Source of the DNA: Candidatus Latescibacterota bacterium | GTDB taxonomy: Bacteria; Latescibacterota; UBA2968; GCA-2709665 | DNA: 64,000 nt | Assembly: GCA_965237675.1 (NCBI GenBank) | Contig: OZ250150.1 | Location: 4,704,001 to 4,768,000 of the forward strand | Direction of reading: 5' to 3' | Program-made: the position numbers and the translations under genes | Notes under the pieces: generated by a model | Databases searched by the model: none | What the model was told of the DNA's origin: nothing | Seen by the model: only the letters and a program-made list of their open reading frames with translations | In this document: piece by piece, positions 1 through 64,000 of the stretch | Numbering within the stretch: position 1 is the stretch's first letter | Layout: each line of letters begins with the position of its first letter

Positions 1-468
1 GGACGGTAGTTGAAGTAGTCCGTTACAGCCCCGGACGCGTCCCGGCAGAACGTGTCGGCGGCGACAAGAGCCGCTGAGGTCCGCTCGCGCAGGAGCCGAA
101 GGACGGCGCGGCAAACAGCATCGTCGACAAGCTCTCGACGACGTCCCTCGAAATGTGCCACGTCCGTATGCCCCATGTTGAACTTGAGAGCGATTCGGCC
201 CGCCTTTCGCAGCTTCTCCCAGGAGCGCGCCAGGGGGGCGGTCGCCCGTACCAGGTTTTGGTAGACCTCTTCGTCGGAGGCCCGGTGATCGCACTGTACT
301 GCACGAACGCTGAATTCATGGTTCATCACTATGCTCTCCTCGTGTGAACGGCGGTTGCGGGGGTGACCCATCAGAGTCTATTGCGTCCAAATCTAAACCG
401 GTGGTTCTGTCAAAAACAAAATCGGTGTTGACACAAACAGGTACGTAATGAGAAATACTCAGGCGCCT

Positions 469-810
469 TTAGTTTCCATCCATCTGCTGTGAGAGATCCA
501 CCAGAAGCTGCAACTCTGTCACCGACCCTCGGACCCATGTGTCCCTCTTGAAATTCTGGTGATATGCATCTATTCCGAACAATGACTCTTTTGCTACCTG
601 CTGTGCACGTTCGATATCCTCTGATCGCATGTAGGATAGCAGGTAGTCCTCGCCATTCAGGGAAAGAAGAAACCAGGACTCGACCTTTACCCCTTCGGTG
701 CGCAATGTGGATAGCGCTTCATCTCTTCGACGGTTGATACCGCTTGTCCACTCCGACACCCGGTCGCGCGAGTCTTCCTTAAGTTCTATCAGATAGGCCT
801 TAACGTCCAT
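469..810 (-). CDS. Small hypothetical protein (DUF6176-like)
   Basis: ORF MDVKAYLIELK...EGVKVESWFL...IDAYHQNFK. Confidence 0.6.
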   Translation of the reverse strand: MDVKAYLIELKEDSRDRVSEWTSGINRRRDEALSTLRTEGVKVESWFLLSLNGEDYLLSYMRSEDIERAQQVAKESLFGIDAYHQNFKRDTWVRGSVTELQLLVDLSQQMDGN

Positions 811-850
811 GGTCAACCCCTGTCGGCAATTCATACCATTTCGCATTTTA

Positions 851-903
851 CATATAACAACCAGGCTTCCTGAAGCGGCCGAAGCCGCAGTCCGTCGTTG
901 TGG
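851..903 (-). other. Degenerate attC-like site
   Basis: CATATAAC...GGCCGAAGCCGCAGTCCGTCGTTGTGG; shortened version of the consensus. Confidence 0.5.
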
Positions 904-924
904 CGGTCGTTCGCACGCAGACTT

Positions 925-1896
925 CTATTCGAGAAGCTTCACAACTGTTCTTCGGTCCCAGCCGCCTGGCGCCGGACCCTGGTATGCGGCGAGGATGTCC
1001 AACACCCTTGCCAGGGAGTGGAGTTTTAGAACCAACTCTTGCTCCACACTCAACATTCCATAAGCCCGCCAGAAACATTCAGATATTTCTGGTGTCGTGA
1101 GGAATACGCTAAGATAAAGATCCCTGGAGTCGGTAAATGCCGGAGCAATTTTGGCTTTTCCGAAATCGAGAACCGCCACCAGATTCAAGGTTTCCGGATC
1201 TACACGAAGATTATGCAACTGAAAGTCATGATGGACAAGGGCATCAACTTCCGCGGCTCCGAGAGAATCGGCCAGGTCGGTCCAGAGCGCAACGCAGCGA
1301 TCGAGGGTGTCATTCCCCAGCCAGCCTTGCTTCCGGAGAAGCCCGATAGCCCGTTCGAATCTGTTCTCCTCCGACTTCCGCCACTCGTTTCCGCTCATCG
1401 GGTCGCCGAGAATGGCGGCGGTATACGGCCCCAGAGGAATGGAGTGAAGGGCACGCAAATGACTCGCGCATTGAATAAGAATCTTCTCCTTGTCTTCGAC
1501 GTCTATCTCGCTCCAAACCCGGTCCCCATCGACGCCAGCCACGTACTCAATCAGAGCATGAGGATACGGGACAATGGCGTCACCCGATGAGACGTAGACC
1601 CAGGGTGGCGTCGGCACCGTAGATTCACGTTGGACCCATCTGACAACCCCTTCTTCCCTTCGCATCACGTCGTCGTCCGAGCATCTGACCCAAATCTTCA
1701 AAATCAGCAAGTCACGACCGGGCAACTCCAGCAAGAAGATGGCGTTCACTTCACCTCGCCTCAGCCGACGGATCGAGGTCGGTTTTGGGAGACCGGCTTT
1801 TGAACAAATCGCCTGCGCGATTGGGAGCGAAACATCATAGTTGACGAATTCCTGGTAGGTCAGGAGTGGCTTAGGGGCAGTCATCGGGTTCTTCAT
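925..1896 (-). CDS. Aminoglycoside phosphotransferase (APH/choline kinase) family protein
   Basis: LVHHDFQLHN and AVLDFG motifs. Confidence 0.8.
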   Translation of the reverse strand: MKNPMTAPKPLLTYQEFVNYDVSLPIAQAICSKAGLPKPTSIRRLRRGEVNAIFLLELPGRDLLILKIWVRCSDDDVMRREEGVVRWVQRESTVPTPPWVYVSSGDAIVPYPHALIEYVAGVDGDRVWSEIDVEDKEKILIQCASHLRALHSIPLGPYTAAILGDPMSGNEWRKSEENRFERAIGLLRKQGWLGNDTLDRCVALWTDLADSLGAAEVDALVHHDFQLHNLRVDPETLNLVAVLDFGKAKIAPAFTDSRDLYLSVFLTTPEISECFWRAYGMLSVEQELVLKLHSLARVLDILAAYQGPAPGGWDRRTVVKLLE

Positions 1897-2629
1897 CTGA
1901 TTCTTCGGGCGCGCTTCTGGATTCGACTATCTTTAGCAGATGGCTTGCAAGAATAACCATCTCAGCCGCTTCCTCAGCGCCTAAGAAGACGTTTCGATGG
2001 CTATGCGGATTCTTGTATAAGCCAATGGCTCCAGCAAACAAGCTTGAAAGGGCTTCACGTTCTGGGTTTTGTAGTTTTACATCGCGTAGTCGTCCAGACG
2101 TGTGGTGGAACGCATTGCGCATCAGTTTTGTCCCAATATCATTCTCTGAATACCCACCGCGCTTGCGTACAGCGATCTCAACCTCTTTAAAGGCATTAAA
2201 GACGGCCGTGTCGTACACGCCTCGTCTGAAGGAAGGCATCGAAGCCTGCGCAACATTCGGATGCAACATCCTTCTCGGAAGTAAGTCAGTACGTCTGTAA
2301 GCCGTATAGTCCGCGTGACTCTTGAAGCTCTTACCGCGGCGTGTAACGAAGAACCAGCCTTCCTCACTGCCGGGTTTAGGCGCCAACAGTCCCTCACGTT
2401 CCAGCCAGACCCATCCTTCCATCAGGACTTTCTTAATCTCATCGTCGTTGCATCCTGGAGAGTATTCCTCGATCCAGTGCGCGAGGCTGAAATTGTAGCG
2501 ACTCAACCCTTCGGTTTCCCTAGGATCTAGCGAGTTCAGATGTTCGAGGATAACGCCGCCAACTTCCTCCGGTTCCATCGATAGCAGGAGTTCTGGATCT
2601 GGAACAATATCGGGAATAGACTTGCTCAT
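1871..2629 (-). CDS. TIGR02391-like protein
   Basis: LHP...AVFNAFKEVE...IGTKLMRNAF...LFAGAIGLYKNPHSH signature. Confidence 0.75.
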   Translation of the reverse strand: MSKSIPDIVPDPELLLSMEPEEVGGVILEHLNSLDPRETEGLSRYNFSLAHWIEEYSPGCNDDEIKKVLMEGWVWLEREGLLAPKPGSEEGWFFVTRRGKSFKSHADYTAYRRTDLLPRRMLHPNVAQASMPSFRRGVYDTAVFNAFKEVEIAVRKRGGYSENDIGTKLMRNAFHHTSGRLRDVKLQNPEREALSSLFAGAIGLYKNPHSHRNVFLGAEEAAEMVILASHLLKIVESRSAPEESDEEPDDCP

Positions 2630-2708
2630 AGTCGCGGACCCCTACCGTTAGAGTGGCGTCTTGCGATTCTGGGTTCGAATCGACATCCACTCTTGATTTA
2701 GTGCTATC

Positions 2709-3614
2709 CTACAGCCTAATGTTCTTTGTTCTTAACTTCATTGATTGGATGGTATCGAACTGTTTGAGCGCTTCCCTCTTCCCTCGTTCACAAGATTGAT
2801 TAATGAGATCAAAAACGAGAGTTTGGATTCTTTCGTTTGTTTTCTGTACAAGGCCTTTGGCGAAGTCAGTATGATTCTGAAAGTTGTCTGAATCGGCGAC
2901 AATCATGACGAGTCGATCAAGATTCACCGTAGTGCTTCGCTTCATGGAGTAGTACGAATTGCGGTATTCATTGTCAAAGACTTGGACCCAATCGTCATTT
3001 GGTGAATGGCTCAGGACGAATTCTAGGTAATATGCTGCTGGGAAGTCTGGGGCTTTTCTGAAAGCGTTGTCATCGACTGATTGGATTGAGATTTCTGGGA
3101 ACTTAGATTTCTCTCTTTGCTTACGTGCATCCCACTCAATCTCGATCGCTTTTCGGGCACTTTTCCTAATCAGATCCCTCTCAGCGAGCCATTCAGAAGC
3201 CTCTTGGATGGATCCGTGAGCGACAGGCAAACGCGAACTGGAAATCAACTGACATGCTTCGTGTAGCTCATCTCTAAGCTTGGATTCGACGACATCTGGC
3301 CCTACGTCTGGCAGCGAATTTCGAATCTCATCCAGATTTTGAAGAACTCTTTTTTCGATCTCGTTGCTCTCCTTCAATTGTTCCTTATATAGCCTGATCT
3401 GATCTGGCGTGAATTCCTTATGGCGATGATAGCGGTGTTGATGGCAATTTGGACAGAGGACAATGAGATTCTCAGGCTCATCCGAACCGCCCTCCGCTCG
3501 TTCAACTATATGGTGAATCTCAAAGCATTTCTCTGCGCAGATTGTGCACCTATGACGCGCTTCTACGAGTAACCGGTCTCGTATTGACTTCGCTATTGAC
3601 ATAACAAAACTCAT
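2709..3614 (-). CDS. HNH endonuclease domain protein
   Basis: CTIC...EIHHI...GG...NLIVLCPNCH. Confidence 0.85.
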   Translation of the reverse strand: MSFVMSIAKSIRDRLLVEARHRCTICAEKCFEIHHIVERAEGGSDEPENLIVLCPNCHQHRYHRHKEFTPDQIRLYKEQLKESNEIEKRVLQNLDEIRNSLPDVGPDVVESKLRDELHEACQLISSSRLPVAHGSIQEASEWLAERDLIRKSARKAIEIEWDARKQREKSKFPEISIQSVDDNAFRKAPDFPAAYYLEFVLSHSPNDDWVQVFDNEYRNSYYSMKRSTTVNLDRLVMIVADSDNFQNHTDFAKGLVQKTNERIQTLVFDLINQSCERGKREALKQFDTIQSMKLRTKNIRL

Positions 3615-3710
3615 CCTCGCGTGAATTGAACTGATTTGTGATCAAGACACAGTACATTTCTCGGAATTTGGGATTGTTATGCAAAGATCCAGATCTGTTT
3701 TTTTCTTTTT

Positions 3711-3796
3711 CATCTACCGTCTTCGGTTTTCGAATTGCGAACTTGCCGATGTTTTGCAGACTGCCGAGGCGCAGCGCCGCAGAAAATGCGTTGTCT
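3711..3796 (-). other. Degenerate attC-like site
   Basis: CATCTACCG...TGCGAAC...GCCGCAG...GTTGTCT. Confidence 0.45.
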
Positions 3797-3825
3797 GAAT
3801 TCTAGAAGACATCGAACTACTGTGC

Positions 3826-4533
3826 CTAAGACATACTTGGCTTAAGACCAAGGTACTGAAGGAAAAATTGACCTTCTTGGGTTACAGAAAGTATTGAATC
3901 TTGGTCCTCCAGCATATTGAACTGAATTAGCACACCCAAAACAGCGTCACGTTGTTCCTTTGCTGGAATCTGTTGTTGCCAAATGAGATGGAAATTTTGT
4001 ACTGATTGGCTATGATTTGTCGAAAGCCAAAGTAGGATCTGCTTCGTTATTGGGACATAGAACAGGTTCAAATAGGAAAACTTCCACATGTAAGTGAGAT
4101 ATTGTGCATCACTGAGTTGCCTTTGAAGATCAACCCGCTGCGCTGAGGAAGTGGCGACACTTTGCTGGAGATCTTCGATATGTTTCCTAATTTGCCTCTG
4201 TTGTTCACTGGTCAGACTGATGCCTCCTTCCGGTGCACCGCCTGCAAGCTCGGAATTTGCAGGTCCAGCGGTTTGCGTTTGTAGGTTGCCGCCGGGAAAA
4301 GAAACGCTCCTTATGCTTCGCAGAAACACGTCAATTGCTTCCTTGAAGCGAGTAAGCACGAATATGGAGATCAAGGCAGCAACTGCAGGCCACGAAATCA
4401 GCAATCCAATAATCTTTACGGACGATTCCATTGACGGAGAATTGCGCCATAGAATGATAGGCAACCAGATGCACAAGAATGCAATGACCAAGATCTTTAC
4501 TGCGAACCCAACGATTTTTGTGATGAGTTGCAT
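3826..4533 (-). CDS. Hypothetical membrane protein (2 TM + coiled coil)
   Basis: Two N-terminal hydrophobic segments; ORF fills the cassette. Confidence 0.65.
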   Translation of the reverse strand: MQLITKIVGFAVKILVIAFLCIWLPIILWRNSPSMESSVKIIGLLISWPAVAALISIFVLTRFKEAIDVFLRSIRSVSFPGGNLQTQTAGPANSELAGGAPEGGISLTSEQQRQIRKHIEDLQQSVATSSAQRVDLQRQLSDAQYLTYMWKFSYLNLFYVPITKQILLWLSTNHSQSVQNFHLIWQQQIPAKEQRDAVLGVLIQFNMLEDQDSILSVTQEGQFFLQYLGLKPSMS

Positions 4534-4565
4534 GTGTCCCTCACGATATATTTGGAATCGATATC

Positions 4566-4650
4566 AGGTAACATCCTAGGCACCCGCAGGCCGTGTAGGC
4601 GTTTGCGCATCGAGGCGAAAGCCCCGTAGCCGTGGGTGCTGGTGTTACCT
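4566..4650 (-). other. attC-like site
   Basis: AGGTAAC...GCACCC...GGGTGC...GTTACCT. Confidence 0.8.
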
Positions 4651-4694
4651 GCCGTGTACGCTTAACGGATTTGGAGCCTGTGAGGACGAAGGGG

Positions 4695-5387
4695 TCAACC
4701 CACAGGCTTCACGAATTCGAGGACCATCAGGAATGGAATCGAATTCCCGCGATCTCGATTCAGGGCATTGGGGTCGGGGTTAATGTCTTTCAAGGATCTC
4801 AGAAGAAAGCCATTCTTCCCGAACACGTCGATGTATTCCTCCATCGTTCGGTGATAATAATATACCTCGACTCCCTTCCGCGCCAAACCCTGATAGATCA
4901 CTGACTCACCTGTGGCGAAGTAACGAGTGGCCTTCTCTCTCAGGACCGCCGAGTAGGGATTGTTGATGGAAAAAATCGCCCTCCCACCGCCGCGGCACAC
5001 AGCAGAGAGTGTGCGGACGAATCCTGCATAGTCGGGGACGTCATTCAACACGAGGTGAGAGGCGACGAGGTCGAAGGATTTCTCCAGGTCTGGCAGCGGT
5101 CTGCTGAGGTCATGGACCCTGTAGTCGATAGAATGATCAGGATCTTTCGCTCTTCCCAGTTCGACAAGCGGCGCACTGATGTCAATCGCACAGACTTCCG
5201 CTCCGCGACCTGCCAGGAGTCTCGCGACCAAGCCGTCGCCGCATCCCGCATCCAGGCAGCGAAGTCCCTGAACGTCACCGACGATGTCCAGGAATACAGA
5301 TAGTACAGGATCGCTGCCAACGTCCACATCTGAGACCATCGCCGAATACTGCTCGGCGAAGTCATCATAGGTGTTTCGATCGGTCAC
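4695..5387 (-). CDS. Class I SAM-dependent methyltransferase
   Basis: LDAGCGDG motif I. Confidence 0.85.
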   Translation of the reverse strand: MTDRNTYDDFAEQYSAMVSDVDVGSDPVLSVFLDIVGDVQGLRCLDAGCGDGLVARLLAGRGAEVCAIDISAPLVELGRAKDPDHSIDYRVHDLSRPLPDLEKSFDLVASHLVLNDVPDYAGFVRTLSAVCRGGGRAIFSINNPYSAVLREKATRYFATGESVIYQGLARKGVEVYYYHRTMEEYIDVFGKNGFLLRSLKDINPDPNALNRDRGNSIPFLMVLEFVKPVG

Positions 5388-5438
5388 TTCTTCAAGCCCT
5401 TCCGACTCCCGACAGGCCGGTCAAAGGCGGTGCAAGGC

Positions 5439-5528
5439 AGGAGACGTTTCGGTACCCCTGAACCGCAAGACGATTACCGAAGGCCAAAGCGCCCGAACGG
5501 CGCCGCAGCGCGAACCGACCGGTTATCG
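5439..5528 (-). other. attC-like site (left core degenerate)
   Basis: GGCAGGAGAC...GTTATCGGAC; both arms match the neighbouring cassette ends. Confidence 0.65.
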
Positions 5529-5538
5529 GACGTGTGCT

Positions 5539-5979
5539 CTACTTGCGAGCGTCCAATGACTCTACAAGTAGGTCAATCTTGTCGTCGTAATTGGCAACGA
5601 GCCTGGGAAGTGCCCGGACATTGGCCCAATAGAAATCGAATGGATGGATGAGAGTTCCGTCCTCCGAATGTTCTCCATGGCGCCAGGTTTCTTCTATGGG
5701 CCCGTCCACAGACAAATGAAAGAACCAGCGGCACTGCAGTTCATCACTCCCGCAATCCCGCATGTCGCGAGTATCCCGGGCGAGGAACCGTACATACCTG
5801 AGCCCCGTTAATCCCGTCTCCTCTTCTGCTTCTCGCATCGCCGCATCCTGAGGATTCTCTCCGGGCTCAATCGTTCCCGCGGGAACTTGAATGCCGGCCT
5901 CCGGCGCACCGGGTTGGGTGAAGAGGAGCAGGCGGCTCCCCCTCGTGATATAGGCGTAGGCTCTTTGACGGGTTTTCAT
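5539..5979 (-). CDS. NUDIX hydrolase
   Basis: GTIEPGENPQDAAMREAEEETGL Nudix box. Confidence 0.9.
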   Translation of the reverse strand: MKTRQRAYAYITRGSRLLLFTQPGAPEAGIQVPAGTIEPGENPQDAAMREAEEETGLTGLRYVRFLARDTRDMRDCGSDELQCRWFFHLSVDGPIEETWRHGEHSEDGTLIHPFDFYWANVRALPRLVANYDDKIDLLVESLDARK

Positions 5980-6015
5980 TGGAGTGGGGGTTAGAGAAAC
6001 CCTTGCCTCACATGT

Positions 6016-6062
6016 CCGATAAAATTCTCGGCACCCCCGAAGCCGGAGGCGCCGTGTTAACC
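6016..6062 (-). other. Short attC-like site
   Basis: CCGATAAA...CGGCACC...GGCGCCG-TGTTAACC. Confidence 0.6.
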
Positions 6063-6123
6063 GATGTGGAGGTCTGCCGGATCATCGTAGAGTTCAAGAG
6101 GCAATGATCGCCCCCTGATTTTT

Positions 6124-6429
6124 TCATTCATTTCCTGCCAGTACTTCTGACCAACGCCTGGCCATTGTCCACAATTCTTCCTCATGAACTGGCCAATCGT
6201 GGAGCGTGGAAGGATCAAAGTCAGCACCATTCGGCCAGACGAGTGCATGCACTTCAGAATCGATACGCACCTGATTAAAAAGCACTTCATCCATCAGAGG
6301 TCCGAACAACTCGCCCACAAGAACTGGTCGAAAATCGATAACCTGAGTCGTTTCATCGTTGAATCTGACACTGATCCGACGGGGCCCAACAATCTCAAAT
6401 GAAACGACTCGATAGATTGGATGACTCAT
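6124..6429 (-). CDS. DUF2442 protein (partner of DUF4160)
   Basis: GELFGPL...F...LVWPNGADFDP motif. Confidence 0.8.
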   Translation of the reverse strand: MSHPIYRVVSFEIVGPRRISVRFNDETTQVIDFRPVLVGELFGPLMDEVLFNQVRIDSEVHALVWPNGADFDPSTLHDWPVHEEELWTMARRWSEVLAGNE

Positions 6430-6440
6430 TCTATCCTCCC

Positions 6441-7002
6441 CTAATGAAGCGGATCGATCGGCAAGGGAGGATACCCGGATTGGAGCCGACCCCAATCTTC
6501 AAGTGGCTCCTCCTGATGCAACTCCGCCCAGGCTTCGACGAATCGTCGCTGACGGCGCTGCAATGCCCCTGCGATCAGTTCTATGTCATCCACAGCCACA
6601 ACTGTCCAAAATCTGCTTCGTTCTTGGACAACAGTGACATAAGGCAAAAAAGCTTATTTCGTGAACGACTGAATAGCTGCGAAAAACGCCAATATTTCGT
6701 ACGGACTGCAGACGTTTCTTCACCCACCCTTTGGCTTGTAGTCCTTCTGTGCCTTCTGTGCTTTTTGTGGCTATTGTCCCGCTCTACCAGTTTGCCGCGA
6801 AAAAACATTTGCCACAAAAGGCACAAAAACACAAAAGGTCACACGTGTCCGAAATCGGCTTCGTTCCTGGACAGCGGTGATCCACAGCGTAAACGGCAAG
6901 GTTATCGTGACAATAGGCATGAAAATTTGGCTGATAGCACTGTGTTCTCGGTTCGGCGAACATGCGAATGATGATTCCGAAAAACCGAGAAATTTCAGGC
7001 AT
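6441..7002 (-). pseudogene. DUF4160 protein split by a MITE
   Basis: MPEISRFFGIIIRM...AVYAVD joins in frame to DIELIAG...EAWAELHQ once the insert is removed. Confidence 0.8.
6597..6879. mobile_element. 283-bp MITE-like insertion
   Basis: 9-bp TSD ATCCACAGC (6588-6596, 6880-6888); terminal IRs CACAACTGTCCA / TGGACAGCGGTG. Confidence 0.8.
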
Positions 7003-7156
7003 CTGTTCTCATTTCGATATGGATTTTTTGGATGAAATCCTCCGGGAAATGTACCGAATTTCAAATGGACAAGCAAAATCCAAATTGGTAGGGATGGGAT
7101 TTTGCTGTTGCCCCTCAGAACTTCATCTACCAAAAACCCCTTCAATCCTCCATGTC

Positions 7157-7243
7157 CGCTAACGTCCGCCGGTTTGCGAACCCCGAGCCTGGGGAGAGGT
7201 TGCCGAAGGCCAAGGCGCAACAGCGCAAACCGCGCTGTCATCC
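7157..7243 (-). other. attC-like site
   Basis: CGCTAAC...GGTTTGCG...CGCAAACC...GTCATCC. Confidence 0.8.
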
Positions 7244-7819
7244 GACGTGAAGACAAACTATATGAGTATGTTTCGAAGCGCACCTAACGACGAAATAATC
7301 TGTACGCCATCTATACATGCTGTGCTGAAACCTGACTCAATATCAGAATTTTCGCTGCCAAAATCCCGGGCGGCCGGCTCGGTGCCCCTGCCTTTCCTAT
7401 CAATCAGAATTGGAGTCATTCCAATTGCTTTAGCACCTACGATGTCGTCCTCAACAGAATCGCCAATGAACGCAACGTCCTCGGCTACCATTCCAATCTT
7501 GTTCAGCGCCAGGGAGAAGATCCCTGAGTCAGGTTTTTTTGAACCTACCTCTCCCGATACTACAACAGCATCGAAATACTGCGTGAGTCCCAGTTCCCGT
7601 AGGCGACAATGCACATGGGGTGGATGATCGAAATTCGTGATTAGGGCCATTCGATGCGAGCCTCTCACATCATTCAGTAGGCTTTGGGCTTTAGGATCAG
7701 GAAAGGTGTGCCGTGACCAAGAGTCTACACTCCTTTCCGAAATGTCTGACATCTCTCGAGCTGTAAATTCGACTCCGAGCTGTTCTCCCAAAGCCCCAAT
7801 ACGTCGCTCATACAACGTT

Positions 7820-9633
7820 GAGTCCACTCCGAAAAGTCGAGTTTACTTATTGAGGAAAAAGTACTAAATTTCAAGGTGAGAAGAGGTTTCAAAGTTGCGG
7901 ACGTATAAAGGAAAAAGCGAGGGTATAGAATCAATGTATAAGAGAAGCGCGTCATGCAGCCAACCGGATCTGTTTTCGGGCTTCGAGTCGCATTTCAAGA
8001 GGCGCAAGCAGGACCAGTTGAATGATCCGAAGTCGTGGCATAATCTGTTTTACCAGCACGTCACGTCAAAGATAGAAGAGGATGTGTTTTCGGTGTTGTT
8101 TGATCCCAACCAAGGCCGCCCCAATGCGCCGATTCGTCACCTGGTGTCGATGATGATCTTGAAGGAGGGCTTTGGGTGGAGCGATGCCCAACTATTCGAG
8201 CATTGTCGGTTCAACATCCTGGTGATGCGGGCATTGGGGTTGATGAATCTATGCGATGAAGTGCCTGCGGAGTCCACGTATTATTTGTTCAAGCAGGCCT
8301 TGTATGCGGATCAACTCGAAGCCGGTCGAGATCTGATTGGAGAGACCTTTTCCAGCTTGACACAGACGCAGGCCAACGCCTTTGGTGTATTAGGTCAGCA
8401 CATCCGAATGGACAGTAAGTTGATCGGCTCTAACATTGCCCTGTGTTGTCGGTTGCAGTTGGTGGTGCGTTGCTTACAAGGGTTCTGGGGGTCGCTGGAC
8501 AAGGCCCAAAAGCGACGATCATCGGCAAAAAATCAGCAGGTTTTGGACGGATTGCTGAAGGTGAAGGCGCATCAGGTTGTCTATGGTCTCACCCGCGCTG
8601 AAAAGTGTGAGAAGCTGCAGGAATGCGGGCAGTTATTGAGCAGGCTTCAAGCGACCTATACCGACGAAGACAGCGGTCACTACGGTCTGATCGTGCGTGT
8701 TATGGGGGATCAATATACCGTTTTATCGTCCTCCAAACAGGTGCTTCCGAAGCCTCCTAAAGAGATCTCCTCATCCTCCTTGCAGTCTGCCGATGATGAA
8801 GATGCGACCTTTCGCAGGAAAGGGAAGGACAAGGTGAAAGGATACAGTGTCAACCTCACCGAGACCTGTGGTGAGGACGGCCTCAATTTGATCACGGACG
8901 TTGACGTCAAACCGGCGACGACGCCCGACAATGCGTTTGTACAAGCGGCCATCGAGCGGACGCAACAGGTCGTGGGTGACGCCTTGGAAGTGTCAATGGA
9001 TGGGGCCTATAATGATCAATCCAACGCCGAGTATGCAAAAGAACAGGACAAGCAATTCTATTACAGTGGCCTGCAAGGAACCCCAGGACGTTTCATTTAT
9101 GAACGCACAGAAGATGGCGTCACCGTCATCGATCAACAAACCGGAGAGGTTCACATAGCCCAAGAATACAAACCGGGAAAATACAAAATCATCATGGATG
9201 GCAAACCCCGATACTTTAAAGAACAGCACATCGACAATTACCTCAAACGCAAACAGATTGAAGCCCTGCCTGACCACATCAGAAACCGACGCAATAACGT
9301 CGAAGCCAGCATCTTTCAGTTGAGCTACTACACCAAAGATGGCAAGACGCGCTATCGCGGACTGAGGCCACACCAATTGTGGGCGCACTGTCGCGGCTTA
9401 TGGGTCAACCTCGTTCGGATCAAGAACTACCTCGCAACACCTCCGATGCTCCCCGCATAAGGGGGGGTTTCTTGCAAAAACCTCCATACCATAGGCCCTG
9501 AGCAACTTCGTAGGTTGCCCCTGAGTTGATTTGCCGCACCTACACGTTATATCGTCGCCACACGCTAAATCACAATACCCAACCCTGACCACTTACATCA
9601 GGCCTTTATAACCCCCGTTTTCGGAGGGGACTC
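7820..9633 (+). mobile_element. Insertion sequence (DDE; IS5/IS1182-like, family uncertain)
   Basis: TIRs GAGTCCACTCCGAAAA / TTTTCGGAGGGGACTC enclosing a transposase. Confidence 0.85.
7934..9460 (+). CDS. DDE transposase with DUF772-like N-terminus
   Basis: GRP..P.....MMILKE..GWSD; RMDSK; MDGAY; RNNVEA. Confidence 0.85.
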   Translation: MYKRSASCSQPDLFSGFESHFKRRKQDQLNDPKSWHNLFYQHVTSKIEEDVFSVLFDPNQGRPNAPIRHLVSMMILKEGFGWSDAQLFEHCRFNILVMRALGLMNLCDEVPAESTYYLFKQALYADQLEAGRDLIGETFSSLTQTQANAFGVLGQHIRMDSKLIGSNIALCCRLQLVVRCLQGFWGSLDKAQKRRSSAKNQQVLDGLLKVKAHQVVYGLTRAEKCEKLQECGQLLSRLQATYTDEDSGHYGLIVRVMGDQYTVLSSSKQVLPKPPKEISSSSLQSADDEDATFRRKGKDKVKGYSVNLTETCGEDGLNLITDVDVKPATTPDNAFVQAAIERTQQVVGDALEVSMDGAYNDQSNAEYAKEQDKQFYYSGLQGTPGRFIYERTEDGVTVIDQQTGEVHIAQEYKPGKYKIIMDGKPRYFKEQHIDNYLKRKQIEALPDHIRNRRNNVEASIFQLSYYTKDGKTRYRGLRPHQLWAHCRGLWVNLVRIKNYLATPPMLPA

Positions 9634-9639
9634 AAGTTT

Positions 9640-9834
9640 GAGTCCACTCCGAAAAGTGAGATTCGCGTGATTTTCTTCCAATTTGGATCAGGAACGGCCA
9701 TTTTCAACAAAAGCTATATCCCCATAAATCATTATATATCATAGTGTTATATCAAGTATGATTTTGATTTACTTCTGAGTGAAACACCAACTTGGACCTC
9801 GTCAGAGTGGATTTTGACTTTTCGGAGGAGACTC
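9640..9834. mobile_element. 195-bp MITE with the same TIRs as the adjacent IS
   Basis: GAGTCCACTCCGAAAAGT...ACTTTTCGGAGGAGACTC; outer 6-bp TSD AACGTT at 7814-7819 and 9835-9840. Confidence 0.85.
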
Positions 9835-10055
9835 AACGTTAGCTCTTTGGCGCCATCCATTGGGGGTTCCGGTTTGCTGAAGAATCCAGTGCAGATTGTT
9901 CGAAGGTAGTCTTTCTCGACCTTCACTCCAAATTCCGTCAGTGACTCACGGATGGAGTCAAACCACTCTTCCCAGGCCATCTTCATGTCCCCGTAAACAA
10001 GGATCGTACCATAAAGGTCAAAGAAAAGACCACTAAATCTGTGCGTTTTCATGTT

Positions 10056-10145
10056 GGATAACGTTCTGGCCACTTACGAACCCGCGCAGCGGGTTGCCAA
10101 TGGCCGAAGGAGTGTAGCGACAGAAGCGCAGAGGCGGTGTTAAAT
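10056..10145 (-). other. attC-like site
   Basis: GGATAAC...AACCCGCGCAGCGGGTT...GTTAAAT. Confidence 0.8.
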
Positions 10146-10228
10146 GACGGCAGCGCGCCCCAAAGGAGCGAAGCCGTAGAATGGCTGACATACAACGCAC
10201 ATCATTGGAGTATTGTCTTGCTCTGAAA

Positions 10229-10597
10229 TTATCCAGATACGACTCGATATGTTGAGTTGAATTTTGTGGAGCATCTTCCCTCTTTCAATAGCTTATCAGA
10301 GATCCTATGAAACGCGCCACGAATACATCTTGACCGCTCTGTTGGCGTTTTAGCATTGCCCCACCAGAACTCAATAGACGTGTCTGGATCCAAATTGTCA
10401 TGACTCTTACGGAGCGCGGCAATAGAATTCGCATGACCATTCTCTTTGACGTATTCTAAACAATCGGTAAAATCCAGGACGTCGCCGCTTTTTAAGCCCA
10501 CAGATTCTTGGTTAAGTTCGACCAGTGAATTCACGGAAACGCTGCTGTTCGTGGATCGTGTATTATTGTATATGATATCAGCCGCATGCTTGATCAC
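10229..10597 (-). CDS. Hypothetical protein (possibly a remnant)
   Basis: 122-aa ORF, no recognised motif. Confidence 0.4.
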   Translation of the reverse strand: MIKHAADIIYNNTRSTNSSVSVNSLVELNQESVGLKSGDVLDFTDCLEYVKENGHANSIAALRKSHDNLDPDTSIEFWWGNAKTPTERSRCIRGAFHRISDKLLKEGRCSTKFNSTYRVVSG

Positions 10598-10712
10598 TTG
10601 AGATACCGCCTTGTGTTACCACACATTGTGATTTGCGATGATATTGTTCTTTGTGCGCCATGAATCTGGGGTTGGGATGGCGGCGAGCATCGGGTTGGCT
10701 GATTCTCGCCTT

Positions 10713-11690
10713 TCAATCTATGCCTTCGATTGCAGCTTCGCCCATACGAATCGCCGCATGCGGGAGGGCGAGTATTCGGTCTTCCAGTTCCCAGATCTTC
10801 CGATTATGCGACTTTGGACCCCATTTCCGGTGGAGCTGACAAAGGCGCCTGGCATAGAAGGCAGCGAAGATGAGCGGGAGTGCGGTTCGTTCATCATCTG
10901 AGGGAGGCCGGACTGAGAAGTACCCCTCCACGAACCGCTGCATTTCCTCATCTGTAAGCTGTCGACCCACGGTCCCAATCAGCCATTGCATCCGGACCAT
11001 CACCACATCCACAAGCGCCGGAGCGAAGTGGGCAGAATTGAAGTCGGTGAACCTGACTTCACCTGAAGGGGAAGCAATCGTGTTCCTGCTTCGCACATCT
11101 CCGCGACAGAAGAGCCAACGAACGTTCATCTTGTTCGGCGTGTTATCCAGCTGTGCTCGAAGCCGGGTGACCGCATCTGCCGCGTTCGACGAGAACGTCG
11201 TCCTCTCGCAATACTCGAGAGCATCAGAGATGTACAGCCGCGCATCTTTGACTTCTGAACTGTAGACTGGAAAGTCTTCGCTCGCATCGTGAACCCGTGC
11301 GAGAGCCTCCCCCACGTTGCGGAGCGTATCGACGCGGTCTACAACCTCTCCTTCCAGGACGCTCTCGACCGAAATCACCAGGTCTCGAACGGATTTGCAG
11401 GGGCTGCCATCCGTGGTTGGAAGGATGTCAGGACACGGCGCGCCGCGATCAGAAAGGTGTCGAACGAACTCCACAATGGTTTTGGGGTGGGTCGAACCGT
11501 CCCATCCCGGATTTACGCGGAACACAACGCGTCCGTCCCGCAGACTGTCACAAAAGAAGACGCACCGTGAATTCGCCCTGCGGACTTTTGTTACTTTCAG
11601 ACCCCAGAATCGCTTGCAGAGTTCCGTGATCTCTCGCTGATCAGGCAGCGGGCCCGTTTCGTCTCTGGATCTGGGATAGAGGGCTTCCAT
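10713..11690 (-). CDS. Phosphotransferase (APH / homoserine kinase type II-like)
   Basis: LARVH...RGDVRSRN...FTDFN. Confidence 0.75.
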   Translation of the reverse strand: MEALYPRSRDETGPLPDQREITELCKRFWGLKVTKVRRANSRCVFFCDSLRDGRVVFRVNPGWDGSTHPKTIVEFVRHLSDRGAPCPDILPTTDGSPCKSVRDLVISVESVLEGEVVDRVDTLRNVGEALARVHDASEDFPVYSSEVKDARLYISDALEYCERTTFSSNAADAVTRLRAQLDNTPNKMNVRWLFCRGDVRSRNTIASPSGEVRFTDFNSAHFAPALVDVVMVRMQWLIGTVGRQLTDEEMQRFVEGYFSVRPPSDDERTALPLIFAAFYARRLCQLHRKWGPKSHNRKIWELEDRILALPHAAIRMGEAAIEGID

Positions 11691-11694
11691 AGGT

Positions 11695-11767
11695 TTTCCC
11701 GGCCCGGAACCGGTCGCATCGGTTGCGCGAAGGGCGCAAGCCCGAAGCCGTGGGCATGGTATTGGAG
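11695..11767 (-). other. Degenerate attC-like site
   Basis: AACCG...CGGTTGCGCGAAGGGCGCAAGCCCGAAGCC core shared with the sites at 18125, 21433 and 42619. Confidence 0.65.
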
Positions 11768-11779
11768 GCCATGCTCGAC

Positions 11780-12358
11780 TCAGATTTCCCAGTTCGACAC
11801 GTATGATCGGCTCTTGAGTCGCTCAGCAAGCTCAATCAATACAGATAGTGACTTGTTTAACCGGGCCGTAGTTGCGTCGTCGAGTTCGCCTCCCTCACCC
11901 CAATTATCGCCGTGGGCATACACATTATACGGGCTGACAATGCACTTGAAATCCAGCATAAGGGACGTTGCCAGCGACGCAAACGCCATATAGCTGTGCG
12001 GCAAGGCGCCCGAATTGACAAACATCACGATCTTGTCATAGAAAGCTCCTCTGAGCGATCCGCCTGGTGGCGTTGAACCTATGTACTCGACGAATTTCTT
12101 GAGCTCTGCGCAACACGCCCAGTTGTATACCGGACTGGCCAATATCACCGCATCGGATGCCGCAATGATCCTGTGGCACGATTGGTAAACCACGGATGAA
12201 TAGATTTCGTCGTCGTCGAAATTCGGCGGATCAAGTCGTCGAAGATCGATGAAGTCAACAGAAATGCCTCTGTCCTCCAGGGCGGTCCGACACATGGCGG
12301 CAAGATCCCTGCTGTGACTGTCCGCATTGAGGCTGCTGCTGACGACTGAAAATCTCAT
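11780..12358 (-). CDS. NADPH-dependent FMN reductase
   Basis: SSS....S.S; ASDAVILASPVYNW...ELKK. Confidence 0.85.
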   Translation of the reverse strand: MRFSVVSSSLNADSHSRDLAAMCRTALEDRGISVDFIDLRRLDPPNFDDDEIYSSVVYQSCHRIIAASDAVILASPVYNWACCAELKKFVEYIGSTPPGGSLRGAFYDKIVMFVNSGALPHSYMAFASLATSLMLDFKCIVSPYNVYAHGDNWGEGGELDDATTARLNKSLSVLIELAERLKSRSYVSNWEI

Positions 12359-12395
12359 TCTTGCACTTCCCCTTGATCGGCCCACTCCACATGGC

Positions 12396-12540
12396 CTGCA
12401 ACGGTCTCGCCGGCCGCGAACCGGGCCGGCTGGCACGGCTCGTATCCCGGTGGTTTTGATGAAGCAGGCGCCGTTACTGCGATAGGCAGGCCAGGTATGG
12501 AGGCGCGATTGCGCGGGAGCCGCAGCCCGGCGTGTTAGCT
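12396..12540 (-). other. attC-like site (long)
   Basis: CTGCAAC...GCCGGCCGCG...CGCAGCCCGGCGTGTTAGCT. Confidence 0.7.
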
Positions 12541-12569
12541 GGATTTGCCGCCCGGGTGACTCGTATCGA

Positions 12570-13664
12570 CTACCTTGGCGGGTTTCCGCTGTCCTTCAGG
12601 AACTTCTCCGCCTCGGCCAGTCTCTTCCGCGCGTCATCGCTTAGTTTGCTGTCCGGATACTTCGACAGAAACTTCGTCATTTGGCGAAATTCGAATCGGT
12701 ATCTAGCGATGTCGTCCCCGTTGAATTCATAAGGGGCCTCGTAGTAAGTCAGGAGCCGGAAGTAGGCCAAGGGTGCCACGTCCGACGCAGGATATTCTGT
12801 GACAATACGTCGAAGCACCTCCCGCGGCTCATCAGGCTTTTTAAATCCAAAGAATTCTTTCGGAGGGAAGAACTTCCACAAATCCTCAACAGCCGTCGCG
12901 TAATCAAAGTAGACCTGCGGCCTAACCTCAGCCTCATCCCCTTGATCGGCCATTTGGTATTTCTGCTGTGCCTCAAGCAGTCTATCCAAGACTTGGATAG
13001 TCCAGTTAAGACCGCGAAATCCGCTAAAATATCCTTCGGTTATGGCAGATCCATGAGTATAGGTCGTAAATAGTATGACACGCTTTGTCGATCTAACTGC
13101 ATCAATTGCGCCTTCACCAAATCTCTCCAGGATTCGCTGCAGCACCCGCTTCGCCCCTCGATAGTCCCGATTGACTGCGAGAAGCTTTGCGTTGAAGAAT
13201 AGACCGTATGGACTGTACACGTTCAACGGCGGTTCAGATGACCTCTGGTACGCCTCATTTGCTCTCTTGTCGGTAAAACCACCAGCTATTACATATGAGT
13301 GCCCGGCCAGTAGGTATAGCCATGTCCTCGCAATCGGATTTGCCTCCTCTGAGGCCTCCAACGAAAGAAGGGCGGCGCTCCGATTCAAGAACCTCTGTCT
13401 ATAAAGACGGTATCCATCGAGTGATGCCGGGAGTGCGCCTGACGGTAACTCGACAGGAATCTCGCGATAATACGTCCGGAATCTGTCGTCAAGGTAAATG
13501 GGTTGTCCGGCTCGCAAGCGCACGGTTTCACCGGTGTAAAGAGTTGCGTCTACGTCTACCACTATTGGAACATGACGATGACCCATTGCGAAGCCATTCG
13601 CCTTGGCGTCCGATGCAATAAACAGTACCGCCAACATGGGCCATAGATGTCTGGCAAATATCAT
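12570..13664 (-). CDS. Secreted TPR/BamD-like helical protein
   Basis: Signal-peptide-like N-terminus; EYPAS and KYPDS TPR-type motifs. Confidence 0.6.
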   Translation of the reverse strand: MIFARHLWPMLAVLFIASDAKANGFAMGHRHVPIVVDVDATLYTGETVRLRAGQPIYLDDRFRTYYREIPVELPSGALPASLDGYRLYRQRFLNRSAALLSLEASEEANPIARTWLYLLAGHSYVIAGGFTDKRANEAYQRSSEPPLNVYSPYGLFFNAKLLAVNRDYRGAKRVLQRILERFGEGAIDAVRSTKRVILFTTYTHGSAITEGYFSGFRGLNWTIQVLDRLLEAQQKYQMADQGDEAEVRPQVYFDYATAVEDLWKFFPPKEFFGFKKPDEPREVLRRIVTEYPASDVAPLAYFRLLTYYEAPYEFNGDDIARYRFEFRQMTKFLSKYPDSKLSDDARKRLAEAEKFLKDSGNPPR

Positions 13665-13731
13665 ACTGGTCTCCGATTCACGCTTTGCACGCAATGACAA
13701 AGAGGAAGAGAATTTCTTCGCGGCAATTCTC

Positions 13732-13831
13732 AGCCAATGTCTCACCTGTTGCCGAACTCGCGAAGCGAGTTGGCGAAGGCCAAGGCGCCCTTCGGCAGGC
13801 TCAGGGCCGCAGCGGGAACGAGGTGCCAAAC
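13732..13831 (-). other. Degenerate attC-like site
   Basis: AGCCAAT...AACTCGCGAAGCGAGTT...; arms match the neighbouring cassette ends. Confidence 0.6.
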
Positions 13832-13904
13832 GACGTGGGATACGATCTCCCCTCAAGCTGTATCTTGAACCAAATTCCTATTGCTGTCCCACTTCATGCG
13901 CTAG

Positions 13905-14681
13905 TTAGCGCTGTTGGGTACATTCTGGTATTTCGATCAGCAACATGCCTTCTTCTTTTAAAGGAAATTCAGCCAGAATGTCACCTGATTTTGAGACAAA
14001 TAAAGCAGCACCGAAGTAACCGCCCATTTCGTCGTCTGTCAACTGATTGACCAACATCATATTGACGCCGGCCTCTCGCGCTCGCCCGGCATAAAGGTAC
14101 TTTTCCTGTCTATGCCACATAGCCATATCGGCCACATCTTCATCAAACCCGCGAGCCATAGGAAACAACAACCAGTCCGGATTTAATGCCTTCACACGAG
14201 ATAGGCAGGTATTATTGAATAGATCGCCACAAAGCAAAAAGGCAGCAGTCCCAATCGGTGTAGAGGCAATTGGCATCTCGTCACCCTGGGCATAAATCGG
14301 AAAAGGACAAGGCCGATTATGCCAGTGATGCCAACGCGGATCGATGCGACGATATCGCATACGAATGACACCGTCAGGACCAATTAGAATAGCCGTGTCA
14401 TAGAGGCGATCCTCATTTCGTTCAAAAAGCCCCGTTGCCAGCCAAATTCGGCATCTGGCTGCAAGCTGGCAAAGTGCCTCCGAAGCAGCTCCGGGAATAG
14501 ATTGACCAAGAGACAGATCATAATCAGGGTTCCCGGTATTCACGAATCCTGTAATCGCCGCTTCGGAAAAAACAATCATCTCTGCATTAACATTTGCGGC
14601 ATCCTCAGTCATTTGCATCAAGCCGGAGAGAGTATCCTGCCGATTTAATTTTACTTGGGGGACACCAAGAGCCACTTTCAC
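13905..14681 (-). CDS. Carbon-nitrogen hydrolase (nitrilase superfamily)
   Basis: FSEAAITG; YRR; LLCGD. Confidence 0.85.
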   Translation of the reverse strand: MKVALGVPQVKLNRQDTLSGLMQMTEDAANVNAEMIVFSEAAITGFVNTGNPDYDLSLGQSIPGAASEALCQLAARCRIWLATGLFERNEDRLYDTAILIGPDGVIRMRYRRIDPRWHHWHNRPCPFPIYAQGDEMPIASTPIGTAAFLLCGDLFNNTCLSRVKALNPDWLLFPMARGFDEDVADMAMWHRQEKYLYAGRAREAGVNMMLVNQLTDDEMGGYFGAALFVSKSGDILAEFPLKEEGMLLIEIPECTQQR

Positions 14682-14804
14682 GCTATATGGTTCCTTTTAA
14701 GCTTGAACAGCCCAAACTCATCATTAAACTGCGAAAATTCAGTATCTCTCTTTTAATTTTGGTGGCATACTGAATAGATATCTGTCTCACCTTCATGCCA
14801 TGTC

Positions 14805-14898
14805 TTTTAACGTTTTCACCATTTACGACCCCGTGCATGCGGGGTGCGCGCAAGCGCCAGCCACCGTATGCCGCTCAGCGCAAATGGACGTGATATAT
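14805..14898 (-). other. attC-like site with GAT core variant
   Basis: TTTTAAC...CCATTTACG...CGCAAATGG-ACGT-GATATAT. Confidence 0.75.
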
Positions 14899-14942
14899 GA
14901 AGTGGGAATTTTCGCTCGGGCAATTCTCTGTCGGTGTATTGC

Positions 14943-15845
14943 TCAGTTCGGGGCTTGCGCAAAAGACGCGACAGATGACGTGTACGCGTGGCCTCCCGCC
15001 AGCCTTCGCTTCTCGAGACTACTACGAAGTTCTTCGTACTCCCAGTTCCCGCTCTCGGCCTCCTCACGCCACTTCATGTTGTATGTCTCTCGCTTGCAAA
15101 CGTCCAGGTGCCTCGGGGCCAGCGTGAGCCACGTCTTCCCTGAAGTAACGCTTCCGAATCCGTTAAAACATGGGGAGTGCATGTAGAGCAAGTTCTTCGC
15201 CATGTACGTCAGATAGTCTTCTGGGTTGTACCTGGCTCCATTGTAACTCAGCTCGTCGTTGCAGAAGATGGTCTTGTGTCGGCATAGTCGGTCCCTGGTC
15301 TCCCGTGGGCTCAGGATCAGTCCTTCAGAGTCACATAGATATGCATTGTACGAGGGGTCGACCATCACCCACTTCGAGCGAGAAGTACACCAAACCACCG
15401 TAACCAAATGATTGTCATAGTCGTATGGATTCAATGGATTCAGAGACACTATTCGGCTCTGCAATCCCAGAGATAGGCAGGCCTCTGTCAGCACGATAGA
15501 CAGCATGTAGCAGTTGATGCCATAGTCCTTACCTTTGCCGAACGAATATCTCAGAAGTCCCGAAGCGTTCATGGACAGGCATTTGCATACATCGGGCAGC
15601 GATTTGCTTATGTCGCCTCTGTGGCATATGCCTTCAGACATCCACTGCATTAAGTTCAGGATCTTGGACCATTCGTCTCCACCTCCTGCAACCTGATCAA
15701 GTCTATATGCTTCGCGCAGACGTTCGAGCTCAGGATGTGAGAGTTCATATTGGAAGCCAGGTGCCAACTCATCTGGATCCGAATCAAACTCGTCAAACAA
15801 GCGTAACAGCCCGCAGTATAGCCTGAACTGGTTATTCATCGTCAC
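14943..15845 (-). CDS. Transglutaminase-like domain protein
   Basis: GINC...HLVTVVW...WVMVDPS catalytic triad. Confidence 0.8.
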   Translation of the reverse strand: MTMNNQFRLYCGLLRLFDEFDSDPDELAPGFQYELSHPELERLREAYRLDQVAGGGDEWSKILNLMQWMSEGICHRGDISKSLPDVCKCLSMNASGLLRYSFGKGKDYGINCYMLSIVLTEACLSLGLQSRIVSLNPLNPYDYDNHLVTVVWCTSRSKWVMVDPSYNAYLCDSEGLILSPRETRDRLCRHKTIFCNDELSYNGARYNPEDYLTYMAKNLLYMHSPCFNGFGSVTSGKTWLTLAPRHLDVCKRETYNMKWREEAESGNWEYEELRSSLEKRRLAGGHAYTSSVASFAQAPN

Positions 15846-15880
15846 TTCCTCAAGTTATGTTGATTCTCTCTTCCCATTTT

Positions 15881-15966
15881 ATATATCGTCCTCGCGGGCT
15901 GCTAACCTGCGTGAGCAGGATTGGCGAAGTGGCGAAATCCTCGAGCCACAGCCCGTCGTGTTACAC
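15881..15966 (-). other. attC-like site with ATC core variant
   Basis: ATATATC...CGGGCTG...CAGCCCG-TCGT-GTTACAC. Confidence 0.75.
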
Positions 15967-16099
15967 GCTGGCGGCGATGCGTCCCCTTCAGGCCAAGCCC
16001 TAAGGGTGCTGGAATACAATGCACACCCGAAAGGGTTTTCGGCTCTCTGGCCATTGTGCCTCTGGAACGCCTCTCAGTCATTTGGCCTTGCGCTGCTCT

Positions 16100-16843
16100 C
16101 TATCGAATCTTGCAGGTGACCACTTGCTTGCTCGCGTTACTGGAGAATGCCGCGCCGTCGAAGTTCCCAACTCGGGATTCAATGAGAAATCCATTGTAGT
16201 GAAGTAGAGCTTCAAGCTCGGCGGGGAACAGCATTCTTAATCGCAACTCATGCCGAGAGACCTCTTGGTCGGCTTCGTCGAGAATCCGGTACGTGCCTGC
16301 ACTTACCTGAAGCGCACGGTCGTACCGCCCCTGTAATTCAATGCGGAGCCGATAACCTGTTCGTGGATCTGAGATGGTCTTGACCGGGGACCACCTGTCA
16401 GGATCGAGACTGTGCCATGACAGGCTCGGGTTGAACACATCAAACGCGAAACATCCGCCTTCCGCCAGAGACTCCCGCACGCACCCAAGCGCGCGCTCCA
16501 TGTCATCGCGGGTGTGCAGATGGAGGAGCGAGTTGTTGGCTACGAAAATGAGCCTCTGTGGTATGGGCGGCCGATATGTACGGAAGTCGTCTTCAACCCA
16601 GGCAATTGTCAGACCTTCCTCCGCAGCCTTCTTCTTTGCCGTTTCGAGCATCGAACGTGACAGGTCCACAGCGGTTACCGAAAACCCGTGCTTCGCTAGC
16701 GGTATCGCAATCCGACCGGTGCCCGCGCCAAGTTCGAGAACAGGTCCAGGGTGCTGCGCAGCAAGAGCCAAGTAGAACTCGATACCGTCATCGTGACCAA
16801 ACAAGGCGTCGTAGAGGAAACCGTCGTCGTAGATCGTAGACAC
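16100..16843 (-). CDS. Class I SAM-dependent methyltransferase
   Basis: VLELGAGTGR. Confidence 0.9.
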   Translation of the reverse strand: MSTIYDDGFLYDALFGHDDGIEFYLALAAQHPGPVLELGAGTGRIAIPLAKHGFSVTAVDLSRSMLETAKKKAAEEGLTIAWVEDDFRTYRPPIPQRLIFVANNSLLHLHTRDDMERALGCVRESLAEGGCFAFDVFNPSLSWHSLDPDRWSPVKTISDPRTGYRLRIELQGRYDRALQVSAGTYRILDEADQEVSRHELRLRMLFPAELEALLHYNGFLIESRVGNFDGAAFSSNASKQVVTCKIR

Positions 16844-16944
16844 GCTGACACCTCGTTGGAAGGGACTTGCTTTGGATAGGTTGGCTGCTGGTTTTGTGCA
16901 CGATTCTCCGAGGTTGGGTGGTTGGGCAATCCATCGCTACTTGC

Positions 16945-17014
16945 GTGCAACATTCTCGCCTTGCGCGAACTGTCGCAGGCCGTCAGATCTTAACCGCAAG
17001 CGGACGTGTTAGGC
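16945..17014 (-). other. attC-like site
   Basis: GTGCAAC...CTTGCG...CGCAAG...GTTAGGC. Confidence 0.75.
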
Positions 17015-17024
17015 GATTGCCGCA

Positions 17025-17498
17025 CTAACCGGTCCAGATATGCTCAAAGTTCTCGGTTTCATCTGGACGCTCAAACTGAGTCACGAAGGTTAAAAATGCA
17101 TCTTCGTTAATCCAAAGCGAATTCTCATCCTCGTTGGTGCGGCTCAGTACCCGAGCCTCTAAGACATCAATCGGCGCGTCCAGATAATAGAGCCTTGACT
17201 CCACGCCAATGTAGTCTACGGACTCCCTCATCGCGTCTCGATCCTTACGGCGCCAGAACCCGTAGTCAAAGATCACGTCATTTCCAAGCACGAGATTCCG
17301 TGAGGCGTTCTGCCAGATTAGATCCGCCACCTTGCGGTAATGGGTCTCGAACTCTTGTTTCGGCGGACACCGCCCGAAAAGATGAGCGAGCCACTCATCG
17401 TGCGAATACCGGACCGCCCGTTGCGTTTCTTCAAGTTCAATCGCAAACGTAGTCTTGCCAGCTCCAGGCAAGCCACAGAGTAGGTGAGCAGTCGTCAT
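17025..17498 (-). CDS. AAA_33-like P-loop kinase
   Basis: CGLPGAGKTT; VIFDYGFW...R. Confidence 0.85.
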   Translation of the reverse strand: MTTAHLLCGLPGAGKTTFAIELEETQRAVRYSHDEWLAHLFGRCPPKQEFETHYRKVADLIWQNASRNLVLGNDVIFDYGFWRRKDRDAMRESVDYIGVESRLYYLDAPIDVLEARVLSRTNEDENSLWINEDAFLTFVTQFERPDETENFEHIWTG

Positions 17499-17512
17499 TC
17501 GATTCTGCCTTC

Positions 17513-17609
17513 GCCTAACGCTTCAGGGTTTGCGAACCCGGAGCGAAGCGAAGGGTTGCCCGATAGGGCCAAGCGGCGTATGCCGCACCGCGCAAGATCG
17601 GTGTTAACG
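17513..17609 (-). other. attC-like site
   Basis: GCCTAAC...TTGCGAACCC..GCGAAGC..GGGTT...CGCAA...GTTAACG. Confidence 0.85.
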
Positions 17610-17621
17610 GAAGTACGATCA

Positions 17622-17834
17622 TCACAGAAGCTTACGAAATTCTTCAGTGGTTAATCCGGCATCCCTAACAATTCCTCCCATTGTAAAGGCATTCACAGGG
17701 TTGTTTCGTGGAACAGTCAGAATTCGTACTCCATCCGTCATAATGATATGCTTGCCCTGGCGTGCAATGCGAAACCCCGCTTTCTCAAAAGCTCGCACGG
17801 CATTCAAATGGCTGACACCTGGAATTTTTGGCAT
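17622..17834 (-). CDS. hicA: HicA-family toxin
   Basis: KAGF...RQGKHIIM...TVP...GIVRDAGL. Confidence 0.85.
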   Translation of the reverse strand: MPKIPGVSHLNAVRAFEKAGFRIARQGKHIIMTDGVRILTVPRNNPVNAFTMGGIVRDAGLTTEEFRKLL

Positions 17835-17835
17835 C

Positions 17836-18033
17836 CTATACCGTCAACTCGATCTCTCGTATCTCCGCGCCATCTAACAGATCGTCAACGACAGTAAGAT
17901 ATTCACGAATTGCTGTTTCGATGTTTGCAACCGCCTCATCTTCCGTGTTTCCTTGTGACCAACAACCTGGCAAGCCAGGCACCGAAACGCTAAAGCCTTC
18001 GTCGGATTTATGAAGGGCAACTTTGTACCTCAT
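17836..18033 (-). CDS. hicB: HicB-family antitoxin (short form)
   Basis: VPGLPGCWSQGNTEDEAVANIETAI. Confidence 0.9.
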   Translation of the reverse strand: MRYKVALHKSDEGFSVSVPGLPGCWSQGNTEDEAVANIETAIREYLTVVDDLLDGAEIREIELTV

Positions 18034-18124
18034 TGGGTCCTCCATGCGGTTGTTAATTCGGGTGTTTGATAACAAACCTTGTTATCTTGATTTGCAGGCC
18101 GATACTGTGATTTTGGTCTCTTCA

Positions 18125-18206
18125 AGATATCGTTCTCGCCGTGCCCGAACCGCGAAAGTGGTTGCGCGAAGGGCGCAGCCCGTCGCCGGGCACGGTCGTG
18201 TTATGT
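18125..18206 (-). other. attC-like site
   Basis: AGATATC...CCGTGCCCG...CGGGCACGG-TCGT-GTTATGT. Confidence 0.85.
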
Positions 18207-18793
18207 GAAGTCACCTCTCTCCCTACGAGGCTATGGTAAGGCGTTTCCTATTCCTGCCTTGATCGCTTTGTAGGCCAGGGGTGAGAGTAAGGGCTTCCCT
18301 CGCTCAACTTTGGCCTCGAACGTGTCAAGTTCCTCAACCGTGAAATGGGATCTCGGCATGAATTCCAGATAGTTGGCAACCTCCATTTCAATGAGGTCGC
18401 GAAGATCCGCTTGCGTGACGGGTATGTTCTCCTCGTGAACACGGTTTCACACAGTTGCCCCTTCCTTTCCTAATCCTTCGAAGAACCCACTGCGGATCGA
18501 AACACTGAAGAGAAATGTCAAAATCGCTTGGCCCTCTCGCCAATCACTTGGCGGATGCGTTGGCGATCTTCAAGGGATGCTGACTCTGTCTTGTAGGATT
18601 GCGTGCCGTAGATGCTATGAAATAAACCTCCAAGAGACACGGCTTGGTCGTTGCCCCAAGCCTGGAGGAAGTTCGTGTGTTCCCCGAAGATGATCCAAAA
18701 GATACCCGCCGCTGTGAGGATTTTCGTCAGTGTTCAGGTCGCCTCGACCGTCACAGTGGCGATGGCTAACATAATAGTTGGTGATACCCCCTT

Positions 18794-18886
18794 TTATAGC
18801 GCAATCGCCATCTCCTCCGTCGCTTTCAGCAGCGCGTTGCCGATCACCTCGAACTGGATCGGATTGACTTCGGTCTTCGCATGCAA
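18794..18886 (-). pseudogene. N-terminal fragment resembling hydantoinase B/oxoprolinase
   Basis: AAGGAG RBS, then MHAKTEVNPIQFEVIGNALLKATEEMAIAL*. Confidence 0.55.
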
Positions 18887-20140
18887 CTACGGAATCTCCT
18901 TTAAGAAATGCCCTATCAGGCCGGTGTTCCGTGCCAGAAATCGTTGTACGCCGCCAGCGGCCCGTCCCCGTGCGGCCCGGTAGCCAGATCCAGCCCCCCG
19001 AAGAGATAGACGGACTCGCCCCCCACTGTCATAACGGGGATTCGCCTGACACCGGGACGTTCGGCGCCAGCAGAGTAATCCTCCGCACCGTTGTGTGGAT
19101 ATAGACAGTCCCACCGGCCGGCACGAAGATCGTACTGCCACAGATCGTTCAGCTGGGGGTGCTCCCCTTCCCCTCCTGCAAATCCTCCGAACAGATACAG
19201 GTGATCTCCGATCACAGCGTATCCCAGCCCGTACCGAGGGGAAGGCCGTGCAACATCATCCGACCGGTTCTCCTGAATGCAGGTCCAGGCGCCTCCGTCG
19301 GGATCGTATTCCCACAGATCGTTGTAGAACTCCGGCGCTCGACCCTGACTGTCCCGACCGCCCCACAGGTAGAGCCTGCCGTTCCAGCCGGCCAGCACGG
19401 GACAGTATCGTTTCGGCGGCCAACCGTTGCGTCCATTCGATGCAGGCCCCAGGTGCTCCCATTTCCCGGCCGGCGCCTTGTAGGTCCACAGCTGTGCGTG
19501 CGTCATCGCGCCATGGCCCCCCATCAGATACAGGTAATCACCCAGAACGGCCGCCCCCATCCCGCCCGAACCGGCGGGACGATGCCCATCCGCCGTTATT
19601 CCTGATGCGCGCCCGTCGTCGGGCTCTAACAGCTCCCACGAGGCTGTCTTCGGATCGTAGGCCCAGAGATCGTTCAGCTTGATCTCCCTCTTGCCGGGGC
19701 CCCGCACTGAGGACCCGCCAAAAAGATAAAGCCTGCCGTTCACGGGCAGCCAGGTCGTGAGCTTCCGGGTACACGGTCTGGTATCGGACGGTCTGAACCC
19801 GATGCGCCCATCGTGGTCTTCCAACCGCGTCCACCGGCCTCGACCCGGGTCGTAGCGCCACAGGTCGTTCAATGAGCCCTGGACGGAAAGATCTCCAGGC
19901 CCTTTCGGCCGGCCGTACATCACTTTTATCCCCCCGAACAGGTAGACGCATCCATTGTAGCTCAACATCCCGCCGAAGGCCGCCCGCCTACAGGGTACAT
20001 CCTCGGCTTGCTCCTGGTCTGGATGCAGCAGTTCCCACTTCATAGTGGACCTCCGCACGGCCTGACTTGTGATTCTGCGGAGAAAGTTCGGCATATTCCA
20101 TTCGTAGCCGAAAAACTTGATACAGTTTATTCGCCGTGGA
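18842..20140. repeat. 1.3-kb near-identical duplication, copy 1 (copy 2 at 31011-32309)
   Basis: Direct sequence comparison, offset 12169. Confidence 0.95.
18916..20043 (-). CDS. Kelch-repeat beta-propeller protein
   Basis: Repeated LYLFGG...NDLW.YD. Confidence 0.9.
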   Translation of the reverse strand: MKWELLHPDQEQAEDVPCRRAAFGGMLSYNGCVYLFGGIKVMYGRPKGPGDLSVQGSLNDLWRYDPGRGRWTRLEDHDGRIGFRPSDTRPCTRKLTTWLPVNGRLYLFGGSSVRGPGKREIKLNDLWAYDPKTASWELLEPDDGRASGITADGHRPAGSGGMGAAVLGDYLYLMGGHGAMTHAQLWTYKAPAGKWEHLGPASNGRNGWPPKRYCPVLAGWNGRLYLWGGRDSQGRAPEFYNDLWEYDPDGGAWTCIQENRSDDVARPSPRYGLGYAVIGDHLYLFGGFAGGEGEHPQLNDLWQYDLRAGRWDCLYPHNGAEDYSAGAERPGVRRIPVMTVGGESVYLFGGLDLATGPHGDGPLAAYNDFWHGTPA

Positions 20141-20220
20141 AGACTTCAAAATAAGGTGGTTGTTGCCTTTTGTGCGCGATTTTTTGGGGTAATGTGGCTG
20201 GGAACACTTGCGCCGCTTTC

Positions 20221-20321
20221 GGTTAACGGTTCTTGGCTTTACGACGTGGGCCAGTCCCAAAGGCCCATGTGCCCGCAGGGCCGAGGGGCGGATGCCCCGA
20301 AGCGTAAAGCCGGTGTTAGCC
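20221..20321 (-). other. attC-like site
   Basis: GGTTAAC...GGCTTTACG...CGTAAAGCC-GGT-GTTAGCC. Confidence 0.85.
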
Positions 20322-20400
20322 GTCGTTATTAATTCGTATCCGTTCATTGTCGGGGCCTTATGTATCAAAATGTAGCCGCTAACTCATTCAGGCAGACTTC

Positions 20401-21321
20401 TCATTCACCAAAAAACGGGTACGGCTCGCCGGCTTCCACCAGCCTTTGTACCAGACTCGAGTACTTCAACACCTCCGTCAGCCGGGTGCGCCAATGCGGG
20501 GCGTAGAAGCCGACGAATTCCTGGAAGAACGCTCGCGCATCCTCACTGACGCCATCGAAGTATTGCGGCAGCAAAAACCATGGCTGGTCACTGGCGTAGT
20601 TCAGCCCCCGCTGGCGCATCGTGAACTCTGCGGCGGCCCGTTTTTTTACCGAGATCATCAACGAGCGCCTGAGCTTGTCGGTGTGATAGCGGCCCCGATG
20701 AATGCACAACTGGGTAAACAGCACCGCGTCACCGGGTTCCTGGTGGAGACGAACGGCGCCAGGCATATCGTTCGAGCGGTTGTGGATCCCATCATCGGCG
20801 ACGCAGATCGCGTGCTCTTCGGGGGAGTAGTCACGCAGGTGAGACCCCGGCACCACTTCGAGATCGTCGGTAGGGACCAATGCGATTTGCATCTGCAACC
20901 CGGCTCCGGTCTCCGGTCTCCGGGATACGTCTGCTTCTGCACCGATCTTGTCCTTGTGCCAAAATCCGTCCTGGCTTTCTCCGGTCGGATTACAGTAGAG
21001 ACTGCTCAAGGCGAAGAGGAATTCTTCATCCAAGGCTGCGCTCAGCGATTCGACAACTTGGGGCGACCCCATGGCATTGAGCAGAAAGGCGAGATCGTCG
21101 GGGTGATCGCGGTGATATTCCGGGTCGTTCAGGTGCCTCATGTAATTGGCCTGGGGCCCCACCGGTGGATTGTCACAGCGAGGAGCGCGCCGCCACTGTT
21201 CCAGCACTCGCTCACAGATCTCGCGCAGCCGTTTTGTCGTCGCTGCGTCGAACAAACCGCGCACCACGGCGTAAGAGTGTTGGCGTAGCTGCCCAGGGCA
21301 GGGTTCAGTAGCAATACTCAT
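20401..21321 (-). CDS. Phytanoyl-CoA dioxygenase (PhyH)-family protein, copy 1
   Basis: WHKD; VVPGSH; PGDAVLF...IHRG. Confidence 0.85.
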   Translation of the reverse strand: MSIATEPCPGQLRQHSYAVVRGLFDAATTKRLREICERVLEQWRRAPRCDNPPVGPQANYMRHLNDPEYHRDHPDDLAFLLNAMGSPQVVESLSAALDEEFLFALSSLYCNPTGESQDGFWHKDKIGAEADVSRRPETGAGLQMQIALVPTDDLEVVPGSHLRDYSPEEHAICVADDGIHNRSNDMPGAVRLHQEPGDAVLFTQLCIHRGRYHTDKLRRSLMISVKKRAAAEFTMRQRGLNYASDQPWFLLPQYFDGVSEDARAFFQEFVGFYAPHWRTRLTEVLKYSSLVQRLVEAGEPYPFFGE

Positions 21322-21432
21322 TATATCCTCTTGTGTTGCTGTAAGAATTGCGTCGCAATTGGACTGTAAAAGTGCGGACAGGCTGTCTCGTGCTGTCTAA
21401 CTACGTATGGAAATCAATGCTCTATTAATTGC

Positions 21433-21516
21433 GGCTAACGTTTTCGCCGTGCCCGAACCGCGAAGCGGTTGCGCGAAGGGCCGTATGGCCCGTAGCCGGG
21501 CACGGACGTGTTATGT
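21433..21516 (-). other. attC-like site
   Basis: GGCTAAC-7nt-CCGTGCCCG...CGGGCACGG-4nt-GTTATGT. Confidence 0.9.
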
Positions 21517-21635
21517 GTTGTGCCAGCCGGGGGGCGGGGGCGGCCTTGCCACGGATGGCAAGGCCGCTTTGTCGCTGAAACAGAATTTCCGCTAAATGAA
21601 TTATTCAGCGGAAATCTTGAAAGAAGAACGAGGGA

Positions 21636-21806
21636 TTATGTCTCCCGTTTCACCGATTCTTCTCTACTTTTCCGCACCAGCTTCTCAGGATGCTCTTTCT
21701 GGCGTCTTATGTAATACGCCACCAATTTCTCTGGGTCGTGATCACATTGCTCCGAAATCCTATGACGCACTTCACGAATCCTACGAATGGTCGGATCATC
21801 TTTCAT
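21636..21806 (-). CDS. 56-aa putative partner/antitoxin of the PIN protein (absent from the ORF track)
   Basis: Hand-translated MKDDPTIRRIREVRHRISEQCDHDPEKLVAYY...; overlaps the 3' end of the PIN gene. Confidence 0.65.
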   Translation of the reverse strand: MKDDPTIRRIREVRHRISEQCDHDPEKLVAYYIRRQKEHPEKLVRKSREESVKRET

Positions 21807-22281
21807 CTTCAATATCTCCTAGGAGTTCCAGCGGAGTCACCAACGTGGGCACATATAAGCCAAGAATAGTGTTGACTCGCTTGATGTGGGCAAACTTATT
21901 CGCGTTAGCCAGATGATTGCAATTCCATGTGAGCAAAAATTCACACTTATGATAAGAGGCTGTCGCAAGATGGAGTGCATCGCCCAGGGGATCATTAGGC
22001 ATCATCTGGTGTTGGATATATGCTTCTACAATCTCAGCGATTTCTCGTTCAATTGGCAGCAGTGGCAAAGGAGCAACCAGGGCCAATACTCGGTCCTTGT
22101 TAGGATACTCTCCTCCACTGAGTTCATCGATAACCGCTTCACTGGTGAAAATCTCATAACCCTCACGCCGTTCGTCCCACCACTGGCGTGTCCAAGTCCG
22201 CTTTGCAGCCATCTCGGGTTCTGTACGTGTTTCGTAATAGAAACTGGGAATAGATATCTCGATGTAGACCTTAGGAATCAT
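21796..22281 (-). CDS. PIN-domain (VapC-like) protein
   Basis: VYIE.SIPS; SEAVIDE; DALHLA; LLTWNCNHLAN. Confidence 0.85.
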   Translation of the reverse strand: MIPKVYIEISIPSFYYETRTEPEMAAKRTWTRQWWDERREGYEIFTSEAVIDELSGGEYPNKDRVLALVAPLPLLPIEREIAEIVEAYIQHQMMPNDPLGDALHLATASYHKCEFLLTWNCNHLANANKFAHIKRVNTILGLYVPTLVTPLELLGDIEDER

Positions 22282-22471
22282 TATATATCATATTGTTTTT
22301 AATATGGTAAAGACGGTTCAATTCTGCTGCGATTGGTCACCTATAGACCTGCTATAAATCTACATATCTTAATTAAGTTCTTCAAGCGAAATTTCCGCTA
22401 CTGAAGAACGTAGTGAGATTCTCTTGGGCGGCCAGGACGGCCGCCTGCTTTTGGAGGAAGGCTGGCATGGC

Positions 22472-22559
22472 TTATAACGTTCCCGCGGGCTGCGAACCTG
22501 CGCCAGCAGGTTGCTGCGGAGGCCCGAAAGGGCCGGAGCCGCAGCCCGACGTGTTAGCT
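22472..22559 (-). other. attC-like site
   Basis: TTATAAC...CGGGCTGCG...CGCAGCCCG-ACGT-GTTAGCT. Confidence 0.9.
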
Positions 22560-22620
22560 GCAGTTGTCCCTAGCTAATGCGATGCGTTAAGAATCTCGAA
22601 GTCGTCTTCAGTGTTTTTTA

Positions 22621-23160
22621 TTAAACGTTTTTGGTTGCCCGAATTCGAGCGAGTAAAACCGGAACCCAATGATCGCCGTACCGAGTGCGAAGGATTGTTG
22701 ACATCCAATCCTCTCCGGTAATCAGACCGCGGCACTCGGATGAATCACAATTGCAGTTCATCGCGAACTCAAAACTATCCGCCTGCGTGGCATAGTCTAC
22801 TGAAATCTCTTCGTTTTTTAGTATGTCTCTCCGGGATTCCAGAGTGAAGGCATCAACGTGCCAAACAGTCGGATCACAGCTGTGATTCAAGAAATGGACT
22901 TGCTGTCTCGGTACAATGAACAGATCAAGACCTTCAGCAACGCTGATACTGTCAACGTAAGGCAGATCAGGGTTGCTTTCTCTTGCGGAGATCATCTTCA
23001 GCAGGTTATCTCGAGAGATAATCTCGCCGCCGAACTGCAGAATCCTCGTGCCGGCAGTGATTAAGGTCTCAGCGAAAAGACACGATCCCTCAATCTCGGA
23101 TCTTCGGACTCCCACTTCGCTATGCAACCAACACTTCGATGGGGGTTGAGGTGTTTTCAC
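22621..23160 (-). CDS. SET-domain protein with post-SET cysteines
   Basis: FLNHSCDP; EEISVDY; CNCDSSECRG. Confidence 0.9.
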   Translation of the reverse strand: MKTPQPPSKCWLHSEVGVRRSEIEGSCLFAETLITAGTRILQFGGEIISRDNLLKMISARESNPDLPYVDSISVAEGLDLFIVPRQQVHFLNHSCDPTVWHVDAFTLESRRDILKNEEISVDYATQADSFEFAMNCNCDSSECRGLITGEDWMSTILRTRYGDHWVPVLLARIRATKNV

Positions 23161-23189
23161 GTAGACATCGCGATCTCTGGGGCAATTGC

Positions 23190-23341
23190 AGATAACGTTC
23201 CCGGGCTATACGACGTTCCCCGGTCCGGCGAAGCCGGATTGGCGCGGCGCTTGCGTCTCTCAGCAAGCGACGTGACAAAGGGGAATGTGCCCGAAGGGCC
23301 GGAGGGAGCGAAGCGACCGGAGCGAATAGCCCGTGTTAGCA
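23190..23341 (-). other. attC-like site (long)
   Basis: AGATAAC...CGGGCTAT...ATAGCCCG-T-GTTAGCA. Confidence 0.85.
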
Positions 23342-23939
23342 GAAGTCGCATCGGGGTGGCGCCCCTCTCGGTCCTGGAGATCGGGGCGTACATACAGCGT
23401 GCGACATAGGTTTGGTTCCTCTCATCTGATTGGGATGACCTGAGATCCGATTCGAAAAAATGGTTTAGCCCTAGGCAATACCGAAGAGATCACGACATCT
23501 CTCCAAAACCTTCACGTCAGGACCAGCAAGGGCAGTGGCCCCTCCAAGCGGCACGCGAGCAAAGTGATCCCGAACTTAGCGGCATGCCCTCTGGGTAGGG
23601 GCGCAGCCTTCGGCATAGTCAAGTCATTAGCAAGTGAGCTTTTGGACAAGACGAAGGTGCATTCCGCCGGATATTCAGTTTTCTCCGTCGCCTTTTCGCC
23701 ACTTCGATAGGTGTAAAAATCAAGCAACCGGTGTGACACAGGCCAATGTGTGGGTAGTGGTGTTGAGGTGGGTCCAGGAGCGCTTTATTTTGCGACGGCG
23801 CTCATGGCCCGACAATACAGATCTTCTACGTCGATGTCCGAGGCCGTCACTTCGGAGCACCACGCACGAAGTGTATGGGAGGCTCGATATGTTCGCTACG
23901 GCTCAAGTGATTCCTGATTGCGTTCCCGAATCCGCTTAG

Positions 23940-25627
23940 CCCGATTAATTCATGAATCGTCAGATAGAGCATTTTAAGGAAGCAGAAAGAGCTTCCGAGT
24001 GAGACAAGAAACGAAAGCGCATGGGCTGTGACGGATTTGGCGTGTTCAAGCCGTTTGGGCGGCGCCTGCTTTGCCTCGTGACGTCAGGTTGACCTCGATG
24101 CCCGTGTCAAGCGCACAGACTTCTCCATGACCTTTGGTGGTGGTCGATGCAAATGTGAAGGCGGGGTCAGCACGTCGATGGGTTATGGAACACCCGTTGC
24201 CAGATTATAGAGGATCTTGCCATAAAGGTGTTTGAGTGGAAACGCCGTTGGCAGATGGAACTTGATTTTAGTTTTCAACTCACAAACGCGCCCGGCGACT
24301 TTCAAGAGACGATTTTGCAGGGTATTGAACTGTGCGTTGGTCCACTTCGTGCCGCGCAATCCGATTGCAGCCAGGCTGTGCATCAGGACATAGGCGGCGC
24401 TGTGGAGAAAGAGACGGAAGTGATTGGCCTGGAAGGTGTGACAAGAGGTGCGATCGGAATGGAGAAAGGTCTTGTGATTTTTGATGAAGTTTTCCATCCT
24501 GCCGCGTGTGCAATAGGCGGTTTTGTAGATGAATGACGGTTGGGCGCGCTTCAGGTTGGTGACCACGAATCGGATATTGACACCTTGCGGTGTCACTTCC
24601 GCCTTGCAGACGATGCGTTGTGGACACGCCCAGGTGCCGGCCTGATAGGCCCAACAGCGATAAAGGCGCACGGTTTCTCCGGAATCGGCATACCGCGTTT
24701 TGGCCTGGTCTATCAAGGACTGTGCCTTCCGCAGGAGTTTGGCGTTGCCGTTCTGTCCGAGGACAAAATACACATCTTCTTCCTCACACAACACGTGCAC
24801 TTCCGGACACGAAAAATGCGCATCGCCACGTAACAGGATCTCCACGTCGGGCCAGGCTTTACGCAGGTAGGCGATCACCCGTTTGAGGATGGTGACGATC
24901 TCTTTACCCGCAGGCCGCCTGCCAGGACGCAAGACCGTCGTGATCAACTTGCCGGTTTGGCCTTCATAGATATGCAGGGGCTGGTAGCAATAGCCATTGA
25001 AATACGCATTGAACAACGACAACTGTTGAGACCCATGCACCTTGTCTTCGGTGTCATCGATGTCCAACAGAATGGCTTCCGGCGGTTCCTCATACGAGGC
25101 GACAAACACATCCGCAAAGGCCTTGGCGATCCGATACAAATCGGTTCTGCTGATGCGGTTCTCGAACCGACTCATCGTGGGCTGACTGGCCAGGTCCGCG
25201 CCAGACAACGGCAACCGATCACAGGCCGCCTTGAAGCCGGGGTCCTCGCGTAACGTCTTGCAATCATTCGCATCCTCATACCCACAGGCCATCTGAAAGA
25301 CACGTTGTTTGATCAGGTCCATCATCGAATGATGTACGTAACTTTGATGTCGATGATCGGTGAGCGCCGCAACCATCCGATGCAAAATGCCGACATTGGC
25401 CTCGACCTCACGAAGCAGCATCACCCCGACGTCGGTCGTCAGCACGCCCCCGTCGAACGTGGCTTCTACCTGCCTACCAGAAAGACTTGCGAAAGACAAC
25501 CTGTGATGTTTATCTTGAACTCCCACGGTAGTTTCCTCCTGTTTCATTGTTATTAGGTTATTTGCGTAACCATAATATAATACAATGACTTGGGTATGGA
25601 AACTACCTTTTTTGTGAATTATTCAGG
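23940..25627 (-). mobile_element. IS1380-family element, copy 1 (1688 bp)
   Basis: IRs CCCGATTAATTCA / TGAATTATTCAGG; 4-bp TSD TTAG. Confidence 0.92.
24183..25547 (-). CDS. IS1380-family transposase
   Basis: FDGG..TTD.G; GYEDAND; LASQPTMSR; LDIDDT; RGDAHF; RG.MENFIK. Confidence 0.92.
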   Translation of the reverse strand: MKQEETTVGVQDKHHRLSFASLSGRQVEATFDGGVLTTDVGVMLLREVEANVGILHRMVAALTDHRHQSYVHHSMMDLIKQRVFQMACGYEDANDCKTLREDPGFKAACDRLPLSGADLASQPTMSRFENRISRTDLYRIAKAFADVFVASYEEPPEAILLDIDDTEDKVHGSQQLSLFNAYFNGYCYQPLHIYEGQTGKLITTVLRPGRRPAGKEIVTILKRVIAYLRKAWPDVEILLRGDAHFSCPEVHVLCEEEDVYFVLGQNGNAKLLRKAQSLIDQAKTRYADSGETVRLYRCWAYQAGTWACPQRIVCKAEVTPQGVNIRFVVTNLKRAQPSFIYKTAYCTRGRMENFIKNHKTFLHSDRTSCHTFQANHFRLFLHSAAYVLMHSLAAIGLRGTKWTNAQFNTLQNRLLKVAGRVCELKTKIKFHLPTAFPLKHLYGKILYNLATGVP

Positions 25628-26074
25628 TTAGGTCTTCGAAATAAGAAATAGATAGAAGCACCAAGGACATTGGAGCCAAGAATTGTAATGCCCCAACCCA
25701 ACTTCTGCCCAGGCTACCACTGACATTGACGGGCGCCCAATGCCAGCAACAGCATGATGCGCTCGCAGGGGCAGATCAGAGACCCGAGGAAACGCGAGAA
25801 GACAGGACCAGGATGGCAACAAATGGTCAAGTCTCCCTTACGTGTCATATCTCTCTGAACGATACGTAAGGGGTCTCCTGATGTCAATGTGCCAGGGAGG
25901 AAACGCCGGCCGGGGATCAGGGCCTGTGGCGTCCGTTGCCAAGGGGTCGCGGCGGATCGGGCCTTCCGGCGCATTGGGTGAATCACGTTGTGATTAGCCG
26001 GTTCCTGGGGACGTCGATTCCCCGAGTCGGCGAAGCGACGAATCCCGCAGATAAGTCCCGCAACGGGCGCATGC

Positions 26075-27451
26075 CTACCTGCTGAACGCGTCGGGCCTGC
26101 TGGAGTCCGAGGGCCAGTACCCGTCGCGGCTCGGGTGCCAGCGCTTGCCGCACAGGTCGGAGATCACGCTCCATTCGGGGGCGCTCAGATCAGGGTCCGG
26201 CTGGAACAGGAAGCGCTGCAGGCCGGCCCGCTCGGAGGCGGTCAGGATGCCGTGCAGGTCGCGGGCGGTCATGGGCTCGCCCCCGTGCGGACGGCGCCCC
26301 GTCGACACCCAGGCGATCACCTTGTTCACATCCCCGATGGCCTCCAGCGCTCGGCGCGTCTCGTTGTACACCAGCTCCGAGTAGAACTCCTCGGGGAACC
26401 CCAGTTCCATGTCCGCCAGGGTCTGCACCCCGGGAAGCTCCAGCCCCAGGAAGGCCTTGACCACGGCGAAGCCGTCTGCCTCCAACAGGGTCGGGTTCCA
26501 GTCCAGGACCTGCTGCACCCAGCGGGCCATGGTGCCGTAGAGGCCGTCATTCCCGCGGTGCCAGAAGTAGTGCTTGGGGAAGACGTAGTCGAAGTACTCC
26601 GCCATCTCGCCAAATTCGTGCCCGGTCAGTGACGAGAAAGCGGCGGTGCGCGGAATGCCCCCCAGCTCCACCTTCCCTCCCACTCTCTGCATCTGCGCGT
26701 GCACGGCGCGCATGAACCCCCGCGCCGCTTCGCGGCGGGCGCGCAGCCAGTACAGGGCATCCTCGTTCAGGTCGAACAGGTTCAGTGCCCCCAGCATGCC
26801 GCCGGACGCGTGGTAGCGCACCAGATCCGGAGTCAGGTTGTGGAAACGCTCGTTCAGGTGCGCCATGCCGCGGGCGACGCGCTCCACATCGGCGCCGATG
26901 GCTTCCAGGCGGTGCCGCATGCGACCGTCCAGTTCCAGTAGGGCCTTACCCCGATGGAAGGCAAGTTCGTAGAAGGTCTCACCGGGCTGGTCCAGGATGA
27001 CGCCGTGGGCCTGGGGATAGGCACTGGCCAGGTCGTGCACCCCGGCGGCCACCTCGATGGCCCCGAAAGGGTCCTCCTCCTCGGCTAGGCCGCTGGTGGT
27101 ACCCTGGCCCCGCTGGTAGAGCAGCCGGAGCCCGTCTCTGGAGTCGAAGATCATGATGTGCCAGCCCCGGGAGGCGGCGTTGTCGAGGAGCGCGTGGAGC
27201 TGCTTCTCCCTCTCGGGGGTGCGGGCCGTTTCCGGGGGCGGCTTGATGCCGAACGCGGCGTACACCTTTGGGTCCGCCGCAAACGAGGGGGTGAGGGTGT
27301 CCCCCCACAACGGCATGCCGGCCTCGTTCCTGAGCCACATCCGTCCCACCACGATGCCGCCCACCCCTCCCGCCTCCCACGCGTCGAAGATGCGCGGGTA
27401 GTCGTCCAGCCAGTGCTCCAGGGGATTGTGCACGAAGATCCAGGGTACCAT
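26075..27451 (-). CDS. Conserved hypothetical protein (paralog of 39094-40407)
   Basis: Long GC-rich ORF; shares FPKHYFWHRG.DG.YGT and AWVSTGRRPHGG. Confidence 0.8.
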   Translation of the reverse strand: MVPWIFVHNPLEHWLDDYPRIFDAWEAGGVGGIVVGRMWLRNEAGMPLWGDTLTPSFAADPKVYAAFGIKPPPETARTPEREKQLHALLDNAASRGWHIMIFDSRDGLRLLYQRGQGTTSGLAEEEDPFGAIEVAAGVHDLASAYPQAHGVILDQPGETFYELAFHRGKALLELDGRMRHRLEAIGADVERVARGMAHLNERFHNLTPDLVRYHASGGMLGALNLFDLNEDALYWLRARREAARGFMRAVHAQMQRVGGKVELGGIPRTAAFSSLTGHEFGEMAEYFDYVFPKHYFWHRGNDGLYGTMARWVQQVLDWNPTLLEADGFAVVKAFLGLELPGVQTLADMELGFPEEFYSELVYNETRRALEAIGDVNKVIAWVSTGRRPHGGEPMTARDLHGILTASERAGLQRFLFQPDPDLSAPEWSVISDLCGKRWHPSRDGYWPSDSSRPDAFSR

Positions 27452-27779
27452 CGCGTCACCTCTCTCTGGGGTTACCCCAGTTTAGTGGACGGTTCCTTAA
27501 CTGCACATTCAATGAGCATCCACAGCCAGAAACCTATCATGCCCAAGAGGAGGACAAGCAGGATTTCCCAAAGACCTATGCCGAACATTCTCGCCTCCCT
27601 TGTTTTCGGTCAATCGAATGGTTGATAATTATCTCGAGCTTTGGATTTAGGGAAGATCTGACTCGGGATTTCTCCGCTGTCGCATAAATCCAAGTATAGG
27701 AACGAGTGTTGATGGTGGGGAGGGTGGGGCTATTTTTGCACGCAATCACGGTTCTTCTGGGGGTGGTGGGGGCGATTTC

Positions 27780-27913
27780 TGCTAACTACGGTATTACCGA
27801 ACAGTTACGGTAATGCGTACCTGATCCGAAGATCTGCGAACGTTCGGGAACATTCCACGCTGAAGCTTGTAGCCCGAACATGTTCAGGAATGCTTCCTAT
27901 GGTGGCATCGTCT
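27780..27913 (-). other. attI-like platform site, copy 1
   Basis: Identity among the three copies starts at GCTAAC; ATTACCG-AACAGTTA-CGGTAAT palindrome. Confidence 0.75.
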
Positions 27914-28102
27914 CTAATCAAAAACTGCCTCCCTTTCTTCCATCAATGCATCCAGCGGGCTCTGGATTTTCGCGAGATCCCGATTCGTCACCCGAGTATA
28001 GATCTGTGTGGTCTTTGGGCTTACGTGCCCGAGCAACACCTGGATATATCGCAGGTCCGTCCCGCGTTCAAGCAGGTGTGTCGCAAAGGAATGCCGTAGC
28101 GT
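27914..28102 (-). pseudogene. 3' fragment of the tyrosine recombinase
   Basis: Encodes [26 protein letters not shown]...; near-identical to 53835-54023. Confidence 0.9.
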
Positions 28103-28481
28103 CGGTATCCGCTGGACAATTTTCGCTTTCTCGCAAGCCCAGTCAAACGCGGTCTGTACCGACCTCTCCCTGTGCTATCGGATTTCGCCAACCCATTGCG
28201 CCCAAAAAACGGGAGCAACTTAGTCGTGAAACTGAAATCCCAAGTCTCAAATATCGCCACTCACTCGAACCGCATCCATTCAACAATATCATCGAGAGCC
28301 TTGTCTTGATAGCTCACCGCGTCCTCCCGTCCTACAAAGCCATGAACAAAATCCGTGGAGGCAGTCGCCTTCCTTGGATCATCATTCCACACGTGATACT
28401 CCCTCAGCCCAATTACCGTCGTGGGCATACACATTATACGGGCTGACAATGCACTTGAAATCCAGCAGTATGCATAGTTCG

Positions 28482-28913
28482 TCAGTTGTCGATCAGAGCT
28501 TGCCTGATCCGTTCTGCATATGAATCCAACTCTTGATCAGGTAGACGATCTAACCACCGTGGATAAACTCTCAATAAACCATCGTCTATCATCCTTGGGT
28601 GGATATGAAAATGCACATGGGGGACTTCCTGGTGAGCGCCTGGCCCATTGCTCTGCCATATGCTTAATCCGTCAAGCGCGAATGCTTTTTTGACGGTTTG
28701 AGAAAGTAGGATCATAGCTTTCATAATCCCGAATCCTGCTTCCTCTGACAGGGCATAGATGTCCTGAAAGTGCTCTTTGGGAATGACCAGAATGTGCCCA
28801 GGAATTGCTTGCCTTGGATCTATCATCGCGATGACAGAGTCCGTCTCGTATACAATCCTTGCGCTCTTAGTTCCTTCCACGATCTCACAGAAAACACATT
28901 TCGTTTCATCCAT
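28482..28913 (-). CDS. HIT family hydrolase
   Basis: CVFC; GHILVIPK; QEVPHVHFHIHPR. Confidence 0.9.
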   Translation of the reverse strand: MDETKCVFCEIVEGTKSARIVYETDSVIAMIDPRQAIPGHILVIPKEHFQDIYALSEEAGFGIMKAMILLSQTVKKAFALDGLSIWQSNGPGAHQEVPHVHFHIHPRMIDDGLLRVYPRWLDRLPDQELDSYAERIRQALIDN

Positions 28914-29009
28914 CCAGTCCCCACATTGCTTTGTGAAAAAGTTATTATGACATACGAAAAAGGAACCCCACGGTAGTCGGTGTGTGCCATTCTTTGATTT
29001 CTTGCGTGC

Positions 29010-29092
29010 AGTCAACGATCTCACGGGCCGTGAACCTGCGAAGCAGGTTGGGCGACGGGCGTAAACCCGAAGGCGGGGGCACGGTGTTAGAC
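29010..29092 (-). other. attC-like site
   Basis: AGTCAAC...AACCTGCGAAGCAGGTT...GTTAGAC. Confidence 0.75.
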
Positions 29093-29128
29093 GAAGGGCA
29101 GTTTCGGTCAATGTCCCTACGACTTGGC

Positions 29129-29536
29129 CTATACGAATACTGCGGGGGAGACGCCAAATCGCCTGGACAAAGCACGTATCTGCCGGACGTTTAGCTCTCG
29201 CTTACCTTCCAGAATCTCAGAAACCACCCCTTGCGAACCCACCTCCGGCAAATCCGACTGGGTCAATTCATGCTCCTCCATGAGAAGCCGGAGTGGATCG
29301 GCGCCCTCCAACCCGGGCATGGAATGGTGTTGTTCTTCCCAAGCGTGGACAATGGTGCCCAACGTATCGAGCAGAGAATAAAGCGGATGCCGTTCATCGG
29401 TGCCTACTTCATCGATCAGGCTGTTGAGCCGCGCCAGGGCCAGGTCGTATTCCTGCTCGTTCTGAATCTTGAGTAACGCACTCACTTGCGTCCAGGATCG
29501 CTGAAGCTGTGGGGTAATGACACTCATGTCCTCCAT
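29129..29536 (-). CDS. higA: HigA-type HTH antitoxin
   Basis: LMEEHELTQSDLPEVGSQGVVSEILEGKRELN. Confidence 0.9.
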   Translation of the reverse strand: MEDMSVITPQLQRSWTQVSALLKIQNEQEYDLALARLNSLIDEVGTDERHPLYSLLDTLGTIVHAWEEQHHSMPGLEGADPLRLLMEEHELTQSDLPEVGSQGVVSEILEGKRELNVRQIRALSRRFGVSPAVFV

Positions 29537-29811
29537 CCTCCACGGTCGTAGGCTTGGTGTGTAAGCACATGACGGATGTATACTTTGCCCCGGTTGAAGT
29601 GAATAGATACAACAAGACGGTACTTGCTGCCGGCGATGTTGAACACAACGAATTCGCCGACCTTGTCGGCCGAAGGAAAGGTGTGGCGCAATGCCGCGAA
29701 ACTCCCAAACTGAGTTTGCCGCATGATCTTGAACCAGCGACTCAGAGGCTTCTCACTGTCGGGATGCTGTGCCCAAAACGCTCGGAGGGCTTTGCGTGAG
29801 ATTACATGCAC
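29524..29811 (-). CDS. higB: HigB-type toxin
   Basis: MHVISRKAL; VFNIAGSKYRLV; VLTH..YD. Confidence 0.9.
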   Translation of the reverse strand: MHVISRKALRAFWAQHPDSEKPLSRWFKIMRQTQFGSFAALRHTFPSADKVGEFVVFNIAGSKYRLVVSIHFNRGKVYIRHVLTHQAYDRGGWRT

Positions 29812-29902
29812 CTACATAATATATCGTAATAAGCGATATGCCGCAAATATCCTGCCCCGCGTCCCAATCCACGGGCCTGACTCGACGCCATTGCTGCCTT
29901 TC

Positions 29903-29980
29903 GTCTAACCTTCTGGCCACTCGCGCATCCGCGTAGCGGGTTGCCGAATGGCCGAAGGAGCGTCGCGACAGCAGCGCTCC
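29903..29980 (-). other. attC-like site with deleted right arm
   Basis: GTCTAAC... homologous to 10056-10145 but lacking the GTT segment. Confidence 0.6.
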
Positions 29981-30399
29981 CCGATAGAGCGAAGCATTAG
30001 AGCGGCTGACCTTCAACGCACACCATTAGAATTTTGTCTCGCTCTGAAATTATCGCTGTACCCTGACATTGCCGATCGACACCCCAAAGGACTCAAAGTT
30101 CGGCTCCTGCATTGTTGAAAGTTCCTTGTGCGCCGACTTGCAGAGGTTGTGGATGGTCCTTAGTCGGAAGTCGGCACGTTCCAGATGGTACCTGTAACAC
30201 CTCGGATACTCTCTGGCAAACCTACAGAACTCGCCATACTTATCCGCATCCTTCCCTTCGAGTTCTCGCCATATTGTATCCATGGTCAAGACGACCCCAG
30301 GGGATCCCCGACGCATTGAATGCAAGCTGAGAATAGGATGGATTCCCGTGCTGTAACCTGGAAGGCTCATGTTGTCAGATTGGCTCGGAGTCTGATTGC

Positions 30400-30556
30400 A
30401 GCTAACGTTTGGCGTCTGAGAAGGGGACTGGCCCGGCGAAGCCGGATTGGCGCATTGCGACGAGGTCGTGAAGGGTGATGAAGTAGACGCGATGGCCGGC
30501 TTCGAGTGCTTTGAGTGCCAGTCCGATAGCCAGGTCGGGTGCAGCGTGTGTTAGGC
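30400..30556 (-). other. attC-like site (long)
   Basis: AGCTAAC...GGACTGGC...GCCAGTCC...GTTAGGC; the stop codon of the upstream gene lies in the core. Confidence 0.7.
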
Positions 30557-30979
30557 AGCCCCTGTCCAATCCTCCCGAATGAACTTCGCAACGCTATCCT
30601 CGTTGTTGCTGCCAATCACTTCGGTGGCATGCCTCTTCACTTCATCTGTTGCATTCGAGACGACAATCGCGCGGTCAGCCATTTGAAGCATACGAATATC
30701 GTTGTCACCATCTCCGAACACCACTATCTCTGATCCTTCCAGACCCCACTCTCCCATCACAATGCGAATAGCCTGGTCTTTTGTGGCCTTCTCATCGTGT
30801 ACTGTCAACCAGTACCATCCAGGAGAATACCAATTCTCGAAGCAATGTGTCTCCACCGCACCATTGCACCTTGTTTTGATTGCGCCTTCCAATTCCTGCA
30901 ATGGCCCACCTCGCCCGATTATGGTCAGACGGATCACTTTGTCATGGAACGACTGCCTCACGTCGTCCACAAGGCGCAA
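30551..30979 (-). pseudogene. Cof-type HAD hydrolase, C-terminal part
   Basis: ATK..AI; FGDGDNDI.ML; SNNEDSVA; the 5' end is replaced by the Kelch duplication. Confidence 0.75.
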
Positions 30980-31084
30980 ACGTTCATCACCTTGATGATC
31001 ATCCGTTGCGGATCACCTCGAACTGGATCGGATTGACTTCGGTCTTCGCATGCAACTACGGAATCTCCTTTAAGAAATGCCCTA

Positions 31085-32212
31085 TCAGGCCGGTGTTCCG
31101 TGCCAGAAATCGTTGTACGCCGCCAGCGGCCCGTCCCCGTGCGGCCCGGTAGCCAGATCCAGCCCCCCGAAGAGATAGACGGACTCGCCCCCCACTGTCA
31201 TAACGGGGATTCGCCTGACACCGGGACGTTCGGCGCCAGCAGAGTAATCCTCCGCACCGTTGTGTGGATATAGACAGTCCCACCGGCCGGCACGAAGATC
31301 GTACTGCCACAGATCGTTCAGCTGGGGGTGCTCCCCTTCCCCTCCTGCAAATCCTCCGAACAGATACAGGTGATCTCCGATCACAGCGTATCCCAGCCCG
31401 TACCGAGGGGAAGGCCGTGCAACATCATCCGACCGGTTCTCCTGAATGCAGGTCCAGGCGCCTCCGTCGGGATCGTATTCCCACAGATCGTTGTAGAACT
31501 CCGGCGCTCGACCCTGACTGTCCCGACCGCCCCACAGGTAGAGCCTGCCGTTCCAGCCGGCCAGCACGGGACAGTATCGTTTCGGCGGCCAACCGTTGCG
31601 TCCATTCGATGCAGGCCCCAGGTGCTCCCATTTCCCGGCCGGCGCCTTGTAGGTCCACAGCTGTGCGTGCGTCATCGCGCCATGGCCCCCCATCAGATAC
31701 AGGTAATCACCCAGAACGGCCGCCCCCATCCCGCCCGAACCGGCGGGACGATGCCCATCCGCCGTTATTCCTGATGCGCGCCCGTCGTCGGGCTCTAACA
31801 GCTCCCACGAGGCTGTCTTCGGATCGTAGGCCCAGAGATCGTTCAGCTTGATCTCCCTCTTGCCGGGGCCCCGCACTGAGGACCCGCCAAAAAGATAAAG
31901 CCTGCCGTTCACGGGCAGCCAGGTCGTGAGCTTCCGGGTACACGGTCTGGTATCGGACGGTCTGAACCCGATGCGCCCATCGTGGTCTTCCAACCGCGTC
32001 CACCGGCCTCGACCCGGGTCGTAGCGCCACAGGTCGTTCAATGAGCCCTGGACGGAAAGATCTCCAGGCCCTTTCGGCCGGCCGTACATCACTTTTATCC
32101 CCCCGAACAGGTAGACGCATCCATTGTAGCTCAACATCCCTCCGAAGGCCGCCCGCTTACAGGGTACATCCTCGGCTTGCTCCTGGTCTGGATGCAGCAG
32201 TTCCCACTTCAT
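31085..32212 (-). CDS. Kelch-repeat protein, copy 2
   Basis: Near-identical to 18916-20043. Confidence 0.9.
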   Translation of the reverse strand: MKWELLHPDQEQAEDVPCKRAAFGGMLSYNGCVYLFGGIKVMYGRPKGPGDLSVQGSLNDLWRYDPGRGRWTRLEDHDGRIGFRPSDTRPCTRKLTTWLPVNGRLYLFGGSSVRGPGKREIKLNDLWAYDPKTASWELLEPDDGRASGITADGHRPAGSGGMGAAVLGDYLYLMGGHGAMTHAQLWTYKAPAGKWEHLGPASNGRNGWPPKRYCPVLAGWNGRLYLWGGRDSQGRAPEFYNDLWEYDPDGGAWTCIQENRSDDVARPSPRYGLGYAVIGDHLYLFGGFAGGEGEHPQLNDLWQYDLRAGRWDCLYPHNGAEDYSAGAERPGVRRIPVMTVGGESVYLFGGLDLATGPHGDGPLAAYNDFWHGTPA

Positions 32213-32327
32213 AGTGGACCTCCGTACGGCCTAACTTGTGATTCTGGGTAGAAAGTTCGGCATATTCCATTCGTAGACGAAAAACTTGATGCAGTTTATT
32301 CGCCGTGGATGATTGTTGAACCCCTAA

Positions 32328-34015
32328 CCCGATTAATTCATGAATCGTCAGATAGAGCATTTTAAGGAAGCAGAAAGAGCTTCCGAGTGAGACAAGAAAC
32401 GAAAGCGCATGGGCTGTGACGGATTTGGCGTGTTCAAGCCGTTTGGGCGGCGCCTGCTTTGCCTCGTGACGTCAGGTTGACCTCGATGCCCGTGTCAAGC
32501 GCACAGACTTCTCCATGACCTTTGGTGGTGGTCGATGCAAATGTGAAGGCGGGGTCAGCACGTCGATGGGTTATGGAACACCCGTTGCCAGATTATAGAG
32601 GATCTTGCCATAAAGGTGTTTGAGTGGAAACGCCGTTGGCAGATGGAACTTGATCCTGGTTTTCAACTCACAAACGCGCCCGGCGACTTTCAAGAGACGA
32701 TTTTGCAGGGTATTGAACTGTGCGTTGGTCCACTTCGTGCCGCGCAATCCGATTGCAGCCAGGCTGTGCATCAGGACATAGGCGGCGCTGTGGAGAAAGA
32801 GACGGAAGTGATTGGCCTGGAAGGTGTGACAAGAGGTGCGATCGGAATGGAGAAAGGTCTTGTGATTCTTGATGAAGTTTTCCATCCTGCCGCGTGCGCA
32901 ATAGGCGGTTTTGTAGATGAATGACGGTTGGGCGCGCTTTAGGTTGGTGACCACGAATCGGATATTGTCTCCTTGCGGCGTCACCTCCGCCTTGCAGATG
33001 ATGCGTTGTGGACACGCCCAGGTGCCGGCCTGATAGGCCCAACAGCGATAAAGGCGCACGGTTTCGCCGGAAGCAGCATACCGCGTTTTGGCCTGGTCTA
33101 TCAAGGACTGTGCCGAGCGCAGGAGTTTGGCGTTGCCGTTCTGTCCGAGGACAAAATACACATTCTGGTCCTCACACAACACGTGCACTTCCGGACACGA
33201 AAAATGCGCATCGCCACGTAACAGGATCTCCACGTCGGGCCAGGCTTTACGCAGGTAGGCGATCACCCGTTTGAGGATGGTGACGATCTCTTTACCCGCA
33301 GGCCGCCTGCCAGGACGCAAGACCGTCGTGATCAACTTGCCGGTTTGGCCTTCATAGATATGCAGGGGCTGGTAGCAATAGCCATTGAAATACGCATTGA
33401 ACAACGACAACTGTTGAGACCCATACACCTTGTCTTCCGTGTCATCGATATCCAACAGAATGGCTTCCGGCGGTTCCTCATACGAGGCGACAAACACATC
33501 CGCAAAGGCCTTGGCGATCCGATACAAATCGGTTCTGCTGATCCGGTTCTCGAACCGACTCATCGTGGGCTGACTGGCCAGATCCGCACCGGAAAGCGGC
33601 AACCGATCACAGGCCGCCTTGAAGCCGGGATCCTCGCGCAACGTCTTGCAATCGTTCGCATCCTCATAGCCACAGGCCATCTGAAAGACACGTTGTTTGA
33701 TCAGGTCCGTCATCGAATGATGTACGTAACTTTGATGTCGATGATCGGTGAGCGCCGCAACCATCCGATGCAAAATGCCGACATTGGCCTCGACCTCACG
33801 AAGCAGCATCACCCCGACGTCGGTCGTCAGCACGCCCCCGTCGAACGTGGCTTCTACCTGCCTACCAGAAAGACTTGCGAAAGACAACCTGTGATGTTTA
33901 TCTTGAACTCCCACGGTAGTTTCCTCCTGTTTCATTGTTATTAGGTTATTTGCGTAACCATAATATAATACAATGACTTGGGTATGGAAACTACCTTTTT
34001 TGTGAATTATTCAGG
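32328..34015 (-). mobile_element. IS1380-family element, copy 2 (transposase 32571-33935)
   Basis: Same IRs; TSD CTAA; about 10 aa differences from copies 1 and 3. Confidence 0.92.
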
Positions 34016-34025
34016 CTAAATGGCT

Positions 34026-35483
34026 TTAGGACGCATAAAGAGCAAATAGCTTGGCGCGGTCAAGGTACACTTTGACCTTGACCCCCCCGCGTGCCTGTGA
34101 GACCATCTTCTCTTCGAGCCCACCCTCTTTATCCCCGACTGCGCCTTGCGGATCGCTTTTCCATTGTACCCGGTATTCTGTTTCATTCGCTGAGAAGAGT
34201 CTGCAGTCTTCTTTGCCAAAACCCGGCACGACCCGGTCAAACGGATCGACTATCTCCACTCGCAGTGACCCGCCGGTCGCATCGGCGTTGATCCACAATG
34301 CATTGGGCTCGATACTCAGCGGGACCGTGGTCACGACCCCCTGCGCCTCCGTCTTCAGACAGACCAGCCGGTCCTTTTCGATCTTTGCCAGATTGATTCC
34401 CCGCCGGGATTCTTCGCCGTAGCGCGTCCCCTCGCCGTGCAATTCGTTTGAGCAGCTGTGATAGACCCAGATCTCGTCGCCACGGACAAAGGGGGCATGA
34501 GACGGATAGACATTTCCACTGTCGTGGCTACCGCGGGGGCCACATTCCAGAATGGGTTCACGGTTGCCCGCCCGATGCCAGGTCCGGCCGTTCTTCGAGT
34601 AGGTCAACTGAATGTCCATCCGGTTCATCCATTCGGGCATCCAATCTTCGATCTGGTTCTGGGCGATCCACCCCTCGTGGAGCGTGTGAAACACGGACAG
34701 GAAGCCGATACGAAAGTCGCGATACGCCAGCGAACTCATGCCGTAAAACTCCTGGTCCTGCGGGGGATCGTGCTCATCGGGTGCGACGATGATCTTGCGC
34801 GGGGTCCAGTTTTCGAAATCATCGCTCTCGGCCATGCAAATGATGCGCACGTTAGGCCGGCCCCGCAGATAAACGACGTAGCGGTGAATTTTTGCATCCC
34901 AATATGCGACCAGGTGGGTATCCGAGCCCTGTGGAATGACCGGGTTGAGCCAGCGTTGGGGCACGTTCCAATGAATTCCGTCGGCAGAATACGCCACACA
35001 GACCGGCTGGACAATGCCGGCGAATATCATGTCTCCGCTCTGGAACATAAAGAGCATCTTGTAGCGCTTGGCTGGGTCTGTTTCGATGGGGTCTTTCATG
35101 ACTCCTGTCCCGGCCCCCCACCTCAAAAAGGGAAAGACCAGGTTATTCTCTTTGCTGCCGCTGTCCTCGACGAGGTTGAGGACGGGTTTTTCCCAGTGGA
35201 TCCCGTCTTGGGATACGGCGTAGGCCAGTCCGTCCGCCACGTCGCCACGCGCTTCGCTCAATCTTCGGCCCACGCCGTACCACATCTTGAAGATATCTTC
35301 GTCGTCGTCGTACAGGACGTTGACGTAGCCGCCGATCAGCCACTCCTCTTCCCAGGCCCGATCCTTCTCAATCAGCGGCTGTTGCGAAGCCTTCTTTGCG
35401 GGTACGACCCCTTGCACGACGCCGTCGAGATTCTCGATTAACGTATTGTCGATGAATAGGAAGGCCGCTTTCTCGTCCGTCAT
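34026..35483 (-). CDS. Glycoside-hydrolase-like beta-propeller protein
   Basis: Asp-box repeats S.DGIHW, SDDFENW, SKNGRTW. Confidence 0.7.
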   Translation of the reverse strand: MTDEKAAFLFIDNTLIENLDGVVQGVVPAKKASQQPLIEKDRAWEEEWLIGGYVNVLYDDDEDIFKMWYGVGRRLSEARGDVADGLAYAVSQDGIHWEKPVLNLVEDSGSKENNLVFPFLRWGAGTGVMKDPIETDPAKRYKMLFMFQSGDMIFAGIVQPVCVAYSADGIHWNVPQRWLNPVIPQGSDTHLVAYWDAKIHRYVVYLRGRPNVRIICMAESDDFENWTPRKIIVAPDEHDPPQDQEFYGMSSLAYRDFRIGFLSVFHTLHEGWIAQNQIEDWMPEWMNRMDIQLTYSKNGRTWHRAGNREPILECGPRGSHDSGNVYPSHAPFVRGDEIWVYHSCSNELHGEGTRYGEESRRGINLAKIEKDRLVCLKTEAQGVVTTVPLSIEPNALWINADATGGSLRVEIVDPFDRVVPGFGKEDCRLFSANETEYRVQWKSDPQGAVGDKEGGLEEKMVSQARGGVKVKVYLDRAKLFALYAS

Positions 35484-35664
35484 TGGTTTCTCCTGGTATT
35501 GAATTACTCCCTAATCTTCGCGTGAACTCGCAGAGCTTACAATGAGGTCTTCTCTTATTGCGCCAGGCACCACAGCTGCTACATAGAAATCCCCAACATA
35601 CGGTAGAATGTCGAAGATCAATTATCCGTGCTGGGTTGAGGCCGATTCCTCGCTCTTACACAAC

Positions 35665-36540
35665 CTAAATCTCAACAGTCGTAAGCTCGTCAGGACGCAC
35701 GATACAACCGCTATATCCATTCCCATGGTAGCCTCGGCGGAGCCTGCCGACGATGTCCTCACTGCGCGGCGAACCGCAGTGGATGACCACGACCCTCGAG
35801 ATTCCAGCTTCATTAGCGATGTCAACGACCTCTGATATGTCCGCGCTGACGCCCCGGATCGGATGCGAAGCATCTTCGTCATTCTCCTTGAAATTGCGCA
35901 TAGAGAGCCCCGTAACGAATGTATCAACCCCCCTGGCCAATGGCCTCAGTTCGGGACAGTCCGCTGCATCGCACAGGAAGAGCACGCTGCCGCTATCCGT
36001 ATCGATCCGGTACGCTAGCTCGGTTAGGTAAGGCTCGACATGAGGAACCTGTACAGCCGTCGCCTTCCAACCTTTCCCCTCGACAACCGCTCCTGAACTG
36101 ATGTCGGATACATCGACCTTCATGCCCGGACGGGGAAGCGTTCCGCCTCTCCCCACGTGCCCGTGGTGGCTGATGTGGTGTTCTCGACGCGCAACGATGT
36201 CGGAAAGGAAGGCGCCGTCCTTGCCAAAAAGGCGATCGACGAATTCGACAGTCGGAGGCGGACCAAAGATTCTGAGGGGAGGAAGATCGCCGGGGTCTAG
36301 ATCGAACCGTAGCAAGGCAAAACACGGGAAATCAACGATATGATCCGAATGATGGTGAGTTAGGAAAACCGAATTCACCTGTGTAGGACTCATTCCCATG
36401 CGTGCCATCTTGTAGGTGGTGCCGGGGCCGCAATCAACCATGATACGATCGTCACCGATCTCGAGAATGCAGGAACACCCGAAGCGTTCACCCATACGGC
36501 TGGGACGCGGACCACCGTTACCGAGAATGTGTAGCTTCAT
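35665..36540 (-). CDS. MBL-fold hydrolase (RNase Z-like)
   Basis: VDCGPG; FLTHHHSDH. Confidence 0.85.
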   Translation of the reverse strand: MKLHILGNGGPRPSRMGERFGCSCILEIGDDRIMVDCGPGTTYKMARMGMSPTQVNSVFLTHHHSDHIVDFPCFALLRFDLDPGDLPPLRIFGPPPTVEFVDRLFGKDGAFLSDIVARREHHISHHGHVGRGGTLPRPGMKVDVSDISSGAVVEGKGWKATAVQVPHVEPYLTELAYRIDTDSGSVLFLCDAADCPELRPLARGVDTFVTGLSMRNFKENDEDASHPIRGVSADISEVVDIANEAGISRVVVIHCGSPRSEDIVGRLRRGYHGNGYSGCIVRPDELTTVEI

Positions 36541-36745
36541 TTGACCGTCACCGGGTAGCCTTTCACTTATTGTGCACTCATATTGGTCTTCTCGCCGCCA
36601 ACTCTTGCTTATACAGAAAAATCTGGTCGAAAAAACTCCGTATAGCTCATTCGCTGTCGAACAAATCCATCAAGCAAGAGAAGTGGTTCAAAGATTTTCC
36701 TGGCGGCCGGGACGGCCGCCTGTTTTGACTTTGGCGCGTGCTTTC

Positions 36746-36842
36746 TGTTAACGTTATGCCGGTTTGCGAGGGCCGAGCTGACGAGGCGTTGCCGATGGCC
36801 AAGGCGGCGACCGCAGCAGCAGCGCAAACTGTGCTGTTATCT
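36746..36842 (-). other. attC-like site
   Basis: TGTTAAC...GTTTGCG...CGCAAAC...GTTATCT. Confidence 0.8.
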
Positions 36843-36894
36843 GACGTGCGATACCCAAATTGTATCGCCCGCAACGTAACGCGGTTCGACACGT

Positions 36895-37254
36895 CTACCT
36901 GGCGACCACCCAATAGGTGTTGGTTTCCTTCGCCGATCCGACGTATGGCTCACAATCTTGGCTTCCGAAGAACTGCCAACGATCGAATCCTCCCAGACGC
37001 AACAGCAATTGGAACTCTTCCGGGTAGATCCATCGTGCACGCATCGGCACTTTTGCTGTCTCACAGTCATGCCTAAAGGTCCAGGTGTAGCTTTCCGTTT
37101 GTGACGAATGGTCGCAGATCTTCGAGTAGCTTACCTCGATCTCTTTCTCGGTCTCGGGATTGATAAACTCGCCAAATCTCTCTTCAGCAGGTGGGGATTC
37201 TTGATGGAGGAGCAAATCGTCTACGTAGGACGGAACGTAGAAATTCAATGGCAA
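36895..37254 (-). pseudogene. C-terminal remnant of a SAM methyltransferase
   Basis: RWIYPEEFQLLLRLGGF...FG resembles the tail of 16100-16843. Confidence 0.5.
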
Positions 37255-37457
37255 ACGTCCCTCGGGAACGAGACAGTCGTAGACACTCTGAAGGGGTCTT
37301 TCGTTTTATGTCCTTTCTTGAGGAAATCCAGTGCATGTCCAAAAGACATGGATATTATTGTCTTTGCTTTTGCCCCCTTTGATTTTCAAATCCTACCCCT
37401 CAAGCTTTTCGTCCGTAACGGGTGGAATTGAACGCAAGAAACTTAATTGAAACAGTA

Positions 37458-38108
37458 CTAAGTTTGCATAAGTTCATGGATCAGCGGTGCGACCTGACGG
37501 ATATCGGTCAGTTGCCGCAGGGCACCGGTGAAGTCCAGGCCGCGCGTCAGGCCCTGCGGTATGACGATGCAGCGCAGCCCGGCCGCCAGTGCGGCGCGCA
37601 GCCCCCGGTCCGAGTCTTCGATTACGACGCATTCGGCGGCGCTAAGGCCGTTTTGCCGCATGGCCGTGAGGTAGGGCTCGGGGTCGGGCTTGGAATGCCG
37701 GTAGTCTTCGCGCACGAGCGTGAAATCGATGCAGTCCAGCAGGCCGGTGGCGGCGTGGATGATCTCAAAGTGCTCCCGCCGCGAACTGGTGACGATGCCC
37801 ATGCGCACCGTGCCGTGGAGTTGGCGCAGCACCTGGCGGGCGCCGTCGATGACGGGTACACCGGCGCGCAAGAGTTCGGTGTAGCGGGCGTTGCGCCAGA
37901 TGCGGGCGGGCTCCAGCGCCTGTTCGTCTATGCGGTGTTCGGCGGCGATCCTGGTAAGGCCTTCGCTGGCCTTGAGGAAGAGCTCAATGAAACGGGCTTC
38001 GCTCAGGCGGACGCCGAGGCGTTCCAGGGTTTCGCGGCAGGCCTGGAAGTACAGGCCTTCGGTGTCGACCAGGACGCCGTCGTTGTCCCAAAGAATGGCT
38101 TTCAGCAT
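37458..38108 (-). CDS. HAD-IA phosphatase (beta-PGM-like)
   Basis: WDNDGVLVDT; KPDPEPY; IEDS..G. Confidence 0.9.
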   Translation of the reverse strand: MLKAILWDNDGVLVDTEGLYFQACRETLERLGVRLSEARFIELFLKASEGLTRIAAEHRIDEQALEPARIWRNARYTELLRAGVPVIDGARQVLRQLHGTVRMGIVTSSRREHFEIIHAATGLLDCIDFTLVREDYRHSKPDPEPYLTAMRQNGLSAAECVVIEDSDRGLRAALAAGLRCIVIPQGLTRGLDFTGALRQLTDIRQVAPLIHELMQT

Positions 38109-38223
38109 GGCGCTTTATTTCCTTTTCGCCGCTTCGCATAACGGCCTGTTAACCGCTGGCAGCCCCATCACGGCGAAGCCTATCACGGGCAGAGATAAAG
38201 CGCGCACCATCAGGCTTCTGATT

Positions 38224-38979
38224 CTACATGACCGGCCTGAATCTGGCTTGAAGGATCCTTTTGGCTGACAACTCACCAAAAGGCGCACCACAACACCTGA
38301 CATCCTCCACAACCTTGTGGTAATCGTAACTTAATCTGTGGTTTTCCACAAGCCATTCCTGCCCATCCCACCACACTCTGGCATATCCAACTTGATGATC
38401 CCCATCAAACGGAAACCCAACTGAATCAATGATGCTATATCGCTGACCGCACGGAACGCCATAGGACGCGTAGTGAAGGTGTCCTGCCACAATCAGATTG
38501 GCCTTCGCATCCCCCAGCAATGTCCTGGCTTCCTCTTCTGGAGTAACCGTCCGAAGACTGAACGGAACAGGTTGAAGAACCAATACACCGGTCACATCAG
38601 TAGGCGTTGCGTGCACAATGAGAAGATCATCCTCCGGAGACTGCCCTCCTGGTGGCGTTATCCTGTACTCAAAGGGCAGACCCTTCAGATAGCTCACGCC
38701 ATCTGTTCCCAGCTTCTCTCTCACCCAGTCCAGTCTTTCCTCGGAATACTGTTCATCAAAGACCAACAGGTCTGTGTTCCCGTAAATCGTGGGAGCGCCC
38801 AGATTTCGTATTGCGTCAAGACTCTCGACCGGGCGGGGTCCGCTCAGCACCAGGTCGCCAGCGACCACCAGACGATCATAGGGTTGGCTTTGCAGATCCT
38901 CAAGAACAGCGTTGAGTGCAGCGACGTTGCCGTGAATATCTGCAATTACCGCAACTGAATATGACAGGGAATCATTCAT
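38224..38979 (-). CDS. Metallophosphoesterase
   Basis: DIHGN; GDLV; GNTD; GHLH. Confidence 0.9.
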   Translation of the reverse strand: MNDSLSYSVAVIADIHGNVAALNAVLEDLQSQPYDRLVVAGDLVLSGPRPVESLDAIRNLGAPTIYGNTDLLVFDEQYSEERLDWVREKLGTDGVSYLKGLPFEYRITPPGGQSPEDDLLIVHATPTDVTGVLVLQPVPFSLRTVTPEEEARTLLGDAKANLIVAGHLHYASYGVPCGQRYSIIDSVGFPFDGDHQVGYARVWWDGQEWLVENHRLSYDYHKVVEDVRCCGAPFGELSAKRILQARFRPVM

Positions 38980-39093
38980 TTCACATCTCCAAAATTTCGA
39001 GATGGCGGGGAGTGGTTCTTGCGCGCTTTCAGTTTTTGCCGCTTATCGTTCGCGCCCGCGGGAAACCCTCCCGCAACGAGTCAAAGATCTTGC

Positions 39094-40407
39094 TCATATT
39101 CGGCCCCCTTCGGGTACCTCGCGCCCGCCGTCCCAGACGCCTGGCTTGTCGGTCCCCGTCGGCCAGTACCCGTCGGCGTCTTCATCCCATTGGTTTCCGC
39201 ACAGCGACGAGATGATGGTCCATTCCGCCGCCCCGAAATCCGGCTCGGGATGGTATAGGAAGCGCTTCAACCCCGCCTCCTGCGAAGCAGTCAGGATGCC
39301 GTAGAGATCGCGCGCCTGCATCGGGTCGCCGCCGTGAGGGCGGCGACCCGTGGACACCCAGGCTATCACCTTGTCGGGATCACCTATGGCCGCCAGGGCC
39401 CGCCGAGTCTCGTTGTAGACCACCTTGGAGAAGAATTCGTCGGGGAAACCCATCTCCATGTCCATAAGCGAGTTGACGCCAGGCAGCTCGATGCCCAACA
39501 GCGCCTTCACTACGGCGAAACACTCCGCCTCGCTCAGGGACGGATTCCACTTTCGCAATCGTCTTACCCAGCGGGATATGGTTCCGTACATGCCGTCCAT
39601 GCCGCGGTGCCAAAAATAGTGTTTCGGAAAGATATAGTCGAAATACTCCGCCATCTGACAGTAATTCTGTCCGGTGAGCGATGACCACGACACGGCCCGC
39701 GGGATACCGCCCAGCTCCACCTTGCGATCGACGGCGTCGACCTGTTGCCGCATGTACTGCCAGTCGAAGCGAGAGAGCTCCTGCCGCTTGCGCAGCCAGT
39801 AGAGCACGTCCTCGTTGACGTCGAACAGGAGCATTGCCCCCAGCATCCCCCCGTCGGCGTGGTACCGCACCATTTCCGGTGTCAGATTGTGCAAACGCTC
39901 CCGAAAGTGGGTGATGCCGCGTTGTATTCGATCCATCTCGGCGCCGACCTGGGCGAAGCGGCCCTCCTCACCCGGACGTATCTCCAGGAGCTCGCCCCCA
40001 TGGTGGAAGGCCAGCTCGTAGTGGTTTTCGCCCGGACCGTCGACAATGACGCCGTGCACCTGTGGAAAGGCGTTCATTTGGTCCTGCACGTGGGAGGTCG
40101 GGCCGCCTCCGGCGAATATCAGGAGTTGCCAGCCCCGCTCCGCGGCGTTGTCCAGCATTGCGTGCAGCTTCTTCTCTTTTGAGAGGTCGCGCGGACGCTG
40201 CTCCGGGACTTCCGCCCCCAGGGCCTCGTACACCTTCGGGTCGGGAGCCCACGCCGGAATGGTGGTGCCATCCTCCTGGAGGAATGCCATGCGGCCGACG
40301 GCCAGACCGCGCACGCCGCCATCCTCCCAGGCGTCGAACCGCTCCTCGAACCCGTCGAGCCAGTGTTCGAACGGGCTGTCACTGCAGGTGAATACCCAGA
40401 GTTTCAT
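39094..40407 (-). CDS. Conserved hypothetical protein (paralog of 26075-27451)
   Basis: Extensive shared sequence blocks. Confidence 0.8.
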   Translation of the reverse strand: MKLWVFTCSDSPFEHWLDGFEERFDAWEDGGVRGLAVGRMAFLQEDGTTIPAWAPDPKVYEALGAEVPEQRPRDLSKEKKLHAMLDNAAERGWQLLIFAGGGPTSHVQDQMNAFPQVHGVIVDGPGENHYELAFHHGGELLEIRPGEEGRFAQVGAEMDRIQRGITHFRERLHNLTPEMVRYHADGGMLGAMLLFDVNEDVLYWLRKRQELSRFDWQYMRQQVDAVDRKVELGGIPRAVSWSSLTGQNYCQMAEYFDYIFPKHYFWHRGMDGMYGTISRWVRRLRKWNPSLSEAECFAVVKALLGIELPGVNSLMDMEMGFPDEFFSKVVYNETRRALAAIGDPDKVIAWVSTGRRPHGGDPMQARDLYGILTASQEAGLKRFLYHPEPDFGAAEWTIISSLCGNQWDEDADGYWPTGTDKPGVWDGGREVPEGGRI

Positions 40408-40440
40408 TTTTCCCTCCTTTGGGGTAGTAGGGGCGATTTC

Positions 40441-40544
40441 CGTTAACGGCCTCGCGATATCCGACGTTGCCGGAGCGTAGCGGAGGTAATGTGCCCGGAG
40501 GGCCGAATGACCGAAGGGAGTGTAGCGGGCATCGCGTGTTAAGC
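40441..40544 (-). other. attC-like site
   Basis: CGTTAAC...CGCGAT...ATCGCG-T-GTTAAGC. Confidence 0.8.
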
Positions 40545-40760
40545 GTCCGTGTTGTTTTTTGTCATCAGGAATGGAATAAAGGAGCGGACATCACTTTCTC
40601 TGTTTTTCCGGCTTTTCTGCTTTTCAACAAGAAGATTACTGTTGTACCGATTCCTCGCCAGATAGCAACTGACGGAGGTCTATGTTGATATATTCGATAT
40701 GCAGTCGAAACCAACGGATCGACACTGAATCTGAATTGTACCTTCCAACAGAATCTCCCT

Positions 40761-40895
40761 GTTCTCGGCACCCGCAAACCTGCCGAGCCATCGCGAATGC
40801 AGTCAACGGATCCCCATAGTTGCAGACCAGCTACGCGGGCGGCAGGTTTCAGCGCAGGCGCGAACACGCCGACGCCACGGGTGCTCGTGTTAGCT
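40761..40895 (-). other. attC-like site (left core lost)
   Basis: GCACCCG...CGGGTGC-TCGT-GTTAGCT. Confidence 0.7.
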
Positions 40896-41084
40896 GCTGT
40901 TTGCGACTTGGAGGGCACCCCGCAAAAGGTCCGATGTCAGAAAAGGGTGAGTGGTGTTATATTCTTCCTGAAAAAGATAGGTGGAAATCCGCCCTTCTCC
41001 AAATTTTCTGTCACCTTTCCGAACCTGAATGACACTTTGTATCGAAGGACTTCGAGCGAATTCTTCTTGGTGAAGGAACATTGC

Positions 41085-42550
41085 ATGCAGTCAAGTTTTG
41101 ACCTTTTCAGAGCTGCCTCCGAAGGTGACCCGACGAAGCGGCATGCCGCGTTTGAGTGTCTGGTACGTCAGTTTCAAGACCTGGCATACGGATGCGCGTA
41201 CGGGATTTGGGTAATTTTCATCTCGCTCAGGACGCTTCACAGGATGCGTTCCTTACCGCGTACACCGAGCTCGGAAAACTGGAAGCTCCCGAGGCGTTTC
41301 CCGGATGGTTTAAACGAACTGTGATACGGAAGGCACTCCGCCTTAGCCAGACTCGCCGTTTCGTGTTCGAGCCGATTGAGGTAGCATTGAGCGTTTCCAC
41401 AGACGGTCCGGACCAGATGGAACAGATAGAGACTCAGGAAACGCAGTCGTTGGTTCACGCGGCTATCGAGGCTCTCCCTGAGCACGAGCGGAGTGTCACG
41501 GTACTGTTCTAATTGACTGAATACTCTCAAAAGAAGATCGCCGAATTCTTGGACCTGTCGCTGCCAACGGTGAAGTAACGGCTACAGAGGTCCCGGAAGC
41601 GGCTTGAGGAAAGGATAATAAGGATGGTGGATGATACGCTTGAGGGCCATCGGCCTTCCAGAGACGATAGATTCGCCAACGAGGTGGTGGAGATAATTCG
41701 GGCGACAGAAGCGGGCGATCTTTCCAAACTCGCAGCTCTCCTGGCCCGCAACCCAGGTCTAGTCGATTCTAATGCACCTCTGTCAGACTCGTATCCCGTA
41801 CAGGCAAGGGGCTGGAAACCTTTGCATATAGCAGCTTGGCACGGTCATACAAAGGCCGTTGAGTTTCTCCTTGAACAAGGAGCGAAAATTGACGCTCCGT
41901 GCGGATCGAACCGGACACCGCTCCATTACGCAATCGAAGCGGGAAGTCAGGAAACCCGGCAACTACTGTTAGATAAGGGGGCAGATGTCGACATTACGAT
42001 TGCGTCCATACTAGGTATGACGGACCGAGTGAAGGACTTGCTTGCAAAAGATCCCAAACTGGCGAATGACAGTTCCAAGGGGCATACTCCGTTGGAGTGG
42101 GCTGCTTGGGGCGGGAGAGTTGATGTAGCCCGGATTCTGTTGGAACACGGAGCCAAGATTCGAGGAGAGGCCATATTCATCCCAGCGGCCAACGGAAGTG
42201 TGACGTTCCTCCGCTTTCTATTGGATCATGGCGCAGACCCCAATGCCCGATCCGGAGGTCGAAATGACGCTCCTCAGTTTGACCATACCGTGCTCCACGC
42301 GGCTGTCAGGATGCCATTCACCAGCGACAACACAGGAGTGATAGAGCTACTGATAGAGCGCGGTGCGGACGTGAATGCGTTGGACGAAGCGGGTAGGACG
42401 CCTTTGGATCGCGCGCTCGAGAAGGGGGCCGATGGGCCGTATACCGCAAATCCCCATGAAACATCGAATGAGCAGAAGGAATACGACAAGATCATCGCTC
42501 TGTTTGGTAAACACGGAGGGAAGACAAGCGAAGAGCCTCTATCGGCTTAG
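41085..42550 (+). pseudogene. ECF sigma-70 factor fused to ankyrin repeats; sigma part disrupted (ankyrin ORF 41624-42550 intact)
   Basis: AQDASQDAFL, FPGWF, IAEFL...TVK motifs; frameshift near 41205 and stops at 41510 and 41576; TPLH ankyrin repeats. Confidence 0.85.
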
Positions 42551-42575
42551 TCAGAAGAGAATGCAATCGAAAACT

Positions 42576-42603
42576 GGCGGTCCCAGTGCGGGGCCGCCTT
42601 TTT
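42576..42603 (+). terminator. Rho-independent terminator
   Basis: GGCGGTCCC-AGTGC-GGGGCCGCC-TTTTT after the ankyrin gene. Confidence 0.7.
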
Positions 42604-42618
42604 ACTGTCGCAAATTGC

Positions 42619-42701
42619 AGCTAACGTCTCCGCCGTGCCCGAACCACGAAAGCGGTTGCGCGAAGGGCGTAAGCCCGAAGCCGGGCACGGACGTGTTAGG
42701 C
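42619..42701 (-). other. attC-like site
   Basis: AGCTAAC-7nt-CCGTGCCCG...CGGGCACGG-4nt-GTTAGGC. Confidence 0.9.
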
Positions 42702-42790
42702 GGCGTTGCTGTTTTATATCTCAGCCCAGGAATACCCAATCTTGCCGGCTGAGAGGTACTATTCCCCAAGCTGCGAGAAGTTCGCGTCCC

Positions 42791-43603
42791 TCATGTTCGA
42801 TACTCCAAAAGCAGCTTCTCACACGATGCATCCTTCTCTGCGTTACGTTGTTTACGCGCAACGCCCCAGAAGTGCTTTACCATCTTGGAGGAAAGAATAA
42901 AGTGCAGCCCATGCGTCTTCATGACTTGGGTCGCCAGTCCCATCGTGTCGTACACTTCTCCTCCTCCGCTTTCCTCAAAGTCGACACAAGAGAACCCAAT
43001 CTCACGAGCCGTCAGCAAGAAAGCTTCTGTGTTCATGATTAGACAGCACGATGGGTGCATACGGTCACCCAGGACGGCGGGCATGGGAAGGTGCTCAAGA
43101 GCTTTCCCTGGCTGGACGTCTTCAATATCGTCCTCCATCATGATATTGATGAACTTTTCCGCCCCACCCTCGTCAAGGGAGCCCCACGGCACCTCAGTTT
43201 CCCCGTCTTCTGTGAATCTGGCCTGAATAGCCCAGACATCATCTCCCGCCTCAGCTAACTCGCTTGCCATCGTTGTCACAGTCTCATCCTGGACAAAAAC
43301 AATATCGGCGTCCAAAAAGAGAAAATAATCACAGTCCTGATGCGCAAGAACAAAGTCACGGAGATTCTCACCGTGATTGTTGCCAGGCGTGTTGCGGTCC
43401 CACTTTGTTTGCACGATTGGGATCACCTTGTCCTCAGCGAGAGACGTCCAATGCTGCATCTCATCGGTTGAATTGTTGTCCAGAATCGTCAGGCGGATCC
43501 CATCAAGAGCACTGTGTGTCGCGTACAGCGATCTCAGCAAAAGCTCAACAAAACAAGATGTGTCTTGGTTGATCGTGACTGCCTCGATGTGGTGTGTAGG
43601 CAT
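42791..43603 (-). CDS. GT-A (family 2-like) glycosyltransferase
   Basis: ILDNNSTD; FLFLDADI. Confidence 0.75.
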   Translation of the reverse strand: MPTHHIEAVTINQDTSCFVELLLRSLYATHSALDGIRLTILDNNSTDEMQHWTSLAEDKVIPIVQTKWDRNTPGNNHGENLRDFVLAHQDCDYFLFLDADIVFVQDETVTTMASELAEAGDDVWAIQARFTEDGETEVPWGSLDEGGAEKFINIMMEDDIEDVQPGKALEHLPMPAVLGDRMHPSCCLIMNTEAFLLTAREIGFSCVDFEESGGGEVYDTMGLATQVMKTHGLHFILSSKMVKHFWGVARKQRNAEKDASCEKLLLEYRT

Positions 43604-43633
43604 CTGATGTCTCCGGAGACGGGTTGCAATGCC

Positions 43634-43723
43634 GCCTAACGTTTCCGCTGTGTGCGAACCTGCCGCAGGCAGGTTGGGTCGGAGGGAGCGTAGCGACCGC
43701 AGCCGCACACGGACGTGTTAGCC
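43634..43723 (-). other. attC-like site
   Basis: GCCTAAC...TGTGTGCG...CGCACAC...GTTAGCC. Confidence 0.9.
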
Positions 43724-43882
43724 GGTTGTGCCGTTTTAGGGTATCGGTAAAGCCATAACGGGGCCGACATAACCTTCTTTTGTCTTTCTTGATTTTGACC
43801 TCCAAAAACTTCCAAGATAAAATAAATCGGCGGTATTAAGTCAAACCGCCGAGGTGGAGAGTTGCTTTTTCTTCTCAATGAG

Positions 43883-44152
43883 CTACAGAAAAAAGAAACT
43901 TCCCACACAGGCCGTAACTTTGACAATACTGTAGAGAAATTCAGGTGCGAAGTCGGCTTCATTCTTCCACATTATCGTATGTAGGTCAGGGTGAACTCGG
44001 AATTTCTTGAATTCCTCTTTATCCTTCAACGACTCAAAAACGGGACCCCATAGTTCATCTTTCAACTCTACCTCTCCCTCCACACCATCACTGAATTTGA
44101 GCCAGATCACATAGTCGCCTACATAGTGAGCTTCAATAACACGGGGTATCAT
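43883..44152 (-). CDS. DUF2442 protein (stop mutated, 8 aa longer than copy 2)
   Basis: GPVFE.L...W.NEADFAPE. Confidence 0.85.
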   Translation of the reverse strand: MIPRVIEAHYVGDYVIWLKFSDGVEGEVELKDELWGPVFESLKDKEEFKKFRVHPDLHTIMWKNEADFAPEFLYSIVKVTACVGSFFFL

Positions 44153-44156
44153 CTTC

Positions 44157-44414
44157 TCACTCCAAGGGTGCAATTTTATTCAACGGACGACGCTGGTCTG
44201 CGCGTTCCCAATTCTCCATCAGTTCTCTTTGGTGCAGATCATACCATTCCAGAACATGCCTCAGAGCCCGTCTAGGAAATTGGCCTGTCACAACGCCTGT
44301 CTCAATATCGACCGTGATGTCATATTCACCGTATGTGGCGTGAAAATGGGGTGGTCCGTGCTCACGATAAAACATACCAATCACGATCCCAAGAAAACGA
44401 CTAATCTCCGGCAT
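44157..44414 (-). CDS. DUF4160 protein (putative toxin)
   Basis: MPEISRFLGI...EHGPPHFHA...EL.ENW. Confidence 0.9.
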   Translation of the reverse strand: MPEISRFLGIVIGMFYREHGPPHFHATYGEYDITVDIETGVVTGQFPRRALRHVLEWYDLHQRELMENWERADQRRPLNKIAPLE

Positions 44415-44536
44415 AATTATATTTTACAATAATTTATAGGAAAATGCAACTACTTAATGACTTGCGCTTCAGGGTAGGGCTGGGGTTGTTTTTTGCCCCC
44501 TTTTCGATAAGGAATCAGACAAAAAAACGGCATGGC

Positions 44537-44679
44537 GGCTAACGGTCAAGCACCCACGAACCTGCCAAGCTGGCGCGGCGCTTGCCCCTCGCGATTTTCT
44601 TCAAGCAAGCGCCGTGACAGCGACAGGCAGGTTGCGCGGAGGCGCGGACGCGCCGAAGCCGGGGGTGCCGTTGTTATGC
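44537..44679 (-). other. attC-like site (long)
   Basis: GGCTAAC...GCACCC...GGGTGC...GTTATGC. Confidence 0.85.
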
Positions 44680-44801
44680 GAATCTGGCGCGGTCCCTTTC
44701 TGGCGAAGCCCTCATAGGGCCAGCGTAGAGCGGGCAACGATATCAGGTTTGTTGTGGCTGTTCCCCGAATCAGAATCAGCTGCGAAATGGTTCCGAAGTC
44801 T

Positions 44802-45254
44802 CTATCCCTCTCCAGAGTAGCCCAAAATACGCCTGAGGCGTTGCAACAAGGGTAATGTGATAGGATCCTTCAGCGCCAATGAATCCCAGGTGGTAGGTGT
44901 TCGCAGATCGAACCACCCAGTCTCTGCAATAGTGGTATGATCTGCGGTGTCGACTTCAGGTTCAATTCCTGGCTGAGGTTCTCCGGAAACAACTCGACAC
45001 CTATACGTTTTCTGCCACTCATATATCGTGTCATAAACAGGCGCCTGCTCGTCAAGGATCATCGAATCTACTTCGACACAAAGGTGCGTCTCTTCGAGCA
45101 CTTCACGCCGAATACACTCTTCCTCCGTTTCGTTCGGCTCTCGGGCTCCACCCGGGATCACCCAGAAGGTTTCTCCGGTGCCTCGATCGTTGACTTTCAG
45201 CAAAAGTAGACGATCGTCTGCAACTATTGCCGCCTGATAGCGAATGGCAGGCAT
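44802..45254 (-). CDS. NUDIX hydrolase
   Basis: PGGAREPNETEEECIRREVLEET. Confidence 0.9.
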   Translation of the reverse strand: MPAIRYQAAIVADDRLLLLKVNDRGTGETFWVIPGGAREPNETEEECIRREVLEETHLCVEVDSMILDEQAPVYDTIYEWQKTYRCRVVSGEPQPGIEPEVDTADHTTIAETGWFDLRTPTTWDSLALKDPITLPLLQRLRRILGYSGEG

Positions 45255-45390
45255 CCTTGGTCCTCTCCTGGAGACAGAGTAAAGTGCATAAGAGGTTTCA
45301 CGTGACTTTCAGCGCAAGGGTGGTCTGGGTTTGATCTTGCCCGCCTTGACAAGGGGTGGGTGGATGCGGTTCCTGCTCTGCGCCAGTTTC

Positions 45391-45466
45391 GCATAACGTG
45401 CTTGATGTGCGAAGCCGCCGCAGGCGGTTTGGGCGAACGTAGTGAGCCGCACATCTTTTGTTAACG
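45391..45466 (-). other. attC-like site
   Basis: GCATAAC...GATGTGCG...CGCACATC...GTTAACG. Confidence 0.85.
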
Positions 45467-45564
45467 GGCGTGCGGCACGGTGGTTGGGTGGGGTTGCAGG
45501 ATGCAAGCTTGGGATGTCTTTGTCTTCAGAAAATCTACTCGATTCTCAGAACTACACACGTCAT

Positions 45565-45724
45565 GTCATCCGCCTGTGGCGGCAAGATGAAGATCATTGC
45601 CGCACTGGCCGAGCCCCTGGCCATTCGCACCTACCTCGACGGGGTCGGCCTGGCCTCACGCGCGCCGCCCATCGCGCCTCCACGCCCCCCCCTCCCTCAG
45701 ACCGAATTCGATGACGCCTCCTGA
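45565..45724 (+). pseudogene. C-terminal remnant of an IS91-like rolling-circle transposase
   Basis: ACGGKMKIIAAL.EP.AIR.YL..VGL...APPIAPPRPP matches the typical tail. Confidence 0.6.
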
Positions 45725-46086
45725 CCCCGCCACCCCGAGCCTCAACACCTTGAACGGGTCCAGGGACGCTGTGTCTCCACCGGTCGTGAAGGGCAGCTCG
45801 ATCACACGAGCAAAGGGGCGGCCACCGACTTTTCGAACAAGACGGGCCGCGGTTTCCAAGCCAACAACGTGTTGAGTCCCGCGCCACGATATTCTTCCAC
45901 GTCGTACAACGCTCCATTTTGCGTCAGCCCGCTAATCCAAAACGGATGCGAACGAACCCAGCTTTTGCCGCGGCCGATCTTCGGTTGCTCGGCAAGGCAA
46001 CAATCCGGCGCGATCAGCGCGATTATGGCCAACGCTAGAAGAGAAATTTGGTGGGTTGATGGAACTCTCATGTTCGGGACTTCCAT

Positions 46087-47646
46087 TTACTTTTTGTGAA
46101 TTCGTCCAACCGGAAGCAGTTCCACACCATCATCGATGACATACTTATCACCCTCGATTTCTGCGTCGCCGTTTTTTGTGATACGACCGACTGCGAACCT
46201 GAAGCTGAAAAGGTCCGCGTGTTTGAATTGGAACTGTAGGCGCGCGGGCTTTCCGGCGTAATCCCCGGGAGTGAGTCCGGACTGCCACGTGACCGGGTGG
46301 TCGATTTCGTCACCCCGCAGTGGCTTGCAGTCGTTCAGCGTTAGGCCCTTCAAGGGCTGGCCGTTTGCATCCTGGATTTCGACCCGGATTTCCCCGGCAG
46401 GTCGGGGCCAGGCGATGTAGTTGAGCTCCAGTTGGCTGCCGTTGAGCACAAACGGTTTTGTCACGATCGTTCCGCCGTCCGGACCGAATCGGACGGAAAC
46501 GAATCCGTCGACACGGAACGTAAAACGCCTGAGCCGCGTCCTCGGCACGAATGACTTCCTCTTCCACTCCGGGTCCTCATATCCGTACCCTTCGGTGGCG
46601 TAGACGAAGTACTCGCGCTCATTGCCACGAACCAGACCGTGGGCCATGAAGTTGGCGCGGTTGCCATCGCGTTGCTGGGGCGCACTGCCGGGAATCAATG
46701 GTTCGCGGCGTCGCAGGAACGAGTGCCCGCCGTCGCGGCTGGTCATCAGGATGGGATGGACCTGGGCGACGGCAAACCGGTCCGTGTATTCGGTGGGAAA
46801 GGCGATCAGAATGTGTGGCGCGCGTTCATACGGAAGGACGCCGTTGGTGTACATCTCCCGGTCGACCTTGTCCGAATACTTCAGCGGGACGGGTTCCGTC
46901 CAGTTCACAAAATCGTCCGACACGGCCATGTGCACATTGCGCATATAACCTTTTAGCAGATCCCGCACGAATGCGACGTAGCGGCCGCGAACCGGATCCC
47001 AGAACGCCAGGTTCTGCGAATCGAATCGCCCCTTCGTAATCACGGGCTTTTCGGTCATCAACGTCCAGTGAAGTCCGTCCGGCGACTTGAAGGGATACAT
47101 GCCGTAATCGGTGTATTTTCCCGGAATCTGGTGCGCGCCGCGAGCCCCGCGGACCAGTGCCTTGTACCGAGCGTCGGGTTTTACAGTTGGGCTGGTGTCG
47201 ATGAACGGGACCATGTCGCCGCGCCATCCTAGGCCCGTGTGGGTTCCCAGTTTGCCTTGCCATTTGTCGGTGGGAAGGTACTTTCTGCCATCCCCACCGA
47301 GGACGATGTTGTTGTCCGAGGATCCTCTGAATTTGAATAGACCAAGGTTTGGCTTCGTCCACCGGATGCCGTCGCGGCTTTCCGCGTAACACATCGGTTC
47401 GCCTCGGGCGTCTTCGCCGCTGCCGTGATGATAGCCGCGGCAGTACATGCGAAACAGATCTCCGTCCTTGAGTACCGAGACGTAGCCCAAAGAAGTGTCT
47501 TCCCAGGGCTTGTCGTTCATCAGCACGACCTCTTTGCCCAACGGCTCGTGCAGATGTTGCGCCGCGTCGCCCTCGAAGCGTTCCACAAGCCAGTCATCAA
47601 CGAACAATTCGAGCCGCAGCGGCGATGATGGATTGATGTCTGTCAT
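46087..47646 (-). CDS. Glycoside-hydrolase-like beta-propeller protein
   Basis: Asp boxes SRDGIRW, SPDGLHW, SDDFVNW; FDSQN; R.DGFVS; related to 34026-35483. Confidence 0.7.
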   Translation of the reverse strand: MTDINPSSPLRLELFVDDWLVERFEGDAAQHLHEPLGKEVVLMNDKPWEDTSLGYVSVLKDGDLFRMYCRGYHHGSGEDARGEPMCYAESRDGIRWTKPNLGLFKFRGSSDNNIVLGGDGRKYLPTDKWQGKLGTHTGLGWRGDMVPFIDTSPTVKPDARYKALVRGARGAHQIPGKYTDYGMYPFKSPDGLHWTLMTEKPVITKGRFDSQNLAFWDPVRGRYVAFVRDLLKGYMRNVHMAVSDDFVNWTEPVPLKYSDKVDREMYTNGVLPYERAPHILIAFPTEYTDRFAVAQVHPILMTSRDGGHSFLRRREPLIPGSAPQQRDGNRANFMAHGLVRGNEREYFVYATEGYGYEDPEWKRKSFVPRTRLRRFTFRVDGFVSVRFGPDGGTIVTKPFVLNGSQLELNYIAWPRPAGEIRVEIQDANGQPLKGLTLNDCKPLRGDEIDHPVTWQSGLTPGDYAGKPARLQFQFKHADLFSFRFAVGRITKNGDAEIEGDKYVIDDGVELLPVGRIHKK

Positions 47647-47733
47647 CGGTTTACACCTCAGGTGAAATGCTGGATCGACGTGTATCAGCGATTCTTTGCT
47701 TTTGGCGGCCAGGGATGGCCGCTCTGTCTTTGT

Positions 47734-48964
47734 GCCGCTTTCGGTTAACGGTTCTTGGCTTTACGACGTGGGCCAGTCCCAAAGGCCCATGTGCCCGCAG
47801 GGCCGAGGGGCGGATGCCCCGAAGCGTAAAGCCGGTGTTAGCCGTCGTTATTAATTCGTATCCGTTCATTGTCGGGGCCTTATGTATCAAAATGTAGCCG
47901 CTAACTCATTCAGACAGACTTCTCATTCACCAAAAAACGGGTACGGCTCGCCGGCTTCCACCAGCCTTTGTACCAGACTCGAGTACTTCAACACCTCCGT
48001 CAGCCGGGTGCGCCAATGCGGGGCGTAGAAGCCGACGAATTCCTGGAAGAACGCTCGCGCATCCTCACTGACGCCATCGAAGTATTGCGGCAGCAAAAAC
48101 CATGGCTGGTCACTGGCGTAGTTCAGCCCCCGCTGGCGCATCGTGAACTCTGCGGCGGCCCGTTTTTTTACCGAGATCATCAACGAGCGCCTGAGCTTGT
48201 CGGTGTGATAGCGGCCCCGATGAATGCACAACTGGGTAAACAGCACCGCGTCACCGGGTTCCTGGTGGAGACGAACGGCGCCAGGCATATCGTTCGAGCG
48301 GTTGTGGATCCCATCATCGGCGACGCAGATCGCGTGCTCTTCGGGGGAGTAGTCACGCAGGTGAGACCCCGGCACCACTTCGAGATCGTCGGTAGGGACC
48401 AATGCGATTTGCATCTGCAACCCGGCTCCGGTCTCCGGTCTCCGGGATACGTCTGCTTCTGCACCGATCTTGTCCTTGTGCCAAAATCCGTCCTGGCTTT
48501 CTCCGGTCGGATTACAGTAGAGACTGCTCAAGGCGAAGAGGAATTCTTCATCCAAGGCTGCGCTCAGCGATTCGACAACTTGGGGCGACCCCATGGCATT
48601 GAGCAGAAAGGCGAGATCGTCGGGGTGATCGCGGTGATATTCCGGGTCGTTCAGGTGCCTCATGTAATTGGCCTGGGGCCCCACCGGTGGATTGTCACAG
48701 CGAGGAGCGCGCCGCCACTGTTCCAGCACTCGCTCACAGATCTCGCGCAGCCGTTTTGTCGTCGCTGCGTCGAACAAACCGCGCACCACGGCGTAAGAGT
48801 GTTGGCGTAGCTGCCCAGGGCAGGGTTCAGTAGCAATACTCATTATATCCTCTTGTGTTGCTGTAAGAATTGCGTCGCAATTGGACTGTAAAAGTGCGGA
48901 CAGGCTGTCTCGTGCTGTCTAACTACGTATGGAAATCAATGCTCTATTAATTGCGGCTAACGTT
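47734..48964. repeat. Duplicate of the cassette at 20212-21442 (attC-like site + PhyH gene)
   Basis: Near identity, offset 27522. Confidence 0.95.
47923..48843 (-). CDS. PhyH-family dioxygenase, copy 2
   Basis: Protein identical to 20401-21321. Confidence 0.85.
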   Translation of the reverse strand: MSIATEPCPGQLRQHSYAVVRGLFDAATTKRLREICERVLEQWRRAPRCDNPPVGPQANYMRHLNDPEYHRDHPDDLAFLLNAMGSPQVVESLSAALDEEFLFALSSLYCNPTGESQDGFWHKDKIGAEADVSRRPETGAGLQMQIALVPTDDLEVVPGSHLRDYSPEEHAICVADDGIHNRSNDMPGAVRLHQEPGDAVLFTQLCIHRGRYHTDKLRRSLMISVKKRAAAEFTMRQRGLNYASDQPWFLLPQYFDGVSEDARAFFQEFVGFYAPHWRTRLTEVLKYSSLVQRLVEAGEPYPFFGE

Positions 48965-49065
48965 CGTTCTGGCCACTTGCGAACCCGCCGAAGCGTCAGC
49001 GTAGGCGGGTTGCCGTCAGGCCGAAGGGAGCGTAAGCGACCGAAGCGCAAGTGGACCTGTTAGCA
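48955..49065 (-). other. attC-like site
   Basis: GGCTAAC...CCACTTGCG...CGCAAGTGG-ACCT-GTTAGCA. Confidence 0.85.
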
Positions 49066-49155
49066 GCCGGTGCTTCGGTTCTTTGCCTCAAAAAGCCTTT
49101 CCATCACTTCCAAGCATCCACTCCAATTATCCCTGAATCTTTCGTGGACTTCTAG

Positions 49156-50843
49156 CCTGAATAATTCACAAAAAAGGTAGTTTCCATACCCAAGTCATTG
49201 TATTATATTATGGTTACGCAAATAACCTAATAACAATGAAACAGGAGGAAACTACCGTGGGAGTTCAAGATAAACATCACAGGTTGTCTTTCGCAAGTCT
49301 TTCTGGTAGGCAGGTAGAAGCCACGTTCGACGGGGGCGTGCTGACGACCGACGTCGGGGTGATGCTGCTTCGTGAGGTCGAGGCCAATGTCGGCATTTTG
49401 CATCGGATGGTTGCGGCGCTCACCGATCATCGACATCAAAGTTACGTACATCATTCGATGATGGACCTGATCAAACAACGTGTCTTTCAGATGGCCTGTG
49501 GGTATGAGGATGCGAATGATTGCAAGACGTTACGCGAGGACCCCGGCTTCAAGGCGGCCTGTGATCGGTTGCCGTTGTCTGGCGCGGACCTGGCCAGTCA
49601 GCCCACGATGAGTCGGTTCGAGAACCGCATCAGCAGAACCGATTTGTATCGGATCGCCAAGGCCTTTGCGGATGTGTTTGTCGCCTCGTATGAGGAACCG
49701 CCGGAAGCCATTCTGTTGGACATCGATGACACCGAAGACAAGGTGCATGGGTCTCAACAGTTGTCGTTGTTCAATGCGTATTTCAATGGCTATTGCTACC
49801 AGCCCCTGCATATCTATGAAGGCCAAACCGGCAAGTTGATCACGACGGTCTTGCGTCCTGGCAGGCGGCCTGCGGGTAAAGAGATCGTCACCATCCTCAA
49901 ACGGGTGATCGCCTACCTGCGTAAAGCCTGGCCCGACGTGGAGATCCTGTTACGTGGCGATGCGCATTTTTCGTGTCCGGAAGTGCACGTGTTGTGTGAG
50001 GAAGAAGATGTGTATTTTGTCCTCGGACAGAACGGCAACGCCAAACTCCTGCGGAAGGCACAGTCCTTGATAGACCAGGCCAAAACGCGGTATGCCGATT
50101 CCGGAGAAACCGTGCGCCTTTATCGCTGTTGGGCCTATCAGGCCGGCACCTGGGCGTGTCCACAACGCATCGTCTGCAAGGCGGAAGTGACACCGCAAGG
50201 TGTCAATATCCGATTCGTGGTCACCAACCTGAAGCGCGCCCAACCGTCATTCATCTACAAAACCGCCTATTGCACACGCGGCAGGATGGAAAACTTCATC
50301 AAAAATCACAAGACCTTTCTCCATTCCGATCGCACCTCTTGTCACACCTTCCAGGCCAATCACTTCCGTCTCTTTCTCCACAGCGCCGCCTATGTCCTGA
50401 TGCACAGCCTGGCTGCAATCGGATTGCGCGGCACGAAGTGGACCAACGCACAGTTCAATACCCTGCAAAATCGTCTCTTGAAAGTCGCCGGGCGCGTTTG
50501 TGAGTTGAAAACTAAAATCAAGTTCCATCTGCCAACGGCGTTTCCACTCAAACACCTTTATGGCAAGATCCTCTATAATCTGGCAACGGGTGTTCCATAA
50601 CCCATCGACGTGCTGACCCCGCCTTCACATTTGCATCGACCACCACCAAAGGTCATGGAGAAGTCTGTGCGCTTGACACGGGCATCGAGGTCAACCTGAC
50701 GTCACGAGGCAAAGCAGGCGCCGCCCAAACGGCTTGAACACGCCAAATCCGTCACAGCCCATGCGCTTTCGTTTCTTGTCTCACTCGGAAGCTCTTTCTG
50801 CTTCCTTAAAATGCTCTATCTGACGATTCATGAATTAATCGGG
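49156..50843 (+). mobile_element. IS1380-family element, copy 3 (transposase 49236-50600)
   Basis: Same IRs; TSD CTAG; protein identical to copy 1. Confidence 0.92.
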
Positions 50844-51079
50844 CTAGGATCCAAAGACCTTCGTAGTCTTTCAGATGAGGTATCGCGTCGGAATAGGGGA
50901 CCCTCCCCCATCCAGGTGGCAGATGGAGGTCGGTCTCACCATATCATGATTCGAACTGGGAAGACATTCGACTGCCCCTCTACTCCAAGATTCGACCTCT
51001 GTGGCTCTGTGGTGAGGCCTTACGATCCCGCTTCCGGGAAGGACGTTGGGATAACAGCCTGGCAAGGTCGATGATTCAA

Positions 51080-53353
51080 TCAGAACTCAGCGGCAATCAT
51101 CGCGTACTGTCCAATGTTCGTTAATATGGTTTCCAAGTGGTTTCCGTCGAACGTGACCTCCAGGTCATCTCCCGTGCAAACGTCCCACACGCGACGAGGA
51201 GTGCCCCGCTCCGTGAGCTGCCAGCGCAGGTTCACTTCGGGTATCGTGGTCACATAGTCAAACTGTGGGCTGAAGCGCGGCCAGATCCCCGGCAGATGCT
51301 CGACGCGCTCGCCGGTGTGATTGATCAGAAACAACACTTGGCTTCCCGGTTTCTCATTCGGAATCATCACGAGTTGGTTCGGGCCATCGGTCATCAGAGG
51401 CCGGCCCTCCGGGTAGAGCCAATCCACCACGGCGCCCAGAAGATCGCGGACCACCAGCAGGCGATATTCGAAATGAAGCTCCTCCACCGGCGCGGCCAGA
51501 TAGACGACGCGGCCCTTGCCAACCGTCCGGCAGGTGACGGCGGGACACAGAGCGTCGTCCTCGCGCCCGCCGAAGACGATGTTCGCCACCACGTCGGTTC
51601 CCGGCCGCGCTTGGACGAACTCGAACCGATTGAGCGGCCACAGCTCATGCGAGCACCCCTCGGCCAGCCATTGACCTGGAACGCAGCAGCCGTACGTGTC
51701 GAACGTCCCGGCGGCCCAGAGGTGTTGTTCGTAATCAGCGAATTGGTCGGGGTTCGGGTCCACGCGGTCCACGCCCAGAAGGTCCGCCAAGGCGAAGTTG
51801 TCGCGCATCTCATCGGGCTCGGCACCGTACAGGCTCGTCCGGTACGTCGCCAGGAGCCGCCCGCCCGCCTTCACATATTCCGTGATGCCTTCGACTTCCT
51901 CCCGCGTGAGATGGCCGACGTTGGGCAGAAGCAGAACGGGATACTTTGCCAACGCCGCTGGATCGGAGAGAACCCGCTCCTCGATCACCGATGTCGGCAA
52001 ATGGTTGGCCAGCATGGTCGAGAAGGCCCCGCGACGGCAGGATTGCTGCGGGGGCGTGCGCACGAGATAGCCCGCCTCGGAGAGCGGGGCCTCGAGCTCC
52101 CCCGGACGGTCGGCGAGGTCCTGCTTGGACTGGCCGATGACATCGTGCCGACGATCGCGCATCACCAGGGGCTCGGCGCGGAACCGCACCCGCTCGAGCA
52201 TCTCATACACCCGCACCGGCAAAACAAACGGAATAGCAACAAACGGTGACGGGTGGAGATCTTCGAAGAGTGATTCGTTCCTCTCCAGGATCTCAAGGAA
52301 CTCCGCCAGCTCACGATTGGCTTTATGGGGAGGCGACAGCCAAAGGTTCACGCCGCACGCCACCAGGACGGCCCCTCCGGAAGCAAAGCTGGCTGCCGCC
52401 TCCTCGACGAGTTCCATGCCGAAGCACTGCGCCCGCGACCAGCCCGTCAAGGCGCCGACGTATTGCCACATGGCCCAACCCGACGACTCGGCCAGACTGG
52501 CCGCCTCGAGCCGATGAAGGAAGTCGCCCCCGGCCTCGTAGAGGAATCCATCGTGCACCTCCACGATCCTGCGTTCGGGCCAGTCGCCCACACCCTGGCC
52601 GTGCGTCAGCACCGGGATGTCCTTCTTCTTTCGCGTCGCGGCGACGAATTCGAGAAAGACATCGCCGACGATCCTGCCGTACTGCAGGCTCCACTCTTCC
52701 AGCATCTCCTGGTCTTCCCGAGGCAGGCTGTGCGGATCGGGTGCATACGGCATTGGGCAGCCGAATTGCCTCTCGAACTTCTCGAGGCAATAGTCGCAGT
52801 AGCACAAGGGCGACTGCGGGGTGTGGTGCGAATGGTAAGGACAGGCAGAATCGGTGTAGATCGCGTCGACGTCGTGGTCCACCACTTGTGCGATGAAAGC
52901 GCAGATGGCCTCTCGGTACGGTGTGTTGAAGCAGACGTGCCGGTGAAATCCGCCGCCGTGGTGCCTCAGGACAGGAGCGTCGCCTTCGGGGCTGGGGCGG
53001 TACATCCACTCCGGATGATGGATCAGCATGTTGTCTTCGGGAATAATGTGCCCCACGGGAATGTACCCGATGACGCGCACGTCCCGCGCATGGGCCTCGG
53101 CGATGGTCTCGGCGAGCAGGTCGCGCTCACTTAATTGAGGGTGCGGGGGAAAGAACTCATTGGGGAAGACCGCCCATTTGCCCGCGCTGCCGAACCAAAT
53201 GGCGTTGGCGTGGTATTTCCGCACGACATCGACGAGCTGCTTCGCGTCAAAGTCGATGTCGGGCCAGAAGGGCGGGTGGTATTGCTCTATCTGAAAGGTG
53301 CGCGCCCGCCGTACCCACTCGTGACTTGGCTTGATCATAGCGATGACCTCCAA
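51080..53353 (-). CDS. Putative glycoside hydrolase (GHL6/GH42-like TIM barrel + trimerisation domain)
   Basis: FDA...; RDLLAE.I.EAH; HPEW; CFNTPY; CYCDYC...F; YV..GG.LLAT..TS. Confidence 0.7.
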   Translation of the reverse strand: MEVIAMIKPSHEWVRRARTFQIEQYHPPFWPDIDFDAKQLVDVVRKYHANAIWFGSAGKWAVFPNEFFPPHPQLSERDLLAETIAEAHARDVRVIGYIPVGHIIPEDNMLIHHPEWMYRPSPEGDAPVLRHHGGGFHRHVCFNTPYREAICAFIAQVVDHDVDAIYTDSACPYHSHHTPQSPLCYCDYCLEKFERQFGCPMPYAPDPHSLPREDQEMLEEWSLQYGRIVGDVFLEFVAATRKKKDIPVLTHGQGVGDWPERRIVEVHDGFLYEAGGDFLHRLEAASLAESSGWAMWQYVGALTGWSRAQCFGMELVEEAAASFASGGAVLVACGVNLWLSPPHKANRELAEFLEILERNESLFEDLHPSPFVAIPFVLPVRVYEMLERVRFRAEPLVMRDRRHDVIGQSKQDLADRPGELEAPLSEAGYLVRTPPQQSCRRGAFSTMLANHLPTSVIEERVLSDPAALAKYPVLLLPNVGHLTREEVEGITEYVKAGGRLLATYRTSLYGAEPDEMRDNFALADLLGVDRVDPNPDQFADYEQHLWAAGTFDTYGCCVPGQWLAEGCSHELWPLNRFEFVQARPGTDVVANIVFGGREDDALCPAVTCRTVGKGRVVYLAAPVEELHFEYRLLVVRDLLGAVVDWLYPEGRPLMTDGPNQLVMIPNEKPGSQVLFLINHTGERVEHLPGIWPRFSPQFDYVTTIPEVNLRWQLTERGTPRRVWDVCTGDDLEVTFDGNHLETILTNIGQYAMIAAEF

Positions 53354-53700
53354 AATCTGTACCGTCTTTTTTTACCCGCAGAGCCCGCGGAGAACGCAGA
53401 GAACGGCCTTCCATGATTCACGGCCGCTCATCATGATCGAGAAGCCGAGAAATATCAGGCTGAACCCAGCCAGCAGCAGCCCAAGCTCGGCTGTCGCCGT
53501 CAACTCAGGATCGTCCCGAGCAACAGGAGCAAAGTCAGAGAATGGACGAAAAACGCTCTGGTTGCCAGCGCTCCCACGTTTAACCCGAGGACCTCAACGA
53601 CCCTCCCCGCTGTCATGAGGATGGAAGCAGGAGTGCAGGTAACGCCGCAACCAGAGCGGCACGGAGGTCATTCGCAGTCATTGGTTTCGACTGGCATGGC

Positions 53701-53834
53701 TGCTAACTACGGGATTACCGAACAGTTACGGTAATGCGTACCTGATCCGAAGATCTGCGAACGTTCGGGAACATCCCACTTTGAAGCTTGTAGCCCGAAC
53801 ATGTTCAGGAATGCTTCCTATGGTGGCATCGTCT
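53701..53834 (-). other. attI-like platform site, copy 2
   Basis: GCTAAC 128 bp 3' of the recombinase stop; same palindrome. Confidence 0.78.
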
Positions 53835-54836
53835 CTAACCAAAAACTGCCCCCCTTTCTTCCATCAATGCATCCAGCGGGCTCTGGATTTTCGCGAGATC
53901 CCGATTCGTCACCCGAGTATAGATCTGTGTGGTTTTTGGGCTTGCATGCCCCAGCAACACCTGGATATATCGCAGGTCGGTCCCGCGTTCAAGCAGGTGT
54001 GTCGCAAAGGAATGCCGTAGCGTATGTATCGATATCCGCTTGTTAATATTGGCTTTCTTGCAAGCCCGGTCAAATGCTTTCTGAACTGATCGCTCGGTCA
54101 AATGCCGTCCCGGCCTTGCGCCCGGGAACAACCATGTTTCGGGTGGATATTGGCGCCTGTAGTCTTGAACCGCCTTCTGTGCGACCGCGGAGAGCATTGT
54201 GTAGCGATCCTTCCGGTGCTTGCCCTGACGAACATGAACCAGCTTTCGGTCCAGGTCGATGTCTTCGACCTTTAGCCGGACCACTTCACCCAATCGGAGG
54301 CCTCCGGAATAGGTCAACAGAATGATCGCCCGATGCTTCAGGTTTTCTACCGCATCCAGTAACCGAAGCACTTCGGGCCGGCTCAACACAGTGGGCAATT
54401 TGTGCTCTTTTTTCGGACGGGGCAGGTTTTCAAGCGGATGCTGATCTTTCAACACTCGAAGGAACAGGAATTTCAATGCACTTACGCACTGATTGACGTA
54501 ACTGTGCGAGGCTCCCGTTTCAAGGAGGTGATACACGTAATTTCGGACCTCCATCTCCCCAAAAGATCGAGGTGCCTTGCGGCAATAATTGGCAAATCGT
54601 CTGACGTGACCAAGGTACGCTTTTCGCGTTTTCGCGCGATACCCCCTGGGTTGTCTCACTCTATATTGGCACGTAGGGAAGGCCGGTTGTTCATCTGCCA
54701 TAAGCATTCGCGCATCGGTAACTGAGCGCATTCGGGGGCTGAAAAGCTTAAAGAGAATCCCCACAAAAACGGGAGCAAGAATGAGCAAAGCAATCACTAC
54801 AATTGAAGGATCGGGAACCATCGAATTCCCTTGCAA
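53835..54836 (-). CDS. Tyrosine recombinase (SAM-like N-domain + catalytic domain), no IntI I2 insert; true start uncertain
   Basis: [32 protein letters not shown]; family similarity begins near RGYRAKT (about 54650). Confidence 0.92.
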   Translation of the reverse strand: MQGNSMVPDPSIVVIALLILAPVFVGILFKLFSPRMRSVTDARMLMADEQPAFPTCQYRVRQPRGYRAKTRKAYLGHVRRFANYCRKAPRSFGEMEVRNYVYHLLETGASHSYVNQCVSALKFLFLRVLKDQHPLENLPRPKKEHKLPTVLSRPEVLRLLDAVENLKHRAIILLTYSGGLRLGEVVRLKVEDIDLDRKLVHVRQGKHRKDRYTMLSAVAQKAVQDYRRQYPPETWLFPGARPGRHLTERSVQKAFDRACKKANINKRISIHTLRHSFATHLLERGTDLRYIQVLLGHASPKTTQIYTRVTNRDLAKIQSPLDALMEERGAVFG

Positions 54837-54977
54837 CTGGTCAACCCTGAGCCCGGATTCTGTAATAGAGATTGGCTATCTGTGTACAAGCTAGACGTCT
54901 GTCGGAAGGTCTTTGTTATCGTGTTCAAATAGAAACCGGTGGATCTGTCAAGAACGAAAACGGCGCTGACATTCGTT

Positions 54978-55310
54978 CTAATCTTGCGTTTTCGTTTTAT
55001 GGGAAGCACCCACAGTCTCGTGGGTCTCCTTTAGTTCATCGCCTATCATGTCTATGCGGTTCGTCACTACAGAGATAGTCTGAACTCTCTCGTCGATACT
55101 TTCGATTGTCGAAAGGAGAGCCATAGAAGTGCCGCCCTGTTCACGCACTAGCTCGCTCTGTAACTGCAACTCGGTTAAGACGTGCTCCATTCGCGCACTG
55201 GCTTGCGACAACTGTCCTCGCATCGCCTCGATTTGAGCTAGTTGGCTTTCCTCTATGCCGCACGACTTAATCGAGGTTACGAGTAGAAGGAGGAATCCAC
55301 TCAATCCCAC
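54978..55310 (-). CDS. Hypothetical coiled-coil protein or fragment
   Basis: 110-aa ORF. Confidence 0.35.
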   Translation of the reverse strand: MGLSGFLLLLVTSIKSCGIEESQLAQIEAMRGQLSQASARMEHVLTELQLQSELVREQGGTSMALLSTIESIDERVQTISVVTNRIDMIGDELKETHETVGASHKTKTQD

Positions 55311-55513
55311 CGTCGCGCTGAACTTTAATACATCTAGGATCGTCGTCTAGAGGGTAAAGCCATAACGGGGCCGACATAACCTTCTTTTGGCTTTCTTGAT
55401 TTTGACCTCCAAAAACTTCCAAGATAAAATAAATCGGCGGTATTAAGTCAAACCGCCGAGGTGGAGAGTTACTTTTTCTTCTCTATGAGCTACAGAAAAA
55501 AGAAACTTCCCAC

Positions 55514-55759
55514 TCAGGCCGTAACTTTGACAATACTGTAGAGAAATTCAGGTGCGAAGTCGGCTTCATTCTCCCACATTATCGTATGTAGGTCAGGGTG
55601 AACTCGGAATTTCTTGAATTCCTCTTTATCCTTCAACGACTCAAAAACGGGACCCCATAGTTCATCTTTCAACTCTACCTCTCCCTCCACACCATCACTG
55701 AATTTGAGCCAGATCACATAGTCGCCTACATAGTGAGCTTCAATCACACGGGGTATCAT
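55514..55759 (-). CDS. DUF2442 protein, copy 2
   Basis: Near-identical to 43883-44152. Confidence 0.85.
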   Translation of the reverse strand: MIPRVIEAHYVGDYVIWLKFSDGVEGEVELKDELWGPVFESLKDKEEFKKFRVHPDLHTIMWENEADFAPEFLYSIVKVTA

Positions 55760-55763
55760 CTTC

Positions 55764-56021
55764 TCACTCCAAGGGTGCAATTTTATTCAACGGACGACGC
55801 TGCTCTGCGCGTTCCCAATTCTCCATCAGTTCTCTTTGGTGCAGATCATACCATTCCAGAACATGCCTCAGAGCCCGTCTAGGAAATTGGCCTGTCACAA
55901 CGCCTGTCTCAATATCGACCGTGATGTCATATTCACCGTATGTGGCGTGAAAATGGGGTGGTCCGTGCTCACGATAAAACATACCAATCACGATCCCAAG
56001 AAATCGACTAATCTCCGGCAT
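55764..56021 (-). CDS. DUF4160 protein, copy 2
   Basis: 1 aa difference from 44157-44414. Confidence 0.9.
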   Translation of the reverse strand: MPEISRFLGIVIGMFYREHGPPHFHATYGEYDITVDIETGVVTGQFPRRALRHVLEWYDLHQRELMENWERAEQRRPLNKIAPLE

Positions 56022-56143
56022 AATTATATTTTACAATAATTTATAGGAAAATGCAACTACTTAATGACTTGCGCTTCAGGGTAGGGCTGGGGTTGTCTTT
56101 TGCCCCCTTTTCGATAAGGAATCAGACAAAAAAACCGCATGGC

Positions 56144-56278
56144 GGCTAACTAAGGTATTACCGAACAGTTACGGTAATACGTAACAGATCTGAGAATCTC
56201 CGAACGTTCGGGAACATCCCACCTTGAAGCTTGCAGCCCGAACATGTTCAGAAATGCTGTCCTATGGTGGCATCGTCT
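56144..56278 (-). other. attI-like platform site, copy 3
   Basis: GCTAACTAAGGTATTACCGAACAGTTACGGTAATAC. Confidence 0.75.
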
Positions 56279-56520
56279 CTAATCAATACCTGCCTCCCTT
56301 TCATCCATCAATGCATCCAGCGGACTCCGGATCTTTGCGAGATCCCGATTCGTCACCCGAGTATAGATCTGTGTGGTCTTTGGGCTTACGTGCCCGAGCA
56401 ACACCTGGATATATCGCAGGTCCGTCCCGCGTTCAAGCAGGTGTGTCGCAAAGGAATGCCGTAGCGTGTGTATCGATATCCGCTTGTTAATATTGGCTTT
56501 TCTCGAAATCCGGTCAATCG
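56279..56520 (-). pseudogene. 3' fragment of the tyrosine recombinase
   Basis: [23 protein letters not shown]...SPLDALM. Confidence 0.9.
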
Positions 56521-56603
56521 TTTTCTGTACCAACTGCTCGTTGAATTGTCTCTCCAGCCTCGCGCCGAAACGTCAACCGGCGGTCACTCTTACCGCGCCA
56601 ACA

Positions 56604-57350
56604 TCACCTGTCCCCCCACCTATTGCGCAACTCGATGACGGTCAGCATGGTCACCTCCCCGGTGGGGTCTAATCCGGCATCGGCCTGAAACTTTTTCAAC
56701 GCCTCCCGGGTGGCCTCGTTCAGGACCCCGTCAACCGGTCCGGTGTCGTATCCCATCCGATTCAGGATCGTCTGCACCTCGTAGTTGTGCTCCGGCCCGG
56801 CGGGAATATCCGACTCCGATTCGGGTTCTTCCTGCTTCTCTTCAACCACCGCCGTATCCTCAGAGATCAGCACCCAGCGCAGGAGGCGGATCTCAAAGAG
56901 TACGGCCGCGGCTCCAACAATCCATAGCAGGCCGAATAGCAGCGCAATCCCCCATCGAATTGCCGGGTCCCCTTCCCCGCCAGCCGCCGGGTCGGAGCGA
57001 TCGAATACTTCGGGCGCAATCAGATAGCGCAGGCACAACCAGAGGCCGACATGCAGGAACGCGAGAACGATCGGCGTTCGGACCGGGACCCTGAGAGGCG
57101 ACCGTACAGGGCGCCAGAACCGGGCGATTGCAAGTGTCCAGAGATCGACCAGCGTCAGAAACAGAGGCAATCCCGCGAGGAAGCCGACGGCCCGATCCGC
57201 GGTATCGGCGCCCCGCATCCATGCCCACCATGCCGCGGCCAGAAACGCCACCGCCAGCACGGTCCATGTGCCAACACGAAGCAGCAAGGCGGCCCGTGAC
57301 CGCTCGGGTCTGGGCGTGGACGCGCCGGATTCAGGTTGAAGTCGGTTCAT
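56604..57350 (-). CDS. Membrane protein with C-terminal peptidoglycan-binding domain
   Basis: 4 TM segments; VQ..LNRMGYDTGPVDG...T.EAL..FQ..AGL..TG. Confidence 0.8.
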   Translation of the reverse strand: MNRLQPESGASTPRPERSRAALLLRVGTWTVLAVAFLAAAWWAWMRGADTADRAVGFLAGLPLFLTLVDLWTLAIARFWRPVRSPLRVPVRTPIVLAFLHVGLWLCLRYLIAPEVFDRSDPAAGGEGDPAIRWGIALLFGLLWIVGAAAVLFEIRLLRWVLISEDTAVVEEKQEEPESESDIPAGPEHNYEVQTILNRMGYDTGPVDGVLNEATREALKKFQADAGLDPTGEVTMLTVIELRNRWGDR

Positions 57351-57466
57351 TTACGGTACTCCGCTCGGGGCATACTTCCGCATAGCCCTTCCAGGACGCT
57401 GTTCACTTGGCTATATTGTACGGTACCCGGCCCCATCGTGTCCGGAAATGAAACGGATTACGAACC

Positions 57467-59593
57467 ATGCGTCCACAATCCGAAATCCTCGCGGTCGAAC
57501 TGATCAATGGGAACCAGATGGCGTTCTACACCCGCGCCGGACGCGAGACCCATCCATTTTCGCCGTGGTTGCTGGTCGAGGCGCCGGAGGAGTGCGACCG
57601 CGCCGGCCTCTCCGGCGTCCGAAAAATAGCGCGTCTCAAGGGCGGCGGCCAGCTTCGGTTTCTGGTCCACTTCCACTCCTGGACCGATTATCTGGATGCC
57701 CGGGGACAACTGTCCGCGGACGGCGTTGCCCATTTCGACTTCAACAATCCGGTTAAACAACACCTGCTGCTCTCCGGAAACACGCTCTTTCGGGGCATGC
57801 GTTACAACGACGTCCACCGCCTTCAGCTGGATATCGAAACCACCGGCCTCAACCCCGAAGCGCCGGGGGCAGGTATTATTCTGATTGCGCTTTCCGACAA
57901 TAGAAGCTACGAGGAAGTGCTCGGCGCCCGAGGGATGTCCGAAGGCGCACTCCTCGAGGTCCTCAATCAGTGCATTCGGAGCCGCGACCCCGATATTATC
58001 GAAGGCCACAACATCTTTGACTTCGACCTCACCTACATCCAGGTTCGCGCCCGGGCCCTCAACGTCAACCTGACCTGGGGCCGGGACGGCTCCGAACTGA
58101 AAGCCGGGAACGGCTTGCGCCGATACCGGGTGGGCGCCCGCAGTCGCACCTTTCGTCCGGCCTACATTCACGGCCGCCACATTATTGACACCTATCACCA
58201 GGTCCAGCGATACGACATTGGCGGGCGCCTGGAGAGTTACGGCCTGAAGAACGTCGTTCGCGCGCTCGGCCTGGAGCGCGGGAACCGTGTCTTCGTCGAG
58301 GGGGCCGACATCCAGAAAACCTGGCGCAGCGACCCGGGCCGGGTGGTGAACTACGCGCTGGACGACGTCCGTGACGTTCGCGCGTTGAGCGAAATGGTCG
58401 CCACCACCGAATTCTACCAAACCCAGGTGCTGCCCTATCGGTTTCAGGACGTCGCGATTATCGGGCCCGGCGAAAAGATCAATGCCCTGATGATCGGGGC
58501 CTACCTCCGCCGGGGCCTCGCCGTTCCTCGGCCTCAGCACGCGGAGTCGTTTGGGGGAGGATATACCGAACTGTTTGACTCGGGCATCTTCAGCCGGGTT
58601 GTCAAGGCCGACGTGGAGAGCCTCTACCCTTCCATCATGTTAAACTACGGCATCCGACCCGGTTCCGATACGGAAAACGTATTCCTGCCCATGCTGCAGC
58701 GCCTGACCGGACGACGCCTCGAGGCCAAATCCAGCCTGAATGATGCCGAAACCGATGCCGACCGGTCCTACTGGGACGGACTGCAGGGAAGCTATAAGAT
58801 CCTGATCAACTCGTTCTACGGATACCTGGGGTACGGAAGGGCGAATTTCAACGACTATACGGCGGCGGCACGCATCACAAGCCTTGGCCAGCAGATTGCC
58901 CGGCAGGTTGTGGCGATGCTGCGGGAAAGGAACGCCCGGCTCATCGAAGCGGATACCGACGGCGTGTATTTCGTCCTGCCCCCCGGAATCGACACGGAAC
59001 GGGAAGAACACCTGTTCATCGAAGCACTCTCCGGAGAACTGCCAGAGGGCATCCACCTATCCCACGACGGCCGGTTCCGGGGTATGATCAGCCTCAAGGC
59101 CAAAAACTATATTCTGGTTGATTACGACGGTCGCCTGATCATCAAAGGCAGCAGTCTGCGCAGCCGGCGCGACGAGCGCGTTTTCCGTGAATTTGTCCGG
59201 AAGCTGGCCCCGCTGCTTATCAACCGACAGTCCGATGCCGCGTCGGCCCTATACATGGAATTCGCCGACCGCCTGCAGGCGGGTCAATTCGATCACAGAG
59301 AATTCTGCCGAAGGGAAAGCATCACCGAAAAGACGTTTTCGAATCCGAACCTGCGTCGGCTGGCCGCGGCCGCAGAGGGATGTGAAGTGGGAGACAGGAT
59401 TGCCGTCTACCAGAGAAACGACGGCAGCCTCGCGCGAATTGAAACCTACGCCAACGACGAAGACAGACGCTATCTGCTACGAAGACTGCACGATATGGCC
59501 GGACGCTTCCGTGCCCTCTTCGACGAAGCCGAGTTCGATCGGCTTTTTCCTCTCCTGAAACAATCCGCGAGTGAGCAACTCAGCCTGTTCTAG
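57467..59593 (+). CDS. polB: Family B DNA polymerase
   Basis: DIETTG, GHNIFDFD, YALDD exonuclease motifs; DVESLYPS, KILINSFYG, DTDG. Confidence 0.92.
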   Translation: MRPQSEILAVELINGNQMAFYTRAGRETHPFSPWLLVEAPEECDRAGLSGVRKIARLKGGGQLRFLVHFHSWTDYLDARGQLSADGVAHFDFNNPVKQHLLLSGNTLFRGMRYNDVHRLQLDIETTGLNPEAPGAGIILIALSDNRSYEEVLGARGMSEGALLEVLNQCIRSRDPDIIEGHNIFDFDLTYIQVRARALNVNLTWGRDGSELKAGNGLRRYRVGARSRTFRPAYIHGRHIIDTYHQVQRYDIGGRLESYGLKNVVRALGLERGNRVFVEGADIQKTWRSDPGRVVNYALDDVRDVRALSEMVATTEFYQTQVLPYRFQDVAIIGPGEKINALMIGAYLRRGLAVPRPQHAESFGGGYTELFDSGIFSRVVKADVESLYPSIMLNYGIRPGSDTENVFLPMLQRLTGRRLEAKSSLNDAETDADRSYWDGLQGSYKILINSFYGYLGYGRANFNDYTAAARITSLGQQIARQVVAMLRERNARLIEADTDGVYFVLPPGIDTEREEHLFIEALSGELPEGIHLSHDGRFRGMISLKAKNYILVDYDGRLIIKGSSLRSRRDERVFREFVRKLAPLLINRQSDAASALYMEFADRLQAGQFDHREFCRRESITEKTFSNPNLRRLAAAAEGCEVGDRIAVYQRNDGSLARIETYANDEDRRYLLRRLHDMAGRFRALFDEAEFDRLFPLLKQSASEQLSLF

Positions 59594-60843
59594 GAAACTG
59601 TCGTCGGCCGGTTGAACACCTCTCGCTGGCTCCCCACAAGCCTCCATAGAACGACTGCCAGCACGCATCCAGTGATCGTGGGCACAAACGCCGTCAGGGT
59701 GGCGCCGTGGAAATGGTGTGTCAGAACACCGGCGCCCATCCCCGCGGCGACCAGAACAACCATCCACGCCGCCGCTCGACCCTGCTGGTGGGCCGCGAGC
59801 AGTGTGGTATGCGCCAGGCCGCACAGCACAAAGGGCGGCACACACCAGACAAGAAGCCTGGCGGATTTCACAGCCGGAAGATAGGCCGGGCCCAGAAGCC
59901 AGGATACCGCAGGGACGAGCATCACGTGAACGGCGGCCGAAACCACAATGGCGATGCCCGTCAGTGTCAGGGCCGACCGCGCGACGAGTTTCACGAACGC
60001 CCGCCGATCGGGCAGACGGGTGCTCAGCGCGGGCAAGACGGCCTCAAAACTCGCACCAATCAGAATAAGCAGCGCTGCCGCCAGCCGGTACCCGACGGCC
60101 AGATATCCGGCTTCAGCGCCGCCTCCGGTCTGATAATAGGTCGTCAGGTAGTTCAGGTTCAACAGATTAATCAGGAAATACACCGCGGGCAGGTGTTTCA
60201 ACCCCTCCACGATCCGACGCCAATTGAGTCCAGGACGCAAGGCAAGACCGAGTTCACCCGTGGCCCGCCGGATAAAGACAAACCCGGCCGCCAGATACCC
60301 CGCACGACAGACCAGATAGCACATCCCCACGCCCACAATATCCCAACCGGCAATCATCGCGCCGAACCCGCTCGCCAGCAGCAGGACGTTGAGCCCGAGC
60401 ATAAGCAGGGCGCAGTATCCGGATCGCTGGAGACCCTTAAACACCGCGTTGAACCCGTCGCCCAAACTCATCAACACCGTCGAAACGCCCACAAGAAGGG
60501 CGGCCAGCGTCACATCCGGCCCGGTTCCGAACGCCCAAGCGGCCCCCACCATCACCGCCAGCGCCGGCAGGGCAAGCGCCAGCTTGAACGACAGGGCCTC
60601 GGAACACGCGATCCGGCCTTCGGCCAGGCTCGACGCCGTTGCCTTGATGACCCGGTTGTTCGATCCCGCATCCAGGAGTGGAACGAAAAAAGCGGTCAGG
60701 CCAATAACGAAGACATAGTCGGCCAGTCCGCTCTCCTCGAGAAGCCGGGCCACGCCCACCAGCAGCAGCATCCCTCCCAACAGGTGGGCGCCTTTCTCCG
60801 CGGTGAGAAAAATCGAATTCGTCGAAACCCCCGCCACATCCAC
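59590..60843 (-). CDS. Oligosaccharide flippase (Wzx/MOP superfamily)
   Basis: About 12 hydrophobic segments; LLDAG; AG.L.VGYRL. Confidence 0.75.
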   Translation of the reverse strand: MDVAGVSTNSIFLTAEKGAHLLGGMLLLVGVARLLEESGLADYVFVIGLTAFFVPLLDAGSNNRVIKATASSLAEGRIACSEALSFKLALALPALAVMVGAAWAFGTGPDVTLAALLVGVSTVLMSLGDGFNAVFKGLQRSGYCALLMLGLNVLLLASGFGAMIAGWDIVGVGMCYLVCRAGYLAAGFVFIRRATGELGLALRPGLNWRRIVEGLKHLPAVYFLINLLNLNYLTTYYQTGGGAEAGYLAVGYRLAAALLILIGASFEAVLPALSTRLPDRRAFVKLVARSALTLTGIAIVVSAAVHVMLVPAVSWLLGPAYLPAVKSARLLVWCVPPFVLCGLAHTTLLAAHQQGRAAAWMVVLVAAGMGAGVLTHHFHGATLTAFVPTITGCVLAVVLWRLVGSQREVFNRPTTVS

Positions 60844-60916
60844 TCCGATCCCGCCAACAGAAAAAAAAAGCAGGTCAATGCCTGCTTTTCACGTCACTGA
60901 CCATCCTGACAACGCC

Positions 60917-61636
60917 TCAGAATCCAAAGCCCAGACGGTCGTCCACACGTACCGTCACGGTGTCCGGTTCGCTTGTGATCGCACCCTCCGCGACGACAAT
61001 GTCGTCACGGACGCGCAATTCAAAAACAAAGTCGGACGGCGCAACGGCCCGGAAGACCGGCATGCTGTTCTCGGCGTCGAAATCAACCCCGGGTCCGTCC
61101 AGCTGAGTCCAGAAATACCGGAGAACGTCCCGGTCCGGGTCGGAACTGCCCGTACCGTCCAGTGTCACGCGGAGTCCGCTCGCGTAGGCGACGGTACGAT
61201 CCATCCCCGCATCAGCCACGGGCGGACCCTGGGTGACATGAATTTCAACCCTTCCCTCCGTTTTGGTGCCCGACCTTCCGTCATCCACCTCGACCTTGAG
61301 CGTATAGACGCCCACCTCTACGGGCGCGATCCACACCACGGTCACCGAATCCTGGAAGAGACCCCTCAACGAATCCAGGCGGCTCGATGCAAACTGGCCG
61401 CCCGCTTCCTTTTTGAGATCCGTCCAGAGATAGTCCAGTTCGTCGTTGTCCGTATCGTTCGTGAGCAGCGTTATACTGACCTTGCTTCCGCGGCCTACGG
61501 ATGGGTAGTCCTCCTGATCCGTGCGGAGCGCCACAATCTGCGGCTCTTCCTGCTTGTCCAGAAGACCACATCCCATTAGAGAAATCAGACAACAAAACGC
61601 CAGGGTCCAGCGCACAATATCCCTCGGAAAAGACAA
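60917..61636 (-). CDS. Lipoprotein with PKD/Ig-like domains
   Basis: LMGC lipobox; PVADAG.D...VTLDGTGSSDPD...Y.WTQ. Confidence 0.8.
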   Translation of the reverse strand: MSFPRDIVRWTLAFCCLISLMGCGLLDKQEEPQIVALRTDQEDYPSVGRGSKVSITLLTNDTDNDELDYLWTDLKKEAGGQFASSRLDSLRGLFQDSVTVVWIAPVEVGVYTLKVEVDDGRSGTKTEGRVEIHVTQGPPVADAGMDRTVAYASGLRVTLDGTGSSDPDRDVLRYFWTQLDGPGVDFDAENSMPVFRAVAPSDFVFELRVRDDIVVAEGAITSEPDTVTVRVDDRLGFGF

Positions 61637-61831
61637 GGCAGGCGAGACGGACGGTTTGACCGGGTTCGCCCAGGCCTCGACCTGCGTTGACAGGGTCGTT
61701 ATTTCTCACTCCCTGGAAGCGATGAGGTTCCAACAATCGGACAAAGTTGCCGGCGGAAGGTGGGCGCCGAATCCGCGTCACATGTAAGAATATCAATTAA
61801 ACGGGCGCTTGAACCGCGGTTCCGGCGACAC

Positions 61832-62464
61832 TCAGTCGTTTTCTCTTAGCAGCGCCCTCAACTCGGGGAGCAGCTTCTTCGGGAGATCCGGGTCCATCCC
61901 GTCGTAGTAGGCCCGAACCCTCCCCTTTCTGTCCACCAGCGCAAACCGCAGGCTGTGCATGATCTGGTCGCTACCGTCTTCCGTGCCACCCACGGCCAAC
62001 TGAAATCCCTCACGTATGACACCGTACACCCTGGCCTTCTCGCCTGTCAGAAACAGCCAGCGATCTTTGTCCGCCAGATAACGGTCCGCATACTCCGAAA
62101 GCACACCGGGCGTATCCCGCTCCGGATCCACCGAAAAAGACACGAGCCGGGCATCCGGAAACTTCCTCAGCGGCGCCTGCAGCGCCTGCATCCGCTCCGA
62201 AAGCAACGGACACGGACCCGCGCAGTGGGTGAAGATAAAATCCGCGACCCAGATCCGGCCGAGCAGGTCCGAAAGACGTACATCCTCGCCGCTGCGATCC
62301 ACGAGCACGAAATCCGGTACGTTGCCCAGAACGGGCAGGCGCCGCGACTCTGCCCGTATCGCCTTTACTTCGCGCAAGAACAGAAACGCCCCCACCGTCA
62401 GCATCAATAGTGTTGCGCCTGCCAGAACCAAAAAGAAAACACGAACCTGTTTGGGTACCCCCAT
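61832..62464 (-). CDS. SCO1/SenC copper chaperone
   Basis: FIFTHCAGPCP; SVDPERDTP; HS..F.LVD. Confidence 0.92.
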   Translation of the reverse strand: MGVPKQVRVFFLVLAGATLLMLTVGAFLFLREVKAIRAESRRLPVLGNVPDFVLVDRSGEDVRLSDLLGRIWVADFIFTHCAGPCPLLSERMQALQAPLRKFPDARLVSFSVDPERDTPGVLSEYADRYLADKDRWLFLTGEKARVYGVIREGFQLAVGGTEDGSDQIMHSLRFALVDRKGRVRAYYDGMDPDLPKKLLPELRALLREND

Positions 62465-62469
62465 CGTAT

Positions 62470-63279
62470 TTATCCCGCTCCTTCCGATCGTTTGACCACG
62501 CCCAGCGATATGCCCAACGTCAACAGAACGAACAGACACGTCACAAGAAGACACACCTCCAGAGGCGGAATCAGGCCGGTCGACTCAGGCGCCTCCATAT
62601 ACAAGGCATGCCGCACCCCCGCGACACCGTACGTCAATGGATTCAACCGCATCACCCAACCGAGCCAACCCGGTACTCCGGAGAGCGGAAACAACGCCCC
62701 CGAGAGCGCCCACATGGGCAACAGGAACAGATTCATTATCGCATGGAACCCCGCCGTAGACCCCATTCGCCACGCAATGGCAAATCCCAGACCCGTTAAA
62801 GACAAACCGACCAGAAACAGAAACGCCACCGTTGCAGCAAGAGAAACAGGGCTGACCGGAATGTCCAGCTGATAGACGAACAGCAGGAATACCATCCCCT
62901 CCAACACGGCCAGCGTCGCACCCCCCAGCACTTTGCCGAGCACGACTCCGGTTCGGGAGACCGGAGCGACCAGCACGGATTGCATAAACCCCTCCCTCCG
63001 GTCCTCGACCACCGAAATCGTCGAGAAAATAGCCGTAAAGAGCAACACCATCAGGAGCGTGCCCGGATAGATATATTCCAGGTAACTCATCGTACCCGCC
63101 AGCCCGGCAGGTGCGAAAGACGCACTCATTCCAATGCCCAGCATCAGCCAGAATACAACCGGCTGCAGGATGGCGCCGAACAACCGGTGACGGTCCCTGG
63201 CAAACCGCACGAGTTCCCGCTTCCACAGCGTTGCGGCTGGTAGAAAGAAACCTCCGGTGTGCCTTGCGTCAGCCGGCAT
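62470..63279 (-). CDS. ABC-2 type transporter permease
   Basis: DRREG...LVAP; LSGALFP; NPLTY.V. Confidence 0.9.
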   Translation of the reverse strand: MPADARHTGGFFLPAATLWKRELVRFARDRHRLFGAILQPVVFWLMLGIGMSASFAPAGLAGTMSYLEYIYPGTLLMVLLFTAIFSTISVVEDRREGFMQSVLVAPVSRTGVVLGKVLGGATLAVLEGMVFLLFVYQLDIPVSPVSLAATVAFLFLVGLSLTGLGFAIAWRMGSTAGFHAIMNLFLLPMWALSGALFPLSGVPGWLGWVMRLNPLTYGVAGVRHALYMEAPESTGLIPPLEVCLLVTCLFVLLTLGISLGVVKRSEGAG

Positions 63280-64000
63280 ACACATCCTCCCCCGCCTCGA
63301 ACCGGCGTCCGGTCTGCCGAATAAACACATCCTCCAGGGTGGGCCTTCCCAGCCTTATCGCAGAAATCCGTTCCCGAAAACGGGCATATAGGGAAGCCAT
63401 CAACGCCTGCCCGTCGTCACACTCAATCCGTATGGTGCCGTCCAGGAACACGGGTGAAACGCTGCCTTGCGCTTCAATGTCCGTCCTCAACGCCTCCGTA
63501 TGGTCCGCTTCGATCACCACCACGTCTTTGTTCATCGAACGCTTCAACGCGTCCGGCGCACCCTCCACAACAAGCTGCCCCTGGTCCAGAATGCCCACCC
63601 GGTCGCATCGCTCCGCTTCCTCGATAAAATGCGTTGTCAGCAAGACCGTGACACCGTGTTCCGCCCGCAGCTTCTGCAGATCGTCCCACAATACCCTTCG
63701 GGCGCGGGGATCCAATCCACTGGACGGTTCGTCGAATAGCAGCAATTCCGGCTCGTGCAACAGCGCCCTGGCCACATCCGCCCGCCTGCGAAGTCCGCCG
63801 GAAAGCACCTCCATCCGGTCGTCTCTCCGATCCGTGAGGCGGACCCGCCGCAGAACCGATTCGATTCGCTCCTGGAGGTCCCGACCACGAAGACCGTATA
63901 AATGGCCCTGGTGGCGGAGATTCTCGAGGATCGTCAGTTTGAGGTCCAGACTGGGATGTTGAAACACAACCCCGATGCGCGAACGTATTTCCGCCGCGTC
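63269..64000 (-). CDS. ABC transporter ATP-binding protein (5' end outside the window)
   Basis: LSGGLRRR; LLLFDEPSSGLDP; LLTTH. Confidence 0.9.
   Translation of the reverse strand, partial: DAAEIRSRIGVVFQHPSLDLKLTILENLRHQGHLYGLRGRDLQERIESVLRRVRLTDRRDDRMEVLSGGLRRRADVARALLHEPELLLFDEPSSGLDPRARRVLWDDLQKLRAEHGVTVLLTTHFIEEAERCDRVGILDQGQLVVEGAPDALKRSMNKDVVVIEADHTEALRTDIEAQGSVSPVFLDGTIRIECDDGQALMASLYARFRERISAIRLGRPTLEDVFIRQTGRRFEAGEDVYAG

Follow-up and report, generated by a model that had tools for sequence, protein, structure and literature searches.

Integrons with a co-oriented IntI are already known, according to the sections cited here of PMC4889954 and of a 2022 preprint on archaeal integrons. 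In these reverse integrons, reported from Treponema and others and from archaea, intI points into the array and attI lies at the 3′ end (PMC4889954; 2022 preprint), and the same sections of the preprint describe the reverse and archaeal integrases as carrying the additional domain of IntI. This insertion, absent from the enzyme described below, helps IntI to recognise the structure of attC according to the introduction of PMC4889954, and the title of reference 17 of that paper presents the additional domain as necessary for activity.

Here we describe a cassette array of roughly 50 kb, with folded-hairpin sites between its cassettes, on a Latescibacterota chromosome (contig OZ250150.1). The stretch analysed, 64,000 nucleotides in length, is referred to as the window; the genome is metagenome-assembled (99.93% complete, 3 contigs, 8% estimated contamination), as are those with which it was compared. 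The best explanation, and one that we consider rather probable on the sequence evidence, is that the cassettes form a chromosomal, sedentary array which follows the integron principle with an enzyme other than IntI. This reading is built on the observed anatomy of the array, its junctions, the cross-genome association and the absence of IntI. Because the pairing of array and recombinase recurs in many related genomes, the two together look like an offshoot of the integron principle that has not been described before.

Hairpin sites between the cassettes

A first-pass annotation of this DNA had counted about 30 sites and had proposed that they be modelled by covariance. Two such models, R1 built from 8 sites and R2 from 24, recovered 24 solid attC-like hairpins in the window (E ≤ 0.0004) and three marginal ones (E 0.011–0.21); the hairpins are real, and the count becomes 24–27 hairpins plus three attI-like sites. 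All of them are on the + strand, the first at 3710 (marginal) or 4564 (solid) and the last ending at 49068; the − strand gave no match at E ≤ 1. The array had been drawn as beginning at 469, but there was no covariance-model match between 469 and 3700, and an array in that part is unsupported. The hairpins, with their R2 scores, are as follows.

4564–4653, +, attC-like hairpin, 66.1 bits
7155–7246, +, attC-like hairpin, 49.9 bits
10054–10148, +, attC-like hairpin, 47.2 bits
11683–11770, +, attC-like hairpin, 43.0 bits
12394–12544, +, attC-like hairpin, 36.8 bits
14803–14901, +, attC-like hairpin, 42.5 bits
15879–15969, +, attC-like hairpin, 56.3 bits
16943–17017, +, attC-like hairpin, 28.2 bits
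17511–17612, +, attC-like hairpin, 42.1 bits
18123–18209, +, attC-like hairpin, 77.7 bits
20219–20324, +, attC-like hairpin, 51.2 bits
21431–21519, +, attC-like hairpin, 97.2 bits
22470–22562, +, attC-like hairpin, 84.9 bits
23188–23344, +, attC-like hairpin, 41.9 bits
29008–29095, +, attC-like hairpin, 53.6 bits
36744–36845, +, attC-like hairpin, 51.6 bits
40439–40547, +, attC-like hairpin, 43.1 bits, sequence inspected
40741–40898, +, attC-like hairpin, 52.8 bits
42617–42704, +, attC-like hairpin, 83.6 bits, sequence inspected
43632–43726, +, attC-like hairpin, 66.3 bits
44535–44682, +, attC-like hairpin, 62.7 bits
45389–45469, +, attC-like hairpin, 47.4 bits
47741–47846, +, attC-like hairpin, copy of the 20219 hairpin, 51.2 bits
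48953–49068, +, attC-like hairpin, 58.6 bits
3710–3799, +, marginal candidate, 16.3 bits, E 0.21
6015–6065, +, marginal candidate, 19.5 bits, E 0.039
13730–13834, +, marginal candidate, 21.9 bits, E 0.011

In the hairpins, a covarying stem is accompanied by an outer TAAC/GTTA box, a run of 4 nt without pairing and one bulged base, and they share a conserved inner stem-loop and a branched tip. Compensatory changes were found in 11 of the 11 pairs of the L-stem, with an observed score reached by 0 of 500 shuffles, a result that leans toward the structure of the model because the alignment had been fitted to it. The attC of aadA1 (plasmid R100) served as a control: its extra-helical bases fall on the bottom strand, in the 3′ arm. 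Read in this way, the + strand of the window would be the analogue of the bottom strand, which is consistent with the direction of the cassette ORFs and with the attI-like junction. We infer that the attC-like hairpins work as folded single strands and that the + strand of the window is the one used in their recombination.

The recombinase and its relation to IntI

The window holds one recombinase gene, which runs in the same direction as the cassettes, as had been noted earlier, together with two 3′ fragments of it.

53835–54836, −, tyrosine recombinase ORF, 333 aa, TTG start; Pfam Phage_integrase and SAM_4
27917–28168, −, recombinase 3′ fragment 1, family residues 291–376, one TAG stop
56282–56566, −, recombinase 3′ fragment 3, family residues 282–376

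The IntI signature had been described as absent, and the comparisons agree: TIGR02249 matched the ORF at 214 bits, below its cut-off of 265, in two stretches that skip model positions 175–234, and 66 residues separate the beta-hairpin motif from HxLRH, compared with 107 in IntI1. What is missing is the IntI-specific insertion of ~40 residues, and its absence counts against the enzyme recombining hairpins. Among solved structures IntI4 matches best, at 151 bits over two stretches that flank a gap of ~42 residues, and XerA is behind it at 125 bits. In a 50-row tree from a quick search, which had only two outgroup rows and left a polytomy unresolved, the recombinase family and a monophyletic IntI clade were placed on a 100%-supported branch apart from the XerC/XerD of the genome. 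Against NCBIfam NF040815 (‘XerA / integron integrase’), the full-length family member P0002 scores 222.7 bits, just over the cut-off of 220. A canonical IntI elsewhere in the genome had been named beforehand as one of two observations that together would refute the proposal; we searched for one, and none scored above the TIGR02249 cut-off in the 3 contigs.

The 376-aa members of the family with the layout called type A below have an extra N-terminal domain of ~100 residues that belongs to no Pfam family. The homology of the window ORF to this family starts at about 54648, or family residue 107 (breakpoint against genome G012), and tblastn with P0002 covered it over residues 107–373 only; because homology begins at residue 107, the N-terminal ~106 residues are missing from the window copy, and the same search found the domain of residues 1–106 nowhere in the genome. 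The copy in G008 is broken, that in G012 changes frame, and no evidently intact copy was found among 14 genomes of the genus. As the window recombinase is a 5′-truncated copy of a 376-aa family, the array may be a relic, and, given an enzyme copy that has lost its N-terminal domain and two stump copies, it was probably active recently and is now decaying, or is at best weakly served.

The attI-like sites and their junctions

Three copies of an attI-like site were found in the window.

27781–27917, −, attI-like site 1, located within the array; 97% identity with site 2, but other abutting DNA
53702–53834, −, attI-like site 2, G↓TTAGC junction; recombinase stop to junction, ~135 nt conserved
56145–56282, −, attI-like site 3, array end beside the chromosomal flank; 90% identical to site 2

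Site 2 carries GCTAAC at 53702–53707 (+ strand) and three palindromes of the CGAAC..GTTCG type, and the homology among the three copies starts exactly at GCTAAC (27781, 53702 and 56145), which bears out the conserved site that had been placed 3′ of the recombinase. The G↓TTA junction, ~135 nt 3′ of the recombinase stop, is present in five copies in this genome and, with these included, in 15 cases with different abutting DNA. Among 15 copies, the conserved 3′ block ends ...AG↓TTA before unrelated DNA at 13 distinct junctions, to which two further loci of this genome add more. All three hairpin clusters of the genome end in an attI-like site, on the same side each time; the second and third have no recombinase gene. 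These junctions extend beyond what the first reading of the DNA had seen.

Two layouts occur in the phylum: in type A, as in the window, the attI-like site is 3′ of a co-oriented recombinase gene, and in type B it is 5′ of a divergent one. At four of five aligned type B loci, a conserved block of ~265 nt 5′ of the gene ends ...CAGTTA↓ before unrelated DNA, the block in G103 ending differently; the type B locus of G016, read alone, has a similar AGTTA core. The attI-like cores of the two layouts are related, and one homologous cassette (78.7% over 712 nt) stands first behind the type A site here and behind the type B site in G105.

In the mechanism that we propose, a recombinase family related to IntI, having in type A an N-terminal ~100-residue domain instead of the ~40-residue insertion, would bind the double-stranded attI-like site, a CGAAC..GTTCG inverted repeat followed 9–13 nt on by AGTTA. 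Recombination would take place at G↓TT, between this site and the attC-like hairpins folded from the + strand, so that new cassettes would enter beside the recombinase gene and be read in its direction. The exchange itself would be carried out by the non-IntI recombinase.

The recombinase and attI-like site could instead be a mobile unit, derived from IS91-family elements or related to them, that lands in or near arrays, neither building nor feeding them, and uses the GTT/AAC sites for its own movement. Relatives at 45–51% identity are indeed the first ORF of multi-copy 2.5-kb IS91-family elements, with six near-identical copies in G020 and three in G017, two of the latter beside IntI. Hairpins lie within about 1.5 kb, in one orientation, of five of the six G020 copies, a truncated recombinase-plus-site copy (27781–28168) sits inside the array with hairpins on either side, and a conserved block ending sharply before variable DNA also resembles the end of a mobile element. 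However, a Y2_Tnp transposase was found nowhere in G000, G012 or G016, and the G020 elements are inserted inside cassettes rather than at hairpin crossover points. The junction also shares its G↓TT register with the cassette boundaries, one homologous cassette holds first position behind both attI types, and in G000, G008 and G012 the chromosomal flank next to the outermost copy is the same, so that the platform is sedentary. We consider a mobile unit unlikely.

Association across Latescibacterota

The proposal that this recombinase clade and these hairpins go together across genomes was upheld, with physical linkage in fixed orientation: R-type hairpins lie alongside the recombinase at 20 of 25 evaluable Latescibacterota loci with examined flanks (14 type A and 6 type B), with consistent orientation inside each layout, and canonical IntI loci of the phylum are not so linked. 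The examined flanks of the other five evaluable loci (L086, L089, L090, L170 and L174) contained no hairpin, nor did those of two recombinase fragments (L068 and L074). Among 151 genomes of the phylum, the related ones not being independent of each other, hairpins occur in 20 of 29 with the recombinase vs 39 of 122 without a match to it, and these 39 speak against a pairing of enzyme and hairpin.

Canonical IntI exceeds the cut-off in 17 of 168 genomes of the phylum, and such an enzyme, since lost or acting in trans from other cells or plasmids, might have built the array, which would then be an ordinary CALIN with the Xer-like recombinase a decaying bystander. The truncation of the window copy and the many hairpin clusters with no recombinase nearby fit that history. 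Against it, neither IntI nor an IntI pseudogene passes the cut-off in this genome or in the 14 of the genus, 13 of which have hairpins, and a single hairpin match came from the 240,935 bases that surround the canonical IntI genes of the phylum. Where both enzymes are present (G097 and G098), the arrays adjoin the non-IntI recombinase, with tens of kb between IntI and the nearest hairpins among the matches listed. A bystander would also leave unexplained why the junction is exact, why the orientation is fixed and why the two attI-like cores match, and we regard this origin as distinctly unlikely.

Host enzymes of the XerC/XerD type might also recombine the hairpins, the neighbouring recombinase being irrelevant. 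Xer enzymes use folded single-stranded phage sites, two Xer-like genes of full length are present in the genome (C1:1530945 and C1:5369057), and hairpin clusters persist without the special recombinase. Xer genes are universal, however, yet the hairpin type tracks the special recombinase and the attI-like site, and such a role for the host enzymes seems very improbable.

Cassette content and turnover

Counted from ORF tables, about 23 of the 26 intervals between sites have their main ORF on the − strand, in agreement with the mostly co-oriented cassette genes noted previously. Cassettes, duplicated segments and insertion sequences are listed below.

17622–18075, −, HicA/HicB toxin-antitoxin cassette (Pfam HicA_toxin, HicB_lk_antitox)
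18835–20140, −, Kelch-repeat gene segment, duplicated at 31004–32309; boundaries away from sites
20208–21442, −, PhyH-family cassette, duplicated at 47730–48964; right boundary at AAC
29129–29811, −, HigB-type toxin and HTH antitoxin-like cassette (Pfam HigB_toxin 97 bits, HTH_3)
43883–44414, −, cassette A, DUF4160/DUF2442 small-gene pair (Pfam)
55353–56150, −, cassette A, second copy (98.7% identity); bounded on the right by the AAC of attI-like site 3
51080–53353, −, first cassette behind attI-like site 2, 757-aa GHL6-type glycosyl hydrolase (Pfam)
7820–9836, +, insertion sequence with DUF772 transposase; segment absent from G008 and G012
23937–25631, −, IS1380-like insertion sequence copy 1 (DDE_Tnp_1_4); absent here in G008 and G012
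32323–34018, −, IS1380-like copy 2
49152–50843, +, IS1380-like copy 3; empty-site joint seen

Six toxin-antitoxin-like modules had been proposed, of which Pfam supports HicA/HicB, HigB/HTH and the two DUF4160/DUF2442 copies but not the two others, further overlapping small-ORF pairs that matched no Pfam family. Duplication at AAC boundaries applies to one boundary each of the PhyH and A cassettes (two of three segments); the remaining boundaries of these two, like both of those of the Kelch segment, do not coincide with a site. Contigs of runs X17 and X1 contain the empty-site joint of IS1380-like copy 3 (49151→50844), the shorter sides being 255 and 217 letters, respectively. Among G000, G008 and G012, array blocks are 97–99.9% identical and the chromosomal flank 86–90%.

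The first-pass annotation was thus right about the array, the recombinase and the 3′ site, and needed amendment in the number of sites, the duplication boundaries, the toxin-antitoxin count and the 469–3700 part. Its interpretation is supported only in part, one of the reasons for the reservation being that some of the recombinase family belongs to IS91-type insertion sequences. The fixed linkage of recombinase and hairpins and the lack of IntI favour a distinct cassette-capture system, but ‘separate class’ overstates the distance, since the enzyme groups with IntI, finds its closest solved structure in IntI4 and is co-oriented as in some IntI integrons.

Comparison with known systems

The array resembles sedentary chromosomal integrons, such as the Vibrio cholerae superintegron, in its tens of promoter-poor, mostly co-oriented cassettes of ~1 kb, in imperfect-palindrome sites with AAC/GTT outer boxes whose stems vary in sequence but are conserved in structure, with unpaired and bulged bases breaking the symmetry, in an array head marked by an attI-type site whose junction is G↓TT, in toxin-antitoxin cassettes and insertion sequences inside the array, and in a recombinase that groups with IntI. 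It differs in that this recombinase lacks the IntI-specific insertion (66 vs 107 residues) and falls below the IntI cut-off, that the type A proteins are extended by an N-terminal domain outside any Pfam family, and that an inner stem-loop and a branched tip are conserved in the hairpins; classical attC sites are less alike in sequence than the hairpins of the present array. As in reverse integrons, so far as the sections cited above describe them, the gene points into the array with the attI-like site 3′; unlike theirs, the recombinase lacks the IntI additional domain, and its family also has the divergent type B layout.

With CALINs the locus shares the lack of a nearby IntI, and the second and third clusters of the genome are without a recombinase gene; however, a CALIN is without a cognate platform, whereas those described here terminate at a conserved attI-like site and, when genomes are compared, at a specific recombinase gene. 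IS91-family elements with a tyrosine recombinase ORF have an ORF1 45–51% identical, with the same two-domain core and no IntI insertion, but the present genome has no Y2/HUH transposase, and its gene is fixed at an array head in the chromosome rather than being a 2.5-kb multi-copy unit. The XerA, XerC and XerD resolvases belong to the same fold family, and P0002 just clears the NF040815 cut-off; nevertheless, a long, fully supported branch separates the present recombinase from the Xer genes of its own genome, its distribution among relatives is patchy, not universal, and it is linked to cassette arrays.

Anatomy and polarity of the hairpin array

The source genome (G000) comprises 5.61 Mb in three contigs. 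The covariance model of the attC-like hairpins was built from eight hand-picked sites and then rebuilt on its own 24 matches; with filters off, the rebuilt model found 24 sites at E ≤ 0.0004 and three marginal ones in the window, between 3710 and 49068 and all on the + strand, and the – strand gave no match to it at E ≤ 1. The first-pass annotation had placed a cassette array at 469–56533 and had suggested that such a model be made; the hairpins bear out the array from 3710 onwards, but nothing supports the part to the left of that position. The features on which the following account depends are:

3710–49068, + strand: hairpins
53835–54836, – strand: tyrosine recombinase gene
53702–53834: attI-like site behind the recombinase gene
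27781–27917: attI-like site with a recombinase 3′ stump
56145–56282: attI-like site with a recombinase 3′ stump
18916–20094 and 31085–32212: two copies of a Kelch-repeat cassette
41624–42550: ankyrin-repeat cassette gene
22621–23160: SET-domain cassette gene
23937–25631, 32323–34018 and 49152–50843: three array copies of an IS1380-like element

The consensus fold has an outer TAAC/GTTA box, four unpaired bases on its 5′ arm and a single bulged base on its 3′ arm, a stem of 11 bp, every pair of which has undergone compensatory change, and a branched tip. In the array (24 plus three sites) 84.7% of cells are paired and 22 of 29 pairs show compensatory changes, counts that lean towards the model because the alignment was fitted to it; when the partners were slid as a control, the paired share dropped from 84.7% to 33–39%. 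As judged by our own covariance model, the window holds an attC array of imperfect palindromes with AAC..GTT boxes and asymmetric unpaired bases, and this anatomy is real, far beyond chance. The main ORF lies on the – strand in about 23 of the 26 inter-site intervals, counted from ORF tables. No Rfam family matched the window at gathering score, a generic inverted-repeat finder missed the sites because they carry bulges, and three crude hairpin scans were too noisy or too insensitive, the last recovering four of the 24 sites.

Polarity was assigned by comparison with the aadA1 cassette of plasmid R100, in which the ORF-sense strand has the extra bases on the R''-L'' arm, so that the bottom strand has them on the 3′ arm. 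In the window it is the + strand that has AAC at its 5′ end, a bulged 3′ arm and a longer spacer on the 5′ side; since these features match the control, + is the bottom-strand analogue and – the top strand, which fits both the ORF direction and the G↓TT junction on the – strand. A reading in which the longer 5′ arm marks the top strand was dropped in the light of this aadA1 attC control, where the comparable features are a 3′-arm bulge and a longer 5′ spacer. For the putative recombination of the hairpins as folded bottom strands, the comparison with the class 1 control covered strand asymmetry and polarity.

Cassette contents and turnover

The cassette products are mutually unrelated, and include APH-family kinases, Kelch, ankyrin, SET, NUDIX and PhyH proteins, a metallo-beta-lactamase-fold protein, a glycosyltransferase, a GHL6 hydrolase and several proteins without a family; the domain names of the Kelch, ankyrin and SET-domain cassettes hint at host-interaction functions. 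Six TA-like modules had been proposed from the sequence, and Pfam recognized HicA/HicB, HigB with an HTH partner and two DUF4160/DUF2442 pairs, but two further overlapping small-gene pairs had no family match. The proposed duplication of cassettes at AAC boundaries holds in part: two of the three internal duplications have one end at an AAC, and the other ends lie elsewhere. Two large ORFs (458 and 437 aa) without a Pfam family, at 26112–26851 and 39161–39900, are 72% identical in DNA over 750 nt and are paralogous cassettes. Contigs of a sponge metagenome run (X4) match parts of the array, attI-like site included, at 90–95% identity.

Four insertion sequences break up the array. The IS1380-like element (DDE_Tnp_1_4) gave 24 BLAST rows genome-wide, most at 99.9–100% identity. 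In contigs of two other public runs the copy at 49152–50843 is replaced by an empty site with a 4-base overlap at the joint, and the near-identity of the copies together with this absence indicates that the element was recently active.

Array blocks are 97–99.9% identical among G000 and its close relatives G008 and G012, whereas the adjoining chromosome (56604–64000) is 86–90% identical; the array (compared over 18797–49155), or large parts of it, has passed between these species since their divergence. Several of the synteny breaks among the three genomes fall at or near a site AAC (7151, 12397 and 42626) and others fall inside genes (16462/17766) or are insertion-sequence events; gains of insertion sequences set the arrays further apart, as do rearrangements between the repeated units of recombinase stump and attI. 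Contigs of other public runs show a platform arrangement like that of G008. Contig joints with 20–25 letters on the shorter side, a length at the level that arises from repeats, were discounted; among them is an apparent site-to-site joint, 40446 to 42629, in one public run (X1), whose intervening letters are unlike a clean AAC exchange. A 424-nt segment (18373–18796) is present in G000 and missing from the otherwise collinear G008 and G012 arrays; its ends do not coincide with covariance-model matches.

A recombinase without the IntI insertion

The ORF at 53835–54836 carries Phage_integrase and SAM_4 domains. The first reading of the sequence had found no IntI signature in it, and the comparisons agree: the protein reaches 214 bits against the NCBIfam IntI model TIGR02249, whose cut-off is 265, and the match falls into two stretches with model positions 175–234 left out. 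Among solved structures it matches IntI4 of Vibrio best (151 bits, likewise in two stretches; XerA follows with 125 bits), the 67 IntI4 residues 171–237 lying opposite only 25 recombinase residues. In the alignment, 66 residues separate the beta-hairpin motif from HxLRH in all family members vs 107 in IntI1, and the IntI-specific additional domain near patch III is thus lacking. The XerC and XerD equivalog cut-offs are likewise not reached (194 and 186 bits vs 335 and 330), and the gene, found in 10 of 41 relatives, is not a universal single-copy host gene.

The full-length form of the family has about 376 aa, including an extra N-terminal domain of about 100 residues. The window copy covers only family residues 107–373, with a break at about 54648, and the missing N-terminal part was not found anywhere in G000. 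The G008 gene has the same truncation plus further breakage, and that of G012 keeps the N-terminal part and has a frame change, which could be real or an assembly error; an intact gene is present in G088 (locus L061). The N-terminal domain matches no Pfam family, and its putative role, as a guess, is arm-type DNA binding. In the full-length recombinase P0002 (residues 1–100; L061 9683–9980) the domain has a conserved stretch with invariant W45 and W52. It is a feature of type A recombinases (attI-like site 3′ of a co-oriented gene, as in the window) and is absent from type B (site 5′ of a divergent gene) and from IS91-linked members. A scan of metagenome contigs with P0002 gave 19 loci; apart from one fragment of 33 residues, all were at 38% identity or less. 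Further relatives, in the 50–65% range, occur in Dehalococcoidia and Clostridia.

The attI-like site and its junctions

The conserved site noticed from the sequence alone, 3′ of the recombinase gene and abutted by cassettes, proved to be a block of about 135 nt that follows the stop codon and, read on the gene's strand, ends in ...AG↓TTA before differing, unrelated DNA. It occurs three times in the window, twice joined only to a 3′ stump of the gene; it is not itself a long hairpin, and contains three CGAAC..GTTCG-type palindromes. The 15 type A copies compared, from G000 and other genomes, show 13 distinct junctions, and the bases beyond the junction GTT differ (AGC, ATG, ATA, ACA, GGA, ACG, AAG, AAC), as expected if they come in with each cassette. 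G000 has two extra copies, each with its own junction, one at C1:1412981, immediately right of a second cluster of five hairpins, and one at C1:4611078, right of a lone hairpin; all hairpin clusters of the genome therefore end in an attI-like site on the same side. For the first cassettes of type A arrays, read-through from the recombinase gene is possible.

Type B loci have their own conserved block of about 265 nt, which in four of the five aligned loci ends in CGAAC-N6-GTTCG-N9/10-CAGTTA followed by unrelated DNA; the G103 block has a different end, and G016, read singly, has a similar AGTTA core. The type B core is visibly of the same kind as that of type A. The integron arrangement of an attI beside the recombinase gene, to which cassettes are joined at G↓TT, is seen at 15 distinct type A junctions and at the four type B junctions ending in CAGTTA, with a similar core in G016. 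One homologous cassette of about 710 nt stands first behind a type A site in G000 (C1:1412284–1412994) and first behind a type B site in G105 (L159 10723–11431), bounded on one side by the junction and on the other by the first hairpin; the two versions are 78.7% identical over 712 nt. G105 belongs to a different family of the phylum.

Co-occurrence of recombinase and hairpins

Among the 41 relatives, hairpins were found in 27, recombinase matches at E ≤ 1e-40 in the 10 already mentioned and IntI in two; among 151 genomes sampled across the phylum, hairpins were found in 59 and the recombinase in 29. An association between the recombinase clade and the sites across genomes, proposed at the outset as a check, is borne out in this sample: hairpins occur in 20 of the 29 genomes with the recombinase vs 39 of the 122 without, relatives not being independent, and G088, counted as without hairpins, has three in a local search. 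The flanks of recombinase loci were also fetched and searched, and the layouts are consistent (table below). The type B genes, all without the N-terminal domain, form one clade with 99% support.

Hairpins in the flanks of recombinase loci
Type A, hairpins on the 3′ side, opposite strand (14 loci): G000, G012, G008, G015, G003, G038, G017:3442702, G090, G101:C1, G097, G098, G088, G111, G110
Type B, hairpins on the 5′ side, same strand, divergent (6 loci): G016, G106, G102, G105, G101:C2, G103
No hairpin in the flank searched (5 loci): L086, L089, L090, L170, L174
G015 fragments without hairpins (2): L068, L074
Contig ends, not evaluable (6): G120, G150, G153, G070, G054, G081

On a contig of a MAG labelled Gemmatimonadota (L075) the attI-like site occurs three times, at about 90% nucleotide identity, along with a recombinase 3′ stump and four hairpins arranged as in type A; this reflects either transfer between phyla or a mis-binned contig.

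Canonical IntI served as a control, and exceeds its cut-off in 17 of 168 genomes of the phylum. In 240,935 bases around IntI genes (G079, G097, G098, G157, G150, G163, G017 and G043) there is one hairpin match, about 18.6 kb from the G017 gene; G079 and G157, which have IntI only, have no hairpin of the window type, and a crude scan gave four evenly spaced candidate hairpins adjoining the G079 gene. G097 and G098 carry both enzymes, and there the arrays adjoin the recombinase (more than 20 hairpins on G097:C2), the closest of the listed hairpins to IntI being tens of kb off. For the refuting case named at the outset, in which a canonical IntI elsewhere in the genome recombines the sites, there is no candidate over cut-off in the whole of G000. 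The window array does have the formal make-up of a CALIN, with at least two attC sites and no IntI gene nearby; that it is a plain CALIN left behind by a lost IntI is, in our estimate, unlikely.

Relationship to IntI, Xer and IS91 elements

In a quick-search tree of 50 rows, with SH-aLRT support only and three short rows dropped, one unresolved group takes in types A and B, the genes linked to IS91 and the other family members together with IntI, which is itself a monophyletic clade (99%). A long branch with 100% support parts this group from the two Xer genes of G000; as these are the only outgroup rows, the tree reads 'near IntI' and not 'sister of IntI'. Both Xer-like genes are full length, and they are the only full-length tyrosine recombinases of the genome besides the window's gene; that these host Xer enzymes do the recombination seems to us very unlikely.

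Relatives of 45–51% identity are the first ORF of 2.5-kb IS91-family elements with a Y2 transposase (L048–L053 in G020 and L054–L056 in G017). The six G020 copies lie mostly within hairpin arrays, off the crossover points, and in G017 two of the three copies follow a canonical IntI gene, or a fragment of one, at a distance of 419 nt. Such elements are marked by a Y2/HUH transposase (PF04986) beside the recombinase ORF, in a multi-copy unit with conserved ends; PF04986 is present in these relatives and absent from G000, G012 and G016. Membership of the window recombinase in an IS91 element was ruled out for G000, whose genome has no Y2_Tnp. That the recombinase–attI unit is a mobile element merely living in arrays, which the element-borne relatives and repeated stump/attI units bring to mind, is unlikely, if worth bearing in mind.

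Comparison with known integrons

Integrons are defined, and searched for, via an integrase bearing one particular insertion. The window is probably best read as a large and probably decaying example of an integron-type capture system in which the work is done by an IntI-related enzyme without the IntI insertion; in its two layouts the system would be widespread in Latescibacterota. The broader claim is that a whole lineage of recombinases, related to IntI but lacking the additional domain, runs hairpin-cassette integrons of both layouts in Latescibacterota, and perhaps beyond, since the Gemmatimonadota-labelled contig carries the same sites; we advance it more tentatively, as a possibility falling somewhat short of an even chance. 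If it is true, the additional domain is not needed to capture folded-hairpin cassettes, such systems could be the intermediate that has long been sought between true integron integrases and recombinases of the Xer type or linked to IS91, and for many 'CALINs' of uncultured phyla there could be a cognate enzyme that current tools discard.

The 2016 IntegronFinder paper (PMC4889954) reports 50 recombinases that lie near an attC site and lack the IntI domain, 21 of them from genomes without IntI and four placed between IntI and Xer in the tree, each with fewer than three attC sites; the paper concludes that recombinases without the domain are not IntI and explicitly sets them aside, and its introduction holds that the insertion contributes to recognition of folded attC. 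The window family may or may not include the four recombinases that its Figure S1 shows as 'intermediate between IntI and Xer'. A 2022 archaeal-integron preprint stresses the additional domain as defining and reports attI downstream of intI. In the literature searched, we found no earlier account of a recombinase family that lacks the insertion and heads hairpin arrays.

Such a family, with an attI-type site of its own and two architectures, at the head of arrays that reach dozens of hairpin cassettes, would broaden what counts as an integron, bear on how integrons arose, offer a natural test of the real purpose of the insertion and supply a cognate enzyme for part of the many integrase-less attC clusters. 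For engineering it would be a second structure-specific recombination system. The array is canonical in its internal logic, with only gene orientation and the enzyme differing, and in type B, where the gene is divergent, the layout is that of the classical integron; the CALIN label takes no account of the recombinase and attI-like site attached to the window array.

Follow-up and report, generated by a model that had tools for sequence, protein, structure and literature searches.

The 64,000-nucleotide stretch of a Candidatus Latescibacterota genome analysed here (the window) holds a large chromosomal gene-cassette array of integron-like organisation, in which the two ends of most cassettes are complementary to one another in a long stem that carries a wobble at a fixed place. 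The sequence suggests a distinct kind of integron-like gene capture that would combine long wobble-marked stems with a simpler neighbouring recombinase. As a whole the observations are quite probably best explained by an integron-like array whose excised circles carry a site folded from the bottom strand and recognised by the adjacent Xer-like recombinase.

Array layout and position of the crossover

The array begins at the attI junction at 53707 and extends leftwards as far as its last site (4566-4650). It is broken up by copies of insertion sequences (IS) and by a duplicated attI that carries a fragment of the recombinase (Table 1). Sites were called independently of the outer arms using a covariance model built on the inner hairpin (R1), which gave 24 matches at E<0.01 in the window, on the + strand in every case, and the set was completed by hand with a few degenerate sites and the three attI junctions. 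The span originally proposed had stopped at 45397, and the array continues from there to the attI junction. Read on the - strand, each cassette would begin at the TT of the G|TT crossover and finish with its own folded recombination site, and its initial 15-20 nt can pair with a stretch of 15-20 nt that lies immediately outside that site's AAC box.

Neighbouring sequences switch exactly at AAC. The recombinase-proximal attI sequence occurs next to a different cassette at each of its three junctions (27786, 53707 and 56150). At the third it adjoins the DUF4160/DUF2442 cassette, which is present twice; the two copies of this cassette are identical up to the AAC, which lies beside a site at 44543 and beside attI at 56150. 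Public runs of other samples diverge at 53707; these are contigs, in which rare forms such as circles cannot show, and no excised circle, circle junction or recombination product was seen. In run X16 one contig agrees with the window as far as 53707 and has site-like letters in place of attI after it. Pieces of X17 and X20 likewise break off at 53707, where the record has 26 more letters. The first cassette was also found without its IS (49152-50843) in runs X17, X20 and X1.

Table 1. Features of the window, with the arms of paired cassette ends
Position	Strand	Feature	Remarks
4566..53707	-	Cassette array	Genes mostly on - strand; R1 covariance model matches, gene families, junctions
53835..54836	-	Xer-like tyrosine recombinase	Same direction as cassettes; without IntI-specific insertion
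53698..53834	-	attI-like junction	First cassette start (...GGCTGCTAAC, ends 53707) directly next to 127 nt of recombinase-proximal sequence
27772..28180	-	attI junction, second copy	AAC ends 27786; recombinase-gene 3' fragment (27944-28180)
56127..56566	-	attI junction, third copy	AAC ends 56150; recombinase-gene 3' fragment
49152..50843	+	IS in first cassette	DDE_Tnp_1_4 transposase (49236-50600); joint 49151>50844 has 4 shared letters
around 24183-25547 and 32571-33935		Further copies of DDE_Tnp_1_4 IS	
7814..9840	+	IS inside a cassette	DUF772 transposase (7895-9460); terminal inverted repeats of 22-25 nt
4644..10062	+	Four consecutive end-paired cassettes	4644/5445, 5522/6023, 6056/7163, 7237/10062; stem extents 16, 15, 17, 18; the last contains IS 7814-9840
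14892..14908	+	Arm of S8 (14805-14898), beginning GAT not GTT	Pairs 15871-15887, ending ATC not AAC; 15 Watson-Crick + 2 G.T of 17
21510..21528	+	GTT arm of S14 (21433-21516)	Pairs 22460-22478, AAC arm of S15; stem middle of G.T pairs; outer-stem energy -14.8, rank 1 of 33
22553..22570	+	GTT arm of S15 (22472-22559)	Pairs 23179-23196, AAC arm of S16; 15 Watson-Crick + 2 G.T of 18
23335..23349	+	GTT arm of S16 (23190-23341)	Pairs 27772-27786 at second attI junction, 14/15; cassette (23335/27786) contains an IS
29086..29101	+	GTT arm of S17 (29010-29092)	Pairs 29894-29909, AAC arm of truncated S18, 15/16; HigB/HTH cassette
40889..40907	+	GTT arm of S24 (40801-40895)	Pairs 42607-42625, 17/19, G.T at position 11
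42607..42625	+	AAC arm of S25 (42619-42701)	Partner of 40889-40907
42695..42709	+	GTT arm of S25	Pairs 43626-43640, AAC arm of S26 (43634-43723), 14/15, G.T at position 11
43717..43737	+	GTT arm of S26	Pairs 44524-44543, AAC arm of S27: 8 bp, internal loop, 9 bp; outer-stem energy -13.2, rank 1 of 33
44673..44690	+	GTT arm of S27 (44537-44679)	Pairs 45380-45397, 17/18
45380..45397	+	AAC arm of S28 (45391-45466)	Partner of 44673-44690; on - strand the 5' end of the NUDIX cassette
49059..49068	+	GTT arm of S30 (48955-49065)	Pairs 53698-53707 at attI junction, 10/10, then bulged continuation; first cassette, contains IS 49152-50843

Pairing of cognate cassette ends

The original prediction held that the ends of each cassette are complementary past the 7-bp integron core, and the four arm pairs that it quoted (17/18, 17/19, 15/16 and 14/15) are exact and lie where it placed them. 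With the 7-bp core masked, the mean outer-stem energy was -8.96 kcal/mol for the 27 cognate pairs against -5.04 kcal/mol for 866 non-cognate pairings (Mann-Whitney p = 7.7e-7), and none of 20000 partner permutations attained the observed mean. The refuting outcome that had been named, cognate ends no more complementary than randomly paired arms, was thus not what we found. The word 'each' has to be given up however, as 18 of 27 cassettes pair clearly, those in which the cognate partner ranked 1st-3rd among 32-33 (14 cognate pairs fell under the 5th percentile of the non-cognates), and the outer-stem ranking gave nothing special for the other nine, S5-S6, S7-S8, S10-S11, S11-S12, S12-S13, S19-S20, S21-S22, S23-S24 and, with a weak signal, S4-S5. 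Most of these nine have degenerate or truncated sites, several genes or an IS. The GAT/ATC variant of the S8 cassette is altered in this triplet on both sides, and the same variant ends occur in genome G021. A further long pair, 7817/9837, was rejected as a pair of cassette ends, being the terminal inverted repeat of an IS.

That repeat, together with the common GTTA/TAAC, G8 and G11/T11, which suffice for pairing between any two arms at 6 of the first 11 positions, is what speaks for chance, a shared palindromic site consensus or transposon terminal repeats as the source of the pairs. We regard such an origin as practically excluded, since non-cognate and same-site pairings (-5.08 kcal/mol for 28 of the latter) remain at the random level, the permutation tests refute it, and one arm of each pair is internal to the unit, beside the hairpin, rather than terminal.

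As only a cassette's own two ends pair and the two arms of one site do not, the stem is intelligible as a structure that forms after the ends have been joined. The re-forming of the stem in the excised circle, which had been anticipated, was borne out in silico, where the site gained 5.0 kcal/mol of stability in its circle form over its array form (n=26), and in full folding the bottom strand was 3.4 kcal/mol more stable than the top (n=26). The same arms could alternatively pair before excision, looping the gene out of a single-stranded bottom strand of the array, bringing the sites together and promoting excision. The pairing statistics fit this equally well, the strand bias is compatible with any bottom-strand role, and looping and circle-site stabilisation are not mutually exclusive, but the paired arms are separated by 0.4-4.6 kb in the array and a stem of 15-20 bp is much less favoured over such distances than beside the circle hairpin, so that we consider looping unlikely, if worth keeping in mind.

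Strand bias and stem anatomy

In the window, the 13 ungapped stems of at least 10 bp comprise, beyond position 7, 98 Watson-Crick pairs, 15 G.T, no A.C and 3 other combinations, in agreement with the earlier remark that many mismatches are G-T compatible; in relatives the ratio of G.T to A.C beyond position 7 is 69:9. In 82 of 95 cassettes the longest ORF is on the strand complementary to that of the model, making the wobble strand the non-coding one. The wobbles therefore read as G.T on the bottom strand and as A.C on the other, which argues that it is the folded bottom strand that is under selection. Selection on single-strand folding had been proposed at the outset and is upheld by this bias, by the strand preference and by covariation of the two arms. 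Pairing within the cassette RNA, with the arms in the 5' and 3' untranslated regions stabilising or terminating the transcript, would suit the location of both arms outside reading frames. It is nonetheless highly improbable, as the gene strand shows A.C and not G.U at the non-Watson-Crick pairs, the arms flank a DNA crossover, and the pairing tracks cassette units rather than transcription units.

The pairing recurs in six arrays from four other genomes in three genera, where cognate ends averaged -10.88 kcal/mol (n=94), non-cognate pairings -5.41 (n=1706) and same-site pairings -5.55 (n=101), in related genomes that are non-independent samples and in which some cassettes recur across several arrays. 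The observed mean was attained in none of 5000 permutations in five of these arrays and in 9 of 5000 in the sixth. Among the 94 cassettes of the relatives, 63 ungapped stems of at least 12 bp share one anatomy. The crossover end is GTTA/TAAC, position 8 is a G (in a G-C pair) in 63 of 63 stems, position 11 is a G.T wobble in 55 and position 10 is mismatched in 19. At positions 5-7, 9 and 12-20 all four bases occur with matched partners, and in cassettes with unrelated genes from five genomes changes on both arms preserve the pairing; the Watson-Crick fraction at positions 5-7 and 9 is 0.79-0.88 for cognate ends versus 0.32-0.45 for same-site arms. Extra unpaired bases lie on the cleaved (AAC, R') bottom-strand arm in 81 of 88 sites.

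The decay of some stems and the nine window cassettes that lack pairing could suggest that the complementarity is a fading relic of cassette birth, for example by hairpin copying, with no selection involved. This seems very improbable, because decay would yield G.T and A.C equally, which is far from the ratios observed, and because the wobble is fixed at one position, the G-C at position 8 is invariant and the mark is found in other phyla.

Under the preferred reading of a folded circle site, excision and joining of the ends would bring the arms to flank the site, and the outer (R-box) stem would grow from a few pairs to 15-20 bp, in the order GTTA/TAAC, the G-C at 8, the G.T at 11, frequently preceded by a mismatch at 10, and a final 5-9 freely covarying pairs. 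Positions 1-11 may form the binding arm of the recombinase, and the fixed wobble and a bulge of roughly 3 nt on the cleaved arm could tell it strand and polarity. Pairs 12-20 would stabilise the hairpin of the excised cassette, so that the circle site may be a better substrate than the hybrid sites of the array, favouring re-insertion and keeping the array quiet.

The adjacent recombinase

The enzyme acting on the R1-type sites is presumably the adjacent Xer-like tyrosine recombinase without insertion, a link suggested by adjacency in the sequence. Among genomes in which both are listed, R1-type sites lie within 5 kb of insertion-less recombinase genes. The protein scores 214 bits against TIGR02249 (cut-off 265) and 218.6 against NF040815 (cut-off 220), and has 27 aa at the place where VchIntIA has 69. 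In an alignment, four array-linked recombinase copies share a 41-aa gap relative to three classical IntIs, with no variation in the columns of the catalytic R, K, H, R, H and Y. In classical integron integrases the insertion, which is their defining feature, is used to read extrahelical bases. The best family matches of the recombinase are XerA-type, XerC and XerD, with a one-piece alignment to XerA. Xer proteins have double-stranded dif-type sites as their substrates. The family matches place the recombinase near the Xer/XerA and 'integron-like' simple tyrosine recombinases of Smyshlyaev et al. 2021 (PMC8138268), excerpts of which do not credit insertion-less members with cassette arrays or folded sites.

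The first ~60 codons of the window's copy are unlike those of its nearest homologue, and the match to this homologue, P0001, begins only at residue 107. The gene may therefore be truncated here, and the array may be frozen in this strain. Among the genomes of the window organism's family that were searched, none has a TIGR02249 match that passes the cut-off. In the phylum as a whole 15 of 151 genomes carry such a match, and every one of these 15 lies in another family. Within the phylum, recombinase and array are found pointing the same way as well as opposite ways, and the co-directional layout is therefore not a rule.

Comparison with classical integrons and other systems

The array shares with classical integrons, including the sedentary chromosomal ones, its mostly single-gene, same-direction cassettes, its folded imperfect-palindrome sites between AAC and GTT with crossover at G|TT, an attI junction beside a tyrosine recombinase, a bottom strand that folds better and first cassette bases that pair with the cassette's own R'' box. 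Classical integrons fold the non-coding (bottom) strand. Unlike in these, the recombinase here lacks the IntI insertion and its gene points into the array in the window, G8-C and the G.T at 11 are fixed, and the RYYY/RRRY pattern is absent. The bulge lies on the cleaved AAC/R' arm, whereas the extrahelical bases of classical sites sit on the R''-L'' arm according to excerpts of Bouvier et al. (2009, PMC2727003).

The 7-bp integron core was not a suitable yardstick, since classical cassettes already pair over 8-12 bp and the present system is not a classical integron. In the proposed comparison with a canonical set, 58 cassettes from seven arrays with a classical IntI, pairing extended over 8-12 bp (median 8-9 bp) versus 15-20 bp for the outer stem here. 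Watson-Crick pairing in the classical set was 72% at position 8 and went down to 29% at position 12, and the gain over random was 1.7 kcal/mol versus ~5.5 kcal/mol in the R1-type relatives. This agrees with Bouvier et al. 2009, who in the parts cited here describe self-pairing past the 7-nt boxes over 9-11 consecutive nucleotides in most classical cassettes; the stem in the present arrays is about twice as long and has a conserved wobble at a fixed place. Our classical attC model, home-made from 12 sites of three genomes and different from that of IntegronFinder, gave no matches in the window or in 145 kb of R1 arrays, thus matching none of the R1-type sites, and 3 matches in 96.7 kb next to four of the phylum's classical IntI genes, where the R1 model gave none.

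Folded single strands with a fixed irregularity that could distinguish the strands are also known from IS200/IS605 TnpA and REP/TnpA-REP; these enzymes belong to the HUH nucleases rather than the tyrosine recombinases and do not assemble cassette arrays. CALINs are clusters of attC sites without an integron integrase, as defined in excerpts of Cury et al. 2016 (PMC4889954); the present array is similar in having cassettes and no gene that passes the integron-integrase model, but differs in its site type and in the recombinase of another type that is adjacent and repeatedly linked to such arrays.

Arrays with the position-11 mark also follow related recombinases in Clostridia and Bacteroidota. 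Around distant recombinase homologues (80 loci, 989 kb) we found 50 GTT/AAC arm pairs with at least 11 of 12 Watson-Crick positions, 41 of which have A.C at position 11 on the strand of the recombinase, versus 10 pairs, 1 with A.C, in the reversed-sequence control. Among the loci listed with at least two pairs, almost every pair is located downstream of the recombinase gene; at several of these loci the first pair lies ~50-130 nt past it.

Organisation of the cassette array

From ~4.5 kb to 53.7 kb the window is occupied by - strand genes that mostly stand alone and are unrelated to one another; they encode methyltransferases, NUDIX and HAD hydrolases, kinases and toxin-antitoxin pairs together with many products without a family. 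These cassette genes are parted by hairpin sites of 70-150 nt that on the + strand start with ...TAAC and end with GTTA..., giving the attC-like imperfect palindrome bounded by ...AAC and GTT.... A covariance model of these sites (R1), built from 15 inner hairpins with the outer flanks excluded, matched the window 24 times at E<0.01, always in a single orientation and with AAC/GTT triplets and a covarying inner stem. RNAalifold returned only the inner stem from the site alignment and the structure of the model was therefore written by hand. Generic hairpin detection (AAC...GTT with constrained folding) was too noisy, with about 15 true sites among 47, and was dropped for covariance models; an inverted-repeat listing made up mostly of chance pairs and IS ends was also set aside. 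A search of the window against Rfam gave no match.

At 53707, 127 nt past the stop codon of a tyrosine recombinase gene, the first cassette abuts a fixed sequence; further copies of this sequence, each with a 3' fragment of the recombinase gene, adjoin two other cassettes at 27786 and 56150. From these three junctions, which are attI-type, it follows that the array reads along the - strand, co-directional with the recombinase gene. Within the attI-type region an inverted repeat of 7 bp (ATTACCG...CGGTAAT) surrounds AAC-AGTT, and TACGG occurs twice as a direct repeat; both features are possible binding sites of the recombinase. In the window and several other genomes the recombinase gene points into the array, and in some genomes of the phylum (G554, G478, G498 and G001) it points away from the R1 array, as in classical integrons.

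The array is interrupted by three copies of one IS, by another IS and by truncated sites, and holds duplicated PhyH, Kelch and DUF4160/DUF2442 cassettes. Toxin-antitoxin modules are common in large chromosomal integrons and several cassettes here are of this type. One site remnant has its AAC and GTT 5 nt apart, the inner hairpin being wholly deleted and both outer arms kept. A conserved stretch of ~80 nt, which is a repeated cassette part, adjoins two sites and is followed each time by a small family-less ORF. Further cassette-like DNA lies to the right of the recombinase gene, and a second small cluster of R1-type sites occurs in the same genome far from the array.

Coordinates of the features discussed, in window positions unless a contig is named
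Feature	Position	Strand
Tyrosine recombinase gene	53835-54836	-
First ~60 codons of the recombinase gene	54647-54836	
attI-type region beside the recombinase gene	53708-53834	
attI-type region, second copy	27787-27943	
attI-type region, third copy	56151-56308	
Cassette-like DNA right of the recombinase gene	54.9-56.1 kb	
IS missing from three sequencing runs	49152-50843	
IS other than the three-copy element	7814-9840	
Toxin-antitoxin-type cassette, small two-gene pair	17622-18075	
Toxin-antitoxin-type cassette, PIN protein	21796-22281	
Toxin-antitoxin-type cassette, HigB and HTH partner	29129-29811	
Toxin-antitoxin-type cassette, DUF4160/DUF2442	43883-44414	
Arms of the cassette with GAT...ATC	14892-14908 / 15871-15887	
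Sites with ATC in place of AAC	18131; 39047	
Site remnant without inner hairpin	38136-38154	
~80-nt conserved stretch	10150-10228; 29980-30049	
Small family-less ORF after the ~80-nt stretch	10229-10597; 30050-30370	
Second cluster of R1-type sites	G000:C1:1408325-1412291	

Pairing of cognate cassette ends

The original prediction held that the two ends of each cassette are complementary well past the 7-bp integron core, and the four arm pairs it quoted are present exactly in the window sequence. To measure pairing outside the core we took 24 nt outside each AAC and GTT, swapped the 7-bp core for a fixed perfect core and calculated the energy of the stem added by the remaining 17 nt. Cognate pairs, formed by the GTT arm of one site and the AAC arm of the next, had a mean of -8.96 kcal/mol (n=27) compared with -5.04 kcal/mol for non-cognate pairings (n=866) and -5.08 kcal/mol for the two arms of one site (n=28). 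Cognate arms thus clearly beat random pairings (Mann-Whitney p = 7.7e-7), with none of 20000 partner permutations reaching the observed mean, and the cognate partner ranked first to third of 32-33 in 18 of the 27 cassettes. In several stems, among them 43717/44543 and 45460/47749, an internal loop escapes ungapped counting. Nine cassettes had no special pairing, most of them with degenerate, truncated or probably missing sites or with several genes, so that complementarity is a property of most intact cassettes and the wording "each cassette" was too strong.

Within the same family 19 of 22 genomes contain sites of the R1 type, and in the phylum as a whole 58 of 151 genomes sampled do so at E<=1e-6. 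Pairing was replicated in six arrays, drawn from four other genomes that span three genera and comprising 94 adjacent-site pairs, where cognate arms averaged -10.88 kcal/mol (n=94) against -5.41 for non-cognate (n=1706) and -5.55 for same-site arms (n=101). Ungapped stems of at least 12 bp were present in 63 of these 94 pairs, many of them reaching 16-21 bp.

Anatomy of the outer stem

Counting outward from GTT/AAC, positions 1-4 of these 63 stems are GTTA/TAAC, position 8 is a G-C pair with G in 63/63, and position 11 is a G.T wobble in 55/63 and a Watson-Crick pair in only 5. Position 10 is mismatched in 19/63, and at positions 5-7, 9 and 12-20 all four bases occur with matching partners. 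The conserved arm pattern is GTTANNNGNNG / TNNCNNNTAAC, in which positions 5-7 accept all four bases, and it departs from the classical R boxes RYYYAAC / GTTRRRY. Positions 8 and 11, being invariant, will pair in any combination of arms. At the non-invariant positions the Watson-Crick fraction was 0.79-0.88 for cognate arms (0.84-0.88 at positions 5-7) compared with 0.32-0.45 for same-site arms. Counted by eye, the GTT arms of the window have G at position 8 in 27/28 and at position 11 in 21/28.

One cassette of the window has GAT...ATC for GTT...AAC with both sides changed, a variant that is conserved in another genus (in array G021b of genome G021, with the site at 4171393). A passage of Frumerie et al. 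2010 describes changes of the crossover triplet as needing a matching partner site. ATC also replaces AAC at two more sites of the window.

Strand bias and folding

Random decay of a perfect repeat would be expected to give G.T and A.C pairs in equal numbers. Past position 7, and as read on the model strand, G.T pairs outnumbered A.C pairs by 15 to 0 in the window and by 69 to 9 in the related arrays (binomial p about 1e-12). In 82 of 95 cassettes the longest reading frame is on the other strand from the model, which makes the model strand the bottom strand, the one that is folded and cut in classical integrons. When the cassette ends were joined in silico and whole sites were folded with their arms (n=26), the circle form averaged -31.4 kcal/mol versus -26.4 kcal/mol for the array form (Wilcoxon p = 1e-4), and within the circle form (n=26) the bottom strand folded 3.4 kcal/mol better than the top. 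The predicted selection on single-strand folding is supported by the covariation, by the G.T over A.C bias and by the position of the model strand opposite the genes. The bias and the folding energies also speak indirectly for recombination through the folded bottom strand with cassettes leaving as circles.

Break points of the cassette units

The two copies of the DUF4160/DUF2442 cassette are identical up to AAC (44543 beside a site, 56150 beside attI) and then diverge at once, and those of the PhyH cassette are likewise identical up to AAC, at 21439 and 48961. We also compared the window with public sequencing samples, using contigs and not reads. A contig of sample X16 matches up to 53707 and then has site-like letters in place of attI, pieces of X17 and X20 stop at 53707 with 26 further letters in the record, and run X1 keeps the cassette/attI junction. 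Together the duplicated cassettes and the divergence of contigs at 53707 show that neighbours change exactly at AAC in natural populations. The breaks at AAC in the duplicated cassettes and at the three attI junctions, along with first cassette bases that match the cassette's own R'', correspond to a crossover at G|TT.

One IS of the array is missing from three runs, at a joint whose sides span 217-255 letters with 4 letters shared between them. Joints flanked on the short side by 20-27 letters (for example 43675>47804, 42699>47739 and 40446>42629) are matches between similar sites and were left uncounted. In X16 the 'go-back' joint 48964>42650 is explained by the duplication of the PhyH cassette and not by a circle. 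The contigs, a kind of data that would not reveal them, contained no junctions of excised circles.

The recombinase lacks the IntI insertion

The recombinase aligns with the solved integron integrase VchIntIA (2a3v) in two pieces, with 27 residues standing against 69. Alignment of four array-linked copies with three classical integrases shows a 41-aa gap in the array-linked copies (25 + 6 + 10 residues missing) across the segment with the well-known ALER...EWGW motifs, and the catalytic residues (columns R, K, H, R, H and Y) do not vary in either group. Against the integron-integrase profile TIGR02249 the window protein scores 214 bits versus a cut-off of 265, and an archaeal XerA model scores about equally. 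Ghaly et al. 2022 treat the additional domain near patch III as the defining trait of an integron integrase. Judged by its sequence the recombinase is not an integron integrase, the IntI-specific insertion being absent.

No integrase above the TIGR02249 cut-off was present in the searched genomes of the same family, and those in 15 of 151 genomes of the phylum all belong to other families. Beside four classical integrases of the phylum there were classical sites and no R1 sites, and R1 arrays lie within a few kb of insertion-less recombinase genes wherever both were listed. Site type and recombinase type form two mutually exclusive pairings.

The window protein matches its nearest homologue only from residue 107, and its first ~60 codons are unlike that 97%-identical homologue, which has 106 other N-terminal residues. 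The gene may be rearranged at its 5' end.

Comparison with classical integrons

As a classical control we sampled 401 genomes of another class, of which 147 passed the TIGR02249 cut-off, a tally that includes four unpublished genomes, none used further. A model of classical attC sites (R2) was built from 12 typical sites and applied to the DNA beside 12 integrases, where it found 68 sites beside classical IntI genes; this small model of our own had no matches in the window or in 145 kb of related arrays. The comparison with classical attC sets proposed alongside the original prediction gave only a slight gain in 58 cassettes, with cognate arms at -4.28 versus -2.54 kcal/mol for random pairings (p = 6e-9). 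In these cassettes the outer stem had a median extent of 8-9 bp and a maximum of 12-13, apart from one of 18, and Watson-Crick pairing was 72% at position 8, 29% at position 12 and at background beyond. This agrees with the introduction of Bouvier et al. 2009 (PMC2727003), where the self-pairing of most cassettes extends past the 7-nt boxes to 9-11 nucleotides, and the principle of cassette-end complementarity is therefore already known. The R box is treated as 7 bp in a section of Loot et al. 2017.

We found no description in the literature of the stem length, the fixed wobble or the invariant G-C, and no work combining attC, integron and wobble. Nor did we find any linking Latescibacteria with integrons, or Latescibacter, integron and attC together. 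Part of Smyshlyaev et al. 2021 (PMC8138268) mentions insertion-less IntI relatives, there only as a sequence subgroup.

The two systems have cassettes, folded sites and the G|TT crossover in common and differ in how sites are marked. In classical integrons the integrase insertion reads extrahelical bases of the folded attC site, whereas in the window system the recombinase has no insertion and the marks of a site are its long outer stem, the wobble at a fixed place and a bulge that sits on the opposite arm. In 81 of 88 window-type sites it is the AAC (R') arm of the bottom strand that carries the surplus of unpaired bases, whereas the arms of classical sites were equal in 39 of 64 and otherwise carried the surplus on the 5' arm of the top strand, 19 versus 6. 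Extrahelical bases on the R''-L'' arm, the classical position in a passage of Bouvier et al. 2009 (PMC2727003), are not a feature of the window-type sites. The window system is a variant of the integron kind and not a classical integron.

Proposed mechanism

Starting from the observed pairing, covariation, strand bias and break points, we infer that the folded bottom strand is the substrate of the adjacent recombinase. The binding arm of the enzyme would comprise positions 1-11 of the stem; the arms of Xer sites are also eleven base pairs long. The wobble and the bulge would replace extrahelical bases as marks of strand and polarity.

Half of the 11-bp arm and all further stem would be swapped in each recombination, so that a fully paired site would exist only in the excised cassette. 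The pairs past position 11 would stabilise the hairpin once the cassette is out, making it a better insertion substrate than the hybrid sites used for excision, and the two substrates would in this way differ by built-in design. The main rival reading, which accommodates the same data, has the pairing of cognate arms acting before excision; we regard it as rather improbable. If the system does work with an insertion-less recombinase and sites marked in this way, the proposal that the site of an excised cassette is better than those in the array can be put to a direct test.

Related arrays beyond the phylum

The recombinase belongs to a very large family with members named XerD, tyrosine recombinase or 'site-specific tyrosine recombinase/integron integrase'. 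R1 had no matches around distant homologues (61 loci, 925 kb), and a direct-repeat search at three recombinase loci (L022, L023 and L028) showed no arrays. With those three left out, a model-free scan covered 989 kb at 80 loci of Clostridia, Bacteroidota and others, in search of GTT and AAC arms that are separated by 150-3000 nt and form 11/12 or more Watson-Crick pairs at positions 4-10 and 12-16. It found 50 arm pairs, 41 of them with A.C at position 11 on the strand of the recombinase, equivalent to G.T on the bottom strand; the reversed-sequence control gave 10 pairs, one with A.C. Among the loci listed with at least two pairs, almost every pair is downstream of the recombinase gene, and in several the first is about 50-130 nt past the gene. 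A recombinase of this family beside an array with ~15-bp paired cassette ends and the position-11 G.T is found in the window, in its relatives and at Clostridia and Bacteroidota loci.

Integrons are the textbook bacterial gene-capture system. We suggest, tentatively and with somewhat less than even confidence, that a second widespread gene-capture family exists in parallel to them, occurring in Latescibacterota and, judging from the position-11 mark, also in Clostridia and Bacteroidota, in which a plain Xer-like recombinase without the IntI insertion recombines folded single-stranded sites, reading strand and polarity from the G.T 11 bp outside the crossover and the bulge of the cleaved arm, and in which the swapping of arms builds in the difference between insertion and excision substrates. 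Such arrays appear widespread and overlooked. If the suggestion is right, cassette arrays in several phyla have been missed or filed as orphan arrays, and the strand-choice rules of single-stranded recombination could be compared between two natural solutions. The main interest would be that nature has solved strand choice in single-stranded site-specific recombination a second time.

Many Bacteroidota drafts (L064-L068, L071, L075, L078, L080 and others) have a recombinase homologue within about 1 kb of a contig end, as would be expected if repeated downstream sites break assemblies.

Follow-up and report, generated by a model that had tools for sequence, protein, structure and literature searches.

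The 64,000-nucleotide stretch of DNA that we analysed (hereafter the window) carries a long series of attC-like hairpin sites on the + strand, most of them separated by a single open reading frame (ORF) on the opposite strand. The genes lying between these sites are varied and include PhyH, Kelch, PIN, SET, ankyrin, GT2, NUDIX and DUF2442 genes. To their right, a tyrosine recombinase gene without the I2 region (53835-54836, minus strand) is co-oriented with these cassettes, which extend to its left on the minus strand. The array also contains a 1.7-kb insertion sequence (IS) coding for a DDE_Tnp_1_4 transposase (23937-25631, minus strand), with further copies at 32323-34018 and, inverted, at 49152-50846. 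One IS copy sits between the last attC-like site and the first cassette beside the integrase. That first unit, adjacent to the attI-like junction described below (51080-53353, minus strand), codes for a 757-aa glycoside-hydrolase-like protein (GHL6, Glyco_hydro_42M), which is unusually large for a cassette; its end abuts the IS, and no attC was found there.

The site from which this study started (21429-21520, + strand) reads, from 21436 to 21513, TAAC-GTTTTCG-CCGTGCCCG-AACCGCGAAGCGGTT-GCGCGAA-GGGCCGTATGGCCC-GTAGC-CGGGCACGG-ACGT-GTTA. It comprises an R box (TAAC/GTTA), a 5' spacer GTTTT(CG), a 9-bp stem, two sub-hairpins and a bulged A, and it scores 106.8 bits with R1, a covariance model that we built from five such sites. 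The layout given in the preliminary description for 21433-21516 was right as drawn, except that the two linkers GCGCGAA and GTAGC had been omitted. Folding with DNA parameters reproduced the perfect 9-bp stem with two sub-hairpins reported there, together with a GC/GC extension of the second sub-hairpin, and produced a three-way junction with zero unpaired junction bases (-27.3 kcal/mol, z -3.49). In the minimum-energy fold, two extra base pairs (CG/CG) form past a lone A that bulges from the 3' arm, which leaves two readings of the internal loop, 7/4 and 5/1 plus one bulge. The asymmetric 7/4 loop initially described is thus a valid reading of this site, but the accompanying statement that it has no obvious extrahelical base is to be qualified by the minimum-energy fold, where the bulged A is followed by 2 bp. 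These two extra pairs covary (CG/CG at 21429, GG/CC at 48951); a bulged A after 2 bp was seen in 7 of the 12 window sites that could be parsed, and the bulge is a T, not an A, at sites 18121 and 15877. In the window sites, the bulged A could serve as an extrahelical base. The same layout recurs at all five other positions for which it had been claimed, with 7/4 spacing at 22475, 42622 and 43637, 6/4 at 45394 and 11/4 (or 9/1 plus 2 bp) at 48958; the stems were said to be different, and they are, apart from one stem common to 21436 and 42622.

Searching the window with R1 yielded 31 matches at E<=10, 28 of which are on the + strand; at E<=0.3 all 24 matches are on this strand and run from 4562 to 49069. 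The leftmost site (4562-4654; 76.4 bits, folded) is a divergent member, followed by a short and degenerate one at 6013-6066 (E 0.0065), in which the minus strand is the stabler. Next come sites at 7153-7247 (27.7 bits), 10052-10149 (21.7 bits), 11685-11767 (27 bits, with degenerate ends), 12392-12544 (a long site, 25.2 bits), 13731-13835 (weak, E 0.12), 14801-14902 (31.2 bits), 15877-15970 (44.2 bits), 16941-17018 (24 bits), 17509-17613 (weak, E 0.18) and 18121-18210 (75.5 bits), all on the + strand. In the sequences of the sites at 15877-15970 and 18121-18210, TATC replaces TAAC and the bulged base is T; both are otherwise well-formed and may be inactivated sites or a sub-type. The site of the PhyH cassette (20217-20325, 34.5 bits) has 7/3 spacers and folds into a four-way branched structure. 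Beyond the site at 21429, the + strand carries sites at 22468-22563 (91.9 bits, with its fold), 23186-23345 (a long site, 31.7 bits, whose + strand is 10.5 kcal/mol stabler), 29006-29096 (22.6 bits), 36742-36846 (34.2 bits), 40437-40548 (20.4 bits) and 40763-40888 (a partial match to the inner part only, model positions 14-81, E 0.096). These are followed by 42615-42705 (94.7 bits, with a main stem identical to that at 21429), 43630-43727 (77.3 bits), the long site 44533-44683 (found by its fold, by partial R1 matches and by a rule scan at 44540-44676) and 45387-45470 (32.9 bits, with 6/4 spacers). The site at 47739-47847, detected by R1 and by self-comparison, is a second copy of that at 20217, carried by the duplicated PhyH cassette, and the site nearest the integrase (48951-49069, 37.3 bits) is the one in which GG/CC replaces CG/CG past the bulged A.

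These sites have a marked strand polarity. Within 26 window sites, the motif CGNAG occurs 61 times on the + strand and 10 times on the minus strand, in agreement with the GNA loops first noticed on the + strand, and GCGNAGC is found in 10 of the 26 on the + strand and in 1 on the minus strand. The + strand folds more stably in 21 of the 26. In 22 of the 25 inter-site intervals the minus strand carries the longest ORF, which identifies the + strand as the bottom strand of the cassettes, as initially proposed. Covariation of the stems, also put forward at the outset, was borne out in an alignment of 51 sites from the window and other phyla (A5): both sides change in 20 of 24 pairs, including all 11 pairs of the main helix, and the paired fraction of cells is 91.6%, compared with 67.2% in shuffles, none of the 500 of which reached the observed value; these pairing counts are inflated because this alignment was fitted to the covariance model. 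TAAC/GTTA is nearly invariant and paired in 94.4% of cells of the same fitted alignment, and the ends of the sites are conserved as 5'-T..C...TAAC|GTTYY and T-GTTA...G.

To look at the distribution of the sites over the whole 5.6-Mb genome we applied a strict rule that demands TAACG and TGTTA around a perfect stem of 7 bp or more. It retrieved 10 sites on the + strand and none on the minus strand, 7 of them in the window and the remaining 3 in another, smaller array of sites of this class, also on the + strand (G000:C1:1405600-1412300; strict-rule sites near C1:1.406-1.412 Mb). No recombinase of the I2-less family was detected beside this second array. A lone site of the same class lies at C1:4608792-4608882. 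The window had no match in Rfam, and GC-rich intergenic hairpins of this kind might be palindromic elements or terminators unconnected with recombination. We consider this highly improbable, since the stems covary between invariant AAC/GTT ends, the sites are confined to two arrays in 5.6 Mb, the duplicated cassettes and attI junctions end at TAAC, and sites adjoin one recombinase family across phyla, as shown below.

Duplicated cassettes in the window allow the crossover point to be approached. The PhyH cassette (20208-21442, minus strand) has a second copy at 47730-48964 (99.8%), with its right boundary inside TAAC|GTT; at the left the identity extends 19 nt past TAAC, so this pair alone does not fix the crossover. 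The cassette with a DUF2442 gene at 43746-44543 recurs at 55353-56150 (minus strand), where it abuts a second attI-like region, and here identity stops exactly at TAAC: this end is followed by an attC site at one place and by an attI-like region at the other. A Kelch-repeat gene is also duplicated (18835-20140 and 31004-32309, 99.3%); its duplication covers the inner part of the cassette only and is therefore not a clean cassette copy. The attI-like region itself (53704-53834, minus strand) directly follows the stop codon of the integrase; its junction TAAC is at 53704-53707 and it contains the inverted repeats CGAACGTTCG, GAACATGTTC and ATTACCG..CGGTAAT. The integrase 3' end plus ~130 bp is present in three copies (27779-28147, 53694-54083 and 56137-56527), which align up to TAAC and then diverge 3-4 nt to its left. 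The two additional copies correspond to integrase remnants on the minus strand, one consisting of the last ~85-95 residues (56279-56533) with its own attI-like region at ~56147-56278, and the other a C-terminal fragment with an internal TAG stop (27917-28180) with its own attI-like region at ~27783-27916.

A recombinase without I2 might also be expected to work as Xer enzymes do, on double-stranded AACGTT cores, the hairpins then serving another purpose such as transcription termination. Recombinases lacking I2 normally act on duplex DNA (PMC7790495), AACGTT is palindromic, and the attI-like region holds CGAACGTTCG and GAACATGTTC. However, the flanks of AAC|GTT do not form an inverted repeat. 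T..C...TAAC has its partner, GTTA...G, 70-190 nt off at the opposite end of the site, and only folding can bring the two together into a duplex R box. Moreover, the stems covary, the two strands differ in their unpaired features and in stability, the bottom one being the stabler, as in canonical attC sites, and XerCD are reported to recombine a folded single strand without I2 (PMC5027507). For these reasons we regard recombination on double-stranded cores as unlikely. We consider it probable instead that the repeats are attC-type cassette recombination sites belonging to a chromosomal integron-like platform of more than 50 kb, in a lineage whose integrase lacks I2.

The recombinase of the window is a 5'-truncated member of a family of 360-390-aa proteins, represented here by the 376-aa P0002. 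The region 53847-54647 corresponds to residues 107-373 of P0002, with 97% identity; the homology breaks at 54647/54648, the N-terminus of the ORF is unrelated to the family, and the family N-terminal domain is missing. A search of the whole genome did not find this domain encoded anywhere, and in one genome of the same genus it is present in another reading frame. The tyrosine-recombinase catalytic motifs, including IYT, can be recognised in the translated ORF and when it is aligned with 2a3v, the structure of VchIntIA, which is the best PDB match of the ORF (E 3.4e-43, in two pieces). The IntI-specific domain of ~35 residues near patch III, containing the I2 helix, is absent: residues 171-239 of IntI4 (69 residues, the stretch in which the IntI-specific domain lies) correspond to just 27 residues in the window protein, and ~41 residues are missing where the I2 helix lies. 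Accordingly, the ORF scores 213.8 bits with TIGR02249 (cut-off 265), leaving model positions 175-234 unmatched; its score with NF040815 is 218.6 bits (cut-off 220). The AlphaFold model of P0002 (mean pLDDT 80.4) predicts an N-terminal domain at residues 9-72, with a beta-beta-alpha-beta-beta-alpha-beta arrangement, followed by a disordered linker. The best structural match of the modelled core is also 2a3v; the search with the whole protein was dominated by this core and gave no fold match for the N-terminal domain. The platform has decayed in this genome: each of the three integrase copies is truncated, and the array is broken up by IS elements. The enzyme encoded here may be inactive, so that the local array tells nothing of current activity.

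Proteins of this I2-less family are found well beyond the genome studied here. We collected 80 loci from named public genomes, including Bacillota, Spirochaetota, Bacteroidota, Nitrospirota, Ignavibacteriota, Thermodesulfobacteriota and some archaea. In every family locus where the motif was found, 99-104 residues separate box I from box II (100 in the window enzyme), compared with 141 in canonical IntI. R1 produced 32 matches in the 80 loci, 31 of which lie downstream of the recombinase gene on the opposite strand, in 14 loci. The strict rule gave the same asymmetry, with 97 matches in the downstream opposite-strand sector (244 kb), whereas downstream matches on the strand of the gene itself numbered 5 and upstream ones 2 + 4 (476 kb), in a scan in which a site may occasionally have been matched twice, one locus (L045) was set aside because of a parsing fault and 7 loci had no parsable gene. 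Among the 38 family loci with at least 1 kb of downstream sequence, 26 have a site and 12 have none by the strict rule. In a Desulfitobacterium locus, each of the eight inter-site intervals contains an ORF pointing the same way as the integrase gene. An attI-like layout recurs after the stop codon, with an inverted repeat of the CGAAC..GTTCG type 20-40 nt before ..GA|GTTA, as judged by eye in 18 loci plus the window.

The architecture of the sites in these arrays was examined after choosing them by their end motifs alone. Their spacers are 5/1, 6/2, 6/4, 5/3, 7/3, 7/4 or 4/1 nt, and their stems run uninterrupted for 8-19 bp and mostly end in a junction; bulges are limited to an A or T at position 11, present in some of the sites. 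When no spacer sequence was imposed, 86 of 125 sites had a 5' spacer longer than the 3' one by 2-4 nt; the control sectors for this spacer geometry hold mirror images of true sites on the other strand, and the genome-wide scan with the strict rule provides a cleaner null. AAC is followed by G in 86 and then by T in 73 of 124 sites, and T precedes GTT in 93 of the 124. The consensus emerging under these conditions is T..C...TAAC-GTYY and T-GTTA...G..G. Some members of the I2-less family have plain, unbranched hairpins. The initial portrayal of the sites as branched, GNA-looped hairpins with atypical spacing stands, but it is the spacing that distinguishes the class, not the branching or the GNA loops.

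Spirochaetes provided a control in which a co-oriented integrase has retained I2. Canonical IntI was detected in 14 of 121 sampled Spirochaetota genomes (TIGR02249, 358-504 bits). An example of 423 aa, with cassettes co-oriented with it, has the motif SSQNQAL, which is that of the Treponema denticola integrase (PMC4909258). From the C of AAC inward, the sites in these I2-bearing arrays show 9 bp, a bulge on the 3' arm, 6 bp and another bulge on the 3' arm; in the numbering of PMC5027507 the bulges occupy positions 16 and 23, as in a textbook attC. The parser that returned uninterrupted stems, lacking G16 and T23, for the I2-less arrays reads 9-[0/1]-6-[0/1] here. R1 found nothing significant in the spirochaete I2-bearing integrons (best E 0.076). 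Since the 13 canonical spirochaete sites are 84% identical, a miss in the window by a model derived from them would mean nothing. Two further spirochaete IntI loci (L119 and L120) had no sites by the scans that we used. A ~70-residue N-terminal domain with the signature PGRxW...W.IP is common to the I2-bearing reverse integrases of spirochaetes (L105 1180-2451) and the I2-less family (P0002 residues 9-72). Forward IntIs lack it.

Across many phyla, site geometry and integrase deviate from the canonical system in corresponding ways. The early idea of a different site code suited to an I2-less enzyme is supported by this comparative evidence, namely the 99-104-residue spans, the downstream arrays, the lack of IntI above the TIGR02249 cut-off in all five array-bearing genomes of the I2-less family that were searched, and the spirochaete control. 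Alternatively, the window could be an ordinary CALIN, in which a canonical I2-bearing IntI has left conventional attC sites behind or serves them in trans, the I2-less recombinase being an unrelated neighbour. CALINs are common, and no intact integrase was found in this genome. A genome of the same family, G017, does have canonical IntI, with one lone site of our class 18 kb away. Yet no array of this class adjoins the G017 canonical IntI, around which we found only that lone site and a few canonical-looking palindromes. IntI above the cut-off is absent from this genome and from all 15 genomes of the genus, this one included. In addition, the gene-attI-array layout is repeated in 26 of 38 loci across phyla, canonical IntI occurs in none of the five array genomes, and the canonical bulges and two-arm spacers of 5-6 nt that accompany I2-bearing integrases are absent here. 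An ordinary CALIN is, consequently, a quite unlikely explanation. At G017:C1:2493564-2495721 and 2158606-2160406, a canonical IntI (one full, one partial) precedes the same 314-aa I2-less recombinase, of which there are further copies elsewhere, an arrangement that looks like a mobile unit.

The platform that we favour, with its own I2-less integrase, shares many traits with canonical integrons (class 1; Vibrio cholerae; 2a3v). Both have arrays of mostly single-ORF cassettes and imperfect palindromes with AAC...GTT ends and a crossover at AAC, putative for the window, and VchIntIA is the closest solved relative by both sequence and fold. The canonical R'/R'' pairing (5'-RYYYAAC, 5'-GTTRRRY) is found on the folded bottom strand, and attI and cassette junctions end at TAAC. 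The bottom strand is also the stabler one, by about 2.1 kcal/mol in canonical attC sites (PMC5027507), and the terminal structure is variable and sometimes branched, with a junction in most of our parsed sites. By contrast, the enzyme lacks ~41 residues at I2 and scores below the IntI cut-off, and it is co-oriented with the cassettes. Canonical attC sites have 5-6 unpaired, non-conserved spacer bases on each arm and extrahelical bases at positions 16 (G) and 23/24 (T) (PMC5027507), separated by 6 bp on the '' arm. The window-type sites have neither: their spacer is one-sided (5-7 versus 1-4 nt) with a conserved GTTYY, and the G16/T23 bulges are missing. With reverse integrons of the Treponema denticola type the platform shares an integrase oriented as the cassettes, an attI after its 3' end and the PGRxW...W.IP domain; those integrases, however, keep I2 (358-504 bits) and their sites are textbook attC, neither of which applies here. 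Existing tools would probably class the window among the CALINs of Cury et al. 2016, because none of its proteins can satisfy an IntI-specific profile. The window differs from CALINs in having a cognate-looking integrase remnant and an attI-like junction, and elsewhere the same arrays have an intact, adjacent I2-less integrase. Finally, the action of XerCD on the folded single-stranded CTX attP (IMEX) likewise involves a tyrosine recombinase without I2 and a folded single strand, and PMC5027507 names it as the only other case of its kind, but it consists of a single integration at dif by the host Xer, with no dedicated integrase, attI or cassette array.

These comparisons suggest how the system could work, with folding, cleavage point and strand choice extrapolated from IntI. 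The bottom strand would fold, TAAC pairing with GTTA to form the R box, and the integrase would cleave between the A and the C of TAAC, as IntI does. A second subunit would presumably sit on the long uninterrupted stem. The enzyme would recognise strand and polarity by the one-sided spacer, whose 5' arm has 5-7 nt with GTTYY and whose 3' arm has 1-4 nt, instead of by extrahelical G16/T23 held by I2, and the branched, GNA-capped tip may aid folding of the bottom strand. In a maximum-likelihood tree of 39 core sequences rooted on the two Xer of this genome, a quick search on a small sample in which the I2 columns were retained, the 14 I2-bearing integrases form one clade (support 100), placed among unresolved I2-less lineages. 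More tentatively, and with more doubt than conviction, we propose that I2 is dispensable for the capture of cassettes through folded single-stranded hairpins, and that a widespread I2-less lineage (Bacillota, Bacteroidota, Spirochaetota, Nitrospirota, Ignavibacteriota, Thermodesulfobacteriota and this genome), using a one-sided spacer code, is ancestral to the I2-bearing integrons. Under this proposal, reverse orientation and the N-terminal domain would be ancestral, and I2 and the bulged bases would have been gained together.

Several elements of this picture were already known. Branched terminal structures have been reported in long chromosomal attC sites, some attC sites recombine without their extrahelical bases (PMC5027507), and reverse integrons have been described (PMC4909258; 10.1101/2022.02.06.479319). 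For cassette arrays tied to an I2-less integrase we found no published description in a literature search that covered mostly open-access journals. Detection tools define integrons by the I2 domain, and Cury et al. 2016 judged recombinases without intI_Cterm beside attC not to be IntI (PMC4889954). Supplementary Figure S1 and the tables of that work account for 21 such recombinases, and its text mentions four as intermediate between IntI and Xer, each with <3 sites (PMC4889954); the 21 may include members of the I2-less family. The same study reports CALINs in Firmicutes (PMC4889954), and if these are arrays of the type described here, some such sites pass the standard attC model. Smyshlyaev et al. 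2021 describe the insertion as 'not fully conserved' in the integron-like subgroup (PMC8138268). According to Escudero et al. 2020, I2 reads the extrahelical bases of attC and its gain was the step from double-strand to single-strand recombination (PMC7790495), which is the accepted account. If the I2-less family does drive these arrays, integron-like gene capture would be far wider than catalogued, reaching Gram-positive phyla in which complete integrons are reported missing, and many CALINs may have an unrecognised integrase alongside. The origin of integrons would then become testable through two natural enzyme-site pairs that differ in I2 and in the bulged bases.

Just beyond the integrase remnants of the window, a gene on the + strand (57467-59593) codes for a 708-aa family-B DNA polymerase with DNA_pol_B, exonuclease and RNase_H_2 domains, and adjoins a gene for a peptidoglycan-binding protein (56604-57350). 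The proximity of a family-B polymerase to tyrosine-recombinase remnants recalls self-synthesising elements such as pipolins.

Follow-up and report, generated by a model that had tools for sequence, protein, structure and literature searches.

Integrons are defined and searched for through the IntI-specific domain, which since 2001 has been held necessary for the recombination of folded attC sites. The locus studied here raises the question of whether a recombinase devoid of that domain can head a cassette array. It lies within a window of 64,000 nucleotides from the genome of a Candidatus Latescibacterota bacterium, and consists of an integrase-derived ORF of 333 aa (53835-54836, minus strand) for which a reading made from the sequence only had proposed that hairpin substrates may be recognised in a different way. 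The best explanation, which we consider likely, is that this ORF represents a decayed integrase gene from an integron of non-canonical, I2-less and co-oriented type; it draws on sequence features, synteny, cassette junctions at GTT, covariation within sites and phylogenetic position, all of them observed. Searches of the open-access PMC and bioRxiv literature did not turn up any account of attC arrays with an I2-less or HARP-domain recombinase at their head.

Both Pfam families that the sequence-only reading had named matched the ORF: Phage_integrase (PF00589) at 2.1e-43 over residues 151-310, and Phage_int_SAM_4 at 1.3e-15 over residues 62-132. Its native integrase part (residues ~62-333; 53835..54653, minus strand), as outlined by Pfam, TIGR02249, alignment A3 and phmmer searches of the PDB, encompasses most of the SAM-like core-binding domain and the complete catalytic domain, and is 97% identical to residues 107-373 of an intact relative of 376 aa (P0001). 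The R-K-HxxR-H/W-Y signature of tyrosine recombinases, which had been called complete, is indeed present within the PF00589 match as six positions that are invariant in A3: R181 (GGLRLGE), K206 (QGK), H271 and R274 (HTLRH), H297 (LLGH) and Y306 (IYTRV). The estimate of about 62 residues between KDR and HTLRH was also accurate, with 62 residues separating K209-D-R211 from H271.

Three independent results established the absence of the IntI-specific additional domain near patch III (the I2 helix), as had been claimed. TIGR02249 aligned with the ORF in two pieces (profile 11-174 and 235-315), skipping positions 175-234, the part that corresponds to intI_Cterm, and the PDB phmmer alignment of P0001 with VchIntIA (2a3v) was similarly split into two blocks (query 103-259 with chain 12-170, and query 285-366 with chain 238-319), between which 25 query residues stand opposite 67 chain residues, leaving VchIntIA 171-237 unmatched. 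Over the common query span, the canonical IntI proteins of relatives measure 286-306 residues versus 254-268 in the complete rows of this family. The ORF scored below both IntI cut-offs (214 bits versus 265 for TIGR02249, and 140 versus 435 for NF011946).

The first ~60 residues of the ORF had been judged foreign and the copy rearranged at its 5' end, and comparison with relatives bore this out. The initial segment (54680..54836, minus strand) encodes a hydrophobic stretch of ~52 residues that is not integrase-derived and to which no homolog aligns except that of G008, which has the same fusion. It is followed by a solo 29-30-bp terminus of a multicopy IS (54650..54679, minus strand), fused in frame to the integrase and marking the point of 5' truncation; this stretch is a 100% match to the termini of three copies of the element (C1:932608, 3052251 and 4901922), the outer flanks of which differ. 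Alignment to relatives begins at about residue 61-62, right after the IS end. In intact relatives (P0001), ~107 native residues, including a HARP-like domain, take the place of the IS remnant and foreign part, and contigs of two public runs leave the window sequence at 54648 (X17) and 54644 (X2) to continue with native sequence (...LEEMVKELR...). The source genome contains one near-complete integrase copy plus fragments, and no N-domain was found in a search across it. The sequence evidence hence indicates that the window copy has lost its HARP-like domain and first core-binding helix via an IS-associated deletion, with no intact copy in this genome, and because of this loss it is probably inactive. 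In the contigs of four public runs (X15, X16, X17 and X2) no cassette-excision joint was seen over 52800-57200, an absence that is uninformative in contigs only; the sole joint in this interval was a weak one, from 54677 to 55115, in one contig with a side of 28.

Intact members of the family are ~360-390 aa long and combine an N-terminal HARP-like domain, with a beta-beta-alpha-beta-beta-alpha order, with the SAM-like core-binding and catalytic domains. Of the 23 N-terminal segments compared with the Pfam HARP model (PF07443), 19 matched at E<=0.1, the lowest E-value being 4.4e-6, and all reported scores were under the 25-bit gathering cut-off (17.6 for the first member and 13.4 for P0001). 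The predicted structure of the N-domain has a pLDDT of ~90 over residues 13-68. A wide VIA-align search with the N-domain alone returned no clear fold match (best Z 5.5, with the UvsW N-domain, the MotA C-domain and XPB at Z 3.7-4.7, within noise), and a protein atlas search with P0001 residues 1-95 reached a best score of 0.84, to unnamed clusters and under the 0.9 lead level. HARP-type domains bind forked or branched DNA. The HARP-like domain is the best candidate for a different mode of hairpin recognition, in which this domain, rather than an I2 helix, would recognise the folded attC or the arm of attI.

Immediately past the integrase gene lies an attI-like flank (flank 1; 53707..53834, minus strand), delimited by conservation and cassette junctions, which ends in ATTACCGTAACTGTTCGGTAATCCCGTA followed by GTTAGC, the G of GTT being at 53707. 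The window contains two further flanks of this kind, each behind a 3' remnant of the integrase. The first remnant (residues ~239-330; 56279..56566, minus strand; 83% aa identity, Phage_integrase 5.6e-19) occupies the outer edge of the array and is followed by flank 2 (56150..56278, minus strand; G of GTTAGCC at 56150), identified through flank conservation and a cassette junction. The second (residues ~245-332 by homology, with one TAG; 27920..28168, minus strand) lies within the array and is followed by flank 3 (27786..27919, minus strand; G of GTTAGC at 27786), identified through flank conservation. The flank reaches ~140 bp past the integrase stop codon and is conserved up to GTTA in eight copies from the window and four other genomes, beyond which the sequences diverge. 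The integrase 3' fragments of the window also present a common 5' limit.

In three cassette pairs, sequence identity begins exactly at GTT, and in two of the three one copy lies behind an integrase flank and the other behind an attC site. The first cassette behind flank 1 (50960..53706, minus strand) carries a GHL6-family glycosyl-hydrolase-like gene (51080-53353, by Pfam) and has lost its own attC beside an IS; a 96.7% identical copy at C1:1409466-1412215 is preceded by an attC and ends in an attC. This cassette is thus joined at flank 1, at the attC at C1:1412215 and, in run X17, in a third context (at 53707), always at GTT. Likewise, the cassette with a DUF4160/DUF2442 gene pair (55353..56149, minus strand; Pfam) is joined exactly at GTT both at flank 2 and, in a second copy at 43746-44543 (98.7% identity), at the attC site 44534-44680. 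Since these two cassettes each occur in both settings, after the flank and after an attC, with the junction exactly at GTT, the flank in all appearance behaves as attI: on the comparative data (junctions, run X17 and conservation) it is a cassette insertion point beside the integrase with a G/TT crossover. Near-identical cassette copies could also come about by other routes, and the ends of another duplicate in the window (18835-20143 = 31004-32312) are not at attC sites. For the three direct repeats of the integrase 3' end and flank, we considered a split integrase of the SSV type and an element that inserts into the gene for its own integrase, and dropped both once the flank had emerged as a cassette junction.

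The attC cassette array of the window spans 4563..49066 on the minus strand. The covariance model R1, run with filters off, returned 22 sites at E<=1e-3 and 29 at E<=1, these E-values being rough, and all 29 lie on the integrase strand (for instance 21430-21517, 22469-22560, 42616-42702, 18122-18207, 43631-43724, 29007-29093, 15878-15967, 14802-14899, 11682-11768, 48952-49066 and 44534-44680). Over 69 distinct sites, in an alignment fitted to the model, 90.5% of cells pair versus 60% in shuffles, and the covariation score of 0.613 versus 0.163 in shuffles was equalled by none of 500 shuffles, with slid controls at 0.07-0.11. The sites conform to the folded R''-L''...L'-R' organisation, with an R' of the GTTRRRY type, and form a co-oriented cluster of cassettes with mostly single genes on the minus strand, encoding methyltransferases, NUDIX, HAD, HIT, Kelch and PhyH proteins and parts of toxin-antitoxin systems. 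No Rfam family reached its gathering score anywhere in the window, and a search of 14000-23500 at E<=1 was also negative. The array is interrupted by four IS copies, three of one DDE_Tnp_1_4 element and one of the DUF772 type. At ~50 kb, and with two further copies of the integrase 3' remnant and attI, it is probably largely frozen, IS-ridden and sedentary. Related DNA was found mostly in sponge metagenomes.

The association of attC sites with this recombinase family extends to other genomes and phyla. Among 12 loci of relatives, R1, which was trained on Latescibacterota only, detected attC matches downstream on the same strand in eight and on the opposite strand in one (L036), with none in three. 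On 80 loci of other phyla the same model yielded 29 matches in 11 loci, every one lying downstream of the integrase, with 23 sharing its strand. A second model, R2, yielded 77 matches in total on these loci, having been trained partly on matches from 10 of the 80, and relatives do not count as independent observations. A Y2 transposase is lacking from 49 of the loci; there, R2 matches were absent from the 342,554 bp upstream of the integrase and numbered 76 over the 195,301 bp downstream, 69 being on the strand of the integrase, while the 31 Y2-linked loci presented one R2 match altogether. Where at least 5 kb of downstream sequence was available, at least two matches were found at 14 of 18 loci; no array was detected at four of these 18 (L052, L099, L106 and L107), nor at the Latescibacterota loci L035 and L043.

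Co-oriented arrays headed by relatives without an IS91 transposase were thus identified in Latescibacterota, Clostridia, Paenibacillus, Halanaerobiales and Spirochaetia, and attC sites on the opposite strand in G016 (L036) and in a Dehalococcoidia MAG (L046). In Desulfitobacterium sp. Sab5, an integrase of 385 aa is followed by an array with 11 attC matches, in which an attC follows each of 10 of the 11 ORFs and one ORF (18256-18774) has a listed start overlapping the preceding attC; Rfam returned only three chance miRNA/snoRNA rows on this array. Within the genus of the source genome, the TIGR02249 cut-off was exceeded by nothing in that genome or in 14 others, yet R1-type attC sites were present in 13 of the 14. 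G020 contains 63 attC matches and only IS91-linked integrases, so heading an array is not restricted to the form with the N-domain.

The kinship of the recombinase was addressed through structure and phylogeny. VchIntIA (2a3v) is the closest solved structure both by sequence (PDB search, 5e-43) and by fold (Foldseek E 5e-16). In a tree obtained by quick search, with only two Xer and three IntI rows, two clades, one of I2-less recombinases (SH-aLRT 93) and one of canonical IntI (98), emerge from an unresolved ingroup node, and this ingroup is split from the two Xer rows of the source genome at 100. The sequence-only reading had noted a resemblance to the integrases associated with IS91-like transposases, and it was right as to relationship: the IS91-linked integrases (283-284 aa, 41-51% identical) are a derived branch (SH-aLRT 97) within the group that contains the window gene. 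The resemblance does not extend to context. In the Y2-linked loci, a Y2_Tnp/Zn_Tnp_IS91 transposase lies immediately downstream of the integrase in 29 of 31 cases (and ~1.1 and 1.6 kb off in L061 and L053), whereas a whole-genome tblastn search at E<=1e-5 found no Y2 transposase in the source genome, where the gene instead heads an attC array.

These relatives nonetheless furnish the main competing account, in which the integrase derives from a mobile element that targets integron sites or array heads, and a canonical IntI, no longer present, assembled the arrays. We regard it as unlikely, although several observations speak for it. The IS91-integrase elements are ~2.5 kb long and multicopy, with six copies in G020 and three in G017; four of the six in G020 are located just upstream of, or within, attC arrays on the same strand, and two of those in G017 adjoin IntI sequence, one lying 419 bp after a full-length canonical IntI and the other ~420 bp after an IntI fragment still above the cut-off (profile 120-315, in a 208-aa frame). 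An IS91-linked copy also lies 1.7 kb from an IntI-like gene on a Nitrospirae contig (L102), and six of 61 relatives do have a canonical IntI. Four of those six, however, lack R1-type attC sites, and neither R1 nor R2 matched in the canonical IntI loci of relatives. Further points against a passenger origin are that the source genome is devoid of Y2 transposases, that each array has a single copy of the N-domain form, located at its outer edge, with no attC upstream of it in the 342 kb examined, and that the conserved flank is itself a cassette junction. Moreover, the same layout recurs in Firmicutes, for which IntegronFinder 2.0 (PMC9024848) reports one complete integron in all.

Two other accounts were weighed. 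That it is an ordinary canonical IntI having lost I2 through a private deletion, as a pseudogene artefact, might be suggested by its demonstrably damaged 5' end and the two fragments nearby, but this is scarcely credible and already contradicted by the absence of the I2 segment from every homolog examined (all nine rows of A3 and all 79 rows of A6), by the shorter span of complete family members noted above and by an identity of only 35-36% to the canonical IntI of relatives. Chance juxtaposition of the array with a Xer-type chromosome-dimer resolvase, or with a prophage or island integrase, is also very improbable. The XerA_Arch model (NF040815) scored 218.6 bits, just 1.4 short of its cut-off of 220, and the XerC and XerD models match too; yet these last fall far under their cut-offs (194 versus 335 and 186 versus 330), and the genome encodes two other Xer-like genes with 33-37% identity. 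No phage genes were found in the window, and a tRNA-targeting island was ruled out, a scan of the window having found no tRNA gene. Nor can chance produce the bias in strand and position that attC sites show across phyla.

An integron headed by an I2-less integrase hence remains our preferred reading of the locus. Under this model, the intact enzyme would recombine the attI-like flank with folded attC sites, and attC with attC, the crossover falling at G/TT as in classical integrons and the cassettes being joined at the GTTAGC end of the flank, ~140 bp past the integrase stop. Catalysis on these sites, recognition of a single strand and a role of the HARP-like domain therein are what we infer from sequence. 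With the gene at the head of an attC array and an attI-like flank linking the two, the recognition of hairpin substrates in a way other than through I2 is no longer a guess but a plausible and concrete hypothesis.

We also lean, with somewhat less assurance, towards a broader interpretation, in which I2-less HARP-domain recombinases are true integron integrases of a second class, both ancient and widespread, encoded on the same strand as their cassettes with attI at the 3' end of the gene, whose arrays occur in Latescibacterota, Clostridia, Bacilli, Halanaerobiales, Spirochaetia and Dehalococcoidia. Their HARP-like domain would read folded attC in place of I2, and the integrases of IS91 elements would be descendants that swapped it for a rolling-circle transposase partner. 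If this is true, many CALINs and the near-absence of integrons from Firmicutes would be artefacts of an I2-based definition of IntI. Consistent occurrence of the family at array heads would change the distribution map of integrons, Gram-positive bacteria included, explain many integrase-less attC clusters and make the gain of I2 by IntI versus its loss here testable. It would also provide a second protein solution, possibly of the HARP type, to the recognition of folded ssDNA, of relevance to the mechanism of recombination and to synthetic-biology cassette shufflers, and an evolutionary origin for the unexplained integrases of IS91-family elements. For the source genome the implication is more modest: the gene is a damaged remnant within a large sedentary array, riddled with IS copies, of a Latescibacterota genome.

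Compared with known systems, the family shares with canonical IntI (VchIntIA/IntI4, 2a3v; TIGR02249) its catalytic set, its place at the array head and a proximal site with a G/TT junction. It differs in lacking the ~40-60-residue insertion containing I2, in the HARP-like N-domain added in intact members, and in being encoded on the strand of the cassettes with attI at its 3' end. An integrase on the attC strand is likewise found in the inverted integron-integrase group (Treponema-type reverse integrons), whose integrases carry the IntI insertion, absent here, and pass IntI profiles. The XerA, XerC and XerD recombinases have the same fold and domain order, with the XerA structure 5hxy matching at 5e-35, and are set apart by the cassette-array context and extra N-domain of the present family, by the separate Xer-like genes of the genome and by the lack of any indication of a dif-type role. 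IS91-element integrases belong to the same clade, with the same SAM_4 and Phage_integrase architecture and the same lack of I2, but they have no HARP-like N-domain, are multicopy and lie beside Y2_Tnp/Zn_Tnp_IS91, their loci outside Latescibacterota presenting one attC match in 250 kb.

The inverted group has been described among chromosomal integrons (PMC4889954; 10.1101/2020.05.09.085589). The intI_Cterm profile of IntegronFinder was built on the I2-containing insertion (PMC4889954), which Messier and Roy (2001, cited in PMC4889954) reported to be needed for activity, and Cury et al. (2016) mention 21 recombinases near attC sites and "four intermediate" sequences. Because the recombinase next to it has no intI_Cterm region, the array of the window would be classed under the IntegronFinder definition as a CALIN, an attC cluster without an integron integrase (Cury et al. 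2016). It departs from a CALIN in that a specific and conserved recombinase family, with its own attI-like flank, stands at its head, and for this reason the element would not be integrase-less.

The tyrosine recombinase ORF at 53835-54836 (minus strand; 333 aa, TTG start) matches the Pfam models Phage_integrase (2.1e-43) and Phage_int_SAM_4 (1.3e-15), and residues R181, K206, H271, R274, H297 and Y306 are invariant in an alignment with eight homologs, bearing out the complete catalytic set reported by the sequence-only reading. That reading had also measured about 62 residues between the KDR and HTLRH motifs and noted the absence of I2, the insertion specific to IntI integron integrases. The spacing is indeed 62 residues, and three independent comparisons of sequences confirm that the focal family lacks the insertion. 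The NCBIfam integron integrase model TIGR02249 aligns to the focal ORF in two pieces (profile positions 11-174 and 235-315), scoring 214 bits against a cut-off of 265. The best solved relative of P0001, an intact homolog of 376 aa with 97% identity, is VchIntIA (PDB 2a3v; E 5e-43), in a two-piece alignment where VchIntIA chain residues 171-237 face just 25 P0001 residues. Over the same span, canonical IntI proteins of related genomes have 286-306 residues, against 254-268 in complete rows of the focal family.

The 5' end of the focal gene is damaged, and here too the sequence-only reading, which took the first 60 or so residues for foreign, proved correct. The closest homologs have 360-390 aa, and their alignment is confined to focal residues ~62-333, the proteins diverging immediately before RGYRAKT. 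The fusion point within the ORF coincides with a 29-30 bp segment (54650-54679) identical to the terminus of a repeated element, full copies of which (C1:932608, 3052251 and 4901922) share a common interior and differ in their outer flank. Contigs from two of the four public runs compared (X17 and X2) match the window up to 54648 and 54644, and then continue into sequence translating to LEEMVKELR and EMAKELRLR, the native sequence of intact homologs. The insertion sequence (IS) terminus at the break and this native continuation indicate that ~107 native residues were lost and ~60 foreign ones gained. A structural model of P0001 (mean pLDDT 86.6) shows what went missing: a compact beta-beta-alpha-beta-beta-alpha domain at residues 13-68, then a disordered linker and the first core-binding-domain helix (94-106). 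No copy of the N-terminal domain of intact homologs was found anywhere in the focal genome. One relative (G008) carries an identical fusion and in another (G012) the N-domain and core sit in separate frames, showing that the gene is decaying across the genus. The foreign 5' end derives from the segment at 54837-55352, between a DUF4160/DUF2442 cassette and the integrase, which holds a 110-aa coiled-coil-like ORF of no family (54978-55310); since the upstream cassette is missing its attC site, the rearrangement that damaged the gene probably introduced this segment as well.

Blastn searches against its own genome outlined the window as a mosaic of modules recurring elsewhere, with borders carrying ~90-nt repeats. 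These follow the attC plan, with a 5' box (Y)TAAC, a 3' box GTTA(R/Y), an asymmetric internal loop, a long stem with covarying sides and, in the focal lineage, a conserved branched tip; of the 17 pairs that RNAalifold identified across 28 sites, 14 show compensatory changes. A covariance model built from window-type attC sites of Latescibacterota (R1), run with filters off, returned 29 matches at E<=1 (22 at E<=1e-3) between 4563 and 49066, all on the minus strand. Across 69 distinct sites from several phyla, in an alignment fitted to the model, 90.5% of pairing cells are paired against 60% in shuffles, and the covariation score is 0.613 against 0.163, a value reached by none of 500 shuffles; slid-partner controls yielded 0.07-0.11. 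Most intervals between sites hold one small gene on the array strand; among the products are methyltransferases, NUDIX, HAD and HIT hydrolases, APH-family kinases, toxin-antitoxin parts, and Kelch, ankyrin and PhyH proteins. The array also contains four IS copies. Three belong to a 1.7-kb DDE_Tnp_1_4 element (23937-25630, 32325-34018 and 49153-50846; 98-100% identity) that recurs at over 15 further genomic positions, and one of them removed the attC of a GHL6 cassette; the fourth encodes a DUF772-type transposase (7818-9635).

Several other features of the region were observed. A 69-bp repeat (95.7% identity) occurs in two different cassettes outside their attC sites (11890-11958 and 28399-28467). 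Just beyond the array head, a PG_binding_1 membrane protein gene (56604-57350) precedes a gene for a 708-aa family-B DNA polymerase (57467-59593, plus strand; DNA_pol_B 3.6e-16, exonuclease domain 6.7e-12). Additional attC sites and copies of the attI-like flank occur at two other places in the genome, one a second small array (G000:C1:1405615-1413110) with five matches to a broader successor model (R2), the other (C1:4608793-4611352) some 95 kb upstream. Matches by nhmmer at 4.63-4.70 Mb suggest that the array region could span about 150 kb. Sponge metagenome is the label of most public runs containing parts of the window (X1-X20), which makes a sponge-associated Latescibacterota the probable source.

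The final ~255 bp of the integrase gene and its 140-bp 3' flank are present in three direct-orientation copies in the window (53694-54115, 56137-56559 and 27779-28168; 88-92% identity), with partial copies at C1:4611078 and C1:1412981. The junctions of this flank with the adjoining cassettes are precise. The GHL6 cassette lies behind the integrase flank at 53707 and again, behind a typical attC, at C1:1409466-1412215, with identity starting exactly at GTTAGCAGCC; an X17 contig carrying this cassette matches up to 53707 and has a different attC-like end beyond. Likewise, the DUF4160/DUF2442 cassette is found behind the second flank copy at 56150 and behind the attC at 44534-44680, with identity starting exactly at GTTAGCC, and a third cassette (20208-21442, repeated at 47730-48964) shows the same junction behind two different attC sites. 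Conservation across eight flank copies (the window plus four other genomes) extends as far as ...CCGTAGTTA and ends there. At the sequence level, the flank hence behaves as a putative attI, with the traces that integron-type insertion at G|TT should leave. A counter-case is the duplicate of 18835-20143, with no such sites at its ends, and in one cassette the right-hand identity overruns its GTT by about 16 nt. The integrase 3' fragments in the window (56137-56566 and 27779-28168) and in two relatives (G003:C61:11823-12089; G015, three places) all carry the attI-like flank and begin near residue 238-245, just past the WLFPG codons. The fragment at 27920-28168 is a mosaic, its 5' part resembling that at 56279-56566 and its 3' part the full copy. 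Their common break point may reflect a secondary site of recombination within the gene, or a single ancient deletion that was then copied.

No gene in the focal genome or in 14 other congeneric genomes reaches the TIGR02249 cut-off. It is reached in six of 61 relatives (family to class level), four of which lack R1-type attC sites, and the canonical IntI loci fetched contain no R1 or R2 matches; R1-type sites occur in 39 of the 61 genomes, including 13 of 14 congeners. Homologs of the focal gene (43-97% identity by tblastn, the lower value being the full-length alignment of L039, listed at 49% in the genome search) were located at 12 relatives' loci, with attC sites downstream on the same strand in eight, on the opposite strand in one (G016) and absent in three, one of these an IS91-type copy. 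A wider set of 80 homolog loci was then drawn from across all prokaryote species genomes. In these, R1, whose training set was confined to Latescibacterota, yielded 29 matches in 11 loci, all downstream of the integrase and 23 on its strand. R2, whose training partly drew on matches from 10 of the 80 loci, yielded 77 matches; a further eight loci (L049, L054, L062, L064, L066, L082, L089 and L097) were new to this model. At the 49 loci with no neighbouring IS91 transposase, R2 found no match across 342,554 bp of upstream sequence; the 195,301 bp on the downstream side held 76, of which 69 are on the integrase strand. Eighteen of these loci have 5 kb or more of downstream sequence, and 14 of the 18 hold two or more matches. 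The 31 IS91-linked loci gave a single match overall. In the complete genome of Desulfitobacterium sp. Sab5, an array with 11 attC matches begins behind a 385-aa integrase, and 10 of its 11 co-oriented ORFs each have a site after them (the listed start of ORF 18256-18774 overlaps the preceding attC). Other hosts include Peptococcaceae, Paenibacillus solani, Halanaerobacter, Alkaliphilus, Proteiniborus and Limnochordia, Spirochaetia and Dehalococcoidia MAGs, the last with its array on the strand opposite to the integrase.

A quick maximum-likelihood tree (88 rows, with 14 duplicates dropped, rooted on the genome's two Xer-like genes) split the ingroup from the Xer rows (SH-aLRT 100). Within it, a clade of three canonical IntI (98), a clade of all I2-less sequences (93), the focal gene among them, and a stray row (L121) diverge from one unresolved node. 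IS91-linked integrases form a single clade nested inside the I2-less one (97). The proposed resemblance of the focal protein to these integrases thus holds for shared membership of the I2-less clade, but the focal gene falls in its array-heading, N-domain-bearing part. Unlike intact focal relatives, the IS91-linked integrases (283-284 aa) have no N-domain, and they precede a Y2_Tnp and Zn_Tnp_IS91 transposase in a ~2.5-kb multicopy element; no Y2 transposase was found in the focal genome. In G017, one such element (L135, G017:C1:2493564-2495721) lies 419 bp downstream of a canonical IntI gene and a second (L136) about 420 bp after an IntI fragment; on a Nitrospirae contig (L102), the distance to an IntI-like gene is 1.7 kb. 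In G020 (L140/L141), four of six copies head an attC array or sit within one, sharing its strand. It may be that these elements home in on integron attachment sites, or that they move arrays. Weak R2 matches (25-28 bits) at the transposase-distal end of three elements (L040:8821-8899, L140:5925-6003 and L141:6461-6539) raise the possibility that an attC-like hairpin forms the element terminus.

The N-terminal segments of 23 relatives were scanned against Pfam at a relaxed threshold, and 19 matched HARP (PF07443) at E<=0.1 (best 4.4e-6), with all reported scores below the gathering score. A fold search with the isolated N-domain gave no clear match (best Z 5.5); the T4 UvsW N-domain, T4 MotA C-domain and archaeal XPB, folds classed together with HARP as structure-specific DNA binders, appeared at Z 3.7-4.7, scores so low that the likeness is no more than a lead. 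HARP domains bind forked DNA, and the I2 helix of VchIntIA reportedly contacts extrahelical bases. With that helix absent, the HARP-like domain would be a candidate reader of the folded attC or of an attI arm.

Cury et al. (2016; PMC4889954) report 50 recombinases that lie close to attC sites and lack intI_Cterm. Four of these had fewer than three attC sites and are described as intermediate between IntI and Xer; the authors conclude that such enzymes are not IntI. IntegronFinder 2.0 (PMC9024848) records one complete integron and a few CALINs for Firmicutes overall, and a Breaker-lab survey (PMC8632094) presents motif OTH-22-1 as a probable new attC variant, naming no recombinase in its passage on the motif. 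Full-text searches of open-access PMC and bioRxiv brought up no description of I2-less or HARP-domain recombinases heading attC arrays. The focal recombinase falls outside IntI as currently defined; it is the broken integrase of an integron-like platform, from an integrase family without I2, for which recombination, strand use and the role of the HARP-like domain are predicted. Judged by anatomy and junction footprints, this platform would work like an integron, and its array, with interspersed IS among single, small, co-oriented genes, has the look of sedentary integron arrays.
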